From an uncultured bacterium (GTDB lineage Bacteria > Armatimonadota > Hebobacteria > CAIYQO01), in the NCBI GenBank assembly GCA_964638715.1, contig CAZWZF010000019.1, positions 4,836 through 68,835 on the forward strand: a stretch of DNA of 64,000 nucleotides, in the 5' to 3' direction. Shown here one piece after another: positions 1 to 64,000 of the stretch (positions are counted from its first letter, which is position 1; each line of letters opens with the position of its first letter). Made by a program: the position numbers and the translations under genes. Under the pieces are notes generated by a model. The model worked only from the letters and a program-made list of their open reading frames with translations, made no database searches and was not told the DNA's origin.

Positions 1-1
1 T

Positions 2-1354
2 TTTACCCATTCGCAGGTGGCGTTCTACCGCATGAATATCTATTATAGAGTCATCTACCAGTCGTCCAATTACCAGCAGCAACCCGATAAGGGTGCTGGA
101 ATTCAGCGTCATTCCCAGTGGAATCAACAGCAGGATTGCCATCGCCAGGGAAACCGGGATGGTGGTAAGGCTGATAATAGTACCGCGCCATTCACCGAGG
201 AACAACAGGACGGCAATACCTGTCAGCAATATCGCTATCCCAAGTTCAACAAACATATTTTTGAATAGTATGCTGACGAAATGGGCGTTGTCATACGCGA
301 CATCAAATGTCACTCCAGGGTATTGCTGTTCCAATATTTTCAGCTCTTTTTTAATAGCGGCAATAACTTTTGGCGATGACGCGTCCGGGTCTTGCAAGAC
401 GGCGACTTCGATTGCATTATCGATGACTCCCTTGCCATCTTGCCAATGCAGGTAATGGTATCCGCTGCGGCGTTCCCAATGAGTATCATCTACAGTCGCA
501 ACATCGCGCAGGTAAACAACGCGGGGAATAGCAGCAGGGGAATTATTGGATGAAATTATCGGCAGGTTAAGCAAATCTTCCGGTTTTGCCACCTTGCTGT
601 TTAATCGCACTATCGTTTCATTATCGCCGGATGTTAATGTTCCGCCGGGTTTGGCGACATTGTATTTATCAATGGTATCGCGCACCGCGGTGATGCTCAT
701 GCCATAAGCTGCCAACTTGTTGCGGTCAACTATCACCTGCAATTGCCGTCGGTAACCGCCAAATGGCACCACCGAATAGACATTCGGTACCGTCTTCAGT
801 TTATTTACAATTTCATTATCAGCCAATTCGCGCAATTGGTCTTTTGTCCAACGACTATCTCCCGATAATGAAAGTGCCAGCACTGGCAGGTTAAGCGGGT
901 CAATGGCTAATACCCATGATGGTTTCAGATTTGCGCCAGTCGCCGGCAGGTTCGATTGTGCAACGTTCATCAATGCCTGCACATCAAACAGTGCCTTTTT
1001 CATATCGGTACCGTAGGGGAATTCCAACGATACAATCGACAGGCCATCCTGTGACGAAGAACGCAGATAACGCAAACCTTTAATATTAACCATCTGTTCT
1101 TCGATTGGCTTTGATATATATGTTTCCATCTCTTCGGCAGATAACCCCGGCATCATTGACACTATGCCAACCATTGGGCTTTCAACATAAGGCATCATGC
1201 GCCGCGGCATGTAAAAGCCGATTGCCAGAATTGACAGTATTACCACCCCGACGAAGAATGCAATCACCGGGTAAGGATGGTCAATGCTCCATTTGGAAAT
1301 ATTAAAAGCATGCGATTTATCGATATTTTTCTCGTCTTTTCTATCGCTGGTCAT
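2..1354 (-). CDS. RND efflux transporter permease subunit (CusA/CzcA/AcrB family), N-terminal part, runs off window edge
   Basis: Not in ORF track; translated by hand from ATG at 1354 (TAATG overlap with upstream stop): MTSDRKDEKNIDKSHAFNISKWSIDHPYPVIAFF...MPRRMMPYVESPMVGIVSMMPGLSAEEMETYISKPIEEQM...SSSQDGLSIVSLEFPYGTD, a typical RND N-terminus. Confidence 0.92.
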   Translation of the reverse strand, partial: MTSDRKDEKNIDKSHAFNISKWSIDHPYPVIAFFVGVVILSILAIGFYMPRRMMPYVESPMVGIVSMMPGLSAEEMETYISKPIEEQMVNIKGLRYLRSSSQDGLSIVSLEFPYGTDMKKALFDVQALMNVAQSNLPATGANLKPSWVLAIDPLNLPVLALSLSGDSRWTKDQLRELADNEIVNKLKTVPNVYSVVPFGGYRRQLQVIVDRNKLAAYGMSITAVRDTIDKYNVAKPGGTLTSGDNETIVRLNSKVAKPEDLLNLPIISSNNSPAAIPRVVYLRDVATVDDTHWERRSGYHYLHWQDGKGVIDNAIEVAVLQDPDASSPKVIAAIKKELKILEQQYPGVTFDVAYDNAHFVSILFKNMFVELGIAILLTGIAVLLFLGEWRGTIISLTTIPVSLAMAILLLIPLGMTLNSSTLIGLLLVIGRLVDDSIIDIHAVERHLRMGK

Positions 1355-3696
1355 TAATTCCCCTGTTTCTTATCAAAAGGTACATAATCCATGCCGCATT
1401 TCGGGCATTTACCCGGTTTGGTGCTTTCCATGTCCAGATCCATTGGACAATGATACCACTGTTGTTTCACCATTGGTTTTGTCATCGGCTTTTTATCAGT
1501 CATATTATTGCTTTTATTTAATATTGTGACTGAATCACCATCGTGCAGGTTGGACAAACCGGAAGTGATAACCACATCATTTTCTTTTATTCCACTTAAT
1601 ATTTCAGTGCGTGAATTATTAACCTGCCCAATAGTGACTGAAACGCGCTTAACTTTTGCCTGCATTCCGTCATCAGAAACGGTGTAGACACTGTATTCAC
1701 CGTCACGCACAATTAATGCGCTGGTGGGTACTGATAATTTTGAGGAGTTATTTTCGCCTAACAGCAATTCGACAGATAAATATTGACCGGGACGCAATCG
1801 ATTGCCGGTATTATGAATACGCGCTTCCACAATTGCTGTACGTGAGGTGGTATCTTGCGCGGGAAATATAGCCGATACCAATGCGGAAACCGGTTTGTTG
1901 GGTGCGTCGATACTATGCGCGCGGAGAGTTGTACCAACAGCGACCTTTGGCAAATAAGCTTCTGCAATGCTTACCTGAATACGGACAATATCAATTTTTG
2001 CAATTTTCATTATCGACATACCCGGTTGTACCAGAGTACCTTGCGGAATATTACGCGCTGTCACTACTCCGCTGATTCCCGCACGGATGGTGGTGTAGCC
2101 TTTTACAGTGCTGGCTTCCGCTAATGACGCGTTTGCCTGTTTTGCGGATTGGCTTGCCATACCTGCTTTTGCGGATGCGCCGGTTATAGTTGATTCTGCT
2201 GCCTGCACATCTGCCTGTGCTGTATCGACTCCGGCTTTCGCTTCGGCTATTTTTTGCTGTGCGCTGTCGCGTTCTGCCTGTGCCTGCTCTACCCGTGCTT
2301 CCGCGGTGGCAATTCCTGCCTGCGCTGCTTCCTGGCGCGCTTTAGCCTGCAGCACTTCCTGGTTTGCACGTTTTACATTCGCCTGCGCAGAACGCAGTGC
2401 CGCTTTCGCCTGGTTTAGTTTTGCCGTCGCGGTGGCTGCCTGGGCAGTCTCGCGGTCCAGTTCTTCTTTGGCTATCGCACCTTGCTCGTATAATTTCTTC
2501 TCCCGGGCAATCTCATCAGTCCAATACAGCACGTCTGCCTGGGCACTATCAACATCACCTTGTGCCTGGTTAACGGCTTCAGTGACGGCATCAACGCTGG
2601 CCATGCTGGTTAGCACCGCACTGTCGGCTTCCTGTGCCATTTTGCGGGTGGTATTTACATCGCTTTGTGCTGCTTTTAACGCACCGTCCGATGCTTTTGC
2701 TGCTGATTTAACCTGGGCGTATTGTGCCTGTGCCTGGTCAACAGTTTTTAATGTTTTGGCATATTCGGCCCTTGCCGTTGCTATGTCTGCATTCGCCGCC
2801 GATATTCCCTTGTTGGCACTTAATGAACCATATAGTGCCTGGGATTCCTTGGCAGCAAGTTCACTGGTATCCAACTGCGCCACTATCTGACTTGCAGTTA
2901 CTTTATCACCGGGATAGAACGGCATAGAAACCAGTCTGCCGGTTACCCGCGGGAAAACATCTACTTCCTGGTCAGGGATAACAGTGCCGGTGTAACTCAC
3001 GCTTGACTGGAAATTTGATGGTGTTACTTTTTCTGTTTCAACTGCCACAGTTCCCGGTGCTGCTTGCGCAGTCATATCCATATTTGCAGATGCGATAATG
3101 GTTGATGTTTTTGCGTCGCGATATTTATTCACTACTAAAATTGTGCCAATCAGTACGATAATTAATGTCAGTGTTCCGGCTATATATCCGCGGCTTTTTG
3201 CCGGGATGCGCCGATAAAAAATAATTGCAAGAAGAACCATTAAGATAATAAGTCCGATTATTATCTTCAACCATGGAATCTTAACACTGCTGTTTTTCGC
3301 GGTTATTCCTTTGCCGGTTTCAATGATGAATTGCGCTGTCCCGTCGCCATCCATTTTCATTCCTGGCATCTGCTGTACTGTCACGTCAACTTTCCATTGA
3401 CCCGCCATCGAAAAGTTTACTGTTGCACCATATTCGCCATCTTTTCTTCCCGGGGCGGCTTTTGCATCGGCTGGCATCGGCATGGTTGTCATATCAATAT
3501 GCACATCAACACCAGCACCGGTAAGCGGTTTATCGCCATCTTTAACATCGATAATAAGCAGGTTTTCACCGACGGTGGGGATAGCTGGCTGGGCTGATAA
3601 CCCGACGGTATATTTCCCGGCTTTTGTCATTTGCAAATCAGCGGCAAATACGCTGATGATTAATATCATTAATGCAAAAATTATAAATTTTCTCAT
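1354..3696 (-). CDS. RND periplasmic adaptor (CusB-like) with N-terminal YtkA/FixH-like domain, long alpha-hairpin and C-terminal heavy-metal-binding domain
   Basis: Signal peptide; Met-rich YtkA-like region (DMTTMPMP...FSMAGQWKV); lipoyl/barrel motifs (PRVTGRL..GDKV, IRAGISGVV, LRPGQY); C-terminal YHCPMD..KPGKCPKCGM. Confidence 0.9.
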   Translation of the reverse strand: MRKFIIFALMILIISVFAADLQMTKAGKYTVGLSAQPAIPTVGENLLIIDVKDGDKPLTGAGVDVHIDMTTMPMPADAKAAPGRKDGEYGATVNFSMAGQWKVDVTVQQMPGMKMDGDGTAQFIIETGKGITAKNSSVKIPWLKIIIGLIILMVLLAIIFYRRIPAKSRGYIAGTLTLIIVLIGTILVVNKYRDAKTSTIIASANMDMTAQAAPGTVAVETEKVTPSNFQSSVSYTGTVIPDQEVDVFPRVTGRLVSMPFYPGDKVTASQIVAQLDTSELAAKESQALYGSLSANKGISAANADIATARAEYAKTLKTVDQAQAQYAQVKSAAKASDGALKAAQSDVNTTRKMAQEADSAVLTSMASVDAVTEAVNQAQGDVDSAQADVLYWTDEIAREKKLYEQGAIAKEELDRETAQAATATAKLNQAKAALRSAQANVKRANQEVLQAKARQEAAQAGIATAEARVEQAQAERDSAQQKIAEAKAGVDTAQADVQAAESTITGASAKAGMASQSAKQANASLAEASTVKGYTTIRAGISGVVTARNIPQGTLVQPGMSIMKIAKIDIVRIQVSIAEAYLPKVAVGTTLRAHSIDAPNKPVSALVSAIFPAQDTTSRTAIVEARIHNTGNRLRPGQYLSVELLLGENNSSKLSVPTSALIVRDGEYSVYTVSDDGMQAKVKRVSVTIGQVNNSRTEILSGIKENDVVITSGLSNLHDGDSVTILNKSNNMTDKKPMTKPMVKQQWYHCPMDLDMESTKPGKCPKCGMDYVPFDKKQGN

Positions 3697-3709
3697 ATTA
3701 TTTATCCTT

Positions 3710-5026
3710 TTAAAAGTCTATTGTTTTCATTTCTATAGGTTTGTCGTTATCAGTAAAAGTAATTCCCATCGCCAGGTAAAGAGCAGCTATTGTAGTCCTG
3801 TATTGTGATTTCGCGATCACCAAACTTTGCCGCGCTTCTGTTAACGCACGCTGGACATCCAATAATTCAACAATAGTTCCTTTTCCTGCGCTATATCTCG
3901 CTTCTGCCACGGTATATGCTTCTGTTGCGGCAGTGACTTGAATCGTCGCGGTATCTATATTTTGTTTTGCTGCATTTACCCGCGCTTCTGCGCTTGCAAC
4001 ATCAGCGCGAACCTGTAATTCTACAACATCACGATTCGCGTTTGCCTTGATAATCGCCTGCTCTGCTTCGTTTGTTTCTGCTTTTCTCCGTCCACCATCA
4101 AGAATAGGCATTCCGGCAATCAGGCCAATGGTAAATCCAGCGGATTTATTCATATTTCTCGGTGCTGTCGCGTCTACCATTCCCACCGCATAAACTTGTG
4201 GTCGGTAATTGGCATTTAATGCCGATAGTGCTGCTTTTGCTGAATTTACACTATACCCGGATGCCAGCAAATCCGGTCTTTTTTTAAGTGCGGTTTCAAG
4301 GCTTTTTTCAATATTAACCGGAGTATCTTCATTGAAAGGTGTTGTTGAAATAGTATCAACCTTTACTCCCAGCGCCTGCGCCAGCATTGCCCGTGCTACG
4401 TTGACATCTGCCTGGCTATTGGTGACAAGCTGTTGGGCGTTTGCCATTTCAGCCTGGGCACGCAACAAGTCAAATCTTGGCACCTTGCCAACATCGAATA
4501 GTTGTTGAATAACCTGGGTATTTTTTGTTTGTGCAGTTAAAGTATCGTTTGCTATATTATGCATTGCCAGTGCTTGTACCCAATCAGAAAAGCGGACCCG
4601 GGCATTATAGGCAACTTGGGTACGAACCATTGCGACGTCCTGTTTTGCGGCATTGGCGGTAAATTGACCGGAGTTGATATTTGATTGAATACGTCCGCCG
4701 GTATATATCGGCAGCATTGCAGTACCATTAATTCCCAGTGAAGCGCGACCTTGTGACTGCAGCAATGCCTGCGGAATAACGGGAGCCGCCAGAACGTTTC
4801 CCATTGTCGAAAAAGTAGCCTGTCCGTTGGCAGATAATTGCAGTTTACCTTCCGATTGTATTGCTATTGTTCGTGAAGATGCCATATTTGCTTCTGCCTG
4901 CGCAGCAATCAGTGACGGGTGATGCGCAAGTGCCATTTTAACCGCGTCACTTTCTGTCAAAGTAGCAACATCCTGCCCGAAAGCCGATAACACTATTAGT
5001 ATCATAAAAAATATATTATATCGCAT
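3710..5026 (-). CDS. TolC family outer-membrane efflux protein
   Basis: Two OEP repeats (LPIYTGGR / MPILDGGR, RYSAGKGTIVELLDVQ); first gene of RND operon. Confidence 0.92.
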   Translation of the reverse strand: MRYNIFFMILIVLSAFGQDVATLTESDAVKMALAHHPSLIAAQAEANMASSRTIAIQSEGKLQLSANGQATFSTMGNVLAAPVIPQALLQSQGRASLGINGTAMLPIYTGGRIQSNINSGQFTANAAKQDVAMVRTQVAYNARVRFSDWVQALAMHNIANDTLTAQTKNTQVIQQLFDVGKVPRFDLLRAQAEMANAQQLVTNSQADVNVARAMLAQALGVKVDTISTTPFNEDTPVNIEKSLETALKKRPDLLASGYSVNSAKAALSALNANYRPQVYAVGMVDATAPRNMNKSAGFTIGLIAGMPILDGGRRKAETNEAEQAIIKANANRDVVELQVRADVASAEARVNAAKQNIDTATIQVTAATEAYTVAEARYSAGKGTIVELLDVQRALTEARQSLVIAKSQYRTTIAALYLAMGITFTDNDKPIEMKTIDF

Positions 5027-5074
5027 AAATATTCCTCGCGTCTGTATAGATTATATCATATTTATATTATAGAG

Positions 5075-5100
5075 GACGCAGATAGTGGGAGATAGGTTCC
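5075..5100 (-). promoter_or_regulatory. Putative ECF-sigma promoter (GGAAC-N17-CGTC) for the metal efflux operon
   Basis: Minus strand reads GGAAC CTATCTCCCACTATCTG CGTC, about 50 bp upstream of tolC start. Confidence 0.45.
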
Positions 5101-5158
5101 ATGGTTGATTATATATGTAGAAATATACAAGTTTCCATAATTCGTGATTGATTCAGGG

Positions 5159-5187
5159 TTGACAAATTTCCTTTGCATTCTCATAAT
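5159..5187 (+). promoter_or_regulatory. Sigma70-type promoter of polysaccharide cassette
   Basis: TTGACA (5159-5164), 17-bp spacer, CATAAT (5182-5187). Confidence 0.65.
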
Positions 5188-5274
5188 GTGTTCAATGGTT
5201 TGGGTAGAAATATACGTGTGGACAATAGGGTTCACTTATAAACTTCCCGAATACTTCGAAATGGTAAGCAATCA

Positions 5275-6492
5275 ATGAGAAACATTCCATTCTCCCCACC
5301 GGATGTCACCGATGCAGAGATTGAAGAAGTTATATTGGCAATGAAATCCGGCTGGATAACCACCGGACCGCGAACAAAAGATTTTGAACAAAAAATAGCA
5401 GAATTCGTGGGAGTAAATAAAGCCGTTTGCCTTAATTCTGCAACGGCTGCCATGGAATTAACGCTGCGTATTTTAGGCATTGGACCTGGTGATGAAGTAA
5501 TCACCACAGCTTATACTTACACCGCGTCAGCTTCTGTTATTGACCATGTAGGCGCAAAAATAATAATGATTGATACTGCGCCAGATTCGTTTGAAATGGA
5601 TTATTCAAAGCTGGCTGATGCTATTACCGATAAAACCAAGGCAATCATCCCCGTAGATATTGCCGGAAAAATGTGCGACTACGATGCTATTTTCACTGCT
5701 GTATTAAGCAAAAAGCATTTATTCAAAGCAAAAAATGATTTGCAGAAATTATTCAATCGGGTAATCGTGATGACTGATGCCGCTCATGCCTTTGGCGCGG
5801 TAAGGAATGATGCCAACTGTGGTCAGGTTGCAGACTTCACTTGTTTCTCGTTTCATGCAGTAAAGAACCTGACAACTGCTGAAGGTGGTGCTGTTGTTTG
5901 GCATAATGCTATCGGGTTGGATGATGAAGCCATATATAAAGAATTCATGTTATATAGCCTGCATGGGCAGTCTAAAGACGCGTTGGCAAAAACACAAAAA
6001 GGCGCATGGGAATATGATATCGTTTATCCCGCTTATAAATGCAACATGACAGATATCCTGGCTGGATTTGGATTAAAGCAGCTAAGCAGATATGACAGTA
6101 TGTTGAAAAGGCGGCGGGAATTAATTGAAATGTTTGATGATGCATTACAACCATTAGGTGTTAAGACACTTCAGCATTATGGAGAATATTTTTCATCGTC
6201 AGGCCATCTTTATTTAGTGCGTATACCGGGTATAACTGAAGCCATGCGAAATGAAATTATCTTAAAAATGGCAGATGCTGGCATTTCTTGCAATGTCCAT
6301 TATAAACCGCTGCCTATGTTCACCGCATATAAAAATTTAGGGTTTGACATAAATGATTACCACAACGCATACCAGCAATATATCAACGAAATAACCTTGC
6401 CGCTGCACACACTGCTCAGCGATGAGGATGTTAAGTATATTTGCGAGCAATTTAAAATTGCTTTAAATGAAGTTACTAAGCAGATTGGATGA
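5275..6492 (+). CDS. DegT/DnrJ/EryC1/StrS family PLP-dependent sugar aminotransferase
   Basis: SGWITTGP, NSATAA, DAAHAFG, FSFHAVKNLTTAEGG motifs. Confidence 0.95.
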   Translation: MRNIPFSPPDVTDAEIEEVILAMKSGWITTGPRTKDFEQKIAEFVGVNKAVCLNSATAAMELTLRILGIGPGDEVITTAYTYTASASVIDHVGAKIIMIDTAPDSFEMDYSKLADAITDKTKAIIPVDIAGKMCDYDAIFTAVLSKKHLFKAKNDLQKLFNRVIVMTDAAHAFGAVRNDANCGQVADFTCFSFHAVKNLTTAEGGAVVWHNAIGLDDEAIYKEFMLYSLHGQSKDALAKTQKGAWEYDIVYPAYKCNMTDILAGFGLKQLSRYDSMLKRRRELIEMFDDALQPLGVKTLQHYGEYFSSSGHLYLVRIPGITEAMRNEIILKMADAGISCNVHYKPLPMFTAYKNLGFDINDYHNAYQQYINEITLPLHTLLSDEDVKYICEQFKIALNEVTKQIG

Positions 6493-6493
6493 A

Positions 6494-7171
6494 ATGATGT
6501 ATAGACATTTTTTTAAAAGATTATTTGATTTAATGTTAGCGATAGTCGGTTTGCCGGTATTTATATTAATTTATATCGTCTTTGCGCCAGCTATTTTCCT
6601 GTCTGATAAAGGGCCGATTTTTTACAATGCAAAACGAATAGGCAGAAATGGCAAGCTATTTAAGATGTATAAGTTCCGTTCGATGAAAGTTGATGCGCCG
6701 GATATAAGATTAGAAGATGGTTCAACCTATAATGGTGAAGATGACCCCAGGGTAACAAAAGTCGGCAAGATTTTAAGAAAGACATCACTTGATGAGTCGC
6801 CGCAGCTTTTTAATGTATTATTCGGCGATATGAGCTTTGTCGGTCCCAGGCCAGACCCGCCTGATTGGCTTGATAGATATCCTGATGATGTGCGAGTGTT
6901 CTTAACGGTGCGTCCGGGGATTACTGGATACAGCCAGGCATATTTCAGAAATTCCGCTGATGGCGAAGAAAAGATGAGAAATGATGTCTTTTACGCGTTG
7001 AATTACTCATGCATGATGGACCTTAAAATTATCTTTAAGACGTTGGCGGTAATTCTAAAAACAGAGAATATGTATAAAGACGCTGCCAGCGAAATAACGG
7101 TTGAAAATAGTACTGTAAACGACAATCAAGTTAAAAATGAGGAGAATGTCGGTGCAGATATCAATTCCTGA
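6494..7171 (+). CDS. Bacterial sugar transferase (initiating phosphoglycosyl transferase, PglC/WcaJ-like)
   Basis: FKRLFDL, FKMYKFRSM, DPRVTKVG..LRKTSLDESPQ, GDMSFVGPRP, RPGITG; start moved to ATG 6494 just after upstream stop. Confidence 0.93.
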   Translation: MMYRHFFKRLFDLMLAIVGLPVFILIYIVFAPAIFLSDKGPIFYNAKRIGRNGKLFKMYKFRSMKVDAPDIRLEDGSTYNGEDDPRVTKVGKILRKTSLDESPQLFNVLFGDMSFVGPRPDPPDWLDRYPDDVRVFLTVRPGITGYSQAYFRNSADGEEKMRNDVFYALNYSCMMDLKIIFKTLAVILKTENMYKDAASEITVENSTVNDNQVKNEENVGADINS

Positions 7172-8222
7172 GTATGGAAGCGAGTTTGATTGGGATTCTA
7201 ATAATGCGTATATTAACGATGAACTTAAACAGTCGTATTTTCAGGGAGCAAAATATTTTCGAAGCGGAAGAGATTCATTAAAGGCTATCGCTTTAAAATA
7301 TAAAGGCAAATATAGGCAACTACTGCTTCCCGCGCTCTGTTGCCCTTCGATGGCTGCATCTTTTGAGATGAATGGTTACGATACTTCATATTTTAAACTG
7401 AATCAGGATATATCTGCTGACTTTGAAGATTTGTTATCAAAAATACAAAAAAATACCATTTTATTATACATGAATTATTTCGGAATACCTTCACTAACTG
7501 ATTCGCACCTGATTCACATAAGAGAGCAATATCAAGACATTATAATTATTGAAGATAGAACTCATGATATTTTCATAGATAGAAGCAAACAATTTATTCC
7601 AGATTATACGATATGTTCTATTCGTAAATGGTTAGCAATACCAGATGGTGGTATTCTGTATTCTCGATTTAAGCAGACTGATTTCCCCAGGATAAAAGAC
7701 GCCTATTTCGGTGATACCAGAAAAGATGCTTTGCTAATAAAAAGTGAATATATAAAGTCTGGAGATATTAATCTTAAAACTCTGTATAGAAATAAATTAT
7801 CGACTGCTAATGGTTACCTTGATATAAATAAGGATGTTGCTGACATATCTGATGAATCTGGTAAATTGTTAAAAAATATTGATTTTGAAAAAATATCACA
7901 GCGAAGGTGTGAAAATATCCAAGTTATGTCAGAAATGATAAAAGAAATCAGTTCAATGAAATCTATTTTAACAGATACGAATCAAAGCGCGCTTTATTAC
8001 CCGATATTAATCGAAAATAGAGATATAATTCAGCAGAAACTTGCTGTGAAAAATATCTATTGTCCGGTAATTTGGCCATTGCCAAAAATGGCAGAAGGTG
8101 TTTGTGAGTTATCTGATTATATTGCAAGTCACATGCTCGCATTGCCTTGCGACCAGCGTTACAATATAGACGACATAGAGCATATTATTACTGTCCTTAA
8201 AGAATTATTGAGGAATGAATAA
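7146..8222 (+). CDS. PLP-transferase-like (divergent DegT-related) protein
   Basis: SGRDSL, LLPALCC, YMNYFG, IIIEDRTH, SIRKWLAIPDGG, LALPCDQRY; GAGGAG RBS before ATG 7146. Confidence 0.7.
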   Translation: MSVQISIPEYGSEFDWDSNNAYINDELKQSYFQGAKYFRSGRDSLKAIALKYKGKYRQLLLPALCCPSMAASFEMNGYDTSYFKLNQDISADFEDLLSKIQKNTILLYMNYFGIPSLTDSHLIHIREQYQDIIIIEDRTHDIFIDRSKQFIPDYTICSIRKWLAIPDGGILYSRFKQTDFPRIKDAYFGDTRKDALLIKSEYIKSGDINLKTLYRNKLSTANGYLDINKDVADISDESGKLLKNIDFEKISQRRCENIQVMSEMIKEISSMKSILTDTNQSALYYPILIENRDIIQQKLAVKNIYCPVIWPLPKMAEGVCELSDYIASHMLALPCDQRYNIDDIEHIITVLKELLRNE

Positions 8223-9722
8223 ATGAAAAAAATAATGATATTGGGAGCCAGCATATTACAGGTGCCAGCTATTTTGAAAGCCAAAGAGATGGGGTTGCAG
8301 GTTGTTGCGGTTGATATGGATAAGAATGCGATAGGATTTAAAGATGCTGATATTTGCCTTGAAATAAGCACTATAGATATACAAGAAATAGTAAAAGCAG
8401 CTAAAAAATACCAGGTTGATGGCGTTATGACACTGGCGAGTGATATGCCGATGCGGTCTGTAGCCGCGGTGGCGAAGGAATTAAATATAGTTGGCATTAC
8501 TGAAGATACCGCATTAAAAGCTACCAATAAAGCCTTGATGCGGGGAGCCAGCATATTACAGGTGCCAGCTATTTTGAAAGCCAAAGAGATGGGGTTGCAG
8601 GTTGTTGCGGTTGATATGGATAAGAATGCGATAGGATTTAAAGATGCTGATATTTGCCTTGAAATAAGCACTATAGATATACAAGAAATAGTAAAAGCAG
8701 CTAAAAAATACCAGGTTGATGGCGTTATGACACTGGCGAGTGATATGCCGATGCGGTCTGTAGCCGCGGTGGCGAAGGAATTAAATATAGTTGGCATTAC
8801 TGAAGATACCGCATTAAAAGCTACCAATAAAGCCTTGATGCGGGAGTGCCTGCAAGCAAATAATGTCCCCATACCTGAATTTTTCAGAGTGAATAATTAT
8901 GAAGAATATTTAAAAGTGGTTCATCATTTTTCTGATAAGTTTATTGTAAAACCAGCGAATAATTCTGGAAGCCGCGGCGTTTTTCTGGTAAATGATAGAT
9001 CTGACCACGAATCTATAGAATATGCCTTTGAATACAGCAATAAATATTCACCGGGTGGTGAAATAGTAGTTGAAGAATATATGACCGGACCAGAAGTAAG
9101 TGTTGAAACCTTGAGTGTAACCGGCAAAGTAAATGTAATCGCAATTACTGATAAACTGACCACTGGTGCGCCAAAGTTTGTGGAGATGGGTCATTCACAG
9201 CCATCAACTTTACCAGATGATGTAATAGAGTCAATTAATGCTGTTGCGTGTGCCGCGGTTAATGCCATTGGAATTAAAAATGGCCCATCGCATACTGAGA
9301 TAATTGTGACAAAAGATGGCCCGAAAATAGTTGAACTCGGTGCAAGGCTTGGCGGCGACAATATTACGACACATTTAGTACCGCTATCAACAGGTGTAGA
9401 TATGGTTAAATGCTGTATTGAAATAGCTTTGGGTCAAGTTCCTGATTTGGAAAGAAAGATTAATATGGGTTCTGCGATCAGGTATTTTAAGACGAGTGCC
9501 GGTAAAATAATTAATATCAGCGGAGTTGACGAAGCCAGGCAGATAAAAGATGTTAAGCAGATAAGCTTTGTGAAAAATATTAATGATTTTGTTACTGAAA
9601 TCAGCAGCAGTTCGGATAGGATAGGATTTGTTATTTCACAGTCAAATACTGCAAATGAAGCAATAATGGCATGCAATAAAGCAATACATAAAATTACAAT
9701 CAGCATTGGTGAAAATGTATGA
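8223..9722 (+). CDS. ATP-grasp domain protein (sugar-modifying ligase-like) with duplicated 100-aa N-terminal segment
   Basis: IVKPANNSGSRGV, VVEEYMTGPEVSVE, HTEII..GPKIVELGARLGG; GASILQ...KALMR present twice. Confidence 0.9.
   Translation: MKKIMILGASILQVPAILKAKEMGLQVVAVDMDKNAIGFKDADICLEISTIDIQEIVKAAKKYQVDGVMTLASDMPMRSVAAVAKELNIVGITEDTALKATNKALMRGASILQVPAILKAKEMGLQVVAVDMDKNAIGFKDADICLEISTIDIQEIVKAAKKYQVDGVMTLASDMPMRSVAAVAKELNIVGITEDTALKATNKALMRECLQANNVPIPEFFRVNNYEEYLKVVHHFSDKFIVKPANNSGSRGVFLVNDRSDHESIEYAFEYSNKYSPGGEIVVEEYMTGPEVSVETLSVTGKVNVIAITDKLTTGAPKFVEMGHSQPSTLPDDVIESINAVACAAVNAIGIKNGPSHTEIIVTKDGPKIVELGARLGGDNITTHLVPLSTGVDMVKCCIEIALGQVPDLERKINMGSAIRYFKTSAGKIINISGVDEARQIKDVKQISFVKNINDFVTEISSSSDRIGFVISQSNTANEAIMACNKAIHKITISIGENV
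8243..8844 (+). repeat. Exact 300-bp tandem duplication inside ATP-grasp gene
   Basis: 8243-8544 is identical to 8543-8844 (lines 8281-8520 and 8581-8820 match base for base). Confidence 0.98.
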
Positions 9723-10942
9723 ATATCATAATTGCAACACCAATTCTGTATGATGCGAAAAGCCCATTTAACCATTTATTTCAAGATATTATTGAAGGTT
9801 TTTTAAGTGATGGCAATCAAGTAACCAGAATTGTTGCCTGCGAGAAAAATGATAACAAAGAATACACCTATGGCATAAATAACAACAATATTCGCTATGT
9901 TGAAGTTATACGCAAAAAGCATGATAAAGGAAATATTATCATGCGGTATATCACTGACAGTGTTACAAACATTAGAATGGCATGGAAAATTTTACAGACT
10001 AAAGATATAGACGTGTTGTTTGAAGACGTTTCTTATTCGTCCTTTTGGAGTGTGCTTGCCGCCAGAATTAAAGGAATAAAAGTTATATCAATGATTCAAG
10101 ACGTCTGGCCGGATAATGCGGTTCAAAGCGGAATATTAACAGAAAAATCATTTATATATAACTATTTTGAAGCATGGCAAAAGTATGTTTATAAAAAGTC
10201 TGATAAATTGATTTGCATTTCAGAAGATATTAAAGAATTCATAATTCAAAAGGGAAATGATAAAGATAAAATATCAGTAATCTACAACTGGGGTTATAGC
10301 GATAAAATAATTGATATCTCATGGGATGAAAATGAATTTGTTAGAAAATATAATCTTAATAAAGATAAGTTTTACGCAGTTTATGCGGGAAATATTGGAA
10401 AAATGCAAAATGTTGAAGTCGTAGTAAAAACAGCGCAAAAATTGAAAGATAATGCAGGTATTCATTTTTTAATTATTGGTAATGGGGTAGAGAGAGAAAA
10501 AATAGCTGAAATGGTATCAATTAACGATATGGCTAATGTTACCATGCTGCCGATGCAGCCATCTGAATTAGCTACTTCGATTTATTCCATGGCAGGTGTG
10601 AATATTATACCGCTTGTTAAAGGCGGGGTTAAAACTGCACTTCCAAGCAAGACAGGTATCTGTTTATCATGTGGAAGTCCAATCTTGCTTTGCTTGGAAA
10701 AAGATTCTAAATATGCACAGTTGATAGAACAGACACAATCCGGGTTTGCCGTTGAATCTGATGATGTAGATGGTGCCGCACGAATTATCAGTAATCTATC
10801 AAATGGTACAATTAAAATTGACCGGGAAAATGTTTGGAAATGTTTCAATGAAAATTTTAATCGTGCTGCTAATATTGAAAAATATAAAAATGCTGTAAAA
10901 ACATGTCGGAGTTCAACCGGTGATGGGAATCACAAAGGCTAA
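9719..10942 (+). CDS. Glycosyltransferase family 4 (WbuB-like)
   Basis: IQDVWPD, VIYNW, YAGNIGKMQN, ALPSK motifs. Confidence 0.9.
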   Translation: MNIIIATPILYDAKSPFNHLFQDIIEGFLSDGNQVTRIVACEKNDNKEYTYGINNNNIRYVEVIRKKHDKGNIIMRYITDSVTNIRMAWKILQTKDIDVLFEDVSYSSFWSVLAARIKGIKVISMIQDVWPDNAVQSGILTEKSFIYNYFEAWQKYVYKKSDKLICISEDIKEFIIQKGNDKDKISVIYNWGYSDKIIDISWDENEFVRKYNLNKDKFYAVYAGNIGKMQNVEVVVKTAQKLKDNAGIHFLIIGNGVEREKIAEMVSINDMANVTMLPMQPSELATSIYSMAGVNIIPLVKGGVKTALPSKTGICLSCGSPILLCLEKDSKYAQLIEQTQSGFAVESDDVDGAARIISNLSNGTIKIDRENVWKCFNENFNRAANIEKYKNAVKTCRSSTGDGNHKG

Positions 10943-10947
10943 AATTG

Positions 10948-11919
10948 ATGTTGCAAAGTGATAAAGAAAATTTTATTGTTGAAAATGGTGGCGAGAGATT
11001 GGATGTTTACCTGACTCGGGTAATGACAGATTTCTCGCGGGCGCGATTGCAGCAGTTAATTAAAGACAGCCAGGTTATGGTGAACGGAAAAGTCGCTAAA
11101 TCAAGCTTGAAATTAGAAAGTGGCGACACTGTTAATATTAATATTCCGCCCCCGGAAAAACCTTTGTCGATAGAGGCGGAAAATATTCCGCTGACTATCA
11201 TCTATCAGGATGCGGACATAGCAGTGATAAACAAGCAGGCCGGTCTGGTGGTGCACCCGGGAAGTGGTAATTGGACAGGAACCCTGGTGAATGCGCTGAT
11301 GCACCATATTACTGATTTGTCTGGAATTGGCGGTGAGTTGCGGCCGGGATTGGTGCATCGTTTAGACAAAGATACCAGCGGATTGATGCTGGTGGCAAAG
11401 AATGATATTGCTCATCGAATCCTGGCTGCCATGATAGAGGAGCGCAAGGTGAAGCGGGAATACCTGGCTTTAACCTGGGGAGTGCCGCGGGAAGATACCT
11501 TTACTGTTGATCAGCCTCTTGGTCGCGACCCGCATGACCGCCAGCGAATGGCAGTGATACCGGAAAGCAGCAGTCAAACATCACGCCATGCGGTGACTCA
11601 TTTTACAGTGATTGAAAAGTTCCAGTTTGCCGCGCTGGTTCGTGCAGAACTGGAAACTGGGCGAACACACCAGGTGCGGGTACACCTGAATTTTCACGGC
11701 AATCCGGTAATTGGCGACCCGGTATATGGTGTAAAGGCTGGCAAACAGGCATTATTGTTGTTTAACGCGGAAGAAAGGAATACCATCAATAAGCTGCCCG
11801 GTCAGGCACTGCACGCGACCAGGCTTACTTTTGAACATCCGACTTTGAAAGAGATGATGACTTTTGAAGTGACGCCGCCAAAGGCATTTGAAAATGTATT
11901 GGATCTATTACGAAAATAG
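10948..11919 (+). CDS. rluD: RluA-family 23S rRNA pseudouridine synthase with S4 domain
   Basis: S4 domain (RLDVYL...SRARLQ), GLVVHPG, VHRLDKDTSG, LETGRTHQVRVH, GDPVYG. Confidence 0.9.
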   Translation: MLQSDKENFIVENGGERLDVYLTRVMTDFSRARLQQLIKDSQVMVNGKVAKSSLKLESGDTVNINIPPPEKPLSIEAENIPLTIIYQDADIAVINKQAGLVVHPGSGNWTGTLVNALMHHITDLSGIGGELRPGLVHRLDKDTSGLMLVAKNDIAHRILAAMIEERKVKREYLALTWGVPREDTFTVDQPLGRDPHDRQRMAVIPESSSQTSRHAVTHFTVIEKFQFAALVRAELETGRTHQVRVHLNFHGNPVIGDPVYGVKAGKQALLLFNAEERNTINKLPGQALHATRLTFEHPTLKEMMTFEVTPPKAFENVLDLLRK

Positions 11920-11941
11920 CGCAGTTTCCACTGCGCTATTT
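11914..11941. terminator. Bidirectional intrinsic terminator between convergent rluD and NlpC/P60 genes
   Basis: AAATAGCGCAG-TTTCCA-CTGCGCTATTT perfect 11-bp stem. Confidence 0.75.
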
Positions 11942-11952
11942 GTTTGAATTAT

Positions 11953-12756
11953 TTATCGTCTGTGTTTATGTTTAGTCTTCTTTGCGACTTTATGTTTGGT
12001 TAACTTCGGTTTTTTTCTGCTGACTTTTTCATGTTTATGCTTTGTATTTTTTTTGTGTTTGTCAGCCGTTGTTTTATGGGATGTTAATGCCGGGGTACCG
12101 CCATTGTTAAATATTCGTCGTGCGCCTACCAGACGGTTGCTGTAATATTCGTCGCTTAACGGGGTAACCACAACTCTGCCGGCACCGGATGACGCATGAA
12201 CGAAATTACCGTTGCTGGTATATATTCCCACGTGACCTATTCTTGCACTGGTGGTATGAAAGAATAACAGGTCGCCTTTTTTAAGTTGATTGCGGCTTAC
12301 CGGAATACCGGTGTTGGATAATGCTGCGGCATTGTGCGGTACATCGCGGCCCATGTCGCGCATTACACGGTAAACTAAACCGCTGCAATCCATACCACGA
12401 CTGGATATACCACCACGTGAATATGGGGTACCCAGAAATGCAAGAGCAGTGTTAACAGCACGGTCAGCGGAAGTCTGGCTTGCCTGGAATGCTTTTGCCC
12501 GCATATTCATCACATGACGGTAGCGTGGAACATGTGATACTTTTTTATAACTTAATGTTTTCTTATGTTTTCGGTTTTTTTTCGGTGATAATCTTTTGCT
12601 GGTGTGTTTTTGTTTACTGTGTTTCGAAACTTTTACTGTATGTTTTACATGGCTATGATTTACCCGACGAGCATACAGATTACCTGTAAAAGCTGCCAAC
12701 AGTAAAACTAAAATAATCACCCGCAATATAACAGTTATCGTATTTTTAAAAATCAT
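11953..12756 (-). CDS. C40 (NlpC/P60) cell-wall peptidase with signal peptide and His/Lys-rich basic arms
   Basis: LGTPYSRGG..GMDCSGLV, GDLLFF, HVGIY, FVHAS; GGAGG RBS before ATG 12756. Confidence 0.92.
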   Translation of the reverse strand: MIFKNTITVILRVIILVLLLAAFTGNLYARRVNHSHVKHTVKVSKHSKQKHTSKRLSPKKNRKHKKTLSYKKVSHVPRYRHVMNMRAKAFQASQTSADRAVNTALAFLGTPYSRGGISSRGMDCSGLVYRVMRDMGRDVPHNAAALSNTGIPVSRNQLKKGDLLFFHTTSARIGHVGIYTSNGNFVHASSGAGRVVVTPLSDEYYSNRLVGARRIFNNGGTPALTSHKTTADKHKKNTKHKHEKVSRKKPKLTKHKVAKKTKHKHRR

Positions 12757-12791
12757 TAATCCTCCCTCGGGGTTATCCCGAGTACGGGAAG

Positions 12792-12820
12792 AGTATACCA
12801 ATTGAAATAACCGTTGTCAA
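12792..12820 (-). promoter_or_regulatory. Sigma70 promoter of NlpC/P60 gene
   Basis: TTGACA (12820-12815), 17-bp spacer, TATACT (12797-12792). Confidence 0.8.
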
Positions 12821-12828
12821 CCCCTGAC

Positions 12829-12859
12829 TTATCCACAACCCTTTATATAGTGTGGATAA
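12829..12859. promoter_or_regulatory. Two inverted perfect DnaA boxes enclosing an NrdR-box-like palindrome
   Basis: TTATCCACA 12829-12837, TGTGGATAA 12851-12859; ACCCTTTATATAGTGT 12838-12853 matches acaCwAtATaTwGtgt at 14/16. Confidence 0.7.
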
Positions 12860-12922
12860 CTTTTTGACACCACACAGGTGTAGTGTTTGACATGGAAATG
12901 GTGGCAAATAGAGGGTGCGGTT

Positions 12923-13918
12923 TTACTGTCGTTTCAGCAAATAAAGGAAGAATAGGCAGCCAATAATACTGGTTACTACACCGATGGGGATTTCCTGATC
13001 TGGTAATGTAATACGTGCCGCGATGTCTGCCCAGGTTAGCAGAATACCGCCGCCAAGCATGCTGGCGGGGAGCAGGATACGGTGATTTGGACCGGTGATG
13101 ATGCGCATGATATGAGGCACAATTAAACCGACAAACGCGATGATGCCGGTTACTGCTACCGTACCGGATGCCAGCATTGCCGCAGTGAATAACAGTATCA
13201 ATCGGACTTTTTCTATCGGTATTCCCAGATAATGTGCTGTTTCATCACCTTGAGCCAAAATATTTAAATCGCGGGTGAATATGAAAGTTATCACTAATCC
13301 TACGATGGTGTATGGCAGCAATATCTGGCAATGGCTCCAGTCGCGATTTGCCAGGCTGCCCATCAGCCAATTCAATACAGTATGCAAATCTGTAGAACTG
13401 CGTCCCAATAAAAATGCGGTGGTTACCGCTGACAGCAATCCGCCTACTGCGATACCGGTAAGCAGCAATGTGCTGATTGGTACTTTTCCGCGTCGTTTTG
13501 ACAGCAAATATACAATCATGGTGGCGGCTAACCCGCCGGCGAAAGAGCATAACCCGACCATATTGCCAGCAGAACTGAATCCGAGAAGAATTGCGGCAAC
13601 ACCACCAAGTGATGCGCCGGATGATACTCCGATGATATACGGGTCGGCCATCGGGTTGTGGAATATCGACTGCATCAGCATGCCGGATACCGCTAAAGAT
13701 GCACCAGCGAGGATTGCCAGTACAATGCGCGGCAGCCGAATAGACCAGATGATGATATCATTTGAGTTAGTTGAATCGTGTCCAAATATGTGGTCTTGCA
13801 GAACGGACAATATATCAGTTACTTTTATGCTGACCGAACCCATGCCTATCGATATTATAGCACTGACTATTAATAGTGCCGCAAGTATGAAGATGATTAT
13901 CCATTCTTTTCTTTTCAT
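12923..13918 (-). CDS. FecCD/BtuC family ABC transporter permease
   Basis: IRLPRI, NPMADPYIIGVSSGA, GDETAHYLG, IAFVGLIVPH, IPIGVVTSIIG. Confidence 0.95.
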   Translation of the reverse strand: MKRKEWIIIFILAALLIVSAIISIGMGSVSIKVTDILSVLQDHIFGHDSTNSNDIIIWSIRLPRIVLAILAGASLAVSGMLMQSIFHNPMADPYIIGVSSGASLGGVAAILLGFSSAGNMVGLCSFAGGLAATMIVYLLSKRRGKVPISTLLLTGIAVGGLLSAVTTAFLLGRSSTDLHTVLNWLMGSLANRDWSHCQILLPYTIVGLVITFIFTRDLNILAQGDETAHYLGIPIEKVRLILLFTAAMLASGTVAVTGIIAFVGLIVPHIMRIITGPNHRILLPASMLGGGILLTWADIAARITLPDQEIPIGVVTSIIGCLFFLYLLKRQ

Positions 13919-14727
13919 TCTTCCGGCTCCAGATTAATTATCGGTGCCCGCGTCACCAAGATATGCGGCTGTCCGCTATGAGGATTTTGCGCTACGCATA
14001 CCAGCGCGCCATATACCGACAGCAGGTTTTCTTCTGTTACTACTTCGGTTGCTGTACCGCTGGTGAATATTCGTCCTTCAGAAAACAGCGCGATTCGCGG
14101 ACAATATTCCGCTGCCAGGTTAATATCATGTGATATGCAGATGGTACCGATGCCGTGCTCTTCGCTCAATTTTCGCAATAGTGTGAAAATATCCAATTGG
14201 TGTCCGATATCCAGATGGGCGGTAGGTTCATCCAATAATAATATACGCGGCTGCTGTGCCAATGCCCGGGCGATGATTACCCGCTGCAATTCACCGGATG
14301 ACAGGTGGTCGATGCACCTTTTCGCGAGATGGGCAACATCAGCAAGTTCCATGGCGGTGTCAACGGCTTCAGCGTCTGCTTTGCCGGGTGATTTGAATCT
14401 GCCCAGGTGCGGGTGGCGTCCCAACTCAACTATTTCACGCACGGTGAAACTAAAAGTGGGGTGGGTGACTGCGGGAACAACGGCTATTAAACGTGCCTGC
14501 TGCTGGCGGGTGAATGAATTAATGGGTTTTTCCATCAGTTTAATGTTGCCGGATGAGAGGTGAAGCAAACCGGTTATTGCTCTTAACAGGGTACTTTTTC
14601 CCGAACCGTTTGGACCGATAACACCCAGAAAATCGCCGGATTTCAGCGTCAGGTCAACCCCGCGCAGAATATCGCGCTCACCATAACCGCCAGAAACATT
14701 TTCAACTGTCAGCAAAACATCGGTCAT
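13915..14727 (-). CDS. ABC transporter ATP-binding protein (FecE/BtuD/HmuV type)
   Basis: Walker A GPNGSGKS, LSSGELQR, LLLDEPTAHLD, SHDINLA. Confidence 0.95.
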   Translation of the reverse strand: MTDVLLTVENVSGGYGERDILRGVDLTLKSGDFLGVIGPNGSGKSTLLRAITGLLHLSSGNIKLMEKPINSFTRQQQARLIAVVPAVTHPTFSFTVREIVELGRHPHLGRFKSPGKADAEAVDTAMELADVAHLAKRCIDHLSSGELQRVIIARALAQQPRILLLDEPTAHLDIGHQLDIFTLLRKLSEEHGIGTICISHDINLAAEYCPRIALFSEGRIFTSGTATEVVTEENLLSVYGALVCVAQNPHSGQPHILVTRAPIINLEPEE

Positions 14728-15656
14728 TATTTAATCCAGGCGGGTGTTTTTATAATCTTCGGGTACAGGCTGTAGGCAATCAGCCACAAACCTTTTGATA
14801 ATCGCGGACCAGGCAGGGTAGTCATATCTTCATCTAAAATATATACACGACCATTTTTTACTGCATTCATATTTTCCCAGCGTTTGTCTGCCCGCATTTT
14901 TGCAATTAAATCTTTCGCGGTGACATTTTTCATGGTACCCATTGCCACGGTGGTGATTATTACATCGGGGTTGGATGATACTACCATCTCCAATGATAAT
15001 TGCGGCCAGGGTTTATTTGTCTTGGCGGCGATATTTTTACCGCCTGCTTTGGTTATCATATTATCAATATGCGACCCGGTGCCGGCACTGAATAATGAAT
15101 CGTAAGGCGGGAATAAAAATAAAACTTTTAAACGTTTGCTGTCAGGTATCTTTGCTACTGTTGTTTCGACATATTTTATCTCAGTTTTCATTTTTTCTAC
15201 AGTTTTTTTTGCCTGCTCTGAACATCCAATAACATTGCCGATGGTTATAATATCGCGCAGAGTTGTGGGGATATCAACAGCATCAACTGTCATTATTTTC
15301 AATCCTGATTTTTCCATTTGCGAAATAGCGTCAAGGTTGTTTCCGCGTGAGGCAATGATTAAGTCTGGTTTTAACGAAGATATTTTCTCTACGTTTGGTT
15401 TTAAATAATCGCCAATTTTTGGCAGCTTCAATGCTTGCGGTGGATAGTCGCAAAACATTGTGTCTGCTATTACGCGTTTACCGGCACCAATTTCAAATAA
15501 AATTTCGGTAACATTTGGCGCCATGGAAATTATACGCTGTGGTACTGAATTAATTGTTATAACCTTGCCGCGCGAATCAGTAATCTTTACCGGTCCAGCA
15601 GCATAAACAGTTAATATAGATAAAAATATTGTTAAAACCAGGAAAAAACGCATCAT
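14727..15656 (-). CDS. Helical-backbone substrate-binding protein (BtuF-like cobalamin/siderophore binding)
   Basis: PQRIISMAPNVTEILF, CDYPP, PNVEKI..LKPDLI, AVKNGRVY..PGPRL; alternative TTG start at 15671. Confidence 0.9.
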   Translation of the reverse strand: MMRFFLVLTIFLSILTVYAAGPVKITDSRGKVITINSVPQRIISMAPNVTEILFEIGAGKRVIADTMFCDYPPQALKLPKIGDYLKPNVEKISSLKPDLIIASRGNNLDAISQMEKSGLKIMTVDAVDIPTTLRDIITIGNVIGCSEQAKKTVEKMKTEIKYVETTVAKIPDSKRLKVLFLFPPYDSLFSAGTGSHIDNMITKAGGKNIAAKTNKPWPQLSLEMVVSSNPDVIITTVAMGTMKNVTAKDLIAKMRADKRWENMNAVKNGRVYILDEDMTTLPGPRLSKGLWLIAYSLYPKIIKTPAWIK

Positions 15657-15710
15657 AATACCCCGCGCCAAATCTTAACTGTATACCGGGTGATAGTCAA
15701 GAGCGACGGA

Positions 15711-15788
15711 ATTGACAATTGACGATTGACAATTGAAAATTAAACTGAAAACTAAAAACTAAAAACTGAAAACTGAAAACTGAAAACT
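15711..15788 (+). repeat. Heptanucleotide tandem repeat array (ATTGACA-type units followed by GAAAACT-type units)
   Basis: attgaca attgacg attgaca attgaaa ... gaaaact aaaaact aaaaact gaaaact gaaaact gaaaact. Confidence 0.85.
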
Positions 15789-15799
15789 TTTATAACTTT

Positions 15800-15808
15800 T
15801 GGTATAAT
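15800..15808 (+). promoter_or_regulatory. Extended -10 element (TGnTATAAT) directly before start codon, probable leaderless mRNA
   Basis: TGGTATAAT 15800-15808, ATG at 15814, no Shine-Dalgarno. Confidence 0.55.
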
Positions 15809-15813
15809 AAGGC

Positions 15814-16569
15814 ATGAATAGTAATCTTGCTGGCAAGACGGCTTTAATTACTGGTGCGGCGGTACGGTTGGGACGCGCGACGGCGTTGGCACTTGGGGAA
15901 CAAGGCGTTAATGTTGTCGTGCATTACAACAGGTCACTTGCCGAAGCTGGGTCATTACACGATGAATTGATTTCATCCGGGGTGAAAAGCTGGCTGGTAC
16001 AGGCAGATTTGTTGGTTGATGATGATTTGCAGGGATTAATTCCGCGTGTACAGGAAATTACAGGTGGATTTGATATCCTTATTAATAACGCATCCATATT
16101 TCCGCCGGATACTATGAGCGGCATGACTTTTGAAAGTGTTATGCATAATATGCGCGTAAATGCCTGGGCACCGTATTTGTTGGGACGTGATTTTGCAAAA
16201 TATTGCAAAACCGGGAATATCATAAACTTTCTCGATGCGCGATTGCCCGGATATGATTGGCAGCACGCGTCATACACCCTTAGCAAGCACACCCTGGCTC
16301 TGCTGACACGAATGACGGCGTTGGAATACGCACCGGATATTCGGGTAAACGCTGTTGCTCCCGGATTGATATTACCGCCGCCAGGTAAAGACGAATCATT
16401 TTTGGAGCCGTTAATTCCGTTAGTGCCATTGGGCAGGCACGGCACCGCAGAAGAGATTGCCCAAGCAGTAATATATTTGCTGCAAAACGAATTTATCACC
16501 GGTGAAACTGTATATATTGATGGTGGAAGACACCTGAAGGAGCCGTCACATGGATCAAATACATATTAA
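15814..16569 (+). CDS. SDR oxidoreductase, pteridine/dihydromonapterin reductase-like (FolM/PTR1)
   Basis: TGAAVRLG, VHYNRS, LINNAS, YxxxK (YTLSK), VNAVAPG; overlaps folB. Confidence 0.85.
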   Translation: MNSNLAGKTALITGAAVRLGRATALALGEQGVNVVVHYNRSLAEAGSLHDELISSGVKSWLVQADLLVDDDLQGLIPRVQEITGGFDILINNASIFPPDTMSGMTFESVMHNMRVNAWAPYLLGRDFAKYCKTGNIINFLDARLPGYDWQHASYTLSKHTLALLTRMTALEYAPDIRVNAVAPGLILPPPGKDESFLEPLIPLVPLGRHGTAEEIAQAVIYLLQNEFITGETVYIDGGRHLKEPSHGSNTY

Positions 16570-16900
16570 TGACCTGCGGGTAAATGCGATAATTGGTGTT
16601 TATGAAAATGAACGCGTTACCCGTCAGCCACTGATTATCAATGTAACATTGAATACCGATATTTCAAAAGCCGCCATTACTGATGATCTGGGGGATGCTG
16701 TTGACTATGATGATTTGGCGAAAGAAATCACCAATGCAGCGCAAAATACCAGTTGCCAATTAATAGAAACTTTGGCGGTAAAATTAGCAAATATTTGTCT
16801 GGCAAATAAAAAAGTAAATAGCGTGACGATAAAAATTGAGAAACCTGGTGCTATTGCAAATGCCCGCAGTTCGGCGGTAGTAATCAGTCGTGGAAAATGA
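16550..16900 (+). CDS. folB: Dihydroneopterin aldolase
   Basis: MDQIHINDL...IIGVYENER..QPL, DAVDY, LIETLA, IEKP. Confidence 0.95.
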   Translation: MDQIHINDLRVNAIIGVYENERVTRQPLIINVTLNTDISKAAITDDLGDAVDYDDLAKEITNAAQNTSCQLIETLAVKLANICLANKKVNSVTIKIEKPGAIANARSSAVVISRGK

Positions 16901-16989
16901 TATAATTTTATCGATAGGTAGTTTATTAATTACCTTATTCGCAAATATTGCAGTACAATTATAGAAACAGAAAAGGAAAAATAACCTAT

Positions 16990-17445
16990 ATGGTAACCGG
17001 ATCACAATTAGGCAGGCCAGTTATAATATTAATGATTGAAGACAACCCGGGTGACGTGTTGTTGACGATGGAAGCATTGAAGGAAGTTAAAATTCGCAAC
17101 ACTGTACATGTTGCGAAGGATGGCGTTGAAGGTATCGAATTTCTTCATCGCCAGGGACAATTCGCCGATGCACCGCGTCCAGATATAATCCTGTTAGACC
17201 TTAACCTGCCCCGCAAGGATGGGCGCGAGGTTCTTGCCGAGATTAAGGCAGACCCGGAGTTGCGCCGAATCCCGGTAGTTATTCTCACCACATCAACGGC
17301 AGAACAGGATGTATTAAAAACATATAACCTGCACGCAAATTGTTATATCACCAAGCCGGTAGACCTTGACCAGTTCATTTCAGTTGTACAGTCCATAGAA
17401 AATTTCTGGTTCTCTATTGTTAAATTGGCACCATCAGAACAATAG
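16990..17445 (+). CDS. Single-domain response regulator (Rcp1-like)
   Basis: [43 protein letters not shown]. Confidence 0.92.
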
Positions 17446-17606
17446 ACTTGTCCGGAAATAAGGAATGAGTAGATTTTGAGGCTATTTTTTCGTCAGACAA
17501 GGCGTTTATTTTTCACTTTATCTGGATTGATAAATGTAGAATAAACAACGCTGTATGGCGGAAAAAGAGTCCAAAAAATGCCATTATTTATTTTCGGACA
17601 TGTCTA
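17443..17606. mobile_element. 164-bp MITE-like element with terminal inverted repeats and TA ends
   Basis: Left TAGACTTGTCCGGAAATAAGGAATG vs reverse complement of right end TAGACATGTCCGAAAATAAATAATG (21/25); interior also self-complementary; no ORF. Confidence 0.75.
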
Positions 17607-17668
17607 ATAATCGGAAAAGAGTAAATATTGGTTAATATTTTAAATAATCCTGTTGAATCGAGAAAAAT

Positions 17669-18424
17669 TTGGAAATAACTGCTAATTGCATTATTACTGC
17701 ATTTGACCTTGAAACAACGGGATTATCTGCCAGTTGGGACAGGATAGTAGAGTTGGGTGCCATTCGCTGGCAAAATGGCATTGAAATAGACAGCTACCAA
17801 TGCCTGATAAATCCTCAGCGTCCCATGCCGCCAGCCGTTATCGAGGTTCATGGCATTACCGATGACGATGTGAAAGACAGCCCGATTATCGAAGAAAAAC
17901 TTTCAGAGTTTATCGATTTTTTGCAGACAGATATCGTCGTGGCGCACAACGCCCGTTTTGATATCGGTTTTCTTCGTCAATCATGCCTGCGCGCCGGTAT
18001 CGCCATGCCGTCACTGCATTATATAGACACCTGCGCTCTCGCACGCCGCACTTTCCCCGGTCTCACCAGTTACAGCCTGCCCACTCTGCGCGACCATTTT
18101 GGCTTGGGCGGCACTGTATCCCACCGTGCCATGGAAGATACCCGCGTCTGCCTGCAGCTATTTCTGCTGTGCATCGACAACGGCGGAGTAATTCGCGAAT
18201 ATTTCAATGAAGGCATGGAAGGCCTGCCCCAACACCTGGAAAGCGTAAAAACCGCCATAGCGGAACACCGCGAAGTGATGATTGAATACTGCGACGGCAA
18301 AGGCCGGGTAACAAAGCGTCGAATATTACCCCTCGGAGTAGACGGCGGCATCCTGCAAGCCCACTGCACCCTCCGCAACGACAACCGGCATTTTAATATT
18401 GAAAGAATTCGAAGAGTTTGGTGA
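17669..18424 (+). CDS. DnaQ-like DEDDh 3'-5' exonuclease fused to C-terminal WYL domain
   Basis: ExoI DLETTG, ExoII AHNARFD, ExoIII HRAMED; C-terminus IEY.D.KGRVTKRRILP...AHCTLRNDNRHFNIERI is WYL-like. Confidence 0.88.
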   Translation: MEITANCIITAFDLETTGLSASWDRIVELGAIRWQNGIEIDSYQCLINPQRPMPPAVIEVHGITDDDVKDSPIIEEKLSEFIDFLQTDIVVAHNARFDIGFLRQSCLRAGIAMPSLHYIDTCALARRTFPGLTSYSLPTLRDHFGLGGTVSHRAMEDTRVCLQLFLLCIDNGGVIREYFNEGMEGLPQHLESVKTAIAEHREVMIEYCDGKGRVTKRRILPLGVDGGILQAHCTLRNDNRHFNIERIRRVW

Positions 18425-18449
18425 AATAAGAATTCGTAATTGCTTCTTC

Positions 18450-21400
18450 TCACTCAAACGTTAAAACAGCTTCATCATTCAGATTGCCCATGGGGTCTAA
18501 CCAGCGGTTTAGGGTGTTTTTTGCTTCTTTATGGGACAGGTCGCGGCCGCTTAGCTGGTACTTTATTTCATTGGTTTTGCGGACGGCTACTGGCTGGCTG
18601 GATTGGTTCAGCCAGGTTATGAAGTTGTCGTCGAGGATTTCGGCAGTTAATTCTGCCTTGCCGCGGCTCCAATTAAGCAGCATCTGTGCTTTTTCGCGCA
18701 TTTCGTCATTGGCGCGTTTCGTTCTTTCACGCAGTTTCTCGGTCCATTCGCTGTTTTGCAGGTGAATTGCCGCGAGTGAAAGCGCGTCTTCTGCTGCCTG
18801 TTTTGCTTCTACCGTAGTTGGCATAGGCGAGGGGGTGTTGAATTGCGACCTGCAGCGCGGGCAGGTGAAGTCATGGAGCAGACCACCCGGGCAATATTTT
18901 TCGCGCGCCTGGGCAAGTATCGCCGGTGGAGCGTAAACATCTGCCGGCCAATCGGTATGAATTAAAGCCAGTCGGCGGGCAAGGCGAAAATCTGCGCTTT
19001 CGAAAATAGTTTTCAACTGCGCAACCTGCGCCTGGCCAAAGATAGATTCGTGCCAGACGCTGTATTCGCGCTGGATAATCGCTTCTATTTCATTTGTCAG
19101 GGTGACTAATTCATCGATTCTGCCTAACGATTTATCGCCATTTGCCATGATCATGCGCAATTCATTTATCTTGTTATCGGCATTGCCGCTGTATGTCAGG
19201 TGCAATATCTGGCCGATGCGTGATAATATTCCCTGTTTTTCTATCGCGTGTTTGATATTTTTAACGCCGATGATAAATTCTTTGTCTCCGGCAGCTTCCA
19301 ATACATCCAGCAGTGCTTCGGTATCAATATTCGTATCCATCATCTCTAAATTACTTATCAATTCAGATGATTCCCGCCAAATCCATGGGAGTGAATCATT
19401 GGTGCTGCACCATTCAGTTATAAAAAGGTCAAATCCGCCGCAATCAACTTTGCTTTTTTCAAGAAATCGGCGCAAGGCAAAAATCGATAATTCGCTTAAA
19501 CCAGCCGTTTCGCAGAGTTCTTTCAGTTTGATTCGGTGATCTACCCGTATTGTCGGCTGATTGCTGATGAATGTCAGGGTGTCTGAACGCGACAATGCTG
19601 TCAGCGGGTCGATTTGATGCATGAAAGAATCATAACCTGCCAGGGCGCCGGTGCGGACGGCGGTATGAATAATTAACGACGATAATTCGCCGGGAAGGCC
19701 AAATGGCGATTTGTGCATCATGGCAATCATCTCCTTCAATGTCACAGCATTTGTTGATGCTTTACTCATCATTTGAATAATTTCATCTGCCGGGACATTC
19801 AGCGTTAAACCGTCTTCATTTTCGATAACTGATTCTGACGGCAACAGGTATTGTCTGGTGTAGTGCATCAACGTTGATGATGTTGCTGATACTCCACCGG
19901 TGTCAATAACAAATTGGTGCAATTGACGTGCTATGGCACGCGGCGGGTCGCCGGCGGGTGCATATTTTACCGCTCCGGCAAACCGTTCCATTAATCCTTT
20001 GGAAAACTGTGCGGATAGCATCTCTGTAATCGCGTCATATTTTCCTGCCATATCAATCGAATCGTTTCCTATCAGCCATTTTCCATCACGGTATAGATTG
20101 GTTAAAATCGTTATTGCTGGCACGCGCATTTCGTTGGCGCGTTCCTGGCATCGCTTGTTAGTTTTATTTTCCAATGCGCTGCTGGCGGCAATCTTTTCAT
20201 TAGCGGCGATTTCCCACGCGGCATATTCTGCCAATAATTCATATTCATCCCAGGCAATATCGCGCGGGGTAATAATAGCGGCACAGTTTTGTAATTCCAT
20301 CGGCAGCGCGGTAAGTTCTTTAGTGAAATCACCCCTTAATCCGGGAAATACCATCGCCATTGCGCAATCATAGTTATCATCATGCAATATGCCATTGAAA
20401 ATATCCGATAATGACTGGTTCGGCTTGTTTGCCATAACGATAGCACAATTTCTGACTGTATTCATCCAATTAAATTGTACTGCTGTCGCATCAACACCAA
20501 AATTACCCAGCGGCCAATTTTCATATTTGCATGACGAAATTACGGTTTCATAAATCCGCCGGTCTCCCTTGAGAAAACTATTCATTACCTCATCAGCACG
20601 GGCAGCCGCCAAAATCCCGGCATCATCGTCGATATTAAGGCTGAATATCTCTTTTCCCGGGTCAGTATCACGTATGGCAGTTAAATGCGCGCCGCGTTTG
20701 CGGAGCCAGTGCAGGTTGTAAGATAGCAATTTTGTATCGTTTATCAATGAAGCTTTACCTAATTCTATTGTAATACCGGGCATCTCTGCCAGCGAAAATG
20801 CTGCCAGAGTTTTGATAGCTTTGCCGGCAATCGCCGGTTCCGGTGCGCGGGATGATAGATTCAACAGTAATTCTGTTGCTGAGTATGTTTTAACGGCAGA
20901 TGCACATCCGGTAAGGTCGTTCTGAACCGCGTCAAACAGTTGATCGATAGTTATTACATCTTCACATTCGCGATCCATCCATCCGGGTGCCAGGCTTTGC
21001 ATGACCTGCACCAGGGTTCGATGCGGCGAAAGATGATTATTCACCATCTGCATGAATGTTTCCAATGCATTTGGTATAAACGGCCAGGCATTGACTCTGT
21101 CAACTATTCCGTCTGTGGATATTGACTCCAGCATTTGGCGTAATTCCGGCTGGTTGCGCAGAATGAACATGCGGTTTCTGATTACATCAGTTATCTGTGA
21201 TGGCTGCAGGGTATATTTTTTGAATCTGTCTTCTACCTGCCGCCATGAATGGAACTTCATCATGCCGGTATCAGATAAATTGCGCTGAAGCGCGCCGATG
21301 AACCATAAATTAGTTCGTTCTGTCATGCCGGCTATAAATTGTATGAATCCTGCATCTGCCTCGCGCCGTGATGGTGATCGCGATGCAAGAAAGATGGATA

Positions 21401-21926
21401 ATTCATCGACTAACAATAGCAGTCCGCCATGACCTTTTTCTTTTACAGCATGCGATATTTCCAGCCAATCGTTAAGGCGGGATTTCCCGCTCACAGTTAC
21501 TCCTAACGAACGGGAAATCTCAAACAACACGGCTTCTTCCAGCGTCATTGCCGGCGGGTAATCATCCAATGAAAAAAATACCGGCAATATCCTTTTATCA
21601 ATCATTTTCTTGGTGAATCTTTCAAATAACGGGTTTATTTCCGTAAATCCCATCCATGCTGATTCATTTGATGCCAGAATATCCAATAATGCAAGCAAAT
21701 GAGACTTCCCTGTCCCATACAATCCATTTATCAAAATAGCTTTGCCATGCTGCCCCCATGCCATTGATGATAAAATCTCTTCCAACATCTTTCGATGGTC
21801 CGGCGCAGTCAATGCATACTGTTTCACCCACGAAGAACCATCGCCGCCGCTTTTAACTTGCGCAGCGTGGTCTGGCCGGATAACAGCCGGAAAATCCTGA
21901 AAAGTAATAAAATCGCCAATCCTCAT
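18450..21926 (-). CDS. Large P-loop ATPase, DUF6079 / BREX BrxC-like
   Basis: N-term MRIGDFI..F.AVI; Walker A GLYGTGKSHLL; Walker B LLLLVDELSIFL followed by DAGFIQFI; WPFIP; C-terminal C..TCPRC Zn-ribbon-like. Confidence 0.7.
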   Translation of the reverse strand: MRIGDFITFQDFPAVIRPDHAAQVKSGGDGSSWVKQYALTAPDHRKMLEEILSSMAWGQHGKAILINGLYGTGKSHLLALLDILASNESAWMGFTEINPLFERFTKKMIDKRILPVFFSLDDYPPAMTLEEAVLFEISRSLGVTVSGKSRLNDWLEISHAVKEKGHGGLLLLVDELSIFLASRSPSRREADAGFIQFIAGMTERTNLWFIGALQRNLSDTGMMKFHSWRQVEDRFKKYTLQPSQITDVIRNRMFILRNQPELRQMLESISTDGIVDRVNAWPFIPNALETFMQMVNNHLSPHRTLVQVMQSLAPGWMDRECEDVITIDQLFDAVQNDLTGCASAVKTYSATELLLNLSSRAPEPAIAGKAIKTLAAFSLAEMPGITIELGKASLINDTKLLSYNLHWLRKRGAHLTAIRDTDPGKEIFSLNIDDDAGILAAARADEVMNSFLKGDRRIYETVISSCKYENWPLGNFGVDATAVQFNWMNTVRNCAIVMANKPNQSLSDIFNGILHDDNYDCAMAMVFPGLRGDFTKELTALPMELQNCAAIITPRDIAWDEYELLAEYAAWEIAANEKIAASSALENKTNKRCQERANEMRVPAITILTNLYRDGKWLIGNDSIDMAGKYDAITEMLSAQFSKGLMERFAGAVKYAPAGDPPRAIARQLHQFVIDTGGVSATSSTLMHYTRQYLLPSESVIENEDGLTLNVPADEIIQMMSKASTNAVTLKEMIAMMHKSPFGLPGELSSLIIHTAVRTGALAGYDSFMHQIDPLTALSRSDTLTFISNQPTIRVDHRIKLKELCETAGLSELSIFALRRFLEKSKVDCGGFDLFITEWCSTNDSLPWIWRESSELISNLEMMDTNIDTEALLDVLEAAGDKEFIIGVKNIKHAIEKQGILSRIGQILHLTYSGNADNKINELRMIMANGDKSLGRIDELVTLTNEIEAIIQREYSVWHESIFGQAQVAQLKTIFESADFRLARRLALIHTDWPADVYAPPAILAQAREKYCPGGLLHDFTCPRCRSQFNTPSPMPTTVEAKQAAEDALSLAAIHLQNSEWTEKLRERTKRANDEMREKAQMLLNWSRGKAELTAEILDDNFITWLNQSSQPVAVRKTNEIKYQLSGRDLSHKEAKNTLNRWLDPMGNLNDEAVLTFE

Positions 21927-22026
21927 ACCTTATAGTGGTAATAAAATCAAGAAACGTTCCATTTTTTTAAGAAATTTTTAAAATATTTTTAAAAATTGTA
22001 ATAATCGCAATTATCGACAAAAAAAA

Positions 22027-22064
22027 GCACGTTGGATTATTTAATGCAAAATAATCCAACGTGC
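22027..22064 (-). terminator. Strong intrinsic terminator downstream of glycan locus
   Basis: 16-bp perfect stem GCACGTTGGATTATTT / AAATAATCCAACGTGC, A-tract on left, T-rich on right. Confidence 0.8.
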
Positions 22065-22081
22065 CTTTTATTTATTTTTAC

Positions 22082-22314
22082 AGGCTTTTGCAAAACCTAT
22101 TTTTTTGAATGTTTATGTTGGTGGTTTGTAGTAGCCGAAACCACCCCGACCTTCGGCCACCCCTCCTTGGCAAGGAGGGGAGTTTAAAACAAAGGTTTTG
22201 ATTATTAAAGCTGTCATTATATTATCAAGTAACTACCATAACTCCCCTCCTTGACAAGGAGGGGGTAGGGGGTGGTTGGGTTGATAATATGATTAATATA
22301 GTTTTGCAAAACCT
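22082..22314. mobile_element. Composite REPIN/MITE-like element: outer GTTTTGCAAAAC-type palindromes enclosing an inverted REP pair
   Basis: AGGCTTTTGCAAAACCT 22082-22098 and AGTTTTGCAAAACCT 22300-22314; REP copies 22139-22184 and 22240-22277 in opposite orientation. Confidence 0.6.
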
Positions 22315-22341
22315 ACTTAATTGTCAACTGTCAATTGTCAA

Positions 22342-25300
22342 CTATTCTACCGTAGCATTTCCCCATTGCGCGGGTTCCAGCCGCGCTTCATTTGGCACAT
22401 CCTGGGTAACGCCGGATGAGAAGCTGTGATTGCTCCAGTATACCCGGGTGGCGGTGGTGTTGCCGGTTTCGTTGCCGAAAATGTAACCGACATCCATGCG
22501 CTGGGTGGTGCCGGGCTTGGGGGTGAGTCCAAGTTTGTTCAATGGCAGATAAACCACAGCATTAAAACCGCCATCGACTTTTTCATATTCCATTTTAACG
22601 GTATCAAGAATTTCAATCTGGTCGATACTCTCTTTACCGGTAGGAGAGGTGAATACAGTCGGTGTGCCAGTGAATCCTGCGACTTTGGTACGATATATTA
22701 CTGCGAACGGTTTGTCGCCATGCCGGCTTACCAGTATGCGGATATCACCCGGTGCCGGTGTTGTGCGTTTTGTGTCGGCGTTCGGGTCGGTGGCTATTTG
22801 AATATCCATCATATTTCCGCCTTTGAAAGGCATATTAGCTTCCGGGGTAGAGTTAACTAATTGTGAAAGCGACTTTACTTCATAACGCACCTGCAAATCA
22901 GTCGCACTGTAAGCGGTTTTTACTGTAAAGCCGCGTTTCTCATCAACATTCAGGGTTACTCCGCGAATATCCAGCCAATCCGGTTTGTTATCAGTGCGTG
23001 CAAGTATCAGCGATTGTGATTTTGCTTTTTGTGATGACCAATCTGCCAATGCTTTTGCTGCGGCTTTGCTTTCTTCATCGGTAATAGTGAGTTTGCCGTC
23101 AAATCGTATCAGGCTGTTCAGTCCAGTAACTTCCAATATGCGTCCGTCCTGGTCGCCGCCCATGATGAACCAGCGGCCATCTTTAATTTTCACTAATTGC
23201 CCGGTGAACCATTCGCATTGTATCTGGTCTGCTCCTGTTTCGCCGGAGCGGCCATCTTTCATAACAGTACCGATGGGCACACCATCAGTCGTAAGTAATT
23301 GTGCTTGCCCGAAATAGCATGAGTAGCCGGTAATTCCGTCAGTAATCCCCATGTTTTTGGTGCATCCATAGAGGACGCCTGCTTTAGGTATTGGGAACTC
23401 ATACATATCGTGCCAACGGCAGCCAACGCGGTAACGCCATTGAATTTTGCCGTCTTTGCTCCAGTATGAAATCGGCCAAATTTCAGTTTTGTCGAGAAGT
23501 TTAATATCTGTACCTGCGTAAAATAATACTGAACCATCTGCAGGATTTACAGTGAAATCAGACGTGTAGTTTCCGCCGTGAATTTCACCATAGTTATATT
23601 GAACAAATGTTGCATCATCATATATGGGAACGCCGTCTTCCCGGATGGTTTTTGGCGATAACCGCTGCCAGTAAAGAACTGTATACATGCTGGTGGCGTA
23701 AAAATTCAGATCGGCATCTATAGTGCTGTGGGCACCTTGTGCTTTCATCTTTGTTTCCCGGGTTTCATCTTTCTGAATTACACCGTCGCCATTGATGTCT
23801 TCCCAGAATAGCCAGGGGATTTTAGCGAGTTCCTGCCAATCCTTTGCACCTTGACGCCATGATAAAGTTGACCATGGGTTGATAATACCGGCGCAAGCCT
23901 CGAAATGGTCGCCGCGGCGCACCCACAGGAATTCTCCGCGTATAGGGTTGCCGCCATAACTGCCGCCGGAATGCATATATTGTTTACCGTTTTTAGCGGT
24001 AAAGACGATATTGTTTACCATGTGCGGCCAGAAATACGGGGTATCCGGTTTTGCTTCAAACATGAGAGACGCTGGTTTTGAAGTTTTCTTGTCAAGGTCA
24101 ATTTCCCATTCTACATTCTGGCAATATACCCGGGTCGGGTCATTCGGATCCATAGTTATTGGAGTGGATACATAAGCCGGACCGAATTTATCATCTAACA
24201 ATTTCCCGGTGGCAGGATCCCAAATACTGATTCGTTTGGGTGAAAAATCATGTTCGGTAACCCATAACTTGCCTTTGCTGTCTATTGCCATGCCGCGCGG
24301 GTTCAGGAAGGTATCCGGGTCCCATTTGCCGGCGCGGGCAGGACTGACATTGCCGGTTGTTTGCGGCGGGTTATCCATCGCGCGTCCGCCGGTTTTTCCG
24401 ATAGAGCGCAGGTATTTCCCATCTTTATCATAGACACTGATATTTTGAAGTTTTCCGGTATTGCTTGCGTATACCATGCCGTCAGTTCCAACAGCAACGG
24501 CTTGCGGATTATCCAGATGGTCAGCAGCAAAAGGAACAACCGCAGGATTGTCATTCAGGCTGGTAATTTTCACCAATTTACCATCAGAAACAGCTATTAA
24601 ATCTGCGCCTGCCGCGGTGAGCCAGGTTATTTTAGGTGCGGTGAATTTTGATAAAATCTTGCCTTGCTTTGCATCGTATACGAATATGGTGTCTGATGCG
24701 CAGTCAGCCACATACAATTTTCCTTTTATCCATGCCATGCCGGTGCAGAATGTCGCCGGAGTCGCGGTAGGATTTGTCGGTGCTTTCTCTCCGCGTTTTA
24801 ACGGTGAAACTTCTTCGCCGTTATGTTCTGCCCATAGGTCTCCACGCAGGAAGTTTGTCTGTTTGCCGTCAGTGACGCCGTACGCTCGTATCTGTTTGTC
24901 AAGATTAAGATATGCATATACCAGTTCACCGTCAGTAGCGATATATGAACCGCCGACACGGTATCCCCACTGTTTTTCGCCTTTTGCATTAATTCCTATA
25001 AGTCCGGTGCCAGCTTCGGAACCATCCCAAATTAGCAGGCCGCGTTCTCCTGCAAAACATACATCAGACGGACAACCCCAGTCGCCGCCCCAGGCACCTT
25101 TGCCATCAGGAGTATTGTAAGTAGGAGTGCCGGAATTGCTTACGCCTAACACCAGTTTGGTTTTTATTGGGTCATGGGTAACGCCTTTCCAGGTATAATC
25201 GCCGGGAGGCAGCACGCGTCCAACATCATCCAACCCATCCCAGGATTCGATTACTTTTCCCATCGGTCGCGATTCTGCAGCGACAATATTGCGAACGCGG

Positions 25301-26244
25301 TCGCCTTTATCATTAATTAAGGTAATTGAGGTAATATTTTCTTTGGGAAGGTTAAAATTAAATTTCATGGGCAATTGCCTGACCGGGGGCAAACCTTGTT
25401 GGGTTAACTCTTTTGGCAAGTTTCCTTTTTCTGCAAAAATAACTTTACCCCATGAACCGGTGGATTGGTAGGTAAATCCGGCCTTTGACATCAAGTCAAC
25501 AGCCCATCCGCCACCGTAGGAATGTGCCCCGGTGGCGTCACTCCATTGAATCTGAATCGCTGCTGCGCTTAAATCACCGCCTTTGAATGGGCCTGGCGCA
25601 CCCAGCGTAGTCCAGGGAATGCGGTATTCAAATGTAAAACCCTTTCCATCTTTCCACTTTTTATAAACAGCTTTAAATTTGTTATTCGGCACTATTCCTT
25701 TATGATAATCGTGGGCGTCATGGTAATTCATGCCATATTTTAAATGCAGCACCGGTTTATTTTTTGGGGTGTAATTCCACAATGTCATGTGTACCAGCAT
25801 TTCACTCGGGTTGCGGTCGTATCCGCCAATTTTCAGCGGGTATCCCAGGCTGGGGTCAAGATTCAGACGCAACTGAAAAGCATCGCCATCCCAACCGAAA
25901 TCAGGGTTTACCGCCGGGTCAGCCAGGTTCAGCATTGGCGTGGGGTCTTTTATGCGACTGGAGATATATAATGCGTCTTTATCGTACATAAATGCGGTGC
26001 GGGCACTCTGGTATTCCATCGATGATTCTACAACATAGGTCAATATTTCTCCGCTCAAATCCCAATCCTTCAAGTCGCCATCAATCTTTATTTTTCCGGG
26101 AGTAGGGACAACAAATACCCGTTGATTATGGTAAACGCCTTGTGCAAAAGCTGGTGTTAACAAAAATACAATCATTATCAACATGATGAAAGTAATTAAT
26201 TGATTCCTGGTAAACAGAGATTTTGTAAATTGTGATAAACGCAT
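22342..26244 (-). CDS. Secreted 1300-aa protein: CBM9/DOMON-like - FlgD Ig-like - NHL beta-propeller - CBM9/DOMON-like (paralogue 1)
   Basis: Signal peptide; IKIDGDLKDW; WDGLDDVGRVLPPGDYTW; SGTP..TPDGKGAWGGDWG; NHL-like NPRGMAIDSKGKLWV; ends DVPNEARLEPAQWGNATVE. Confidence 0.8.
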   Translation of the reverse strand: MRLSQFTKSLFTRNQLITFIMLIMIVFLLTPAFAQGVYHNQRVFVVPTPGKIKIDGDLKDWDLSGEILTYVVESSMEYQSARTAFMYDKDALYISSRIKDPTPMLNLADPAVNPDFGWDGDAFQLRLNLDPSLGYPLKIGGYDRNPSEMLVHMTLWNYTPKNKPVLHLKYGMNYHDAHDYHKGIVPNNKFKAVYKKWKDGKGFTFEYRIPWTTLGAPGPFKGGDLSAAAIQIQWSDATGAHSYGGGWAVDLMSKAGFTYQSTGSWGKVIFAEKGNLPKELTQQGLPPVRQLPMKFNFNLPKENITSITLINDKGDRVRNIVAAESRPMGKVIESWDGLDDVGRVLPPGDYTWKGVTHDPIKTKLVLGVSNSGTPTYNTPDGKGAWGGDWGCPSDVCFAGERGLLIWDGSEAGTGLIGINAKGEKQWGYRVGGSYIATDGELVYAYLNLDKQIRAYGVTDGKQTNFLRGDLWAEHNGEEVSPLKRGEKAPTNPTATPATFCTGMAWIKGKLYVADCASDTIFVYDAKQGKILSKFTAPKITWLTAAGADLIAVSDGKLVKITSLNDNPAVVPFAADHLDNPQAVAVGTDGMVYASNTGKLQNISVYDKDGKYLRSIGKTGGRAMDNPPQTTGNVSPARAGKWDPDTFLNPRGMAIDSKGKLWVTEHDFSPKRISIWDPATGKLLDDKFGPAYVSTPITMDPNDPTRVYCQNVEWEIDLDKKTSKPASLMFEAKPDTPYFWPHMVNNIVFTAKNGKQYMHSGGSYGGNPIRGEFLWVRRGDHFEACAGIINPWSTLSWRQGAKDWQELAKIPWLFWEDINGDGVIQKDETRETKMKAQGAHSTIDADLNFYATSMYTVLYWQRLSPKTIREDGVPIYDDATFVQYNYGEIHGGNYTSDFTVNPADGSVLFYAGTDIKLLDKTEIWPISYWSKDGKIQWRYRVGCRWHDMYEFPIPKAGVLYGCTKNMGITDGITGYSCYFGQAQLLTTDGVPIGTVMKDGRSGETGADQIQCEWFTGQLVKIKDGRWFIMGGDQDGRILEVTGLNSLIRFDGKLTITDEESKAAAKALADWSSQKAKSQSLILARTDNKPDWLDIRGVTLNVDEKRGFTVKTAYSATDLQVRYEVKSLSQLVNSTPEANMPFKGGNMMDIQIATDPNADTKRTTPAPGDIRILVSRHGDKPFAVIYRTKVAGFTGTPTVFTSPTGKESIDQIEILDTVKMEYEKVDGGFNAVVYLPLNKLGLTPKPGTTQRMDVGYIFGNETGNTTATRVYWSNHSFSSGVTQDVPNEARLEPAQWGNATVE

Positions 26245-26265
26245 TTTGGGACTCCTTTAGATAAG

Positions 26266-26281
26266 TGTATACCGGATTACA
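26266..26281. promoter_or_regulatory. LacI-type operator A (TGTAwwCCGGwwTACA), copy 1
   Basis: TGTATACCGGATTACA, 22 bp upstream of 26244 start; recurs at 29870 and 57683. Confidence 0.8.
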
Positions 26282-26326
26282 AAATTAGACAATATATTTA
26301 AAATAAAGTTTTGTATGACTTTTTGT

Positions 26327-26432
26327 CAGGATTAACATGATTAACAGGATTTTGCTTCGCAAATATTTATCATGTCATGAGTTATCGCAATCACCAATTT
26401 AATTTTTAATTTTTAACTTTTAATTTTTAATT
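26327..26432. repeat. 9-bp (CAkGATTAA) and 7-bp (TTTTAAT) short tandem repeats
   Basis: caggattaa catgattaa caggatt at 26327-26351; aattttt-type heptamers at 26396-26432. Confidence 0.6.
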
Positions 26433-27444
26433 ATATCGCTATGGCTTCTTCTGCCATTGCCGCAATATTTTCTGGCGGTACATTAGGCAAGATGGCCTCG
26501 TGGCTTGGGCTGATTATTAATCCTGGACCCAGCAAACGTTTCAGTCGACGGACATCTTCTCGGATTTCATCTGGTGTACCATGAACCAGCAAATGCTGGG
26601 TATCTACACCACCAAGGAAAGTGATTCTGCCTTTGTAGTTTTTAGCAAGGTCTTCCGCGCTCATATTGGCAGCCAGTGCCTGCAGTGGGTGCAGGCAATC
26701 CACGCCGGATTCTATTAGCCTGTCGATTACCTTTGATATTGCCCCGCAGGAATGCAGGATAACCTGGTAACCGAATGAATGTCCCTGGGTGGTGAAACGA
26801 TGGAACCATGGCATAATGAACTCATCGAATTGGTCAGGTCCGCAAATCAGGTCGAGTTGAGTGCCGAAGTCATTGCCAAAGAAATAAGCATCTACCAGAT
26901 TGCCGGCAGCCTTGAAAAACTTATCATTTGCCTGGTAATAAAATTCGCAAACCTTATCTGTGGCAGCCTGGACAACTTCCGGGTTGGTATACATTTTAAT
27001 GAAATATTCTTCCATTCCAAACAGGTCTGCCATGTTGTGATAAAAACATGTCCAAAATCCGCTCATTCTGTAAACATCACCGGCATTCCTTAAATCATGC
27101 AGGCATGAATCAAAGTTAAGGTATTCTGCCTTTGGCCATGGAAATGCGTTGATTTCATCGATAGTTTCGCAATGGGCAAGGGGAGGTGCAGAATGTTTTG
27201 TTCTATCCAATCCTGAGTCAAACAGGGCAAGGCCTTTGGGGTCTTGATAGTTATCAGGATAAAACTGCGGGCAAATCCAGCGGCAGTCATCGCCTAATTT
27301 GACGCGCAATTCTTCTTCGGTTTTAGTGCCGAAATATTGATGTATGCCATCCCAGCTATCCGGGTGTGGATTCCCCATCCAAAACCCGCAGCGGTCGGCT
27401 GGTTCGCCGGCGATAATAGCCTTTATTCGTTCTCTTTTATTCAT
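26431..27444 (-). CDS. Uroporphyrinogen decarboxylase (URO-D/MtaA-CmuA) family protein
   Basis: MNKRERI, GNDFGTQ, HSCG, LHPLQ, FLGGVDTQ..L..GTPDEI, ISPSH..LPNVPPENI. Confidence 0.9.
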   Translation of the reverse strand: MNKRERIKAIIAGEPADRCGFWMGNPHPDSWDGIHQYFGTKTEEELRVKLGDDCRWICPQFYPDNYQDPKGLALFDSGLDRTKHSAPPLAHCETIDEINAFPWPKAEYLNFDSCLHDLRNAGDVYRMSGFWTCFYHNMADLFGMEEYFIKMYTNPEVVQAATDKVCEFYYQANDKFFKAAGNLVDAYFFGNDFGTQLDLICGPDQFDEFIMPWFHRFTTQGHSFGYQVILHSCGAISKVIDRLIESGVDCLHPLQALAANMSAEDLAKNYKGRITFLGGVDTQHLLVHGTPDEIREDVRRLKRLLGPGLIISPSHEAILPNVPPENIAAMAEEAIAI

Positions 27445-27475
27445 ATCAATTTCCCTTATATATATTTTTTATTTA

Positions 27476-27550
27476 ACCACAAAGAACGCAAAGATCACAA
27501 AGAAAATAAGTAAACTCCCCTCCTTGACAAGGAGGGGGCAGGGGGTGGTT
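27476..27550. repeat. 9-bp tandem repeat (AnCrCAAAG x3) followed by REP-like palindrome CCCCTCCTTGACAAGGAGGGG
   Basis: accacaaag aacgcaaag atcacaaag 27476-27502; REP 27513-27550. Confidence 0.8.
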
Positions 27551-27608
27551 TGGTTTAGATTATAATTCCCATCATAACCATTCAATCCTTTCTTTGTGAT
27601 TATATTAA

Positions 27609-28649
27609 TTATTTCAGGCTTGCCAGAATATCATCTATCTTTACAATAGCACCGCAAACTTTATCATCTGCCGCGCCGTAATACAATGTCAGGGTGCCAT
27701 CGCCATTGTCAACCAGTCCATTGTGGAATACTACATTAGACATCATTCCCGACATTTCGCAAGCCGTTTCCGCGAACAGGAATGGCTGCTGGCTACGGGC
27801 GATTACCTTCCATGGTTCATTAAGGTCAAGCAGTACCGCACCGGTGCAATAGCGAGTGTTTTCATCAGAAGCATGGTATAACTCCAGCCAACCTTTAGCA
27901 GTGCGGATAGGTGCGGCACCACATCCGACGCGCTCGCTGTCCCACATACCAGGACGCGGACCGATTACATGCTGATGATGTCCCCAATCCAGCAGGTTGT
28001 CTGACGACGCAAGCCACATCGACGGGGAACCTAATTGTTTCATTGATGGACGATGGAATGCGTAGTAGCGTCCGTTAATTTTCTCCGGGAATATTGCGAT
28101 ATCTTTATTATCTGGCGCAAATATTATCCCCAGGCGTTCAAAAGTTACAAAATCTTTTGTACGTGCCAGTGCAGTCAATACACCTAATAACGAAATTGCA
28201 CTGTAATTAATATAGTACCACCCATCAATCAGGGTGATGCGCGGATCTTCTATGCCGTAAGTTTCGTACCTATTATCCGGCGACATTGCGGGTTGTTCTG
28301 CAATAGTGAAGTTTTTCCCATCGGTACTTTCAGCCAGTCGCAGATGGCTGATGCTGGTAAGGTATAATAAACCTTTGTAACTGAATACCCGCGGGTCGTC
28401 CATACTTAAATCGGGGTCATCCAGTTTTATATACATCGGCTCTATATTTTTGGTATCCGGGTTCATGGTTGCTGTGGCGACATAGCCATCTTTTGGTATC
28501 GGACGTTCGGCAACACGGATAAGCAGCAGCGTTTTACCATTGTAACTGGTAGCGCCGGCGTTAAACGCGCACATTATTTCAAAGTCGGGCCGTGACGGCT
28601 TAACCATCTCAGCCGTGACGATAGGGTTGTTATCAAAACGAGTAATCAT
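27609..28649 (-). CDS. GH130 family beta-mannoside phosphorylase/hydrolase
   Basis: NNPIV..VKPS..FEIMCAFNAG, RVAERP, YLTSISHLRLA, YGIEDPRIT, DNKD..IFPEKI, YYGAAD. Confidence 0.92.
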   Translation of the reverse strand: MITRFDNNPIVTAEMVKPSRPDFEIMCAFNAGATSYNGKTLLLIRVAERPIPKDGYVATATMNPDTKNIEPMYIKLDDPDLSMDDPRVFSYKGLLYLTSISHLRLAESTDGKNFTIAEQPAMSPDNRYETYGIEDPRITLIDGWYYINYSAISLLGVLTALARTKDFVTFERLGIIFAPDNKDIAIFPEKINGRYYAFHRPSMKQLGSPSMWLASSDNLLDWGHHQHVIGPRPGMWDSERVGCGAAPIRTAKGWLELYHASDENTRYCTGAVLLDLNEPWKVIARSQQPFLFAETACEMSGMMSNVVFHNGLVDNGDGTLTLYYGAADDKVCGAIVKIDDILASLK

Positions 28650-28735
28650 AATGTAAATCTCCAATTTTTATCAATATACCAAATTAATTTACAATTTTCA
28701 AATATTTGTAATTAATTTGATCATATAAAATCATT

Positions 28736-28798
28736 GCGCAGAAAAGAAAATCTCTCTGCGCAACTCTGCGAATAACTCTGTGAAACTCTGCGGTTAAA
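28736..28798. repeat. Short degenerate repeat cluster (CTCTGyG x4 ending CGGTTAAA)
   Basis: ctctctgcg caactctgcg aataactctgtg aaactctgcggttaaa. Confidence 0.65.
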
Positions 28799-28806
28799 TA
28801 AATCAA

Positions 28807-29826
28807 TTATATAGCAGTGACCTTAACTGTTTTACCAGTCTTGGCTGCTTCTTCCGCTGCGAAAACTACGGCTACTGCCCTTGCGCCATCGATAAGCGAA
28901 GGATAGGGGGTGCCGCCATTTCGTACCGCGTCATAAAAACTGCGCAGGTTGCCGCAATTGTCGCTATCGCCTTCAATTGCAACCGGTACTTTTGGCTCTT
29001 TTTTACCATCGAGATGGGAAGTTTGCAGCCACATTTTAGTGCCTTCATCAAAATAAAGCTCTTCACGATACAGGTTTGCTTTTGTTCCCAGAATATCAAA
29101 TTTATGGCGATATGGTGTGACATGATAGGCGTTAAGGGTACCAATCAAGCCAGACGCAAAACGCAGGTTGCAAATCGCGGCGTCGGCGGTGCCGGTGGTA
29201 TGCACGTCATAACGCATCATACAGCCAACCTCGGCAACAGGTCCAAAATAAAACATTAATTCATGCAGTGCGTGAACTCCGCATTGAAACAGCATGCCGC
29301 CGGGATTTTTATCCGGGTCGCCGCGCCAATCCCCGGGCTTTATATGTAGCCCGCCGTTATGGGCAGTGGTTTTTTCAATAGCAGCAATTGTACCAAACTC
29401 GCCAGCGTCAATCATTTTTTTAATCGTTGCTGATACCGCGTCGTGAGAATGGTCATTGTGTCCAAGTCCAACTACCAGACCGGTTTTCTTTTGCATATCA
29501 AGCAGCGCATTTACTTCATCCATGCTGGAGCATAACGGCTTTTCAACAAAAACATGCAATCCGCGTTCCATGGCAGCCAATGCCTGTTCCGCGTGATATT
29601 TGCCGCCGGTGGAAATTATTAATGCTTCTACGTTCGGGGTGGCGAGTAAATCATCAAAACTTTCTGCTATTCGTGCGCCGTCATCACGTTTGCAATTCTC
29701 CAGTGCATCTTTGTTGAAATCATACGCGGCAACTATCTCAAACAAACCGGTTTCCCGCATTCGCTCGCGCCGGTATCCGCCAAAACCGCCGACACCAACC
29801 ATTATAACCCGCATTTTATTATTCAT
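28807..29826 (-). CDS. Gfo/Idh/MocA family NAD(P)-dependent oxidoreductase
   Basis: VGVGGFG, HVFVEKPL, WRGD..NPGGMLFQCGVH. Confidence 0.93.
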   Translation of the reverse strand: MNNKMRVIMVGVGGFGGYRRERMRETGLFEIVAAYDFNKDALENCKRDDGARIAESFDDLLATPNVEALIISTGGKYHAEQALAAMERGLHVFVEKPLCSSMDEVNALLDMQKKTGLVVGLGHNDHSHDAVSATIKKMIDAGEFGTIAAIEKTTAHNGGLHIKPGDWRGDPDKNPGGMLFQCGVHALHELMFYFGPVAEVGCMMRYDVHTTGTADAAICNLRFASGLIGTLNAYHVTPYRHKFDILGTKANLYREELYFDEGTKMWLQTSHLDGKKEPKVPVAIEGDSDNCGNLRSFYDAVRNGGTPYPSLIDGARAVAVVFAAEEAAKTGKTVKVTAI

Positions 29827-29869
29827 GATTTCTCCCTTTAGAGATGATTTTCATTAATTATGGCAAAAT

Positions 29870-29885
29870 TGTACACCGGATTACA
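29870..29885. promoter_or_regulatory. LacI-type operator A, copy 2
   Basis: TGTACACCGGATTACA in divergent intergenic region upstream of Gfo/Idh/MocA gene. Confidence 0.75.
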
Positions 29886-29948
29886 GGAGTTTGGCAATAA
29901 GAATTGACAAACAAACAAATAATGAGGAAAATATTAATACTTTAGGAG

Positions 29949-30809
29949 ATGAAAATGTCTACTTTACACATTACCAGCGGCGATTGTGCTGGTGGAACTA
30001 TCTCGAAAACCGGCATTGATGGAGATATTTTCGTATGGCACGACATTATGTATGCCGGTCCCCGCAATCCCGGATGGCCCAATGCTGAAACTCTGCTTGC
30101 CCGCGCTTCTTTTCTCGAATCTGAAACTGGTGGTGGTTTGAAAAAAGATTTTCTGCTGGAATCACTGAAAAACCAGTATGATAAACTGAAAAATGCCGCA
30201 AATTATGATCGCATTGTCCTCTGGTTTGACGCCTGTCTGTTTGACCAATCCATGCTGGCGCATATTCTTACCTGCCTGCAATTTCAAAGAATTACCAATG
30301 TTGACCTGCTGTGTGTCGACGCGTTTCCGGGTATTGACCAATACGACGGGTTAGGGCAATTAACAGTAGAGCAACTGGTCTCGGTATACAACCATCGGCG
30401 CCCGGTGACAACAGAGCAATTTACCTTTGCCACGGAAGTAGATGAAGCATTTGCTATGCAGGATAAAGCAGCATTTGTCAAATTATCGAACAGTACAAAT
30501 TCACCACTGCAATGGATACCCGCGGCAATATCGCGCTACTTGCTGGAAATCCCCGAATCAGGTTTGGGACGATTGGAACAACTGGCATTAGACGCCGTAA
30601 AATCCGGCTGTACAACCCCAATAGAGATATTCAAACATGCCTCGAAAAATGACACCCACCCGCAATTCTGGGGTGACACCACCCTGTGGGGAAAAGTTAA
30701 CAGTCTTGCAGACCGCCAATTGGTATATATTGAAGGCCCAACAGCGAAGCTGCCACAATGGGATTGTAAGGGAATGGAAGATTATCGGGTGTATCAGTTA
30801 TGCAGTTAG
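29949..30809 (+). CDS. DUF1835 domain protein
   Basis: LHITSGDCAG, WHDIMYAGP, IVLWFDACLFDQ, GLGQL, FWGDT. Confidence 0.75.
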   Translation: MKMSTLHITSGDCAGGTISKTGIDGDIFVWHDIMYAGPRNPGWPNAETLLARASFLESETGGGLKKDFLLESLKNQYDKLKNAANYDRIVLWFDACLFDQSMLAHILTCLQFQRITNVDLLCVDAFPGIDQYDGLGQLTVEQLVSVYNHRRPVTTEQFTFATEVDEAFAMQDKAAFVKLSNSTNSPLQWIPAAISRYLLEIPESGLGRLEQLALDAVKSGCTTPIEIFKHASKNDTHPQFWGDTTLWGKVNSLADRQLVYIEGPTAKLPQWDCKGMEDYRVYQLCS

Positions 30810-31456
30810 TGCAGATTTTTTTTATGAATAAAATGACATGGGTATTGATAATATTTTTCATATTGTTGATTATGTTTATTGATTTAATAAAATCATACTT
30901 TAAATCTAAAAAAGGTAAAGGGCAATTTGGAGAGTTCATTGTAAGTTTAGTATTAAATAAAATTGGCGAAACATATGAAGTTTGGAACAATATCACTTTA
31001 ATAATAGATGGCGAATCAACACAAATTGACCACATAGTTATATCAAATAAAGGAATTTTTATTATAGAAACTAAATATTTTCAAGGTCTGGTATTAGGTC
31101 AGGTAAAAGATGCAAAATGGACACAAGTTGCAGGAAGAATTAAACGCCAGTTTCAGAATCCATTACGGCAAAATTTTCGACATACAAAATTCCTGGCAGA
31201 AAAACTTGGAGTTGAAGAAACTGTAATGATTCCCATGGTTTGCTTTACCGCCGAAGTGCAGTTTCCGAAAGGAAAACCAGAAAATGTTTATTTTCCTCGA
31301 GAAATGGCAAAAAAAATAAAGGAATATACTGAAATTAAACTCGACATGAACCAGATAAAATCGCTAAAAAGACAATTGCAAGCGATGGGTGCTACCACAT
31401 CAGAAAAGAGCAAGGCTCATCTTGAGAATTTGAAGAACAGGCATAAAATACAGTAA
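30800..31456 (+). CDS. Membrane-anchored NERD (nuclease-related) domain protein
   Basis: N-terminal TM; KGQFGE, TQIDHIVIS..GIFIIETK, FQNPLRQN..H. Confidence 0.9.
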   Translation: MQLVQIFFMNKMTWVLIIFFILLIMFIDLIKSYFKSKKGKGQFGEFIVSLVLNKIGETYEVWNNITLIIDGESTQIDHIVISNKGIFIIETKYFQGLVLGQVKDAKWTQVAGRIKRQFQNPLRQNFRHTKFLAEKLGVEETVMIPMVCFTAEVQFPKGKPENVYFPREMAKKIKEYTEIKLDMNQIKSLKRQLQAMGATTSEKSKAHLENLKNRHKIQ

Positions 31457-31470
31457 TGAAAAGGAATTAT

Positions 31471-31532
31471 TTAACAGGATATTCAGGATAACCACGATAA
31501 TAATATCTTGTTCATCCTGAATATCCTGTTAA
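31471..31532. repeat. Perfect 19-bp inverted repeat between convergent genes (CAGGAT 9-bp repeat family; probable terminator)
   Basis: TTAACAGGATATTCAGGAT ... ATCCTGAATATCCTGTTAA. Confidence 0.8.
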
Positions 31533-31566
31533 TTTAAACGAAGTTCCTTAAACTGAACACTGAACA

Positions 31567-32601
31567 CTACCCCTCTAACACCGTATCAAAAAACGCAATG
31601 ATATTCTCTGTTGGCATATCTTCGGTGAATACCTGGGATGGTCCGATAAGCAGGCCGCCGACGGGGGCGAAGGTGTCGAGGACGCGGAGCGTGGCATCGC
31701 GGACATCTGTCGGTTTTTTATGCACCAGAGTCAGGTGGCTTACGCCGCCGTCCAATGCCAGTCGTCCTTTGCGGAACTCTTTCAAACGGGCGTGGTCGTT
31801 ATCTTTCACATAGTCGGGGAAGGGGTTCCAGCAATCTACACCTATTTTGATAAGGTCATCCAGCAATGGCCAGATGTACCCGCAGGAGTGGAACCATACT
31901 TTTGCGCCGTGAGCATGAACGATATCGAATGCCTGTTTCCATGCCGGTTTATAATAGGTGCGCCACATCTCCGGGCTTATCATCAATCGGTCCATGGTGC
32001 CGATATCGTCATCGGCGCGGACAACTTCGATTTCTCCCTGACCGGCATTGAGCAGCTTTTCGATATAGCCAGTGGTGAACTCAGTCATCTTCTCAACATA
32101 AACCTGCATGTATTCTTCATCGGTGACATCAAACAGCGCGTTTTCATTTCCGCGCAGCATGTTGTGAATCTGGTAGCCAAGTCCGATGTGCCCGGCGGAT
32201 ACCACCATGTCCTTCGCCTTTATTTCCAAAGCCTGGGCATAAATATGCGAGAAATCGAAATCTTCCACTCGCGGCCATTCGTGAGTTTTCAAATCTTCAA
32301 TAGTATTGCATTCCAATAAACCAAAGTTATGCTGTGATGAATTGCCCCAGAAATCCAATTCAGTGCCGTCTGCCGCAATCTTTTGAGTGCCGGTGTATTT
32401 ACCCATCACAGCATTCCATTCCCACACGCTGAATCCGTCGATGCCGGTTTTTAAATACAAGTCATTCTTGCCAGTTGCGCCATAATTTTTATACACTGCC
32501 GACATGGTATCGCCATGGGCATCAAAAGCAATCGGCGGCCGGTCAGGAATACCGCCGTTCAATGCAGTCAATATTCGGTTTCTGCGGGTCATCGTTGTCA
32601 T
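31567..32601 (-). CDS. Uroporphyrinogen decarboxylase (URO-D/MtaA-CmuA) family protein
   Basis: MTRRNRI...PDRPP, DDDIGT..LMISPEMW, FHSCG, DGGVS, GPSQ..DMPTENI. Confidence 0.88.
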   Translation of the reverse strand: MTTMTRRNRILTALNGGIPDRPPIAFDAHGDTMSAVYKNYGATGKNDLYLKTGIDGFSVWEWNAVMGKYTGTQKIAADGTELDFWGNSSQHNFGLLECNTIEDLKTHEWPRVEDFDFSHIYAQALEIKAKDMVVSAGHIGLGYQIHNMLRGNENALFDVTDEEYMQVYVEKMTEFTTGYIEKLLNAGQGEIEVVRADDDIGTMDRLMISPEMWRTYYKPAWKQAFDIVHAHGAKVWFHSCGYIWPLLDDLIKIGVDCWNPFPDYVKDNDHARLKEFRKGRLALDGGVSHLTLVHKKPTDVRDATLRVLDTFAPVGGLLIGPSQVFTEDMPTENIIAFFDTVLEG

Positions 32602-32618
32602 TTTATGTACCAGTTTTT

Positions 32619-32694
32619 GACATGATTAACATGATTGACATGATTAAATAACTCCCCTCCTTGACAAGGAGGGGTGTCCGAAGGGTGGGTGGTT
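32619..32694. repeat. 9-bp tandem repeat (rACATGATT x3) plus REP-like palindrome
   Basis: gacatgatt aacatgatt gacatgatt 32619-32645; AACTCCCCTCCTTGACAAGGAGGGG... 32650-32694. Confidence 0.8.
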
Positions 32695-34756
32695 ATTCTT
32701 CATTATTAATTAAGTATGCTTTCAACGCTTCTAACTTCCCATCAATAACATCACCTGTCAGCGCATCCGTAATTTTACCGCTAATCGGCGCGTCTTGCGG
32801 GACAAAGCTGAAGTATACTTTTGTATTGCTGTCATTTTCCCATAATACGCCGGCATATTCTTTCATTACCGTCGGTTTTACCATTTGGTCGCGGTATTTT
32901 TTATAGACAGATAGCAGTTCTTTTATTTTTTGGACCCGTTCTTGGTTCCAGTGTTCACGTGGAATAAGATGAAAGTTTAAATTCGGTATACGTTTAAATG
33001 CAATATATTGAAATAACGTTTCGAACGGTGCAGTACCTTTTAATATTTTACAATCATATGTATCGTCACCACGGTCATCACCATGACCAAACCACATGCC
33101 AATGACGGTATTATATGAATATCCCAACATATTACCGGCATAAATATTGCCGCCATGCAGACCGCAGCAGGAATGGTTGGAAAATGTAACCAGGGCTTCC
33201 GGCTGAATATATATTCCGGCATTATTAAGTGTCGCGTATAATTCCGCCATTTTATCAAATTGAGGACGCATGCTGCCATCAGAATAGTCTATCTGCCACC
33301 AACCGAGATTGCTGAATGAATCCCATAGGAAACCCGCCAAACCGGTTCTTTCACATACTCCCATAATCTGCTTTTTAATCTTGTCTGCTACCGGACCATT
33401 AAGATTTGCTGTCCAGCAACTCGCGGCATATCCTGTATCCGGGTGTCTTCCAGATTCTTTGGCTGCAAAGATACCGAATGCGCCATGTTCAAGTGATTTA
33501 TCATGCTGAACAGTGGTATTCATTGAATAATGGGCAGCCATCCAGGAGAGTATTTTTACACCTTTTTCACGTGAACGGTCGCATAACGCCTTTAATTTCG
33601 CTTCGCCCCCCATGATGTCAGCAACTTCAAAATCAAGGGTGACGCACATATTCTGATGCCACCACTTTTCAAAGATAGTGCCTTTTTGTTTTTCCGGCGG
33701 TATTGCAGCGTCAAACGCCATCTTCAATGCTTCCTGGTGTTCCCATACCGGATCAATAAAGACATAATCTGCACCGAATTCTGATGCAACTTCCACAACA
33801 TGTTCATAAGTTGTATCAAAGTTCATGTTATGCCAGACATTTTCACTGAATACTATAGCCGGTGGTGCTTCATTAATAATTCCAAATTGGTCCATTGACC
33901 GCGTTGCTTCATTTCTGGAAATTTCCAGCCACATATTTAGCGCGTCTACTTCATCGAGCACGGCTGATGAGTGAAGAATAGTCTTTGGGTTGGTACTGAC
34001 TTTCGTCGATTGTTCAAATTCATGCATATCAAGATAACGCAGGTTGTCTTCGCCGCAATTGCTTTCAATAACGGTACGAATCAGCGATACCTGGTCAAAC
34101 CATCCAAGCAGCACACCATCTTTGCCGTATTGCATATCAAATGACGGCAGCAGCGACCAGCGCCCCCATAAACTGCCGGGCAATAATGATGCCCATTTAT
34201 CCAACCCAACGGTTGAATAAATAGTATGCAAATCAATTTTCATACTTGGCGGCGTTAACCAGTTGCGCAGGCAAATTGTGACATCATCCAGACACCCGCC
34301 AATTTCCCATGTTTGCCGGTCTATTATACGGTGAATGGGAAGAGTGCCTTCATATTCAAACCAATATTTAAAACCAGTGAAAGAATTCCCTCTGACTTCC
34401 GATTTTGTCGGGGTAAAACAGATTGTAAATTCTGCTTCCAGCGGAGAACTGTCCCAATTGGCTTTACGGAAAACCGGGTCGCCAGAGCAGTCGCGGCGTT
34501 CGCGGAATAATGCATCCGGATCGCTGGTTGCCTTAGTTTTGATGCGGGTTACGCCGTAAGTGTCGGTAATATCAAGCAACCGAAATTGGCGAAAAACCTC
34601 ACCATCGTAAGTGTCGAACCATGGAATAAACCGTGTTGATGAATTACGCACAGCGACACCATCAATTGTGATTGCGCCAAGGCTTGTCAGCCATCCATCG
34701 GTGATTTCCAAATTGATATTTGCATCACCACATACTAATGTTTTGTACTCAGTCAT
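32693..34756 (-). CDS. Hypothetical cytoplasmic protein, possible glycoside hydrolase (beta-sandwich plus TIM barrel)
   Basis: 687-aa ORF; G.DYVFIDPVWE, GGE..LK.L....GVKILSW, GL.GFLWDS resemble GH TIM-barrel strands; no signal peptide. Confidence 0.55.
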   Translation of the reverse strand: MTEYKTLVCGDANINLEITDGWLTSLGAITIDGVAVRNSSTRFIPWFDTYDGEVFRQFRLLDITDTYGVTRIKTKATSDPDALFRERRDCSGDPVFRKANWDSSPLEAEFTICFTPTKSEVRGNSFTGFKYWFEYEGTLPIHRIIDRQTWEIGGCLDDVTICLRNWLTPPSMKIDLHTIYSTVGLDKWASLLPGSLWGRWSLLPSFDMQYGKDGVLLGWFDQVSLIRTVIESNCGEDNLRYLDMHEFEQSTKVSTNPKTILHSSAVLDEVDALNMWLEISRNEATRSMDQFGIINEAPPAIVFSENVWHNMNFDTTYEHVVEVASEFGADYVFIDPVWEHQEALKMAFDAAIPPEKQKGTIFEKWWHQNMCVTLDFEVADIMGGEAKLKALCDRSREKGVKILSWMAAHYSMNTTVQHDKSLEHGAFGIFAAKESGRHPDTGYAASCWTANLNGPVADKIKKQIMGVCERTGLAGFLWDSFSNLGWWQIDYSDGSMRPQFDKMAELYATLNNAGIYIQPEALVTFSNHSCCGLHGGNIYAGNMLGYSYNTVIGMWFGHGDDRGDDTYDCKILKGTAPFETLFQYIAFKRIPNLNFHLIPREHWNQERVQKIKELLSVYKKYRDQMVKPTVMKEYAGVLWENDSNTKVYFSFVPQDAPISGKITDALTGDVIDGKLEALKAYLINNEE

Positions 34757-34765
34757 AATGTGTTC

Positions 34766-37700
34766 CTATTCAAAGATTATTGTGCCCCAGTTGGCGCTGA
34801 CTACGCGCACTTCGCTGGGAATGTCGTTGGTAACGCCAGTATCCTGGTTGTACAGGTAACGGCGCAGGGTTGTCTTAGTACCGCTGCCATCGCTGAGAAG
34901 AACACCCTGGTCGCCTTGCAATTGAGCATTTTTCGCAGGTGCTGTCATGCCAATGTCAGCCCATGGTATAGCGACCTGTGCAAGGTAGCTGTTTGTTTCT
35001 ACCTGTACAGTGCCGGTAACGGTTGTCAGTTGTATAACCCGTTCAAACGGCTCTTCGGCAACTGGCGATTTATAAAGCATGGGTGCTTTCGCCATGCCAG
35101 CCGGAACTTTTCCCCACATGGCAACTGCATTTAATCCACCTTTATCGCCAGGGGTGATTATTATTCTTACATCACCGGGTTGTACAACACGTTTTCCTTC
35201 CGGTTTCGGGTTAACTATGCCAAGATGAATGTCTAAACCATCGCCGCCCTTAAACGGGAAATGCCAGTCGGTGGTGACATTTTTCCACGGTGTAGCATCT
35301 TGAACTTTGAATATCGCGTAAAGGTTTTTGTCATCGTATGCTAATCCAACCTGTGCTTTGAATGTTTCATCAATTGTTATGGTGCCAAGTTTTTTCAAAT
35401 CCCAGCCTTTTAAGGTTGCGTCCAAAGCCGGAGTTGTTTTTATTGCGCTCAATGGTGGTGCTGTTTGCTGTCCATTATCTGTTGTTGCGGAAGCGATGAC
35501 GGCTTTAAAATCATCGTTGCTGACAGAAATATTTCCAGCGTCAAATGTGCGTATTTTATCCCAGCCCTGCAGTTCAAGAATGCGTCCGTCTACATCGCCG
35601 CAGAAAAGATAAACTTTACCGGTTTTTGGATGTTTGAAGAAATAACCGGAGAAGTTTTCAATAAAGAATACATCAAAGTTAGGGGATGGGCCGCGGCCGT
35701 TGTCGTAACCAATTTGATCGATAAATAAACCGTCTTCGCTGAGGAATCCGAAATAGCCGCGATAAACGCCAACGCCGACAATTTGTCCACCGTTTTGTTT
35801 CGGCATTTCTGCAAATCCGGCAATTCGCAATGCGCCATAAAGGTCTCCCGTTTTAGCAAGTGGTGCCCGAAGTGCATAAAACACTGCAACACGACTGTAT
35901 CGCCAGTCAATTTTGCCATCGCGATTAAACTTATAGATCCCGTCTTCCCCGCCGCCGTCCATTCCGCCATTCACCGGGTTGCGCAGGCTGGCAACAGCAT
36001 AAAACTTCTTCCAGTCATCTTTATAAGAAGGCCATACATCCATCCAGTTGCTGTATTTATTCATGTCTCCGTTGCCGGTTATTACTGTTGGTGCGTCTTC
36101 CGGTTTTGGATAAATTGGAATACCTTTTTCATCCAAACCATTTGGACGGAAAAGACGTCCGCCTTGAATAAATCCACCGTCGGGATGCATAGTGCCGCCG
36201 AACTGGGCGATTGCATTGCCAAGGCCGATACCGCTTATCTTGCGATACTCTCCTTCCTGTATCAACCCGTCGCCATTCTGGTCTTTCCATTCAAAAGATG
36301 TGTTCCATGGCCATTCCTGTTTCGCGTTATTTAACGGTGGGAAATAACTCTGGTAATTGCTGACTGAATATACCGGCTGGTATCGGTCGCCTTTTACAGC
36401 AAATACTCCGCCATGTCCATTAAATGCGAATGGTTTGCCGGCAATAGTGGTTTGGTGGAATGTTGCGCCCATAAAACCGTATACCTGTTCAGAACCGCCT
36501 ATAGCATTACCACCCATGGCAGACTGTCGGTATACTGTAGCTTCTGGTCGCCATGTCCCTTTATCGTAATCGACTATGAACTTGGTATTATGTATCAGAA
36601 CTTCTTCCGGTTTGTCCAGATTCGGCGCCATCATCGGCGCGTAAGCTGCGCTGCCGTAGAAATCTTTTATTAACTTGCCATTTTTCACATTCCACAGACT
36701 GATTCGTTTCGGAGTATTGTCATTTTCAGTAACCCATAATTGTCCTTTGGCATCAACGGAAATTCCGCAAGGATTCAACATGCCGTCAGGGTCAAACTTG
36801 CCCATTAATGGACGACCGCCTTTTTTACCGATGGATTTAACCAGTTTTCCCTGCGCGTCATATCCCAGCACCTGCATCTGTTTTCCGCCTACGCTTACCC
36901 ATAATATTCCCGCGTTCAGAGCCATGCCATAAGGCATTTCCAATCCTTCAGAGATGAACGGGTTAACCGTGCCATCTTTTAAATTAATAGTGACAATTTG
37001 TTCTCCGCTGACAGCAAATAAACGATTATTTACAGCATCATATTTTATATTTCCCGGGTTTTGTACGGTGTAGGTGTTTGCGAGCTTCATGGTCTTTTTA
37101 TCAAGAGCAACCACTTTGTTCTCGGTGTATAAAGATGCAAACAGGTAATCCGGGCTGGTGGTTAGACCGGTAATATTTGCATCATGAATAGCTGCTGCTC
37201 CGACAGGCTTTGCTGGCCAATTTGTAGTGTTCCAGTCAGATACCGGCATCACTCCCTGACCTGAGATAAAGTTCATTCGGTTTCCGTTTGCCGTGTTGAA
37301 GACAAATAGACCGCCATGATTTGCTCCTTTGCGATTTTTGCCATCTTTCGCGACATATATCATTTCATTGTCATATACCAGTGCGGTAGCACCGCCATCA
37401 AAATCACCCCATGATATGCGGGAACCCCATTGTTTTTGACCAGTAGCATCAACCTTTATCAAAAAGTCGCCGCCTTCGTTAAAGGTCCACATCAGGTATG
37501 AGTTGCCTTTGTCGTCGGATACCGCATCTATTGGATTAGCGTGGTCGCCGCCCCAACCGAACTTTCCGCCGCTGTTGCCCCAACCCGGGTTGCCGCTGTT
37601 CATAACACTGCAGATATATTTTGGAGTTATGCCAGGGTGGGTGAGTGCTTTCATGGTATATTGACCGGGTGGTACCGGTTTGCCGTTATCATCTTTGCCA

Positions 37701-38680
37701 TCCCATGTTTCTGTTTGTGCACCGGCGCTGCGCTGCGCCTTGGTTAACAGAGTGCGCACTATCTGCCCATCAGGCTGGCAAATAGCAAGGCTGACGAATC
37801 CGGCAGTAGGATTAGTATATTTCACCGGGATGTTAAATACTTTAATTACTTTATCTGTTCCAAAAATTCGTTTCTCTTCATTTGCTTGTTCCATTAACGT
37901 AGATTTTACATCAGCCGGTGCGATAAAATTCAGCGCTCCCCAACCATCAGTACGCTGGTAATGAAAACCACCGGCAGATACAACTTCAAAAAAGTTGTGC
38001 TGCAGTGAACCATCGGCATTTCCCCATAACGGCTGTAAAGTAGCAGTCCATTTGTCGCCGGCTTTCGGCGCAGATGCTTTAATTACTGACCATGGTATCC
38101 GTCCTTCCAAGATATAACCACCGTCGCACTTCTTGAACATCAACCCGCTTTTATCACCAATTAATGTAGTGACACCATGAAAATCCATGCCATAGCGCAA
38201 GTCCAGGGTAGGCTGTGCTTTGTCAGTGAAATACCACATGGTGCAATGCACGATAGCTTCGCTGTTTATTTTATCAGCAGGAATCGGGTTTTTCATGGCA
38301 GCATCGGTAATCAGCCGAAATTGCAATCCGTCACCTGCCCAACCGCGGAAGGGGTCAACTGTTGGGTCGACACGGTTAATCATTGGGCTGGCATCGACAT
38401 ATTTTACCACCAGTAAAAGTCCGTTGGCATCATAAGCGGTGGCTACTTTGCAGGAGAAGAATTCCTTTAAATCCGGGTCGGCATACATATCTATGAACGT
38501 TTCCGGTTTCCAATCAGATATGTCGCCATCGACAGTGATTTTTCCATCTTTGGCTGCATCTTGAACCGGGTATGCATTTAGATGCGTGTGTTTATACTTG
38601 GGTATTTCCGCTCCTGCACCAATAGCAAGCAGCAGGAAAATTACCAGCAACCCGAAAATTAGAAATGAATTGTGAAACAT
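34766..38680 (-). CDS. Secreted 1304-aa CBM9-like - FlgD Ig - NHL propeller - CBM9-like protein (paralogue 2)
   Basis: ITVDGDISDW; WDGKDDNGKPVPPGQY; SGNPGW...WGGDHANP; NPCGISVDAKGQLWV; ends NDIPSEVRVVSANWGTIIFE. Confidence 0.8.
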   Translation of the reverse strand: MFHNSFLIFGLLVIFLLLAIGAGAEIPKYKHTHLNAYPVQDAAKDGKITVDGDISDWKPETFIDMYADPDLKEFFSCKVATAYDANGLLLVVKYVDASPMINRVDPTVDPFRGWAGDGLQFRLITDAAMKNPIPADKINSEAIVHCTMWYFTDKAQPTLDLRYGMDFHGVTTLIGDKSGLMFKKCDGGYILEGRIPWSVIKASAPKAGDKWTATLQPLWGNADGSLQHNFFEVVSAGGFHYQRTDGWGALNFIAPADVKSTLMEQANEEKRIFGTDKVIKVFNIPVKYTNPTAGFVSLAICQPDGQIVRTLLTKAQRSAGAQTETWDGKDDNGKPVPPGQYTMKALTHPGITPKYICSVMNSGNPGWGNSGGKFGWGGDHANPIDAVSDDKGNSYLMWTFNEGGDFLIKVDATGQKQWGSRISWGDFDGGATALVYDNEMIYVAKDGKNRKGANHGGLFVFNTANGNRMNFISGQGVMPVSDWNTTNWPAKPVGAAAIHDANITGLTTSPDYLFASLYTENKVVALDKKTMKLANTYTVQNPGNIKYDAVNNRLFAVSGEQIVTINLKDGTVNPFISEGLEMPYGMALNAGILWVSVGGKQMQVLGYDAQGKLVKSIGKKGGRPLMGKFDPDGMLNPCGISVDAKGQLWVTENDNTPKRISLWNVKNGKLIKDFYGSAAYAPMMAPNLDKPEEVLIHNTKFIVDYDKGTWRPEATVYRQSAMGGNAIGGSEQVYGFMGATFHQTTIAGKPFAFNGHGGVFAVKGDRYQPVYSVSNYQSYFPPLNNAKQEWPWNTSFEWKDQNGDGLIQEGEYRKISGIGLGNAIAQFGGTMHPDGGFIQGGRLFRPNGLDEKGIPIYPKPEDAPTVITGNGDMNKYSNWMDVWPSYKDDWKKFYAVASLRNPVNGGMDGGGEDGIYKFNRDGKIDWRYSRVAVFYALRAPLAKTGDLYGALRIAGFAEMPKQNGGQIVGVGVYRGYFGFLSEDGLFIDQIGYDNGRGPSPNFDVFFIENFSGYFFKHPKTGKVYLFCGDVDGRILELQGWDKIRTFDAGNISVSNDDFKAVIASATTDNGQQTAPPLSAIKTTPALDATLKGWDLKKLGTITIDETFKAQVGLAYDDKNLYAIFKVQDATPWKNVTTDWHFPFKGGDGLDIHLGIVNPKPEGKRVVQPGDVRIIITPGDKGGLNAVAMWGKVPAGMAKAPMLYKSPVAEEPFERVIQLTTVTGTVQVETNSYLAQVAIPWADIGMTAPAKNAQLQGDQGVLLSDGSGTKTTLRRYLYNQDTGVTNDIPSEVRVVSANWGTIIFE

Positions 38681-38707
38681 TAACCTTCTCCCCTTTATAG
38701 AAATGCG

Positions 38708-40594
38708 TTATCGCAATCTTACCTTAACTACGCGCTGATTGCCAGCATCGTATACTGCACCGCGTCCACCAGAAATGCTGACTAATGTTGGTGAATCGAA
38801 TAATCCGGCATCACCACCGGCAATATCAGTGAATCCAAGTTGAGCGGCGAATTTTGGTGCTTCAGTTGGATTTGTACTTATAGTAAATGATAACACCCGC
38901 TGTCGTTTGCTGTCAGATAACAGTAGATATCCACTATCTGCGGCGATGTATAATGTATCGCCAAAATTATCTTTTCCGATGCTGTTCAATGTCCATGTCG
39001 GTGTGAGTTGCCCATCTTTTTCCACTGTGAATGCCATCACTGAATTGCCTATGGATATTAGCAATGATGTACCCAAAGATGTAATTGAGTTTAAATTTCC
39101 CGCTGGCAAGTTGTTTGTCATTGGAGTAAATTGACATGGTTCAGCAGTTGTTGCTCGTATCAGCTTGTTATTGCGTGAATCAACAGCAAAAATATAAGGT
39201 GAAACCTGAGTGGCTGCGATGAGTCTCCCATCATATGTTCCTGTTTTCACTGTTTCAGCATGATTTGCTCTATCGGTGAATGGTTCCGGTTTCATTTTTA
39301 ATAGAGTTATACCAGTTTGTTTTGGTTTGTATTCAAGCGAAAAATACCCGGGATTAATACCATAAGATATGATATTACCTTGTTCATCATTGAATCCCTG
39401 GCAAGTTGGACCGGGATATTCCGCGCGAACTGGTGGCGCAGCAGGATCATTATTTGCAAAGTCAAACCATAGCATTCCGGTGCTGTTGTCATTGCCGACA
39501 CCGATGTATCCTTGCCGGGTGATACCCAGGCAATACGAATATGGTATTGAACCAAAACGTCGCTTCAATACAAGTTTATCTTCAACTAACGCAGCATGGT
39601 ATAAAGCATCAGTTGATTTTATATAAAAATCGCCGTTCGGTGCATCAGCTATTTGAGTTACACGGAAAAGTGCGTTATTCCATTGCGATACAACACCGGG
39701 AGCAGATTTCATGTCACGAGTAAAAGTGCCGACAAATCCATAATGTCCGGCATCCCATATTCTATCTTTTGTCAGTATTACTGATCCGGTATAGCCAGTT
39801 GGTACAGCACCCATTGATGGTAATGCTACTGGTGTGAAATCTGGCAACGGTACACCTTTTATACTAACTTTATAGACTTTATTTCCTCCACCGCGATAAA
39901 AGTTTCCTGTTTCATCCATGCTTATTCTTCCGCCGTTTACCGGATCAAGAAACATCGTTTGTAATGTACCGTCATTTAAAACTTCCTGTACCAGATATCC
40001 TAATATTTTATACCCGTCTGCCGGTGAATATTTCATTTGTGAATATCCAACATAAAGATGAGTGCTGTCAGCACTTGCTGTCAGTGCAACATCACGACTA
40101 TACCATGGATATGACCATGTGGTTAATTTACTACGGGGAACCAGCACTTCAGGCAAGGCGTCTGGATTGCATTTTATTCTACAGATATTTGGTTGCACCA
40201 GTATCCATGGTGGCATCAAGTGATTAAAGTTTCCTTCATAATTAATGGGAATTCCAGCAATGAAATAGAGATAGCCGTGGGAAAAAGCAAAAGTAGCACC
40301 ACCAAGCATCCATTTATCTGGAACTTTTGTTTCCCATAATCGTTTGCCGCCGGTATTCATTACTATTATTCTATCGCCGCCGCTGGTGTAAATTCGTCCT
40401 TTGGTGTCAACCACCACGCCGCCACCGCTTCGTCCAAGAATGCCTCGTACAATAGACCATGCTTCACCACCCCCACCGCTATTACCAACAACGCCGACCC
40501 ACTCTAATGATGAATCTGCCGCATTGATAGCAGATGAGAGCATTACCATTAAGAAAATAGTAATGATTTGCGATAGTGATGAAAAACGTACCAT
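38708..40594 (-). CDS. Secreted beta-propeller (NHL-like) hypothetical protein
   Basis: Signal peptide; GVVVDTKGRIY, LSDSKRQRV, FDSPT..VYDAGNQRVV. Confidence 0.65.
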   Translation of the reverse strand: MVRFSSLSQIITIFLMVMLSSAINAADSSLEWVGVVGNSGGGGEAWSIVRGILGRSGGGVVVDTKGRIYTSGGDRIIVMNTGGKRLWETKVPDKWMLGGATFAFSHGYLYFIAGIPINYEGNFNHLMPPWILVQPNICRIKCNPDALPEVLVPRSKLTTWSYPWYSRDVALTASADSTHLYVGYSQMKYSPADGYKILGYLVQEVLNDGTLQTMFLDPVNGGRISMDETGNFYRGGGNKVYKVSIKGVPLPDFTPVALPSMGAVPTGYTGSVILTKDRIWDAGHYGFVGTFTRDMKSAPGVVSQWNNALFRVTQIADAPNGDFYIKSTDALYHAALVEDKLVLKRRFGSIPYSYCLGITRQGYIGVGNDNSTGMLWFDFANNDPAAPPVRAEYPGPTCQGFNDEQGNIISYGINPGYFSLEYKPKQTGITLLKMKPEPFTDRANHAETVKTGTYDGRLIAATQVSPYIFAVDSRNNKLIRATTAEPCQFTPMTNNLPAGNLNSITSLGTSLLISIGNSVMAFTVEKDGQLTPTWTLNSIGKDNFGDTLYIAADSGYLLLSDSKRQRVLSFTISTNPTEAPKFAAQLGFTDIAGGDAGLFDSPTLVSISGGRGAVYDAGNQRVVKVRLR

Positions 40595-40597
40595 AAT

Positions 40598-41668
40598 TTA
40601 TTCTCCAAGTACCTGTTTCAATACGGGAAGAACTGTCTTTGCCATTCGGTAAAAACCCAGATCGTTGGGATGACATCCATCTACAGTACAAGCGTCACGA
40701 TTGTCTGTTCCAAACAGGGTTTCACCATCAATAAAGTATACATTTGTATCGCCTTTATTTATTGCGTTCTGCCAGGTTTGGAGAACGATATCTCGTCGTT
40801 TACGGCAATCGTCATTTTGGTAAAAATCACATTTTGTCAGCATTATTATTGGCAAGTTTGGTTGTTTATCCCGGATAATATGGAAAAAAGGTTCGTGGGT
40901 AGCTTGCAGATGATCAATATTTGGCGCGTTATGATCGTAATCAAGTATAAACGCAGACATCTCTAAGCTGGCGATAGTATGCGCTATTGCCGTTTCACCA
41001 CGCGCGCTGCCACTGAAGCCAAGGTTTATCAATGGTGCGTCAACCCATCTTGTCAGCATATTAGTGTAGGCATTTCCGGTTCTTGATGCACATCCGCCTT
41101 GTGTGATTGATGAACCATAAATAGCCACAGGATTTTTTATTGTGAAAGGTGTAGGCGATACAATTGCACATCCTGGATTAAATCCGATTTCTACAGAATT
41201 TACACCACTGTAAAGAGGCATGTATAAAGACCAATCGCGCATTTCATCATTAGATAATCCGTCTGCCAGTATTATTTCTATCTTTTTTTCACCGATACCT
41301 GGACTTATAGAATTATAGAATTTTTTGTCATTGCTGATGCCAATATATAGATCGAATCCAGCACTGCCGTTGCGCGGCATTTTATTCATATCACCTGGTT
41401 CATGCAATTCTGCACGAATTGCAATAGTAGCTGCATTTGTACGAAATCGAATCATTCCGCCAGAGGTATTATATGCAAGGTATCGCACCCCGTCATTTGT
41501 TTCCGGTAAAATAGCCTCTGGCAATCGGCATAATTTGTGTTCTTCATGGTACCATGCAAACCCGCTGAGTTCGAATGGTGCCAGCAGCGCATCAGCAAAG
41601 ACTAATTCTTTCCCGCCGATTTCAGCTTTTTTAAAATTTACATCAATTTCTTCAATTTTCTTGCTCAT
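40598..41668 (-). CDS. SGNH/GDSL hydrolase with N-terminal GxDLY domain (probable carbohydrate esterase)
   Basis: AGFDLY, YGSSITQG, NLGFSG, DYDHN, DGCHPND. Confidence 0.92.
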   Translation of the reverse strand: MSKKIEEIDVNFKKAEIGGKELVFADALLAPFELSGFAWYHEEHKLCRLPEAILPETNDGVRYLAYNTSGGMIRFRTNAATIAIRAELHEPGDMNKMPRNGSAGFDLYIGISNDKKFYNSISPGIGEKKIEIILADGLSNDEMRDWSLYMPLYSGVNSVEIGFNPGCAIVSPTPFTIKNPVAIYGSSITQGGCASRTGNAYTNMLTRWVDAPLINLGFSGSARGETAIAHTIASLEMSAFILDYDHNAPNIDHLQATHEPFFHIIRDKQPNLPIIMLTKCDFYQNDDCRKRRDIVLQTWQNAINKGDTNVYFIDGETLFGTDNRDACTVDGCHPNDLGFYRMAKTVLPVLKQVLGE

Positions 41669-41686
41669 AATATTTCAAACCTTTTA

Positions 41687-44600
41687 TTACTTCTCTGGAA
41701 TCACCGGTGCGTCAACGCCGATATAAATAGAATTTAAGTGGCCATCCACTATATTGTGGGGAATCAGCATCACTTTATGCTTGCCAGCAGGAAGGATGAT
41801 ATCACCGCTTACCTGCACAACAACTTCTTCAACAACTGATTTTGGTTTCATACCGGCCGATGACGATGCCAATTCAAGTTTTACTTCACGGTCGCGGGTG
41901 ATTACATCAGAAATTGTTCCAGCATCTTTACCATCTATCTGGATAGTGAATTGTATCGGACGGCGTTCTTTCGGTACAACTTTTTCACGCAGGTTTATAA
42001 TATCTTCCCACTGTGCCTGCCAGCAAGGTTGACGGTCGCTGTAACGGAAAAGACCATCTGCGGTAATATGAACTTTCCCTTCCTGTGCGATATCCAACGG
42101 AAGCATCACTGCATCAGAGAATCGCATATCCGGTACCAGGAATGACGCGGTGTCGGAATCAATATATCCTTCAGGCATACGTAATTGAATTACATATTGT
42201 TTCGGCTCAAATTTAGCCGGTGCTGGATAATAAGTTTTTTCTGATGGTTTTGGGAAAGCTACTTCTTCAACTGGTAAGGGTTTCGCATCAGTAAAGGTAA
42301 GGGTTAACGGTTTCGGTTTTATAGTTGTAGTTAATCCTTTAGCAGATAATCTGCCGGATTTTGATTGTTCCGGTTGACCGCCTATATAATATTCGCGGAA
42401 AAGTGTCGCTTTTGCATTCTGAATTTGTGGTGTAAGTTTGTCTTCCGGCAGTTTATCCAATGCGCGAATGCCAGCCATTATGCCATCCATATCTGCTGCC
42501 TGAATTACTAAAGCAGGAATTTTTGCGCCGAATGCCCAATGGACTCCCTGCACTACAGCACGTCCGCTGCCAGGGAAAGCTGCGGTTACTTTTGGCCATA
42601 ATATTCCGGTATTATCTAACGATTCTGCCATCGGGTTATCGCTTACAGCTTTGCCTTTGTCATCTTTTAATCCGGCAATGTCGAGTAAGATAATTGGTTG
42701 ATAGAATCTGTATCCGCTTAATCCGCTGTCCCAGTCGTTTCCGTTAAGAGTTTCCCGTTTGATTTTACCTATTGCCTGACCGTTTTCCGCCTTGCTATTT
42801 TCTGTTACCTGCGCTGGTGATAGCGAGTATCCAATAGTATAAGTGTTCATTTCCGGTTTAAGTCGTATATCAACTGTTACGCCGCGGGTTTCAAGGATTT
42901 TCTTCAGTTCTTCCGCTGTTTTCTGGTAAGTGCTGCTTTGCGGCGAGTCGAAAATTGGTACTACAACGGTTGAGCCTTTTGACAGCATACTTTCGATTAA
43001 TCCACGTTCGCGGACGATTACGGTATCGATCATTGGTGTCATTAACACTGGTGTTTTTGCGGATTCAACTGTTACCGGCAATGATGTTAACGTACCATTA
43101 AGTTGAGATCTGACAGCAACTGTCCATTTTCCTGCCGGTGCATTTATTGGCAGCGGAATAGAAATATTGAAAGTTCCTTTGTCAGTGGTTGCACGATAAA
43201 ATTCCTGGTATATGGTGCCGTCAGGATGAATTATTGAAAGATTGAATGGCAAAACAGCATTGAGCTTTTTCTTGCCTGCGTCGATAAACTCTACCTGAAT
43301 CGATAATGTTTCTCCGGTCGATACTTTTTGTGTGGCAGACAACGCTGTCGCAGCAATTCCTCGCGGCAATATTGCGTATACCCGCGCGGTTGTCTGGGTA
43401 AGGTCGCAGATTAATGGCTTTACAGTACCTAAAGATTGTTCTTCAGTACAATCATAGATGACGGCGTTTGCTGATAACGATTTAGCCGGCAGCAAAGTCT
43501 CTTTTATCTGGTACCAGTCAGCCTGATTTTTAATGTGCGAATCATTGGTTGCAATTAGATATTTTGCGTCTGTACCGCCATCGATCTGTAATATTGATGC
43601 TTTCGCTCCTGTGCCTTTGTATGATGTGAAGCAGGCATGGCCAGTGTCGCCAAGTGCTGATGAAAAAGCTTTTGCCAATTCTGGATGCCAGCGTTCATAT
43701 AATATAGTATCATTGTCGCCGTTCACCATGTTAGGCGCACCCCAGCTATGCGGTTTGCCAGCCTGACTGAACGGGAAACTATAACTGATTTTCGATGCAC
43801 CCGGGAATGAGACTGATGTAGAACCATCAATGAGTAATTTCCCGCCTTGTTTAATATATGAAGCAATTCCCGCGTTAACCGATGTCGGCAATGGCATGGT
43901 TTGTCCGATTATTATTAAAGCTTTTACATCTGTTACCTGGTTTGCCTGCAATTCTTCTTCGGTGACAAATCGTGGTGTATAGCCAAGTCTGGTTAATGCG
44001 GTGAGAGCTTTAAATGCTGCTGTCCCATAACCCATGGCAACATATTGACGACCATATTGAGTTTTGCTGAACAAGATGCCGACGCCATGGTTTGTATGGC
44101 CATTAACTGACAGAGACGAGAAACGATCAAGGAAATCGCGGGCACTGATAACATCCATCTCGCCAGATTTCCCCTTGATATTCTCCCAGTTTGTTGCTCT
44201 GTTCATACCGCCAAGCAAGTTGCTGAATCCCTCGCAGGCAAAGCCATTGCCGGTACCGCCAAATGCCAATCCCTGTGCAGTGGTACGCATCATTTTCCCG
44301 GGCAAATCACTTAATCCATGTGCCGAAGCCATAGCGTTGCTGACCCAGGTAGGTTTGTTGCCACGGTTCATTTCCAACAATGCGGTTACAAACAGCGACT
44401 GATTAAGATAGTCAGGCCCGCCAACCTGGTCATTCCAGGTTGACTGGTATTGCAAATCCAGTGGGGAGTATGCTTCCGGGAAATATTGTCCCTGCAATGT
44501 CGGGCAGTGGTCAACCTGAACGCTGCTGGTATTTTTTATACTGGGATCTACTGAACGCAGATTTTTACTGAATGCGCTGTAACCTTCTTTATATAATCCC

Positions 44601-45664
44601 ATCAGGTATGACGACCAGGCATCCAGACGTTTTTCAAATGCTATGCGGTCTGTATCTGACATCGGTTTAGAATATTTTGCAATTTCTTCCAACCAACGAA
44701 GGGTTGGCAAGTCAATTGCCGGGGCGAATTCTGGTCGTCCAATTGATGTCAGGTATGAAATATATTCGGCACCGGTGACTGGTTTCATGCCGGTACGGCG
44801 GGTGAACTCTTCCAGTTTAACTTTATTATCATTGGCAATGTAGTCGCGCAGGTTTTGCGTCTGGTTGCCCCATCCCCAGTAAGTGAGCAGGCCTAACCTG
44901 CCATTTACAGCATATCCAGTGGTATCCCATCCATAACAGAAACCGCCAAAGTTTGGATATCGTCCATTTGCCTGGGCAGTAAGAATCATACGTTGGCTCA
45001 TGCCGTTAATTTCTGCCGGATTGTTGCCGACCGGGAAGAAACTGGTGGGACGCGTATCGGGGTTAACCATAGTTATCGCACCGCTGCGTGCCATGACATC
45101 TAATGAACCAATGCGTCCTGCATCGCTGGCACCTAATGAAAATGCGGCGGTTAAACCGGATTCTTTGAATATTTTATCTATGCTGTCCCAATGTGCTTTC
45201 GTCTTTGCGGCGGCTTTCACCGGGTCTTTACGTTCTTCATTTGTATATTCCGGGTCGCGCGGCATACATTCATCCTGGGTGGAACCTGCCGATTTGCGTA
45301 GCGGGCTGGTTAATGTCATGCGGTCAAATGCTGTAGTGCCGTTGATTAGCAACTGGTAATCACCTGGTGCAAGACTGGCAGTATTAAGCCATAAGATATT
45401 ATTTTTTCCTGCATACAGCAATATTTTACCATCACTATTTACCGCTTCGAGCCGGATATCACTGTTTGGAGCGATGCCGCTTATGGCAAGCGGCACTATT
45501 TCACCTATGAAATACGCGGTGCGTTCCATAGGAAAAATTGCCACAGGCGCTGGTGTTTGCGCCGGTGCAACAACTGTCTGGGCAATTCCTGTCAAAGAAA
45601 TACCCATAGCAAATGCGGTTAATACCACATAACGAAACCAGAATGATTCAAATTGTGTATGCAT
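41687..45664 (-). CDS. Secreted 1325-aa protein, possible GH42-like catalytic and trimerisation domains plus MG2-like Ig domain
   Basis: Signal peptide; VGILFS...LGYTPRFVTEEEL...KALIIIG resembles GATase-like trimerisation domain; HPDG...LPINAPAGKWTV resembles MG2. Confidence 0.55.
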   Translation of the reverse strand: MHTQFESFWFRYVVLTAFAMGISLTGIAQTVVAPAQTPAPVAIFPMERTAYFIGEIVPLAISGIAPNSDIRLEAVNSDGKILLYAGKNNILWLNTASLAPGDYQLLINGTTAFDRMTLTSPLRKSAGSTQDECMPRDPEYTNEERKDPVKAAAKTKAHWDSIDKIFKESGLTAAFSLGASDAGRIGSLDVMARSGAITMVNPDTRPTSFFPVGNNPAEINGMSQRMILTAQANGRYPNFGGFCYGWDTTGYAVNGRLGLLTYWGWGNQTQNLRDYIANDNKVKLEEFTRRTGMKPVTGAEYISYLTSIGRPEFAPAIDLPTLRWLEEIAKYSKPMSDTDRIAFEKRLDAWSSYLMGLYKEGYSAFSKNLRSVDPSIKNTSSVQVDHCPTLQGQYFPEAYSPLDLQYQSTWNDQVGGPDYLNQSLFVTALLEMNRGNKPTWVSNAMASAHGLSDLPGKMMRTTAQGLAFGGTGNGFACEGFSNLLGGMNRATNWENIKGKSGEMDVISARDFLDRFSSLSVNGHTNHGVGILFSKTQYGRQYVAMGYGTAAFKALTALTRLGYTPRFVTEEELQANQVTDVKALIIIGQTMPLPTSVNAGIASYIKQGGKLLIDGSTSVSFPGASKISYSFPFSQAGKPHSWGAPNMVNGDNDTILYERWHPELAKAFSSALGDTGHACFTSYKGTGAKASILQIDGGTDAKYLIATNDSHIKNQADWYQIKETLLPAKSLSANAVIYDCTEEQSLGTVKPLICDLTQTTARVYAILPRGIAATALSATQKVSTGETLSIQVEFIDAGKKKLNAVLPFNLSIIHPDGTIYQEFYRATTDKGTFNISIPLPINAPAGKWTVAVRSQLNGTLTSLPVTVESAKTPVLMTPMIDTVIVRERGLIESMLSKGSTVVVPIFDSPQSSTYQKTAEELKKILETRGVTVDIRLKPEMNTYTIGYSLSPAQVTENSKAENGQAIGKIKRETLNGNDWDSGLSGYRFYQPIILLDIAGLKDDKGKAVSDNPMAESLDNTGILWPKVTAAFPGSGRAVVQGVHWAFGAKIPALVIQAADMDGIMAGIRALDKLPEDKLTPQIQNAKATLFREYYIGGQPEQSKSGRLSAKGLTTTIKPKPLTLTFTDAKPLPVEEVAFPKPSEKTYYPAPAKFEPKQYVIQLRMPEGYIDSDTASFLVPDMRFSDAVMLPLDIAQEGKVHITADGLFRYSDRQPCWQAQWEDIINLREKVVPKERRPIQFTIQIDGKDAGTISDVITRDREVKLELASSSAGMKPKSVVEEVVVQVSGDIILPAGKHKVMLIPHNIVDGHLNSIYIGVDAPVIPEK

Positions 45665-45679
45665 TATACTCCCCTTTAA

Positions 45680-47539
45680 TTATTCTAAAATATAAGGTGT
45701 TCCCTGGTTAATTTTAACGGTAACGCAACCGTTGATGATATCTATTTTTTGCGGATTTTCTCTGCCGTCTGCTGTTAACTGATACAAAGTTGCAGATTTT
45801 AGATGTGTCCAGTCTACCGGCAATTTCCAGGTGCGCTCGCAGCCATCTTTACTGTAGAAATATATCTTTTTCTCACCACTCCAGGTATCCGGCCACATTC
45901 GGTCGTACCCTATGCCAAAGATGATGTCACCATTCCATGCCATGAATCCTTCACGATCCCATTTTGCCATGGTCCCATCGCTCCATGACGCATGAATACA
46001 GCCTTTTCGCAAGGTTAATCGATGACTGCCGGCTGTCAGTCTTATTTTTACAGCTAAATCACCGGCATATTCATTTACTATTGTAGCTGGAAATTCGAGT
46101 TCCTGAATAAAATTATCGTCAATCCATAATTCTGCGGTACCACCAGATGGTGAGTAATAGCGGATAATTAATGAATAATCGCCATCTTTCAGCACCGTTG
46201 CTTCCACAGTATTTGAGGCGCTCATGGATTCATCAAGTCCGTCCACTACCTGTCCGCAGGATAACCATGGCTGGTCGGTAATTTTTGCGGTTCCGGTATT
46301 AATGCCATTTTTTGCCAGCATTTCTGAAACAAAGTTATTAGTTCTATCGTGAATGGTATAGCTTTCTATTTTCACCCGACCGCGGTGTTCATCTTCACGT
46401 GTGGTATTTGCTCCACCCGGCAACCGGTAATTACCTTTGCCAATGTGGTACAATTCCTGAATTACTGTGAGATAAAAGCCTTCAACTACCTGTGACTGAA
46501 CTCGCCATTCTTCCAAAGGCTGGTATGGCGTTTGCGGAAGGTTATCTGCACTGATTTTTGTCATCAATGCTCCGCCATTCGCGGCGATTTCATATTTCAT
46601 ATTATTATTCAGCAGTTTTTCGCTTAAATCCAATGAATACGCACCCTGGTTGCCGTATACATGCATAGGCTCTTCGCCGCGCCGGTTGGAGTTTCCCTGG
46701 CAATAACCGGATTGGATACGGCTGTAATCGTTCAGGGATAATCCGCCGTGATTCCAGTTATACATGGTCCAGTCACCGGGACCTTCGCCGCCGGGTTCAG
46801 TGCCTTTTGAACGCAGGTAATTTAATATCTTTTCGCGACCTTCAAACTGCGTAGCTGCACTGCCGCCCAATTCGCCATCCGGGTAACCAACGTTGCAATT
46901 ATTTCCGGCCAATGATAAAACATCAACATATAAAATCGGTGGCGGGTAGGGGAGATGGTTATAAAATCCATCAATTATTTCCTGTGCCAATCCCGAATCC
47001 CAAAGATTTTTGTAATTTACGATTGCGAATATATCTGATGGATTTCCTGCTTCGACATAAGGCATGGTAGCTGTTTCTGTCGGGATAGAATAAGGAATGT
47101 AGGCTTCACCCTCGTAAGGTCCGCCGCAATTCAATACTTTGCGGGTATAGTAACATTTATTCTCGCGCATTCTTTCAAAGAATTCACGCATTTCCGGGTA
47201 ATAGGCAAGTCCGACATTTACATCAGTAATATTAGTGTGAAAGGATATAAATGAATTGCAGTTATCGCGCATGTCAACCATGAAATCGGCAAGTTTTTGC
47301 CAGTCGTTATTAACACGAAAAGTAGCGCGATTCCAGTAAGGCCATGAACCGTCCCAATTGCAAATGCCGGTATCACAACCTATGAAACCACTGGTAATTA
47401 CATTGGAAATCACAGTTTTATCCAGCAGGTTATTCACTGATTTTATGGCTCGCGCGCATTCTTCCTGGGCATTTTCTTTTTCAGGAAGGCATAATCGCCA
47501 GATGAAATAAGTTGACCATTTTGGTGCTTTGTTTGGCAT
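45680..47539 (-). CDS. Endo-alpha-N-acetylgalactosaminidase-like (GH101-related) protein with inserted CBM6/35-like module
   Basis: SFHTN, ILYVDV, C-terminal IYFYSKDG..RTWKLP.DW..LYQLT.DG; CBM-like GDYSLIIRY...LTAGSHRLTL. Confidence 0.6.
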   Translation of the reverse strand: MPNKAPKWSTYFIWRLCLPEKENAQEECARAIKSVNNLLDKTVISNVITSGFIGCDTGICNWDGSWPYWNRATFRVNNDWQKLADFMVDMRDNCNSFISFHTNITDVNVGLAYYPEMREFFERMRENKCYYTRKVLNCGGPYEGEAYIPYSIPTETATMPYVEAGNPSDIFAIVNYKNLWDSGLAQEIIDGFYNHLPYPPPILYVDVLSLAGNNCNVGYPDGELGGSAATQFEGREKILNYLRSKGTEPGGEGPGDWTMYNWNHGGLSLNDYSRIQSGYCQGNSNRRGEEPMHVYGNQGAYSLDLSEKLLNNNMKYEIAANGGALMTKISADNLPQTPYQPLEEWRVQSQVVEGFYLTVIQELYHIGKGNYRLPGGANTTREDEHRGRVKIESYTIHDRTNNFVSEMLAKNGINTGTAKITDQPWLSCGQVVDGLDESMSASNTVEATVLKDGDYSLIIRYYSPSGGTAELWIDDNFIQELEFPATIVNEYAGDLAVKIRLTAGSHRLTLRKGCIHASWSDGTMAKWDREGFMAWNGDIIFGIGYDRMWPDTWSGEKKIYFYSKDGCERTWKLPVDWTHLKSATLYQLTADGRENPQKIDIINGCVTVKINQGTPYILE

Positions 47540-47552
47540 GTGTTTCCTTTAC

Positions 47553-50500
47553 TTATTTAATTTTATCACCGTAAAACCATACTTCGGCAAGCCCAACCGC
47601 TACTAACGGTGTATCCCATGGGTAATCGTAAATGTTGCGGATAATAAATTTTACATAACGTGTTCTGGCTTTTATGGGAATATCGTTGCCGATATATGTT
47701 TTAGTATTAGTTGCTCTTGGGAAGACAACAGTACCCCAGAATTGCAGATTATCAGGTAAATTTTCAGATATATAGATATCAACTGTTTTTGCACCTACCG
47801 ATTTGTCTCCGCCAAACGCGCGTTCATCGTTATAGTTCCATACATGCATGTTTTTCAAGTCATAGATTGAGCCAAGGTCAAATGTCATGGTAGGATTTTT
47901 TTCTTTATACGGTTGCCTGGTATACCATTGGTTTTGTAATAATAAATCATGCTGTACCGGTACTGTATCCATATTTAATCCGCTGCCATCTACAATTTTC
48001 TTTATATCATCTGTTGCATCTGGCGATGTGACGGTAACACCCTGTATAGGTTTGTAATTGCTATTGTAAATTGATATCGATCCCGTTGCCTTACTATCTA
48101 TAAGATAGTAATGACTAACTTGAACTGATACCGATACAGTAGTTGGCATTGTTGGTATTTTCTCTGGTAAAGGCGTTATTTGCAAGTCTACTGATGATTG
48201 ATTTTCTGCAAATGCAACATATCTTGGCAAAGGTTTATAATCAATTCCTGCTTGTGCATTTCCACTAACAATCAAGGTTGCTTTCACAGGTTTTGTAATA
48301 TTGCCATTTCGGGTTATTTTAATTAATCCCGGTACTATTGCTGTTTTACTCCTGTCTGTTTGTGGCGAAATTGTTTCTATGGCAATCAATGGCATTTTTG
48401 CCGCGTCAAATTTGTCATCTTCCATGTATAAATATTCAGTTGGTATGTGCTCGATTTGCTGGCTTGTTCCTTCCCATACCAGATGAAAATCTTCTTTGGA
48501 TTTAGGCAATTTATGTTCTATAACAATTTTAATCCTCTTGCCGGCTTCTAACATCAATGGTTCAGTAAAGAACTTAGACCCATTAGAGTTCCAACCCTCA
48601 ACCATTAATTTACCGCCTATCCACATTCTTACATATTTACCATAAATACCGAGTTCGGTAAGTCCAGAATATTTTGCTTCTAAAAAACCGCTCCAGCGGA
48701 CAGAACCTGGGGTTGCGTCGCGAGGGGTAATTTCGGTTTTTTCAATATCAGGTGTCGGTTGTGTTAAGATTGTCATTGGATGTTTCACATCATACCACAA
48801 ACGTTTTGAAACTGCTTCATCTTCAGGTACAATTAATTCTTTACCGCTTAAATCTGCAGACATGAAATATTGTGTTTTTAACCCGCTGCCTTTTGCTAAT
48901 GCGGGGGTAGGGGTGGTACCTGTTATCTCAATAGTTCCATTTTGCCTGCTGAATTGGTTCCAACCGGTTATTCGGTAAACCGGACAGTTGTTCCAGCCAG
49001 AACCATAGAACAGAACATCACCGTTTGTTGATTTAACAAGTGAACCGCCTTCCAGCATGTCATATTGAAAAGGTGATTGCGCATTAAATCCACGGTCATT
49101 CGGATCAGTTGACCACCATGTGTATACACTGGCAGGTAAGCCGTCGTCAGCATGTCGGTCAAAAATACTACCGGCATACAAACCGTCTTCTGTCCAGAAT
49201 ATTACTGGCTGTACTACCTTATCGCATACACCGATTGTTCCATTAACTATTCCTGCAATTCGGCAGGGATATTGTAATTGTCCAGGCAAGTTGTTTTGTT
49301 TCGCGGCATGGTATCCTGATTGCCAAAGCAGGTTTTTATCTTTATCGTATTTGCTTATGGCATTGCTATCAGTCTGGTTTGCTGGCCAGGCAAACCCGTG
49401 TGCAGCACCATAAGTGCCATCCGCAGCATATCCGTCACCTTTTCCGCCATACTGGATAACATAAATATTACCGTCATTATCTCCACACAGTGCTGGTGAA
49501 CTTGTGTATGGTGTAACCGGTCCTTCTTCAAACTTTGACCAATCCCAGATCGGGGCACCTGCAGCAGTATATCCCTGAGTGGGGAATTTTAGCCAGGCAG
49601 CTTTGTTTTTAGTATCCCATCCGCGCATCAGGAATATATTTAAATCTTGGTCCATCCATAATGAGCCACCCATATGTTCAACACTCTGGTTATACAAGCG
49701 AAATTCATCGGCCTGGAATTCATTGTCTCCATTAAGGTCGGTCCAGGCAAAACCGCGATGTCTGGCGCGACTACCGCTATCTTTCGGATTTTCACCTAAC
49801 TTAGTTATTGCGTCCAGCCATTGTGTCGGTAATTTTTCAATAGGTGTTTTGCTCCATCCCCAGCGGTCATCTGCGATGAGCAATGATAATATTGATACCG
49901 GACGCAGGCATTTTCCTGCTTCATCAACTTTCATCAATAGTCCTGAATGTGCTCCAGAATAGATATATGTGTCGATGGGCCCATTTTTGTTTGCTGCGCG
50001 CCGCATTACCCAGTGCGGTACAGCCATTTTATATCGTCCAACCAGGGTTGAAGGCGTATTCCCACCCCATTTATAACAAGCGTGCGGGTACCATGTTTTA
50101 TTTGCCGGATTTATTTCGCATTGCATTATCCATCCCCATTGCGAATCTATCCAGACATATTTGGGGTCAACCGGGTCAGGGGCGGGGAAGGTGTAAAATT
50201 GTTGTCCACCGAACCATTCGGCTAATACTTTACCGTCTTTATCAAAATGGGCAGTACGTCGAGGCGCACTTTCATATTCAGAAATTACAAAACCGCCTTT
50301 ACCATCTCCGGCAATATCGCTGACATTTAGAAAATTAGCCGGTTCATAAAGTCCTTCTTCGCGGCCACCAGCTTTTCCATAAGTCTTTATTAATTTAAAA
50401 TCAGCATCATATTGTTTAACTTGTTGGCAGGCACCGCCATCAGCTATGAAGATATTATCGTTTACGTGATCAATAGCTATACGACTGGCTGAGGTTAAGC

Positions 50501-51371
50501 CATTGATTTTTTCTATGGGAGTTTTATCGTTTCTGGTAACAGAAAATAGTGATGTTTCATGAAGAATAAGTAATCGGCCATCTTTAGTCAACGCGATATC
50601 GCGTAAACCGTTATCAATTGTTAAAGAATCGATAATTGTGTAATTGTCTGGATTTACCCATGCAATATGACCGTTATGTGATGCTGAAACTAATTGGTCA
50701 TTGAATGAATCAACAAGTTCTGGTTTGACAGGTTTATCAACCGTTCCGATATTAAGGCTTACAGTTCTCTGTCTTTCACCTGTCATGGCATCAAGGAGAT
50801 ACAGGTTATTTTTTTTAGTATTGCCATTCTGCGATTGAAAATAGAGTTTTTTTCCATCAACAGATATATCTGAACCACCATCCCAACCTTCTAAAGTAGG
50901 TGATACCCATTGATAATCGCCATTTATTGATATTTTAGCGTTTTGGGGAGAACCTTCGGAAGATGCGGATGTCAGATATAGGAAACCATTTTCACAAGAA
51001 ATTGAAGCTATCCCGCCGTGTTGGCCGGGCCATGCTTTTTCTTTGTAGCTGGTACCTACAGAAAAAAGATATTCTGATTTCATTCCCTGTGAGGTAAGCA
51101 GTTTCCAGGTATATTTACCGGCAGCAGTCGGTTTTCCAGCAGAGTCTAAACCGTCCCATGAAATAATTTGTTTACCGACGTCCTGTTGGTCTGCATTCAG
51201 CAATGTGCGTACCTGATGGTTTTGCGAGTCATAGATTGCCAGTGAAACTCGTCCGGCTTTTGGCAAAACATAACTGATATCAACACAATATACTGTAAAA
51301 GTAAAGGCGAAGAGACAAAATATCATAATATATTTTGATATAGAAATAGATTCATTAAAACATGATTTCAT
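47553..51371 (-). CDS. Secreted 1272-aa FlgD Ig - NHL propeller - PA14 - Calx-beta-like - discoidin-like protein (divergent paralogue)
   Basis: WDGLDSAGKP..AGKYTW; WPGQHGG; APRRTAHF; PA14 GSGLKTQYF..SVRWSGFL; GNAQAGIDY; FDLGSIY.L..MHVWNYN...VGLAEVWF. Confidence 0.75.
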   Translation of the reverse strand: MKSCFNESISISKYIMIFCLFAFTFTVYCVDISYVLPKAGRVSLAIYDSQNHQVRTLLNADQQDVGKQIISWDGLDSAGKPTAAGKYTWKLLTSQGMKSEYLFSVGTSYKEKAWPGQHGGIASISCENGFLYLTSASSEGSPQNAKISINGDYQWVSPTLEGWDGGSDISVDGKKLYFQSQNGNTKKNNLYLLDAMTGERQRTVSLNIGTVDKPVKPELVDSFNDQLVSASHNGHIAWVNPDNYTIIDSLTIDNGLRDIALTKDGRLLILHETSLFSVTRNDKTPIEKINGLTSASRIAIDHVNDNIFIADGGACQQVKQYDADFKLIKTYGKAGGREEGLYEPANFLNVSDIAGDGKGGFVISEYESAPRRTAHFDKDGKVLAEWFGGQQFYTFPAPDPVDPKYVWIDSQWGWIMQCEINPANKTWYPHACYKWGGNTPSTLVGRYKMAVPHWVMRRAANKNGPIDTYIYSGAHSGLLMKVDEAGKCLRPVSILSLLIADDRWGWSKTPIEKLPTQWLDAITKLGENPKDSGSRARHRGFAWTDLNGDNEFQADEFRLYNQSVEHMGGSLWMDQDLNIFLMRGWDTKNKAAWLKFPTQGYTAAGAPIWDWSKFEEGPVTPYTSSPALCGDNDGNIYVIQYGGKGDGYAADGTYGAAHGFAWPANQTDSNAISKYDKDKNLLWQSGYHAAKQNNLPGQLQYPCRIAGIVNGTIGVCDKVVQPVIFWTEDGLYAGSIFDRHADDGLPASVYTWWSTDPNDRGFNAQSPFQYDMLEGGSLVKSTNGDVLFYGSGWNNCPVYRITGWNQFSRQNGTIEITGTTPTPALAKGSGLKTQYFMSADLSGKELIVPEDEAVSKRLWYDVKHPMTILTQPTPDIEKTEITPRDATPGSVRWSGFLEAKYSGLTELGIYGKYVRMWIGGKLMVEGWNSNGSKFFTEPLMLEAGKRIKIVIEHKLPKSKEDFHLVWEGTSQQIEHIPTEYLYMEDDKFDAAKMPLIAIETISPQTDRSKTAIVPGLIKITRNGNITKPVKATLIVSGNAQAGIDYKPLPRYVAFAENQSSVDLQITPLPEKIPTMPTTVSVSVQVSHYYLIDSKATGSISIYNSNYKPIQGVTVTSPDATDDIKKIVDGSGLNMDTVPVQHDLLLQNQWYTRQPYKEKNPTMTFDLGSIYDLKNMHVWNYNDERAFGGDKSVGAKTVDIYISENLPDNLQFWGTVVFPRATNTKTYIGNDIPIKARTRYVKFIIRNIYDYPWDTPLVAVGLAEVWFYGDKIK

Positions 51372-51415
51372 AATTCTCCTGCCTTTTTATAGATATTTTA
51401 TAATATTAACAAATT

Positions 51416-51445
51416 GGGGAACGTTTTAATTAATATCCGTTCCCC
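51416..51445. terminator. Intergenic hairpin (stabiliser or partial terminator)
   Basis: GGGGAACG-N14-CGTTCCCC just after the stop of 51462-55223. Confidence 0.45.
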
Positions 51446-51461
51446 TATTAATATTTAAAGA

Positions 51462-54400
51462 TTATTCAACCAGTGCTGTGCCCCATTCTGCAGGTTCTAA
51501 TCGACTTTCATTTGGAATGTCATTGGTGACATTGGCACTGAAGCCGTTGTTCATCCAGTAGGCGCGGGCAGCACATTGGGTACCCATGTCGTTGCCAAAA
51601 AGGTATCCCAAATCCATTTTTATAGTTTTCCCCGGTAATGGCTTCCAGTTAATTGCAGTTAACGGTAAAGTAACTGTAGCAGTAAATCCGTTGGTTCCTT
51701 TTCTGTAATCAAGTGTGAAAGTATTGATTACTTCAATTGAATCAAATGATTCTGTGCCGGTGGGTGATTTAAGTATAATCGGCTCTCCCTTGAAATCAGC
51801 GACTTTAGGTCGATAAAGTACAGCATACGGCTTATTTGCCTGGCGGGTTATTAATACCCGCAGGTCGCCTACAGCAGGTTTTTTACGTTTTTCGTCAGCA
51901 TTCGGGTCGGTAGCTATTTGAATATCAAGACAGTTACCGCTATGGAATAGATATTTCAGTTCGGTCTCTGCATTAATTAGCTGATTAGGTGATGTAATAT
52001 CAAATTTAATGTAAAGATTATTGTCATCATAAGCTGCTCGTGCTTCAAAACTGCGATTATTATCCACTGCTTTCGATACTGGTTCTGCCATATCTAATGC
52101 GGTACGACCACGAACGATAGTCAGTTTTTTACTGCGGGCGATAGATGCATTGTATTCATCAAATTTAGATTTTGCCAATGCAGCATCTTCCGGGGTTATT
52201 TCGTAAATTCCACCGGTGATTGGTTCAATGGTATCCAACCCGTAAACTTCCCAGACGCGTGAATCCTGACCGCCATGAATGATGAAATATCTTTCCGGAC
52301 CATTCGGGTCTGGACGTAGTTTAACAAATTCTCCACCTTGGCCTTCCGGTTGTCCTTCATCTGCACCTCGGCCACCTAGGCGACCATCGCCTAATATTGC
52401 GGCGACATAAATGCCGTCTCGGGTGAATATATGGTTGCACCCGAAGTATGTCATCATGGCGAAGTAATCGCCTGCGGTACCCATCGGTCCGGTCATACCG
52501 TGCAATTTTCCAGGGCCTACCATAGGCATATTCAAAGCATAATGCCATCCGACTATGCCATTGTATTGCCACAATGCCTCGCCTTTCTCATTCCACTTAA
52601 CCAAATTTCCATTAGAAGAATAACTGAATCCATCTGGATCGCGCCAGAAATAACCGCCGACTTTGCCGACTAATGGTGTTGATGCAAATTTCGAAACATC
52701 ATAATGCGGCCAACCGCCTTCGGTTTTGCCATCAGCTTTCAATTGATGACCTGAGCTGAAATAAATATTTAAGTCAGCGTCAACCCAGGCCATGTTAAGT
52801 CCCCATATTCCTTTGGGCAATGGTTTAACTTCTTCTTTCTGGTAAATCTGGTCATTATTTTCATCCTGCCACAAATAATAACCGTTAGGGAATACTTTTT
52901 TGTCACTTAACAATGGACTTCCTTGACCACCATAAAGAATTGAATCGTAAACACCAATAACGGCAAGGAATGGTTTGAATACATCACCATCGCGGTGATA
53001 CATCAATCTTTTAAATTGACCGCCACCCGTCATATATTGTTTTCCATCATTAGCGGTGAATATTTTGCACAGTCCTTGATAACCATCAGGATTCGGTTCT
53101 TCTGCCATATCAGGACTGGTTTTTCGCCAAATAGTTGTGGAGGGTGTGCCTTTTAGTTTTTTCCAGTCAATAGTCCATAGTACGTCGTGAGCTAATATTT
53201 CATCAGGTTTAGCGGGGTCAATATACCCGTAACCAAAATATGATGAACCTCCGAAATATTCCGCCAGATTTTTTCCGGTCAATGTATCCCATACGCTTAT
53301 GCGTTTGGGTCCGTCAGCAGTTTCGGCAACCCACAGGCGGTTTTGTTCGTCAAGAGATATACCGCCTGGCATGAAAATGCCTTCCGGGTCGTATTTGCCA
53401 ACTGCCGGACGTCCGCCTGGTTTACCGAGATGACGCAATAGTTTGCCGTTTGCATCAAATGCGTCGAAATCCTGACTTTTGCCGGAGTTGGATACATAAA
53501 TCGTGCCGTCGGTACCGACTGATATGCCAGTTGTATTGTCAAGTCCGGTTTCAACAATAGTTGTTACCTTTCCATCTTGTACCTTCAGGATTTTATCTGT
53601 GCTGAGCACAGCTAATGATCCATCTGGTTGAATAGACATCCGGCGTGGTGCCGGTACTGTCCATGTTGTCAATAATTCACCTTTGTCAGCAGAATATATG
53701 CCAATTAAATCGCGTTTTGCGTAACTTACGTAAATTTTACCGGCATTGTATGCTAATCCGGTTACTTTATCAGTTTCTTTTGTTCCGCCATCTGGTGCGA
53801 TTAATGATGGTTTGTTATTTCCAAACGTTGTCGGCCGGGAATCAATCAGGTCTAATACCTGGACACCAAGTTCATTAAATCCCCAGTCGCCAGCGATATA
53901 TAGCTGTTTGCCGTTTGTCGCTATATGTTCCGCAACATGTTTGGTTCCCCACATTTTTTTGCCATTCAGGTCTACTCTAATAATTCCCCATCCATATTCA
54001 CAGCCGTTCCATGCCAATACCATGCCGCCGGGAACTGTGCAAACCGTTGATGGTGTGCCATGGTCGCCGCCCCAACCGCCTTTGTTGTCATTAGTAGGCC
54101 AGGGGGGATTGCCGGAATTATGCACGCTGAATGATACTTTCCATTTTATCGGATCATGCTGGACGCCTTTCCAGGTATATTTTCCCGCCGGCAGCGGCTT
54201 GCCTTGATCATCCAATCCATCCCATGCTTCGGTATTTTTACCAGCACGACGATCCTGCTGCGGTATAAGCATTCGCGCAACGTTATTTTTCTCGTCAAAT
54301 AATTGAATTGATATCTGACGGTCTTTGGGCAATTCATAACTAAATTTTAACGGCAATGGCTTTTCCGGCGGCATTCCTTCTTCTACCATTGTCTTGGGAA

Positions 54401-55223
54401 GATTGCCTTTTTCAGCAAATGACATTTTACCCCAGGTGCCGGAATCCTGGAAAGGAAATCCCGGTCTTCCCATAACATCATAAGCCCAGGCAGCACCGCC
54501 AGCGGTTTTTAGGCCATCGGGGGTACTCCAGAATACGGCAAAACAAGTTGCCATCAGGTCGTTAGCTTTTGGTGCGCGTTTCAAACCCATGGTATCAAAA
54601 GGTATTCGATATTCGAGTGTATATCCTAAACCGTCATCAGCTTTCTTGTAAGCACCCTGAAAGTGATCAGCGGGGATAACGCCATTCGCGGATAAGTCTG
54701 GACGAATGGGCAAGGTTTGATTAACCATGCTGCGAAATATTGACAGGTTAGCCTCTTTGCGATCGGTGAAATACCACAGAAACATGGTGGCAACCGGCGG
54801 CAAAGTATCTGTTTTATTGAAGGTGCTGTTATTAATAGGATATGGCAAATCGGGGTCAAGGCTGAACCAAACCTGGCAGACATCGGCATCCCAGGCTTTT
54901 TCCGGGTCAACTTTCGGGTCGTGACGATTCATCATGGGCGAGTTATCGCGGACAATTGCTGAAATATAGAGCGCATCTTTGTCATACATCAGTGCGATTT
55001 TTGCACCTTGTGTTTCCGCTGTTTCAGCCACGACATAACTGTGAATTTGACCGGAGAGATCCCAGTCGTTGAGATTCCCGTCAATTACTACTTTGCCAGG
55101 TACAGGAACCGCATAAATTTTCTTATGCAATCCGCGGCCTACGTCGGCAAGAGCAGAGATGCTGCTCATAATGATAAATGCTGCCAGCAAAATGGCAGTC
55201 GTCAAACGGTTCAAATTTTTCAT
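51462..55223 (-). CDS. Secreted 1253-aa CBM9-like - FlgD Ig - NHL propeller - CBM9-like protein (paralogue 3)
   Basis: VVIDGNLNDWDLSG; WDGLDDQGKPLPAGKYTW; SGNPPW..WGGDHGTP; ends SANVTNDIPNESRLEPAEWGTALVE. Confidence 0.8.
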   Translation of the reverse strand: MKNLNRLTTAILLAAFIIMSSISALADVGRGLHKKIYAVPVPGKVVIDGNLNDWDLSGQIHSYVVAETAETQGAKIALMYDKDALYISAIVRDNSPMMNRHDPKVDPEKAWDADVCQVWFSLDPDLPYPINNSTFNKTDTLPPVATMFLWYFTDRKEANLSIFRSMVNQTLPIRPDLSANGVIPADHFQGAYKKADDGLGYTLEYRIPFDTMGLKRAPKANDLMATCFAVFWSTPDGLKTAGGAAWAYDVMGRPGFPFQDSGTWGKMSFAEKGNLPKTMVEEGMPPEKPLPLKFSYELPKDRQISIQLFDEKNNVARMLIPQQDRRAGKNTEAWDGLDDQGKPLPAGKYTWKGVQHDPIKWKVSFSVHNSGNPPWPTNDNKGGWGGDHGTPSTVCTVPGGMVLAWNGCEYGWGIIRVDLNGKKMWGTKHVAEHIATNGKQLYIAGDWGFNELGVQVLDLIDSRPTTFGNNKPSLIAPDGGTKETDKVTGLAYNAGKIYVSYAKRDLIGIYSADKGELLTTWTVPAPRRMSIQPDGSLAVLSTDKILKVQDGKVTTIVETGLDNTTGISVGTDGTIYVSNSGKSQDFDAFDANGKLLRHLGKPGGRPAVGKYDPEGIFMPGGISLDEQNRLWVAETADGPKRISVWDTLTGKNLAEYFGGSSYFGYGYIDPAKPDEILAHDVLWTIDWKKLKGTPSTTIWRKTSPDMAEEPNPDGYQGLCKIFTANDGKQYMTGGGQFKRLMYHRDGDVFKPFLAVIGVYDSILYGGQGSPLLSDKKVFPNGYYLWQDENNDQIYQKEEVKPLPKGIWGLNMAWVDADLNIYFSSGHQLKADGKTEGGWPHYDVSKFASTPLVGKVGGYFWRDPDGFSYSSNGNLVKWNEKGEALWQYNGIVGWHYALNMPMVGPGKLHGMTGPMGTAGDYFAMMTYFGCNHIFTRDGIYVAAILGDGRLGGRGADEGQPEGQGGEFVKLRPDPNGPERYFIIHGGQDSRVWEVYGLDTIEPITGGIYEITPEDAALAKSKFDEYNASIARSKKLTIVRGRTALDMAEPVSKAVDNNRSFEARAAYDDNNLYIKFDITSPNQLINAETELKYLFHSGNCLDIQIATDPNADEKRKKPAVGDLRVLITRQANKPYAVLYRPKVADFKGEPIILKSPTGTESFDSIEVINTFTLDYRKGTNGFTATVTLPLTAINWKPLPGKTIKMDLGYLFGNDMGTQCAARAYWMNNGFSANVTNDIPNESRLEPAEWGTALVE

Positions 55224-55236
55224 TTGAAATGCTCCT

Positions 55237-56565
55237 TTATTCTATTTTTACTGGATTATTTAACAGCTTAATATGATTTAACAATTCTGGTATTGGAATG
55301 TTTCTGGTATCTGTTTTCAGTTTTGCAGTCATGGCGGCGGCGATACCGGCGGCAGCGCCTACACTTGCCATAATGGGTTGGACTCGGTATGCGCTCATTG
55401 CCAGATGGGTTCCGCTGATGGATTTTCCGGCTATCAGCAAGCCTTCCGTTCCACGGGGAACTAATGCACCGTAAGGAATTCCGGCTAATACATCGGTGCG
55501 CGGCAATTGATGATGTTCACCCCAGGCATCAAGGAAGAATCCGCAATGTGCTATAGTGTCATCCGGGAATCGGCTTGCCAGTAAATCGGTCGCGGTTACT
55601 ACTGCTTCACCCATGACACGACGCGATTCGCGTACTCCAAGTTTTGGAGCTAAATGCACGATATAGCCACTATCCTGCATCAGTTTTATCATTGGGTTCA
55701 GTTTTGTCAGTGCTTCATCCTGTGCGTTTGCCAACGCGACAGCATCGCGAGTGTCATCACATACTACCGTCGCTCCCCAGTGTAGATAAGTACCGGCTTT
55801 TCGTATATTTACTTCTTTTTCTTCTTTTTGAATCCAACCGTAGTTTGACTCTACCAGACCTTTACCCAGCATTTCATCCGGGAAAACAGCATCTGGTCGA
55901 AGCCGCTGGCTTATGAACATCCAGGTGCATGGTTGAACCTTGTTATCGGCAACATCCGGTCCGTAAGCTTCATTAAAATCGCTGCGGGCATTGCGGCCAT
56001 ATTGAACTTCACATCCAGCTAATTCGGCAATTAATCCTGTTCCAGTGGCATCAATAGTTATTGACGCGGTATAAGCGCGTGATGCCTTACCTGGAGAATC
56101 AACAACAACACCATGGACGCGACGGCGGTTGCCGTCTTCGCTTACTAATACTCGTGAAACTGGTGAACCGCAAATTAAGGTAAGATTGCTTTCCGCACGC
56201 ATCATTTCGCGGAGAACCTGCAAGTATGCAGTTGGGGTATACCAGTAATCGCGGCCATCTGCGCCGTCGACGAAATTTTCAACTGGTGATCCAGACAGGT
56301 TGTGGTACTTGTTCAATCGCTGTGCCATTTCCAGAAATATGCCTACTCGTGGCCCGCCGCATAGCATGGCAACAGACATATCTACCGGCGCGCCACCCGG
56401 AACCATATCCTCTTCAAGTAAAATTACTTTTGCACCCTGGCGCGCGGCAGCGATAGCAGCGGGGATTCCCGATGCGCCGGCACCTATTACTAATACATCA
56501 CAATTGACTGCATCCTGTGAGATGTAATCCATTTGCCATTCTGATGGTTTACAATTTAAAATCAT
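55237..56565 (-). CDS. FAD-dependent oxidoreductase (FAD_oxidored family)
   Basis: DVLVIGAGASG..AAIAAAR.G, IDATGTG, LGVRESRR, GIPYGALVP, AGKSISGTH.A..AYRV. Confidence 0.92.
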   Translation of the reverse strand: MILNCKPSEWQMDYISQDAVNCDVLVIGAGASGIPAAIAAARQGAKVILLEEDMVPGGAPVDMSVAMLCGGPRVGIFLEMAQRLNKYHNLSGSPVENFVDGADGRDYWYTPTAYLQVLREMMRAESNLTLICGSPVSRVLVSEDGNRRRVHGVVVDSPGKASRAYTASITIDATGTGLIAELAGCEVQYGRNARSDFNEAYGPDVADNKVQPCTWMFISQRLRPDAVFPDEMLGKGLVESNYGWIQKEEKEVNIRKAGTYLHWGATVVCDDTRDAVALANAQDEALTKLNPMIKLMQDSGYIVHLAPKLGVRESRRVMGEAVVTATDLLASRFPDDTIAHCGFFLDAWGEHHQLPRTDVLAGIPYGALVPRGTEGLLIAGKSISGTHLAMSAYRVQPIMASVGAAAGIAAAMTAKLKTDTRNIPIPELLNHIKLLNNPVKIE

Positions 56566-56621
56566 GAACTTTCCTTTTGAACAATTATAGCATGCTGGAT
56601 TTATATCATGCTTTACTAATA

Positions 56622-57641
56622 CTATAATTCCGTCTGCTTAACTGCTTTTCCTACTGCTTTTAACTGTTCAATAAAAGGTTCGGGAATTATTCCAGATGTA
56701 CTGACCGGAACATCCCAGGTAATAACACCACCGTGACTGGTGATATATTTTGTATATCCAACAATCAGTTCGGTGGGGAATCGCGGTGGAGATGCTGACC
56801 ACCATGGACCGAGGAAGTTAAATACATGATAGCGCGCTTGATTTACGAATGGCTTGATTGGTCCGTTGTTGCACCATTCCGGGTTATCGCCAAAACCGAA
56901 ACCGCCAACCGGCAAATCGCCGGTTAATTCGCCGGCAGTATAGTCGTCGTATATTGATGATGTAACTACCGGAACCCGTACCCCGGTGTTGAAAGATATT
57001 ATCGCGTCCGGGTTTCCTGCTCTTAATGCTTTTTTATAGCTGTTATAATTCGGTTCTTCATTCTCCGGGTATCTTTCTTTTGGCGCGTATGCGCCATCTA
57101 CCCACCAGCCACGAACTTTATTACCAAATCGCAGCGACCAGTCAGCGCAGATTTCTTCCCAGATATGTTGAAATTCCGGCAGGCGGAATTGCTGCCATGT
57201 TGGACCGGATGCATCATTCCAATCAACAATCCTATCTTTATCACTCCAATGTGCGGTCATTTTCATACCAATTCGTGCGATTGGGTCAGCATTGGATCCA
57301 TCAGCAGGGACATAAGCCATCAATGGTATTCCATAGGGCTGTAATGCGTCATATAAATCAGAAACAAGGTCACGCTGCGAGCATTTACTGGGGAATTGAC
57401 CAACATATTTATCGTATGTTTCATTGGGACAACAATAATGCCCGGAACCTTGGCCAAGGGTGATAAAATAGTAGCCTGCACCAGTAGATGCTACCTGGGC
57501 GGCAAGTGCTTTAACATTAAAACTATCAACCATCCTGTTCCACTCGTCAGCAGTAGTCGACGCAGTAGTTAGATAGTGGTTGAATACACCCCATTTGGCA
57601 TTGCAAAACCATTGCGTTTTATCGTTATTCAATGTTGTCAT
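56622..57641 (-). CDS. Alpha-L-fucosidase-like (GH29-related) hydrolase
   Basis: WF..AKWGVFNHY, GAGY, RDLV, GWWVDG, NPDAIISFN. Confidence 0.75.
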   Translation of the reverse strand: MTTLNNDKTQWFCNAKWGVFNHYLTTASTTADEWNRMVDSFNVKALAAQVASTGAGYYFITLGQGSGHYCCPNETYDKYVGQFPSKCSQRDLVSDLYDALQPYGIPLMAYVPADGSNADPIARIGMKMTAHWSDKDRIVDWNDASGPTWQQFRLPEFQHIWEEICADWSLRFGNKVRGWWVDGAYAPKERYPENEEPNYNSYKKALRAGNPDAIISFNTGVRVPVVTSSIYDDYTAGELTGDLPVGGFGFGDNPEWCNNGPIKPFVNQARYHVFNFLGPWWSASPPRFPTELIVGYTKYITSHGGVITWDVPVSTSGIIPEPFIEQLKAVGKAVKQTEL

Positions 57642-57682
57642 GTATATTAATGACTCCCGTTGTGTTAAATAATTGTAAGCAG

Positions 57683-57698
57683 TGTATACCGGATTACA
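57683..57698. promoter_or_regulatory. LacI-type operator A, copy 3
   Basis: TGTATACCGGATTACA; flanks also match copy 1 (AGTGTATACCGGATTACAAwATTAGA). Confidence 0.8.
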
Positions 57699-57763
57699 AT
57701 ATTAGATACTGAACACTGCTGTTTGTTGCTGTTTGATGGTAAAAAAACGAAAATAGATAGTTG

Positions 57764-57779
57764 TCGGAACCGCTCCCGA
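57764..57779. promoter_or_regulatory. LacI-type operator B (TCGGAACCGCTCCCGA), copy 1
   Basis: Imperfect palindrome with central CG, identical copy at 59170-59185. Confidence 0.75.
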
Positions 57780-57867
57780 TGTCGATTATTAAATTTACCA
57801 TAAAAATGAGATATATCGCAAGAGAATGTGGGGAGAAAATTATAATAATTTACTTTAGAGTAGCAAC

Positions 57868-57895
57868 GCGGGAAGCAATATAACTTGCTTCCCGC
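57868..57895 (-). terminator. Hairpin downstream of prepilin gene
   Basis: GCGGGAAGCAA-TATAAC-TTGCTTCCCGC, 11-bp stem. Confidence 0.65.
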
Positions 57896-57902
57896 AATTA
57901 TT

Positions 57903-59147
57903 CTATTTCAATGCGTATTTTGCCATTAGGTTGGCTTCGACTGTTTGCCGGTTAGCGTCTGACAGCGCGGATTTATAGGTAATAATCTCTGCTATTTCAC
58001 CGCGATAATATGAGCCGTAAGTAGGGGTATTGGTACAATATCCAAGACGTACAGCGCATCCGGTAGCATTTTGATAGATATTATCTATTGTTGAGTCGCT
58101 GCCGACTGTCCAGGTAATTGGCACTTGCTTGCCATTTATATATACAGTTTTGCGTGCTGATGATAGCGCATCCCAGATGCGGAATGAAATTAAGGTGGCA
58201 GAATTTGTTACACCGCTGAAACTGCCCACGCTTCGCGAACCTGCCCAGTCATACGTGCAATCAAATCCGTTTGGCCGCAGGAACAGTCCACAGCTATGGT
58301 CGTCGCGTTCATTTGTAAGGATAACTCCACTGAAGTTTGCCGGTCGGATGACCATGAAAACGGTGGTGGATTGATGTGCAGATGTTGTACCTACGAACCA
58401 GGGATTAGTGCCTGATGATAAGAATAGATCGGTTGTTCCATTAAATGAAATTGTTGGCAGGTTATTAATGCCATTTGAATTATATGTTCCGGTACCGTTG
58501 AATGCCATTACATCACCTTGTGAATCCCAACGTGTTACCGCATTGCCAGTTTTTGTGACTCCGTATTTTGCATCCAGCCAATATCCCATTCCGGTTGGCC
58601 ATGCACCCGGGTAAAGCGGGGTGTCTGTTCTGGCTTCAACATGTCCGTCGGCGAATGAACCGATATATTTACCTGAGTGTCGCAATTCAAAATCCAGAGA
58701 GCTATATGCAACATTTCCAGTGAAAGGTGGTTGTGGTGCAGGCGCGGCAGCACCGGTTGGCGCTGAAGTGAAGGCAAATCCATCACCGGTTAATAGAGTA
58801 GACATCGGATCGATAATATCACCCAAGGCTTTTTCACTCACCTGGGAATTATAAACGTAGCTGTTAGGTTGCGATTTTCCTTTTGACGGGCAAATTATTA
58901 CCCCTGGATCAAGTGCAAGGCCAGTCCATACAGTATCTTCGCTTGGCAATGTTTCATCATGGTCCTGGCAATACATAGATATAGTGGCTGCAATCTGGCG
59001 TTGATTGCTTGTACAGGTAGTTTGCCTGGCTTTTTCTCTTGCCCGGGCAAATACTGGGAATAGAATAGCGGCGAGGATGGCTATAATAGCAATCACGACC
59101 AGCAGTTCAATCAGGGTGAACCCATGGGATTTTGAATGAGCTAACAT
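57903..59147 (-). CDS. Prepilin-type N-terminal cleavage/methylation protein (DUF1559, H-X9-DG motif) fused to LamG/ConA-like domain
   Basis: GFTLIELLVVIAIIAILAAILFPVFARAREKARQTTC.SN; HSGKYIGSFADGHVE; WLDA..W...YRGEIAEII.Y..ALS...VEANL..KY. Confidence 0.92.
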   Translation of the reverse strand: MLAHSKSHGFTLIELLVVIAIIAILAAILFPVFARAREKARQTTCTSNQRQIAATISMYCQDHDETLPSEDTVWTGLALDPGVIICPSKGKSQPNSYVYNSQVSEKALGDIIDPMSTLLTGDGFAFTSAPTGAAAPAPQPPFTGNVAYSSLDFELRHSGKYIGSFADGHVEARTDTPLYPGAWPTGMGYWLDAKYGVTKTGNAVTRWDSQGDVMAFNGTGTYNSNGINNLPTISFNGTTDLFLSSGTNPWFVGTTSAHQSTTVFMVIRPANFSGVILTNERDDHSCGLFLRPNGFDCTYDWAGSRSVGSFSGVTNSATLISFRIWDALSSARKTVYINGKQVPITWTVGSDSTIDNIYQNATGCAVRLGYCTNTPTYGSYYRGEIAEIITYKSALSDANRQTVEANLMAKYALK

Positions 59148-59169
59148 TACAATTCTCCTTTTACAGATA

Positions 59170-59185
59170 TCGGAACCGCTCCCGA
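59170..59185. promoter_or_regulatory. LacI-type operator B, copy 2
   Basis: ATATCGGAACCGCTCCCGATAT, 23 bp upstream of prepilin start. Confidence 0.75.
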
Positions 59186-59294
59186 TATTTTTGAATAATT
59201 ATATCATATAGTATTTAAAATTTGCAATAGTTATAATCATTTTTTAATTTTTTTTTCATTTCTTACTCTTTTTATGCTTTAACTTGTTTTTCTA

Positions 59295-59323
59295 TTGACA
59301 CACACTTTGCATATTAGTAAAAT
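59295..59323 (+). promoter_or_regulatory. Sigma70 promoter of AbrB-RND operon
   Basis: TTGACA-N17-TAAAAT. Confidence 0.75.
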
Positions 59324-59359
59324 AAATCATACATTTCATACTGTTGTGAGAAAAATATT

Positions 59360-59611
59360 ATGTCAGACAAAAAAGCTAATTCGAAAATTGATTTCGATAC
59401 ATTATTTTATGGCTCGGTCACCCTGGGTGAGCGCGGCCAGATTGTCATTCCTGCGGATGCGCGCAAGCAATGCGAGATAAATCCCGGTGATAAATTACTG
59501 GTATTTCGACATCCGCTGCACCCGAGCATGTTAATGTTGTCTAAAATTGGCGATATGCAGGAAATGCTGGGCCAATTAAGCACTACAATAGAAAAAGTTG
59601 GTAAAGAATAA
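59360..59611 (+). CDS. AbrB/MazE/SpoVT family DNA-binding protein
   Basis: YGSVTLGERGQIVIPADARK..INPGDKLLV. Confidence 0.9.
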   Translation: MSDKKANSKIDFDTLFYGSVTLGERGQIVIPADARKQCEINPGDKLLVFRHPLHPSMLMLSKIGDMQEMLGQLSTTIEKVGKE

Positions 59612-59624
59612 CCCGGAGGTTAGT

Positions 59625-61517
59625 ATGATAAAGTCCATTATGAAAATTAGTACAGCAGTACTTGTAATGAGTATCGCGGTGCTGACAACTGGCTGCTTTA
59701 ATAAAAAGGTTGAAGAAAAGCCAGTCGAAGTTGGTGCGCCTGTATCATCAGTAAAGGTGCAGAGCAAGGATATTATTGAAACAGTTGAAATATCCGGCAC
59801 TTTAACCCCTACAACTGAAGTTAATGTTGGTACACGAAACGCTGGCAGAATATCGCAGATTTTAGTTCGCGAAGGCATGCCGGTAAAACGCGGTCAGTTA
59901 ATGGCAACTTTAGAAAGCCAGGATGCTGAAGCGTTATTAAGATCCTCTCAGGCTGCAATAAAATCAGCTTACGCACGATTGGATTTAGCTAAAGCAGCCG
60001 CAAAGCAGCAGGAAACATCAACAGATAGCGGTATTCAAAGTGCTAAAGCTGCATTGTCATCTGCAACCGCCCGCTTAGAACAGGCAAAATCTGCCGCAAA
60101 ACAACAGAAGACTGCAACTAACAGTGGTGTAAATAATGCACAGGCGGCATTAGAGGCTGCCAAAGCCCGTCTTGATCAGGCTATTGCGACAGCTACATCA
60201 ACAGAGGCATCTTTAAAAGCTGCGGTAAAGTCTGCGGATGCTACTCTTTCTGCTGCGAATAGCAAGCTGAGTGCATTAAAAAGCGGTTCACGCACCCAGG
60301 AAAGAAAGCAGGCAGAGAATTCACTTATAGTTGCAAAAGCAAATATGTCTGATGCAGAGACATCATGTAATCGTTATAAAGAACTGTTTAACCAGGGTGC
60401 AATAACCCGTGAAAGATTAGAGAAATATGAAACTGCGCTGAATATTGCAAAAGCACAATACGATTCTGCACAGCAGCAGTTATCACTGGTGCAGGAAGGC
60501 CCGCGCAAAGAAGATATTGAATCTGCCGAAGCTAATGTCCGTCAAGCCCAGGAAGGACTGGAAAGCGCAAATGCTAATTTGGGACAAATTAGTGTAGCTA
60601 AAGCAAATGTTGAAATAGCAAAAACCGGCGTTCGCCAAGCTGAAGCACAGTTGGAAACAGCGAAATCTGGAACTGATATTGATGAAATGAAAGATAAGGA
60701 TATTCAGGCTGCACAAGCTGGTATTGAACAGGCTAAAGCTAACCTTGCATCTGCAAAGTCTGCAAGCCAGGTTAATATTATGCGTGATAGCGATGTGTTG
60801 TCTGCTCAGGCTGCTATAGCTCAGGCAAAAGAACAGATCGTCACCGCACAAAATGCATTATCATACACAAAAATTATCGCACCGGTTGATGGTGTGGTAT
60901 CAAAGAAAATGTCTGATGTAGGTCAGGCACTGGCAGCGAATATCTCTGTCTTTACTATTTCAACATCAGGTTCGTTATATTTCGAAGCTCCGGTATCTGA
61001 GTTGGACGCTACCAAGTTGAAAGCTGGCCAGCCGGTTAAAATTACTATCGATGCCATGCAGGGAGATAAGTCAAATCTGTATAACGACACCGGCAACACA
61101 GCAGTAACCTGCCAGGGAATTGTTGAACGGGTTGTTCCTGTTGTCGATGTAAAATCACGTAATTTTAACGTCAGGGTAACCCTGGATGCTAAAGCCAGCA
61201 AAGACAAAGCATTGTATCCGGGTATGTTTGCTACCGGTGTTGTTGTTACTTTTAATCATCCAAATTCTATTGTTGTACCGAAAGACGCAATTGTAGAAAG
61301 AGGCGGAAAACAATATGTATTCACTGTTTTGAAAAACCGCGCTGTAAAACGTATAGTAACTACTGGAATTATGGATAATGACGGTGACATGATGATAAAG
61401 AGTGGCGTGGAAGTCGGTGAAGAAGTAATGGTCGAAGGCAACCAGACATTGAGTGATGGTGCATTAATTTCTGTCACACCTATGAAAGTGGATGTGAGTT
61501 CTCCTAAAACAAAATAG
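59625..61517 (+). CDS. RND periplasmic adaptor lipoprotein with very long alpha-hairpin
   Basis: GGAGG RBS before ATG 59625; lipobox LTTGC; GRISQILVREG; IIAPVDGVV; LYPGMFA; VVPKDAI. Confidence 0.92.
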   Translation: MIKSIMKISTAVLVMSIAVLTTGCFNKKVEEKPVEVGAPVSSVKVQSKDIIETVEISGTLTPTTEVNVGTRNAGRISQILVREGMPVKRGQLMATLESQDAEALLRSSQAAIKSAYARLDLAKAAAKQQETSTDSGIQSAKAALSSATARLEQAKSAAKQQKTATNSGVNNAQAALEAAKARLDQAIATATSTEASLKAAVKSADATLSAANSKLSALKSGSRTQERKQAENSLIVAKANMSDAETSCNRYKELFNQGAITRERLEKYETALNIAKAQYDSAQQQLSLVQEGPRKEDIESAEANVRQAQEGLESANANLGQISVAKANVEIAKTGVRQAEAQLETAKSGTDIDEMKDKDIQAAQAGIEQAKANLASAKSASQVNIMRDSDVLSAQAAIAQAKEQIVTAQNALSYTKIIAPVDGVVSKKMSDVGQALAANISVFTISTSGSLYFEAPVSELDATKLKAGQPVKITIDAMQGDKSNLYNDTGNTAVTCQGIVERVVPVVDVKSRNFNVRVTLDAKASKDKALYPGMFATGVVVTFNHPNSIVVPKDAIVERGGKQYVFTVLKNRAVKRIVTTGIMDNDGDMMIKSGVEVGEEVMVEGNQTLSDGALISVTPMKVDVSSPKTK

Positions 61518-61521
61518 TATT

Positions 61522-61548
61522 TTGGGTGCAGCACCATGCTGCACCCAA
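61522..61548. repeat. Intra-operon GC-rich hairpin (REP-like)
   Basis: TTGGGTGCAGCA-CCA-TGCTGCACCCAA perfect 12-bp stem. Confidence 0.65.
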
Positions 61549-61585
61549 GTAGAAATCCTCATTAAGAAAATAAGGATAATTTCAG

Positions 61586-64000
61586 ATGAATTTAACTAAA
61601 TTAGCCATCAGTCGACCAGTTACCATTATGATGCTCATTCTCGCACTGGTAATTTTGGGCTGGCAATCGCGCAGCAAAATGGCTGTTGACCTTTATCCTA
61701 AAGTTGAAATACCCTACCTTTTCATATCTACTGTCTACCCGGGAACCGGTCCTGAAGAAGTAGAAACATTGGTAACCAAGCCGATTGAAGATTCAATATC
61801 ATCAATATCTGGCTTGAAAAAGCTGTCTTCAACCTCTTCAGAAGGCGTATCCAGCGTTCGGTTAGAGTTTGAAGTCGGCACTGATCTTGACGTGGTATCT
61901 GCTGATGTTCGCAGCAAATTGGATGCAGTGCGCGGTAAATTGCCAGACGACGCAAAAGCGCCGGTGGTAGTGAAACTGGACTTTGGTGCGACTCCGGTTA
62001 TTTCGCTGTCAGTTGGGTCAAAAGAACGTTCATCAAAAGAGATTCGTGAAACAACAGATGATGTAATTAAAGATAAATTGAGCCAGTTATCAGGAGTTGG
62101 CGCGGTTACTGTAAATGGCGGCGATATTCGCGAGGTAAAGGTAGCTGTTGATAGAAACAGGCTGGCCGCTAACGGTATCTCCATTTTGCAGGTTGTCAAT
62201 GCCATCAAGTCAGAAAATCTTAATATTCCGTCGGGTTCTATCGAAGAATATACCCGTACATCTGCTGTGCGAGTAATGGGTGAGTTCACATCACCTGACC
62301 AGATATATAATGTTCACATTGCAAACGCGATGGGCAACACTAACCTGAAAATAGGTGATGTTGCTACTATAACTGATGATGTAAAGAAAGCTACCGTATA
62401 CACCCGGGTAAACTTAAATCCCAGCGTTGCTATTACTATCCAGAAACAGTCGGATGGCAATACTGTTAAGGTGGTTGATCAGGTAAAAAAAGCTTTAGAA
62501 GATATGACTGGCAAACCTTACACCGAGGAAGGGAAAAAAGCTGCCAAAGCTGCCAAAGCCAAAGGAAAAGAATGGTCTACCGGCGTGCCGGCATTGCTGC
62601 CTAATGATTATGAAATCAACATCTCGATGGATCAGTCGACATTCATCAAGGATACTCTTAACGATGTATACGCGTCGTTAACTGAAGGCGCGTTTTTGGC
62701 GGTTCTCATTGTTTTCCTGTTCCTGCATAGTTTGCGCGGTACCTTTATTGTAGCTCTTGCCATACCAACTTCCATGATTGCAACCTTCATGATTATGAAT
62801 GGACTTGGCTTTACGCTTAACATGATGTCAATGATGGGGTTATCGCTCTCGGTAGGTATTCTGGTTGACGACTCGATTGTGGTGCTGGAGAATATCCACC
62901 GCCACTTAATGATGGGAGAGTCGCCGCATGACGCGGCACTGAATGGTCGTGCGGAAATCGGACTTGCCGCTATGGCAATCACCATGGTTGATGTGGTGGT
63001 GTTCATACCTATCGCATTCATGGGCGGTATTGTTGGCCAGTTCTTCCGCCAGTTCGGTATTACCGTTGCTACCGCCACCTTGTTCTCATTATTCATGTCA
63101 TTTACCCTTACCCCCATGCTGGCATCCCGCTGGTTAAAGAGCAAGGATGAAGAAGAACTTGAGGAAGAAAAAGAAAGTGCAAAACCAGGACTATTCAAGA
63201 AGTTTGTTAACGGTTGGGAAAGAATGTATGGAGCGATTGACCGCACATATAGAAAAGTTCTCGACTGGGCATTGGAACATCGTCCTGCTGTTATTTCTAT
63301 CGGAATTATGACGCTTCTTGCAAGTATTTCCACCGCGCTGGAAAAACCGTATCTTGAACAAATTGTTAAATTAGGGCCGGTTCTGCTGATTGCAGCAGCG
63401 ATTGTCTGGCTGGTATGGTATGGTGTCAGTTCGCTTCACAGAGCATGGCGATGGTTGCTCAGCATATTCTTTGCTATACCAATTACAGTAATATTAATGG
63501 TTGGTATTCAAAAAGTTGCAGTATCATTATTCAAGGCTCCTGTAATATATATGACTGTTTGGGGATTGATGATTTCACTGGTTATTATCGCAATTAATCT
63601 TTGCCGTAAAATTCCTGGAGATACCCGTGAAATGAGCGGTGGTGCAGTGAAACCAATGCTCTTTATCTTTACATTATGGACTCTCGTTTCTATTTTTCCC
63701 GGCAAGTTTGGTTTTGAGTTCCAGCCGAAAGTTGACAGGCGTCAGTTGCAGATACTTATTGAACGCGAAGTTGGCGCGTCACTTGAAACGACAAATAGAA
63801 ATACATACCTGATTGAAGAAGCATTGACAGATAAAAATCAATATCCGGAAACTAAGACTGTATTTACTACTGTAGGTTCATCAAGCGGCAGTGTAATGTC
63901 ATCTGGTTCTAACGGTGCAGACCAGGCGCAAATTGATGTGGAATTAAAGAATAACGATGATTATGGCATCGATACTTTCCAGAAGTTCTTTATGAATATG
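61586..64000 (+). CDS. RND efflux permease (AcrB/SwrC-like), runs off window edge
   Basis: Not in ORF track; MNLTKLAISRPVT..., YPGTGPEEVE, GILVDDSIVVLENIHR, SFTLTPMLASR, open to the end of the window. Confidence 0.93.
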   Translation, partial: MNLTKLAISRPVTIMMLILALVILGWQSRSKMAVDLYPKVEIPYLFISTVYPGTGPEEVETLVTKPIEDSISSISGLKKLSSTSSEGVSSVRLEFEVGTDLDVVSADVRSKLDAVRGKLPDDAKAPVVVKLDFGATPVISLSVGSKERSSKEIRETTDDVIKDKLSQLSGVGAVTVNGGDIREVKVAVDRNRLAANGISILQVVNAIKSENLNIPSGSIEEYTRTSAVRVMGEFTSPDQIYNVHIANAMGNTNLKIGDVATITDDVKKATVYTRVNLNPSVAITIQKQSDGNTVKVVDQVKKALEDMTGKPYTEEGKKAAKAAKAKGKEWSTGVPALLPNDYEINISMDQSTFIKDTLNDVYASLTEGAFLAVLIVFLFLHSLRGTFIVALAIPTSMIATFMIMNGLGFTLNMMSMMGLSLSVGILVDDSIVVLENIHRHLMMGESPHDAALNGRAEIGLAAMAITMVDVVVFIPIAFMGGIVGQFFRQFGITVATATLFSLFMSFTLTPMLASRWLKSKDEEELEEEKESAKPGLFKKFVNGWERMYGAIDRTYRKVLDWALEHRPAVISIGIMTLLASISTALEKPYLEQIVKLGPVLLIAAAIVWLVWYGVSSLHRAWRWLLSIFFAIPITVILMVGIQKVAVSLFKAPVIYMTVWGLMISLVIIAINLCRKIPGDTREMSGGAVKPMLFIFTLWTLVSIFPGKFGFEFQPKVDRRQLQILIEREVGASLETTNRNTYLIEEALTDKNQYPETKTVFTTVGSSSGSVMSSGSNGADQAQIDVELKNNDDYGIDTFQKFFMNM

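Follow-up and report, generated by a model that had tools for sequence, protein, structure and literature searches.

A widespread, uncharacterised family of two-propeller proteins encoded in glycan-utilisation operons of PVC bacteria

What is the function of a large multidomain protein that a single stretch of bacterial DNA encodes four times over? The window analysed here (the whole stretch of DNA, 64,000 nucleotides) carries four such genes. A sequence-only reading had argued that a conserved core with interchangeable sugar-binding accessory domains is what a catalytic module looks like, and that the core could represent a new beta-propeller glycoside hydrolase or lyase family. We followed up this proposal using sequence and profile searches, structure prediction, fold comparison, residue conservation and genomic context, and conclude that the proteins probably cut or capture complex sugars.

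Four related proteins in one window

The four open reading frames fall into two types that differ in their flanking domains:

22342..26244, minus strand: P0001, 1300 aa, type-A member (translation, Pfam, BLASTP)
34766..38680, minus strand: P0002, 1304 aa, type-A member (translation, Pfam, BLASTP)
51462..55223, minus strand: P0003, 1253 aa, type-A member, with signal peptide, CBM9-like domain, FlgD-Ig domain, NHL propeller, second propeller and CBM9-like domain
47553..51371, minus strand: P0004, 1272 aa, type-B member, with signal peptide, FlgD-Ig domain (residues 38-91), whole two-propeller core (30-817), PA14 domain (829-954) and weak Calx-beta-like and discoidin-like modules

Judged by their sequences, P0001, P0002 and P0003 are full-length paralogues at 29-36% identity, far above chance (BLASTP over the full length: P0001/P0003, 36%, E = 0; P0001/P0002, 29%, E = 4e-145), which bears out the common architecture originally claimed for them. 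P0002 and P0004 align at 27% identity over ~440 aa (E = 6e-34). A core HMM whose seed alignment includes P0001 and P0002 matched these two at E = 2.8e-237 and 1.2e-215, respectively, and matched P0004 at E = 1.3e-89, with residues 30-817 covering HMM positions 8-728 of 728. P0004 had been rightly credited with the core, but its extent is corrected here to the whole two-propeller core rather than the first part alone. The motifs listed in the sequence-only reading can all be read in the translations: IDGDL.DW, WDG.DD.G..P.G.Y, NSG.P...WGGD(H/W).P, PKRIS.W, G.DGR/QDSR..E..G and D.P.E.R....WG...E, as well as WPGQHG and APRR in P0004.

A rigid core of one Ig domain and two propellers

With P0003 as the reference, the domains are as follows:

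54372..55142, minus strand: N-terminal CBM9-like domain, residues 28-284 (N-domain profile against PDB)
54123..54350, minus strand: FlgD-type Ig domain, residues 292-367 (Pfam FlgD_ig; profile match to PDB FlgD, 6e-8; model strands 8-83)
53244..54122, minus strand: propeller 1, six-bladed, NHL-type, residues 368-660, carrying WGGDH (384-388), E409, GGR605, E634 and R641
52194..53243, minus strand: propeller 2, six-bladed, residues 661-1010, carrying W785-D787-N789-D791-E798, P839/Y841, D936-G937 and E960
51465..52184, minus strand: C-terminal domain, homologous to the N-terminal CBM9-like domain, residues 1014-1253 (hhalign; Pfam CBM9_1, E = 0.006)

In the AlphaFold model, the core is built from the Ig domain and two six-bladed propellers, the first of them NHL-type; together they form one confident rigid unit (AF2, pLDDT 93.1, pTM 0.91). 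FlgD_ig (PF13860) scored 39.7 bits in P0002, 27.1 in P0003 and 34.6 in P0004 against a gathering threshold of 27, and 22.5 bits, under that threshold, in P0001. Propeller 1, with six blades at model residues 107-373, is an NHL-repeat six-bladed beta-propeller (Pfam PF01436 class): Pfam NHL scored 21.6 bits in P0001 and 20.0 in P0003 (cut-off 20), the core profile matched NHL designs (2e-28) and PknD (4e-22) in the PDB, and VIA-align superposed the propeller on TRIM2/TRIM3 NHL at Z 18.7-19.1 (rmsd 2.5, 238 aligned). Among the matches listed, its nearest folds are binding modules (TRIM-NHL, Lin41 filamin-NHL, the PknD sensor and YWTD), and lactonases, PAL and phytase follow 4 Z units below (VIA-align). 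The closest overall likeness is to TRIM71/Lin41 filamin-NHL and TRIM2/TRIM3/Brat NHL, in which an Ig-type domain is likewise followed directly by a six-bladed NHL propeller (Z 18.0-19.1, rmsd ~2.5 Å, 237-242 residues; profile matches to NHL proteins of 1e-18 to 2e-28). Those modules, however, are intracellular eukaryotic RNA- or protein-binding units, whereas the present family is bacterial, bears secretion signals in its sequences, adds a second propeller and CBM9-like domains to the unit, and is encoded in glycan operons.

Propeller 2 also folded confidently when modelled alone (AF2, pLDDT 92.1, pTM 0.90), and its residues 836-898 matched the designed propeller Bagel8 (1.6e-12, profile against PDB). 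Its VIA-align list was flat: phytase 1poo led with Z 15.9, and rank 50 still had 13.1. With the whole core as query, the matches listed by Foldseek and VIA-align were generic tandem propellers and NHL binding domains, and ESM Atlas gave unnamed NHL/FlgD_ig clusters only.

Searches with Pfam, NCBIfam and the PDB (single-sequence and profile) found no match to a glycoside hydrolase, lyase or esterase family, returning NHL, FlgD, CBM9, PA14 and weak SGL/PAL only; likewise, no known catalytic family matched the core or propeller 2 by fold among the Foldseek and VIA-align matches listed. The structure prediction and fold search that had been suggested as a check on the catalytic proposal placed NHL binding propellers first. 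Two individual assignments were also considered and rejected. For propeller 2, GH33 sialidase or GH93 reached only Z 13-15 within the flat list; GH33 is marked by a Tyr/Glu nucleophile pair alongside a conserved arginine triad, and residues 660-1010 hold no invariant or 90%-conserved Arg. The SMP-30/gluconolactonase/LRE-like family (PF08450) scored 17.9 at best, in P0001 only, against a cut-off of 26.3, and the conserved acidic residues occupy B-C and D-A loops instead of the innermost strands, from which this family draws its metal ligands. The beta-propeller polysaccharide lyases PL11, PL22, PL24, PL25 and PL42, whose folds have 7-8 blades and whose catalytic set is a metal plus Arg/His/Tyr, were absent among the sequence and fold matches listed.

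Binding-type flanking domains

In its sequence, the N-terminal domain of the type-A proteins resembles CBM9: all three exceed the Pfam CBM9_1 (PF06452) cut-off of 23.4 bits, at 24.1, 30.3 and 40.1 (the last being P0003), and the N-domain profile matched the CBM9 of T. maritima Xyn10A (1i82, E = 2.4e-4) and 7nwn (E = 1.1e-3) in the PDB. The likeness to 1i82 covers only about the first 80 residues, within which the invariant W111 of the family aligns to the Trp at chain position 72, presumably the ligand-stacking residue; the second CBM9 Trp falls outside the aligned stretch. The C-terminal domain is a further copy, which can be recognised only by way of the N-terminal domain (hhalign probability 94.4%, E = 8.5e-8, 163 columns). 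The CBM9-like label given to it earlier draws on this link together with the sub-threshold Pfam CBM9_1 match, and we retain it as a weak assignment. In xylanases CBM9 flanks a known GH10 domain, whereas the CBM9-like domains here flank an unknown core.

Of the flanks proposed for P0004, PA14 is solid by sequence (PDB RsgI3 PA14, E = 1.3e-17; Pfam 23.2 bits, slightly below the cut-off of 24), and Pfam gives weak matches for the Calx-beta module (E = 0.07) and the discoidin-like one (E = 0.0013). The description of a conserved core with swappable lectin-type flanks was right, with CBM9-like ends in type A set against PA14 in P0004. We looked beyond the window for a known catalytic domain fused to the core and found none in either of two sets: 120 listed near-length homologues carried Pfam CBM9_1, FlgD_ig and NHL only, with SGL besides in one, and 25 long core-bearing representatives added PSII_BNR only, in two. 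The latter are 25 of 28, after dropping P0215, P0263 and P0270, which are S8 proteases with FlgD_ig repeats or LRR proteins in which the Ig domain alone matches. No fused forms longer than 2193 aa were found, which is weak evidence. The argument that the core is accompanied by binding-type accessories only therefore survives this test.

Conserved residues on the propeller top faces

Conservation was counted in two samples. The first comprised 150 representatives of 50%-identity clusters, with covered sequences as denominators: E409 was kept in 125/127, R605 in 128/129, E960 in 106/108, E634 in 130/135, R641 in 131/135, D387 in 120/124 and Y841 in 106/118. The second comprised 50 paralogues from the host genome itself, with mutual identity of 25-50% only, among which E409 was found in 48, R641 in 49 and E960 in 42 (with Asp in 3 more). 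The WGGD aspartate, singled out earlier as the residue to mutate, is not the best kept: D387 is Asp in 32 of the 50 paralogues, substituted in 16 (N, V, Q and others) and unaligned in 2, and P0004 has Gln at this position. Retention is higher for E409, R605, R641 and E960.

By strand order in the model, D387/H388, E409, R605, E634-R641, Y841 and E960 are placed in D-A or B-C loops. These loops make up the top faces, on which ligands are held in propeller enzymes and binders alike. The top faces thus carry polar residues that are nearly invariant, but several of them match repeat signatures of the NHL or calcium-loop kind. The Pfam NHL match at 618-635 maps to profile positions 3-20, and E634 and R641 occupy the Asp and Arg positions of the NHL repeat signature. 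The DxNxD...E motif at 787-798 looks like a structural calcium loop; the model puts it on the bottom face, within an A-B hairpin, a position resembling that of the integrin FG-GAP calcium sites. Part of the conservation is therefore structural, and the balanced set of E/D and R/H residues could also form a buried inter-domain salt-bridge network. Given this coincidence with repeat signatures, the catalytic reading is no more than plausible.

An expanded family in glycan-utilisation operons

The family is real, expanded, widespread and uncharacterised. It comprises 2283 cluster representatives across Planctomycetota, Verrucomicrobiota, Kiritimatiellia and Lentisphaeria, and 29 of 121 genomes sampled from the host's phylum contain it. 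The host genome (5.3 Mb) holds 50 copies, which take up 3.8% of its bases, and orthologues of the same length retain 50-70% identity across classes. A full-text literature search found no publication on the family; for a FlgD Ig-like domain together with polysaccharide, the only match was a paper on a PL6 alginate lyase.

Three of the four genes belong to one tight cluster:

31567..59147, minus strand: cluster of 12 co-directional genes, spaced 4-262 bp apart, containing P0003, P0004 and P0002 (ORF coordinates, Pfam)
Genes 1-5: pseudopilin-like N_methyl/DUF1559, GH29-like, FAD oxidoreductase PF12831, P0003, P0004
Genes 6-9: GH101C/CBM35 protein, MG2-domain protein of 1325 aa, GxDLY+GDSL esterase, unknown protein of 628 aa
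Genes 10-12: P0002, TIM-barrel GH-like protein of 687 aa, URO-D-like

Both in this genome and in other PVC taxa, family genes are part of glycan-utilisation operons, with neighbours that include GH29-like, GH130, GH78, GH4, GH2 and GH63-like genes and sulfatases, along with FGE, glycyl radical enzymes and GntR/PBP regulators. GDSL esterases lie within two genes of 8 of the 50 paralogues (500 random draws: mean 1.7, maximum 6), an enrichment that fits enzymes requiring a deacetylated substrate. The pairing of type A with type B recurs in a Lentisphaeria MAG (locus L035), in which a P0004 relative (32% identity, E = 1e-122) directly follows a P0003 orthologue. Parts of P0003 and P0004 are represented in RNA libraries by contigs that match the window at 100% identity; 56436-59091 is uncovered by them.

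Enzymes, capture proteins or neither

Our leading explanation, held tentatively and a little short of an even chance, is that these are new glycan-active enzymes of PVC polysaccharide-utilisation operons, either depolymerases (lyase or hydrolase) or enzymes with another glycan-modifying activity. It is favoured by the confident rigid core, the conserved top-face residues, the binding-type accessories, the glycan-operon context, the GDSL esterase neighbours, the conservation of orthologues across classes and the RNA-library contigs. Against it stand the lack of a matching catalytic family by sequence, the binding modules nearest to propeller 1, the generic list for propeller 2, the substitution of D387 in 16 of 50 paralogues and the structural share of the conservation. 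The catalytic-module proposal has thus kept its architectural argument, gained no known catalytic family and stays plausible.

GH74 xyloglucanases offer an enzymatic parallel, as they too have tandem propellers, bind substrate in the cleft between them and draw one catalytic carboxylate (Asp) from each; in our model, each propeller of the family presents one near-invariant Glu in a loop of its top face (E409 and E960). The GH74 propellers are seven-bladed, however, against six blades here, and GH74 chains were absent among the fold and sequence matches listed.

A somewhat smaller but substantial chance goes to non-catalytic glycan capture, the PVC counterpart of the surface glycan-binding proteins (SusD/E/F type) of Bacteroidota. 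The propellers and CBM9-like ends would bind extracellular polysaccharide and hand it to DUF1559 pseudopilin-like proteins or neighbouring enzymes, each paralogue recognising one glycan. The nearest folds, ligand-binding NHL and YWTD propellers, agree with this, as does the fact that every recognisable domain is of binding type, and repeat signatures would explain much of the conservation. The B12-capturing surface propeller BT1954 scores Z 14.9, and BT4663 (PDB 4a2m), a Bacteroides hybrid two-component sensor whose periplasmic tandem propeller recognises a polysaccharide fragment, is among the Foldseek matches to both the whole core and propeller 2, with low TM scores (0.23-0.28); BT4663 has another repeat type, and the family is without its transmembrane or signalling domains. 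About fifty copies per genome are reminiscent of SusD-like families, and an analogy in function may extend to the many paralogues, at least one per glycan-utilisation locus, and to the binding-type domains; the family nevertheless has no sequence or fold relation to SusD/SusE/SusF. Pseudopilin-like N_methyl genes lie within two genes of 13 of 50 paralogues (random mean 5.9), and directly upstream of a family gene in loci L033 and L035, but the enrichment is weak, as the random-draw maximum of 15 exceeds the observed count. Surface retention is also left unexplained, because no lipoprotein cysteine or anchor is readable in the N-termini of P0001-P0004. Finally, known glycan-binding proteins are usually poorly conserved, whereas orthologues here are 50-70% identical across classes, much stronger conservation than in SusD/E/F, and E409, R605 and E960 are kept in >95% of covered representatives.

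We consider it improbable that the proteins serve as secreted adhesins or matrix proteins, fastening cells to particles or to one another, with propellers as protein- or surface-interaction modules and no direct role in glycan breakdown: they are large and multi-copy, teneurin and teneurin-like proteins are among the Foldseek matches, and adhesins too can contain PA14, discoidin-like and Ig modules, but here and in other taxa glycosidases, esterases and sugar regulators share tight co-directional operons with the family genes, and Pfam detected no adhesin-typical repeats, anchors or sorting signals in the four proteins. Very unlikely indeed are non-glycosidic propeller enzymes (lactonase/SGL or PAL type) acting on sugar lactones or oxidised sugars from the neighbouring FAD (PF12831) and GFO/IDH/MocA oxidoreductases, as hinted by a weak SGL match in P0001 (E = 0.0025), one source that labels a homologue sugar lactone lactonase, VIA-align scores for lactonases (Z 14.6-14.8) and PAL (Z 14.6), and a PAL match to the core profile (E = 2e-4): the SGL score is below cut-off, PF12831 is not enriched (near 3 of 50 paralogues, random mean 1.5), the model places E409 in a B-C loop, whereas lactonases carry their metal ligands on the innermost strands around the central tunnel, and we know of no precedent for a 1300-aa secreted lactonase in fifty copies.

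Discussion

Returning to the glycan-active enzyme reading, we propose that the proteins would be secreted and process glycans in polysaccharide-utilisation operons of PVC bacteria, with the rigid unit of Ig domain, NHL propeller and second propeller as the working module. The substrate site may be the conserved polar patch on the top faces, to which propeller 1 would contribute its blade 6/blade 1 sector and propeller 2 its D-A loops, probably near the propeller-propeller junction, and the putative calcium loop would stabilise propeller 2. The flanks would hold the protein on its polysaccharide, through CBM9-like domains at both ends in type A and through PA14 and the weak discoidin-like module in type B. 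Each of the fifty paralogues could serve a different glycan, and conserved pairs of type A and type B might act in sequence. The boldest version, in which the core is a new carbohydrate-active enzyme class and the main endo-acting depolymerase of anaerobic PVC bacteria, with some fifty specificities per genome working in A/B pairs, we regard as less likely than not.

In lakes, oceans, sediments and guts, complex and sulfated polysaccharides are degraded to a major extent by PVC bacteria. To our knowledge, these bacteria do not have the SusC/D machinery by which Bacteroidota capture glycans, and in many of their loci there is no obvious endo-acting enzyme. Whether as enzyme or as capture protein, the family is a strong candidate for one of the missing components of this glycan machinery, and either outcome would alter the annotation of PVC glycan loci. 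If the proteins are enzymes, they would provide a new family in which to search for industrially useful activities; and if they form a class of endo-depolymerases, a CAZy-scale family of >2000 sequence clusters would have been overlooked because its folds resemble binding modules.

Four family genes in the window

The window encodes four large proteins of one secreted double-propeller family, all on the minus strand and at exactly the coordinates that the sequence-only reading had assigned to them:

22342-26244, minus strand: P0001, 1300 aa, type A
34766-38680, minus strand: P0002, 1304 aa, type A
51462-55223, minus strand: P0003, 1253 aa, type A
47553-51371, minus strand: P0004, 1272 aa, type B

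Both the translations and alignment A1 show every motif listed in that reading. P0001 aligns end to end with P0003 (36% identity, E = 0) and with P0002 (29% identity, E = 4e-145), while BLASTP aligned ~440 residues of P0002 and P0004 at 27% identity (E = 6e-34). P0004 had been credited with a FlgD-propeller core; it does keep the core, but the restriction to that part does not hold, because positions 8-728 of the 728-position core HMM (FlgD-Ig and both propellers) match its residues 30-817 (E = 1.3e-89). Read from the translations, each N terminus has a hydrophobic, signal-peptide-like segment and no lipoprotein cysteine.

Domain composition and predicted fold

Pfam CBM9_1 matched the N terminus of the three type-A proteins (24.1, 30.3 and 40.1 bits; cut-off 23.4), FlgD_ig scored 22.5, 39.7, 27.1 and 34.6 bits in P0001-P0004 (cut-off 27) and NHL repeats were weakly matched. 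NCBIfam gave nothing further for the four proteins at curated cut-offs, and neither propeller 2 nor the protein as a whole has a model in Pfam or NCBIfam. The N-terminal domain profile matches the CBM9 of Thermotoga maritima Xyn10A (E = 2.4e-4), with a Trp of that module aligned to the invariant family Trp, and the C-terminal domain of type A is homologous to the N-terminal one (hhalign probability 94.4%, E = 8.5e-8). P0004 carries a PA14 domain in place of these flanks (PDB RsgI3 PA14, E = 1.3e-17), together with weak Calx-beta (E = 0.07) and discoidin-like (E = 0.0013) stretches.

An AlphaFold2 model of the core (P0003 residues 285-1010, 49-sequence alignment) forms a single confident rigid unit (pLDDT 93.1, pTM 0.91), with the following domains in model numbering:

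Residues 8-83: Ig domain
Residues about 107-373: propeller 1, six-bladed
Residues about 391-725: propeller 2

Propeller 1 is of the NHL type. VIA-align matched it to TRIM2/TRIM3 (Z 18.7-19.1, r.m.s.d. 2.5 Å, 238 aligned) and its region to the filamin-NHL unit of Lin41 (Z 18.0-18.2), in which Ig and NHL follow the same order as in the family core; propeller enzymes ranked lower (lactonases 14.6-14.8, PAL 14.6, phytase 13.9). The full-length family profile likewise matched NHL-derived designs (E = 2e-28), PknD (4e-22) and TRIM71 (1e-18). Propeller 2, modelled alone (P0003 660-1020; pLDDT 92.1, pTM 0.90), is predicted to be a generic six-bladed propeller: its VIA-align list was flat, with Bacillus phytase first (Z 15.9), GH93 arabinanase (15.2), NHL domains and GH33 sialidases further down and rank 50 still at 13.1, and Foldseek returned generic WD40/BamB-type matches only. 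Residues 836-898 of P0003, within propeller 2, match a designed 'Bagel' propeller (profile E = 1.6e-12). For the whole core, Foldseek found only generic tandem propellers (TM ≤ 0.42).

Conserved residues

Conservation was counted in 150 representatives, with residues numbered as in P0003.

Conserved core residues (number conserved/number covering the position)
D387: 120/124
H388: 92/125
E409: 125/127
R605: 128/129
E634: 130/135
R641: 131/135
E798: 123/124
Y841: 106/118
D936: 98/110
E960: 106/108

Across 50 own-genome paralogues, E409 (48/50), R641 (49/50) and D787 (49/50) are nearly invariant, E634 is kept in 40 (plus 7 with Asp) and E960 in 42 (plus 3 with Asp), and H388 is found in 35 and D387 in only 32, P0004 having Gln at 387. 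Strand order in the model puts D387/H388, E409, R605 and E634-R641 in blades 1 and 6 of propeller 1, each in a D-A or B-C loop, and Y841 and E960 in D-A loops of propeller 2; general propeller geometry would place these loops on the top faces. Caution is needed for E634 and R641, which coincide with the Asp and Arg of the NHL repeat consensus (the Pfam NHL match at 618-635 spans profile positions 3-20). In the model the W785-DxNxD-E798 motif occupies a bottom-face A-B hairpin and resembles integrin FG-GAP calcium sites. The conserved acidic and basic residues could also form a buried salt-bridge network.

Family size and distribution

A word-indexed search gave 337 matches at E ≤ 0.001 among 8000 scored candidates. 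The best 120 are 1000-1294 aa long, carry only PF06452, PF13860 and PF01436 (plus PF08450 in one) and, where named, are called 'hypothetical protein', 'sugar-binding protein' or 'FlgD Ig-like domain-containing protein'. When 1.84 billion cluster representatives were searched exhaustively with HMMER, 2283 matched at E ≤ 0.001, 1362 of them at ≤ 1e-10 and 473 at ≤ 1e-30. In GTDB genomes, 23 loci bear record titles that name Kiritimatiellia, Lentisphaeria, Planctomycetia/Pirellulaceae, Phycisphaerae, Brocadiia and Verrucomicrobiota MAGs. Of 121 genomes sampled evenly across the window's phylum, 29 had a match at E ≤ 1e-20, the window's own among them.

The window's own genome (5.33 Mb) holds 65 family matches by a tblastn-type search. 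With the core HMM, whose seed alignment included the three type-A genes of the window, 59 of its open reading frames matched at E < 1e-5, of which 50 stayed below 1e-20; 42 of these (E ≤ 1.4e-81) span both propellers. Fifty family genes occupy 200,613 bp, or 3.8% of the genome, and encode 755 to 1727 aa. A subclass of ~1700 aa (contigs C10 86900-92065, C64, C39 with two genes, C34, C7 and C13) has a longer N terminus and a ~360-aa insertion within propeller 1, at HMM positions about 220-230; in comparable representatives no Pfam family was found.

Genomic context

P0003, P0004 and P0002 belong to a cluster of 12 genes that all run in the same direction (31567-59147) and are separated by gaps of 4-262 bp, in this order:

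Genes 1-5: pseudopilin-like N_methyl/DUF1559 (57903-59147, heading the cluster), GH29-like, PF12831 FAD oxidoreductase, P0003, P0004
Genes 6-9: GH101C/CBM35 protein, MG2-domain protein, GxDLY+GDSL esterase, unknown gene
Genes 10-12: P0002, TIM-barrel GH-like, URO-D-like

P0001 comes after GH130, GFO/IDH/MocA and URO-D-like genes. The direct succession of a type-A by a type-B gene recurs at three loci of the own genome (window 47553-55223 and contigs C24 and C60) and in one Lentisphaeria MAG (locus L035, 7803-15193). The pair is conserved, since in L035 the gene immediately after the P0003 orthologue encodes a P0004 orthologue (32% identity, E = 1e-122). Paired type-A members are CBM9-flanked; paired type-B members have an N-terminal Ig and a C-terminal PA14 domain, Gln or Asn at the WGGD Asp, and Asp at E960.

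Clustering of the 250 genes within four genes of 50 own-genome paralogues revealed recurrent pseudopilin-like N_methyl genes (23), GntR plus periplasmic-binding regulators (8), GDSL esterases (8), URO-D-like genes (7), PF12831 (5) and MG2-domain giants (3 + 2), as well as GH78, GH4, GH29, FGE and a glycyl radical enzyme. All recurrent families are also expanded across the genome. Only GDSL exceeded all 500 random draws, lying within two genes of 8/50 paralogues (random mean 1.7, max 6); N_methyl (13/50 versus 5.9) was enriched about twofold, inside the random range (max 15), and URO-D-like genes likewise lay within two genes of 8/50 (random mean 3.5). Among the genes around the family member at nine loci from other PVC genomes are sulfatases, DUF1559, GntR regulators, a glycyl radical enzyme and genes of the GH29-like, GH63-like, GH4, GH2 and GH78 types. 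At L033 and L035 the immediate upstream neighbour of the family gene is pseudopilin-like.

The genome has 153 pseudopilin-like N_methyl/DUF1559 genes and 72 PF01208 genes in 5.3 Mb (HMM from seven neighbours), the latter including 26431-27444 and 31567-32601. This URO-D-like family has a methyltransferase/decarboxylase fold, and in glycan loci of an apparent anaerobe it might serve sugar O-demethylation. The 1325-aa protein at 41687-45664 has a sub-threshold MG2 (alpha-2-macroglobulin-type) match as its sole domain, and its paralogues (1150-1325 aa, clusters of 3 and 2) recur beside other family members. A 628-aa frame without a Pfam family (38708-40594) and a 687-aa frame with weak GH97/GH66/GH31-type TIM-barrel matches (32693-34756), whose paralogues (cluster of 3) likewise flank family genes, are candidate unrecognised glycosidases.

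Elsewhere in the window, an RNase_T exonuclease-WYL gene stands beside a 1158-aa DUF6079 protein (17669-21926), and a plus-strand DUF1835 and NERD nuclease pair (29949-31456) breaks the run of minus-strand glycan genes; both may be defence or mobile inserts. A low-GC stretch (5275-10942; 36-38% versus about 44%) encodes a glycan-biosynthesis set of DegT aminotransferase, Bac_transf sugar transferase, ATP-grasp ligase and GT4 glycosyltransferase.

Presence in RNA libraries

Two metatranscriptome libraries of one freshwater study contain 58% and 35% of sampled words of 47553-55223. Contigs from these libraries within 40500-60400 match the window at 100% identity over parts of P0003, P0004, the MG2 gene and an HlyD-type gene (59598 onward). 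DNA may be present in such libraries and contigs cannot rank expression; the matches show that the sequences occur in RNA libraries and do not prove that they are transcribed. DNA runs labelled as lake-water or freshwater metagenomes contain the whole of 40500-60400.

Function and novelty

These are secreted multi-domain proteins dedicated to glycan-utilisation loci. We tentatively favour an enzymatic role, on several grounds. The core is the sole large conserved unit (50-70% identity between classes). The modules beside it are all of lectin type and are exchanged from one subfamily to another, and among the homologues compared no known catalytic domain was found fused to it. Its polar top-face residues persist in paralogues of only 25-30% identity, and its genes preferentially adjoin those of deacetylating esterases. 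The main rival, that the family consists of non-catalytic capture proteins, is a possibility we hold somewhat less readily: the nearest folds are binding modules, conservation is partly repeat signature and pseudopilin-like genes are often neighbours. An adhesin role is improbable and a lactonase/PAL-type enzyme highly so, each fitting the data more poorly than an enzyme or a capture protein.

The folds of all the domains are known ones (CBM9-like, FlgD-Ig, NHL propeller, generic six-bladed propeller). A full-text literature search found no published description of the family, its domain combination or its function, and by that search these are what is new, the parts being known modules. The family matters for the scale of its expansion and for the directly testable question of whether its members are enzymes or binders.
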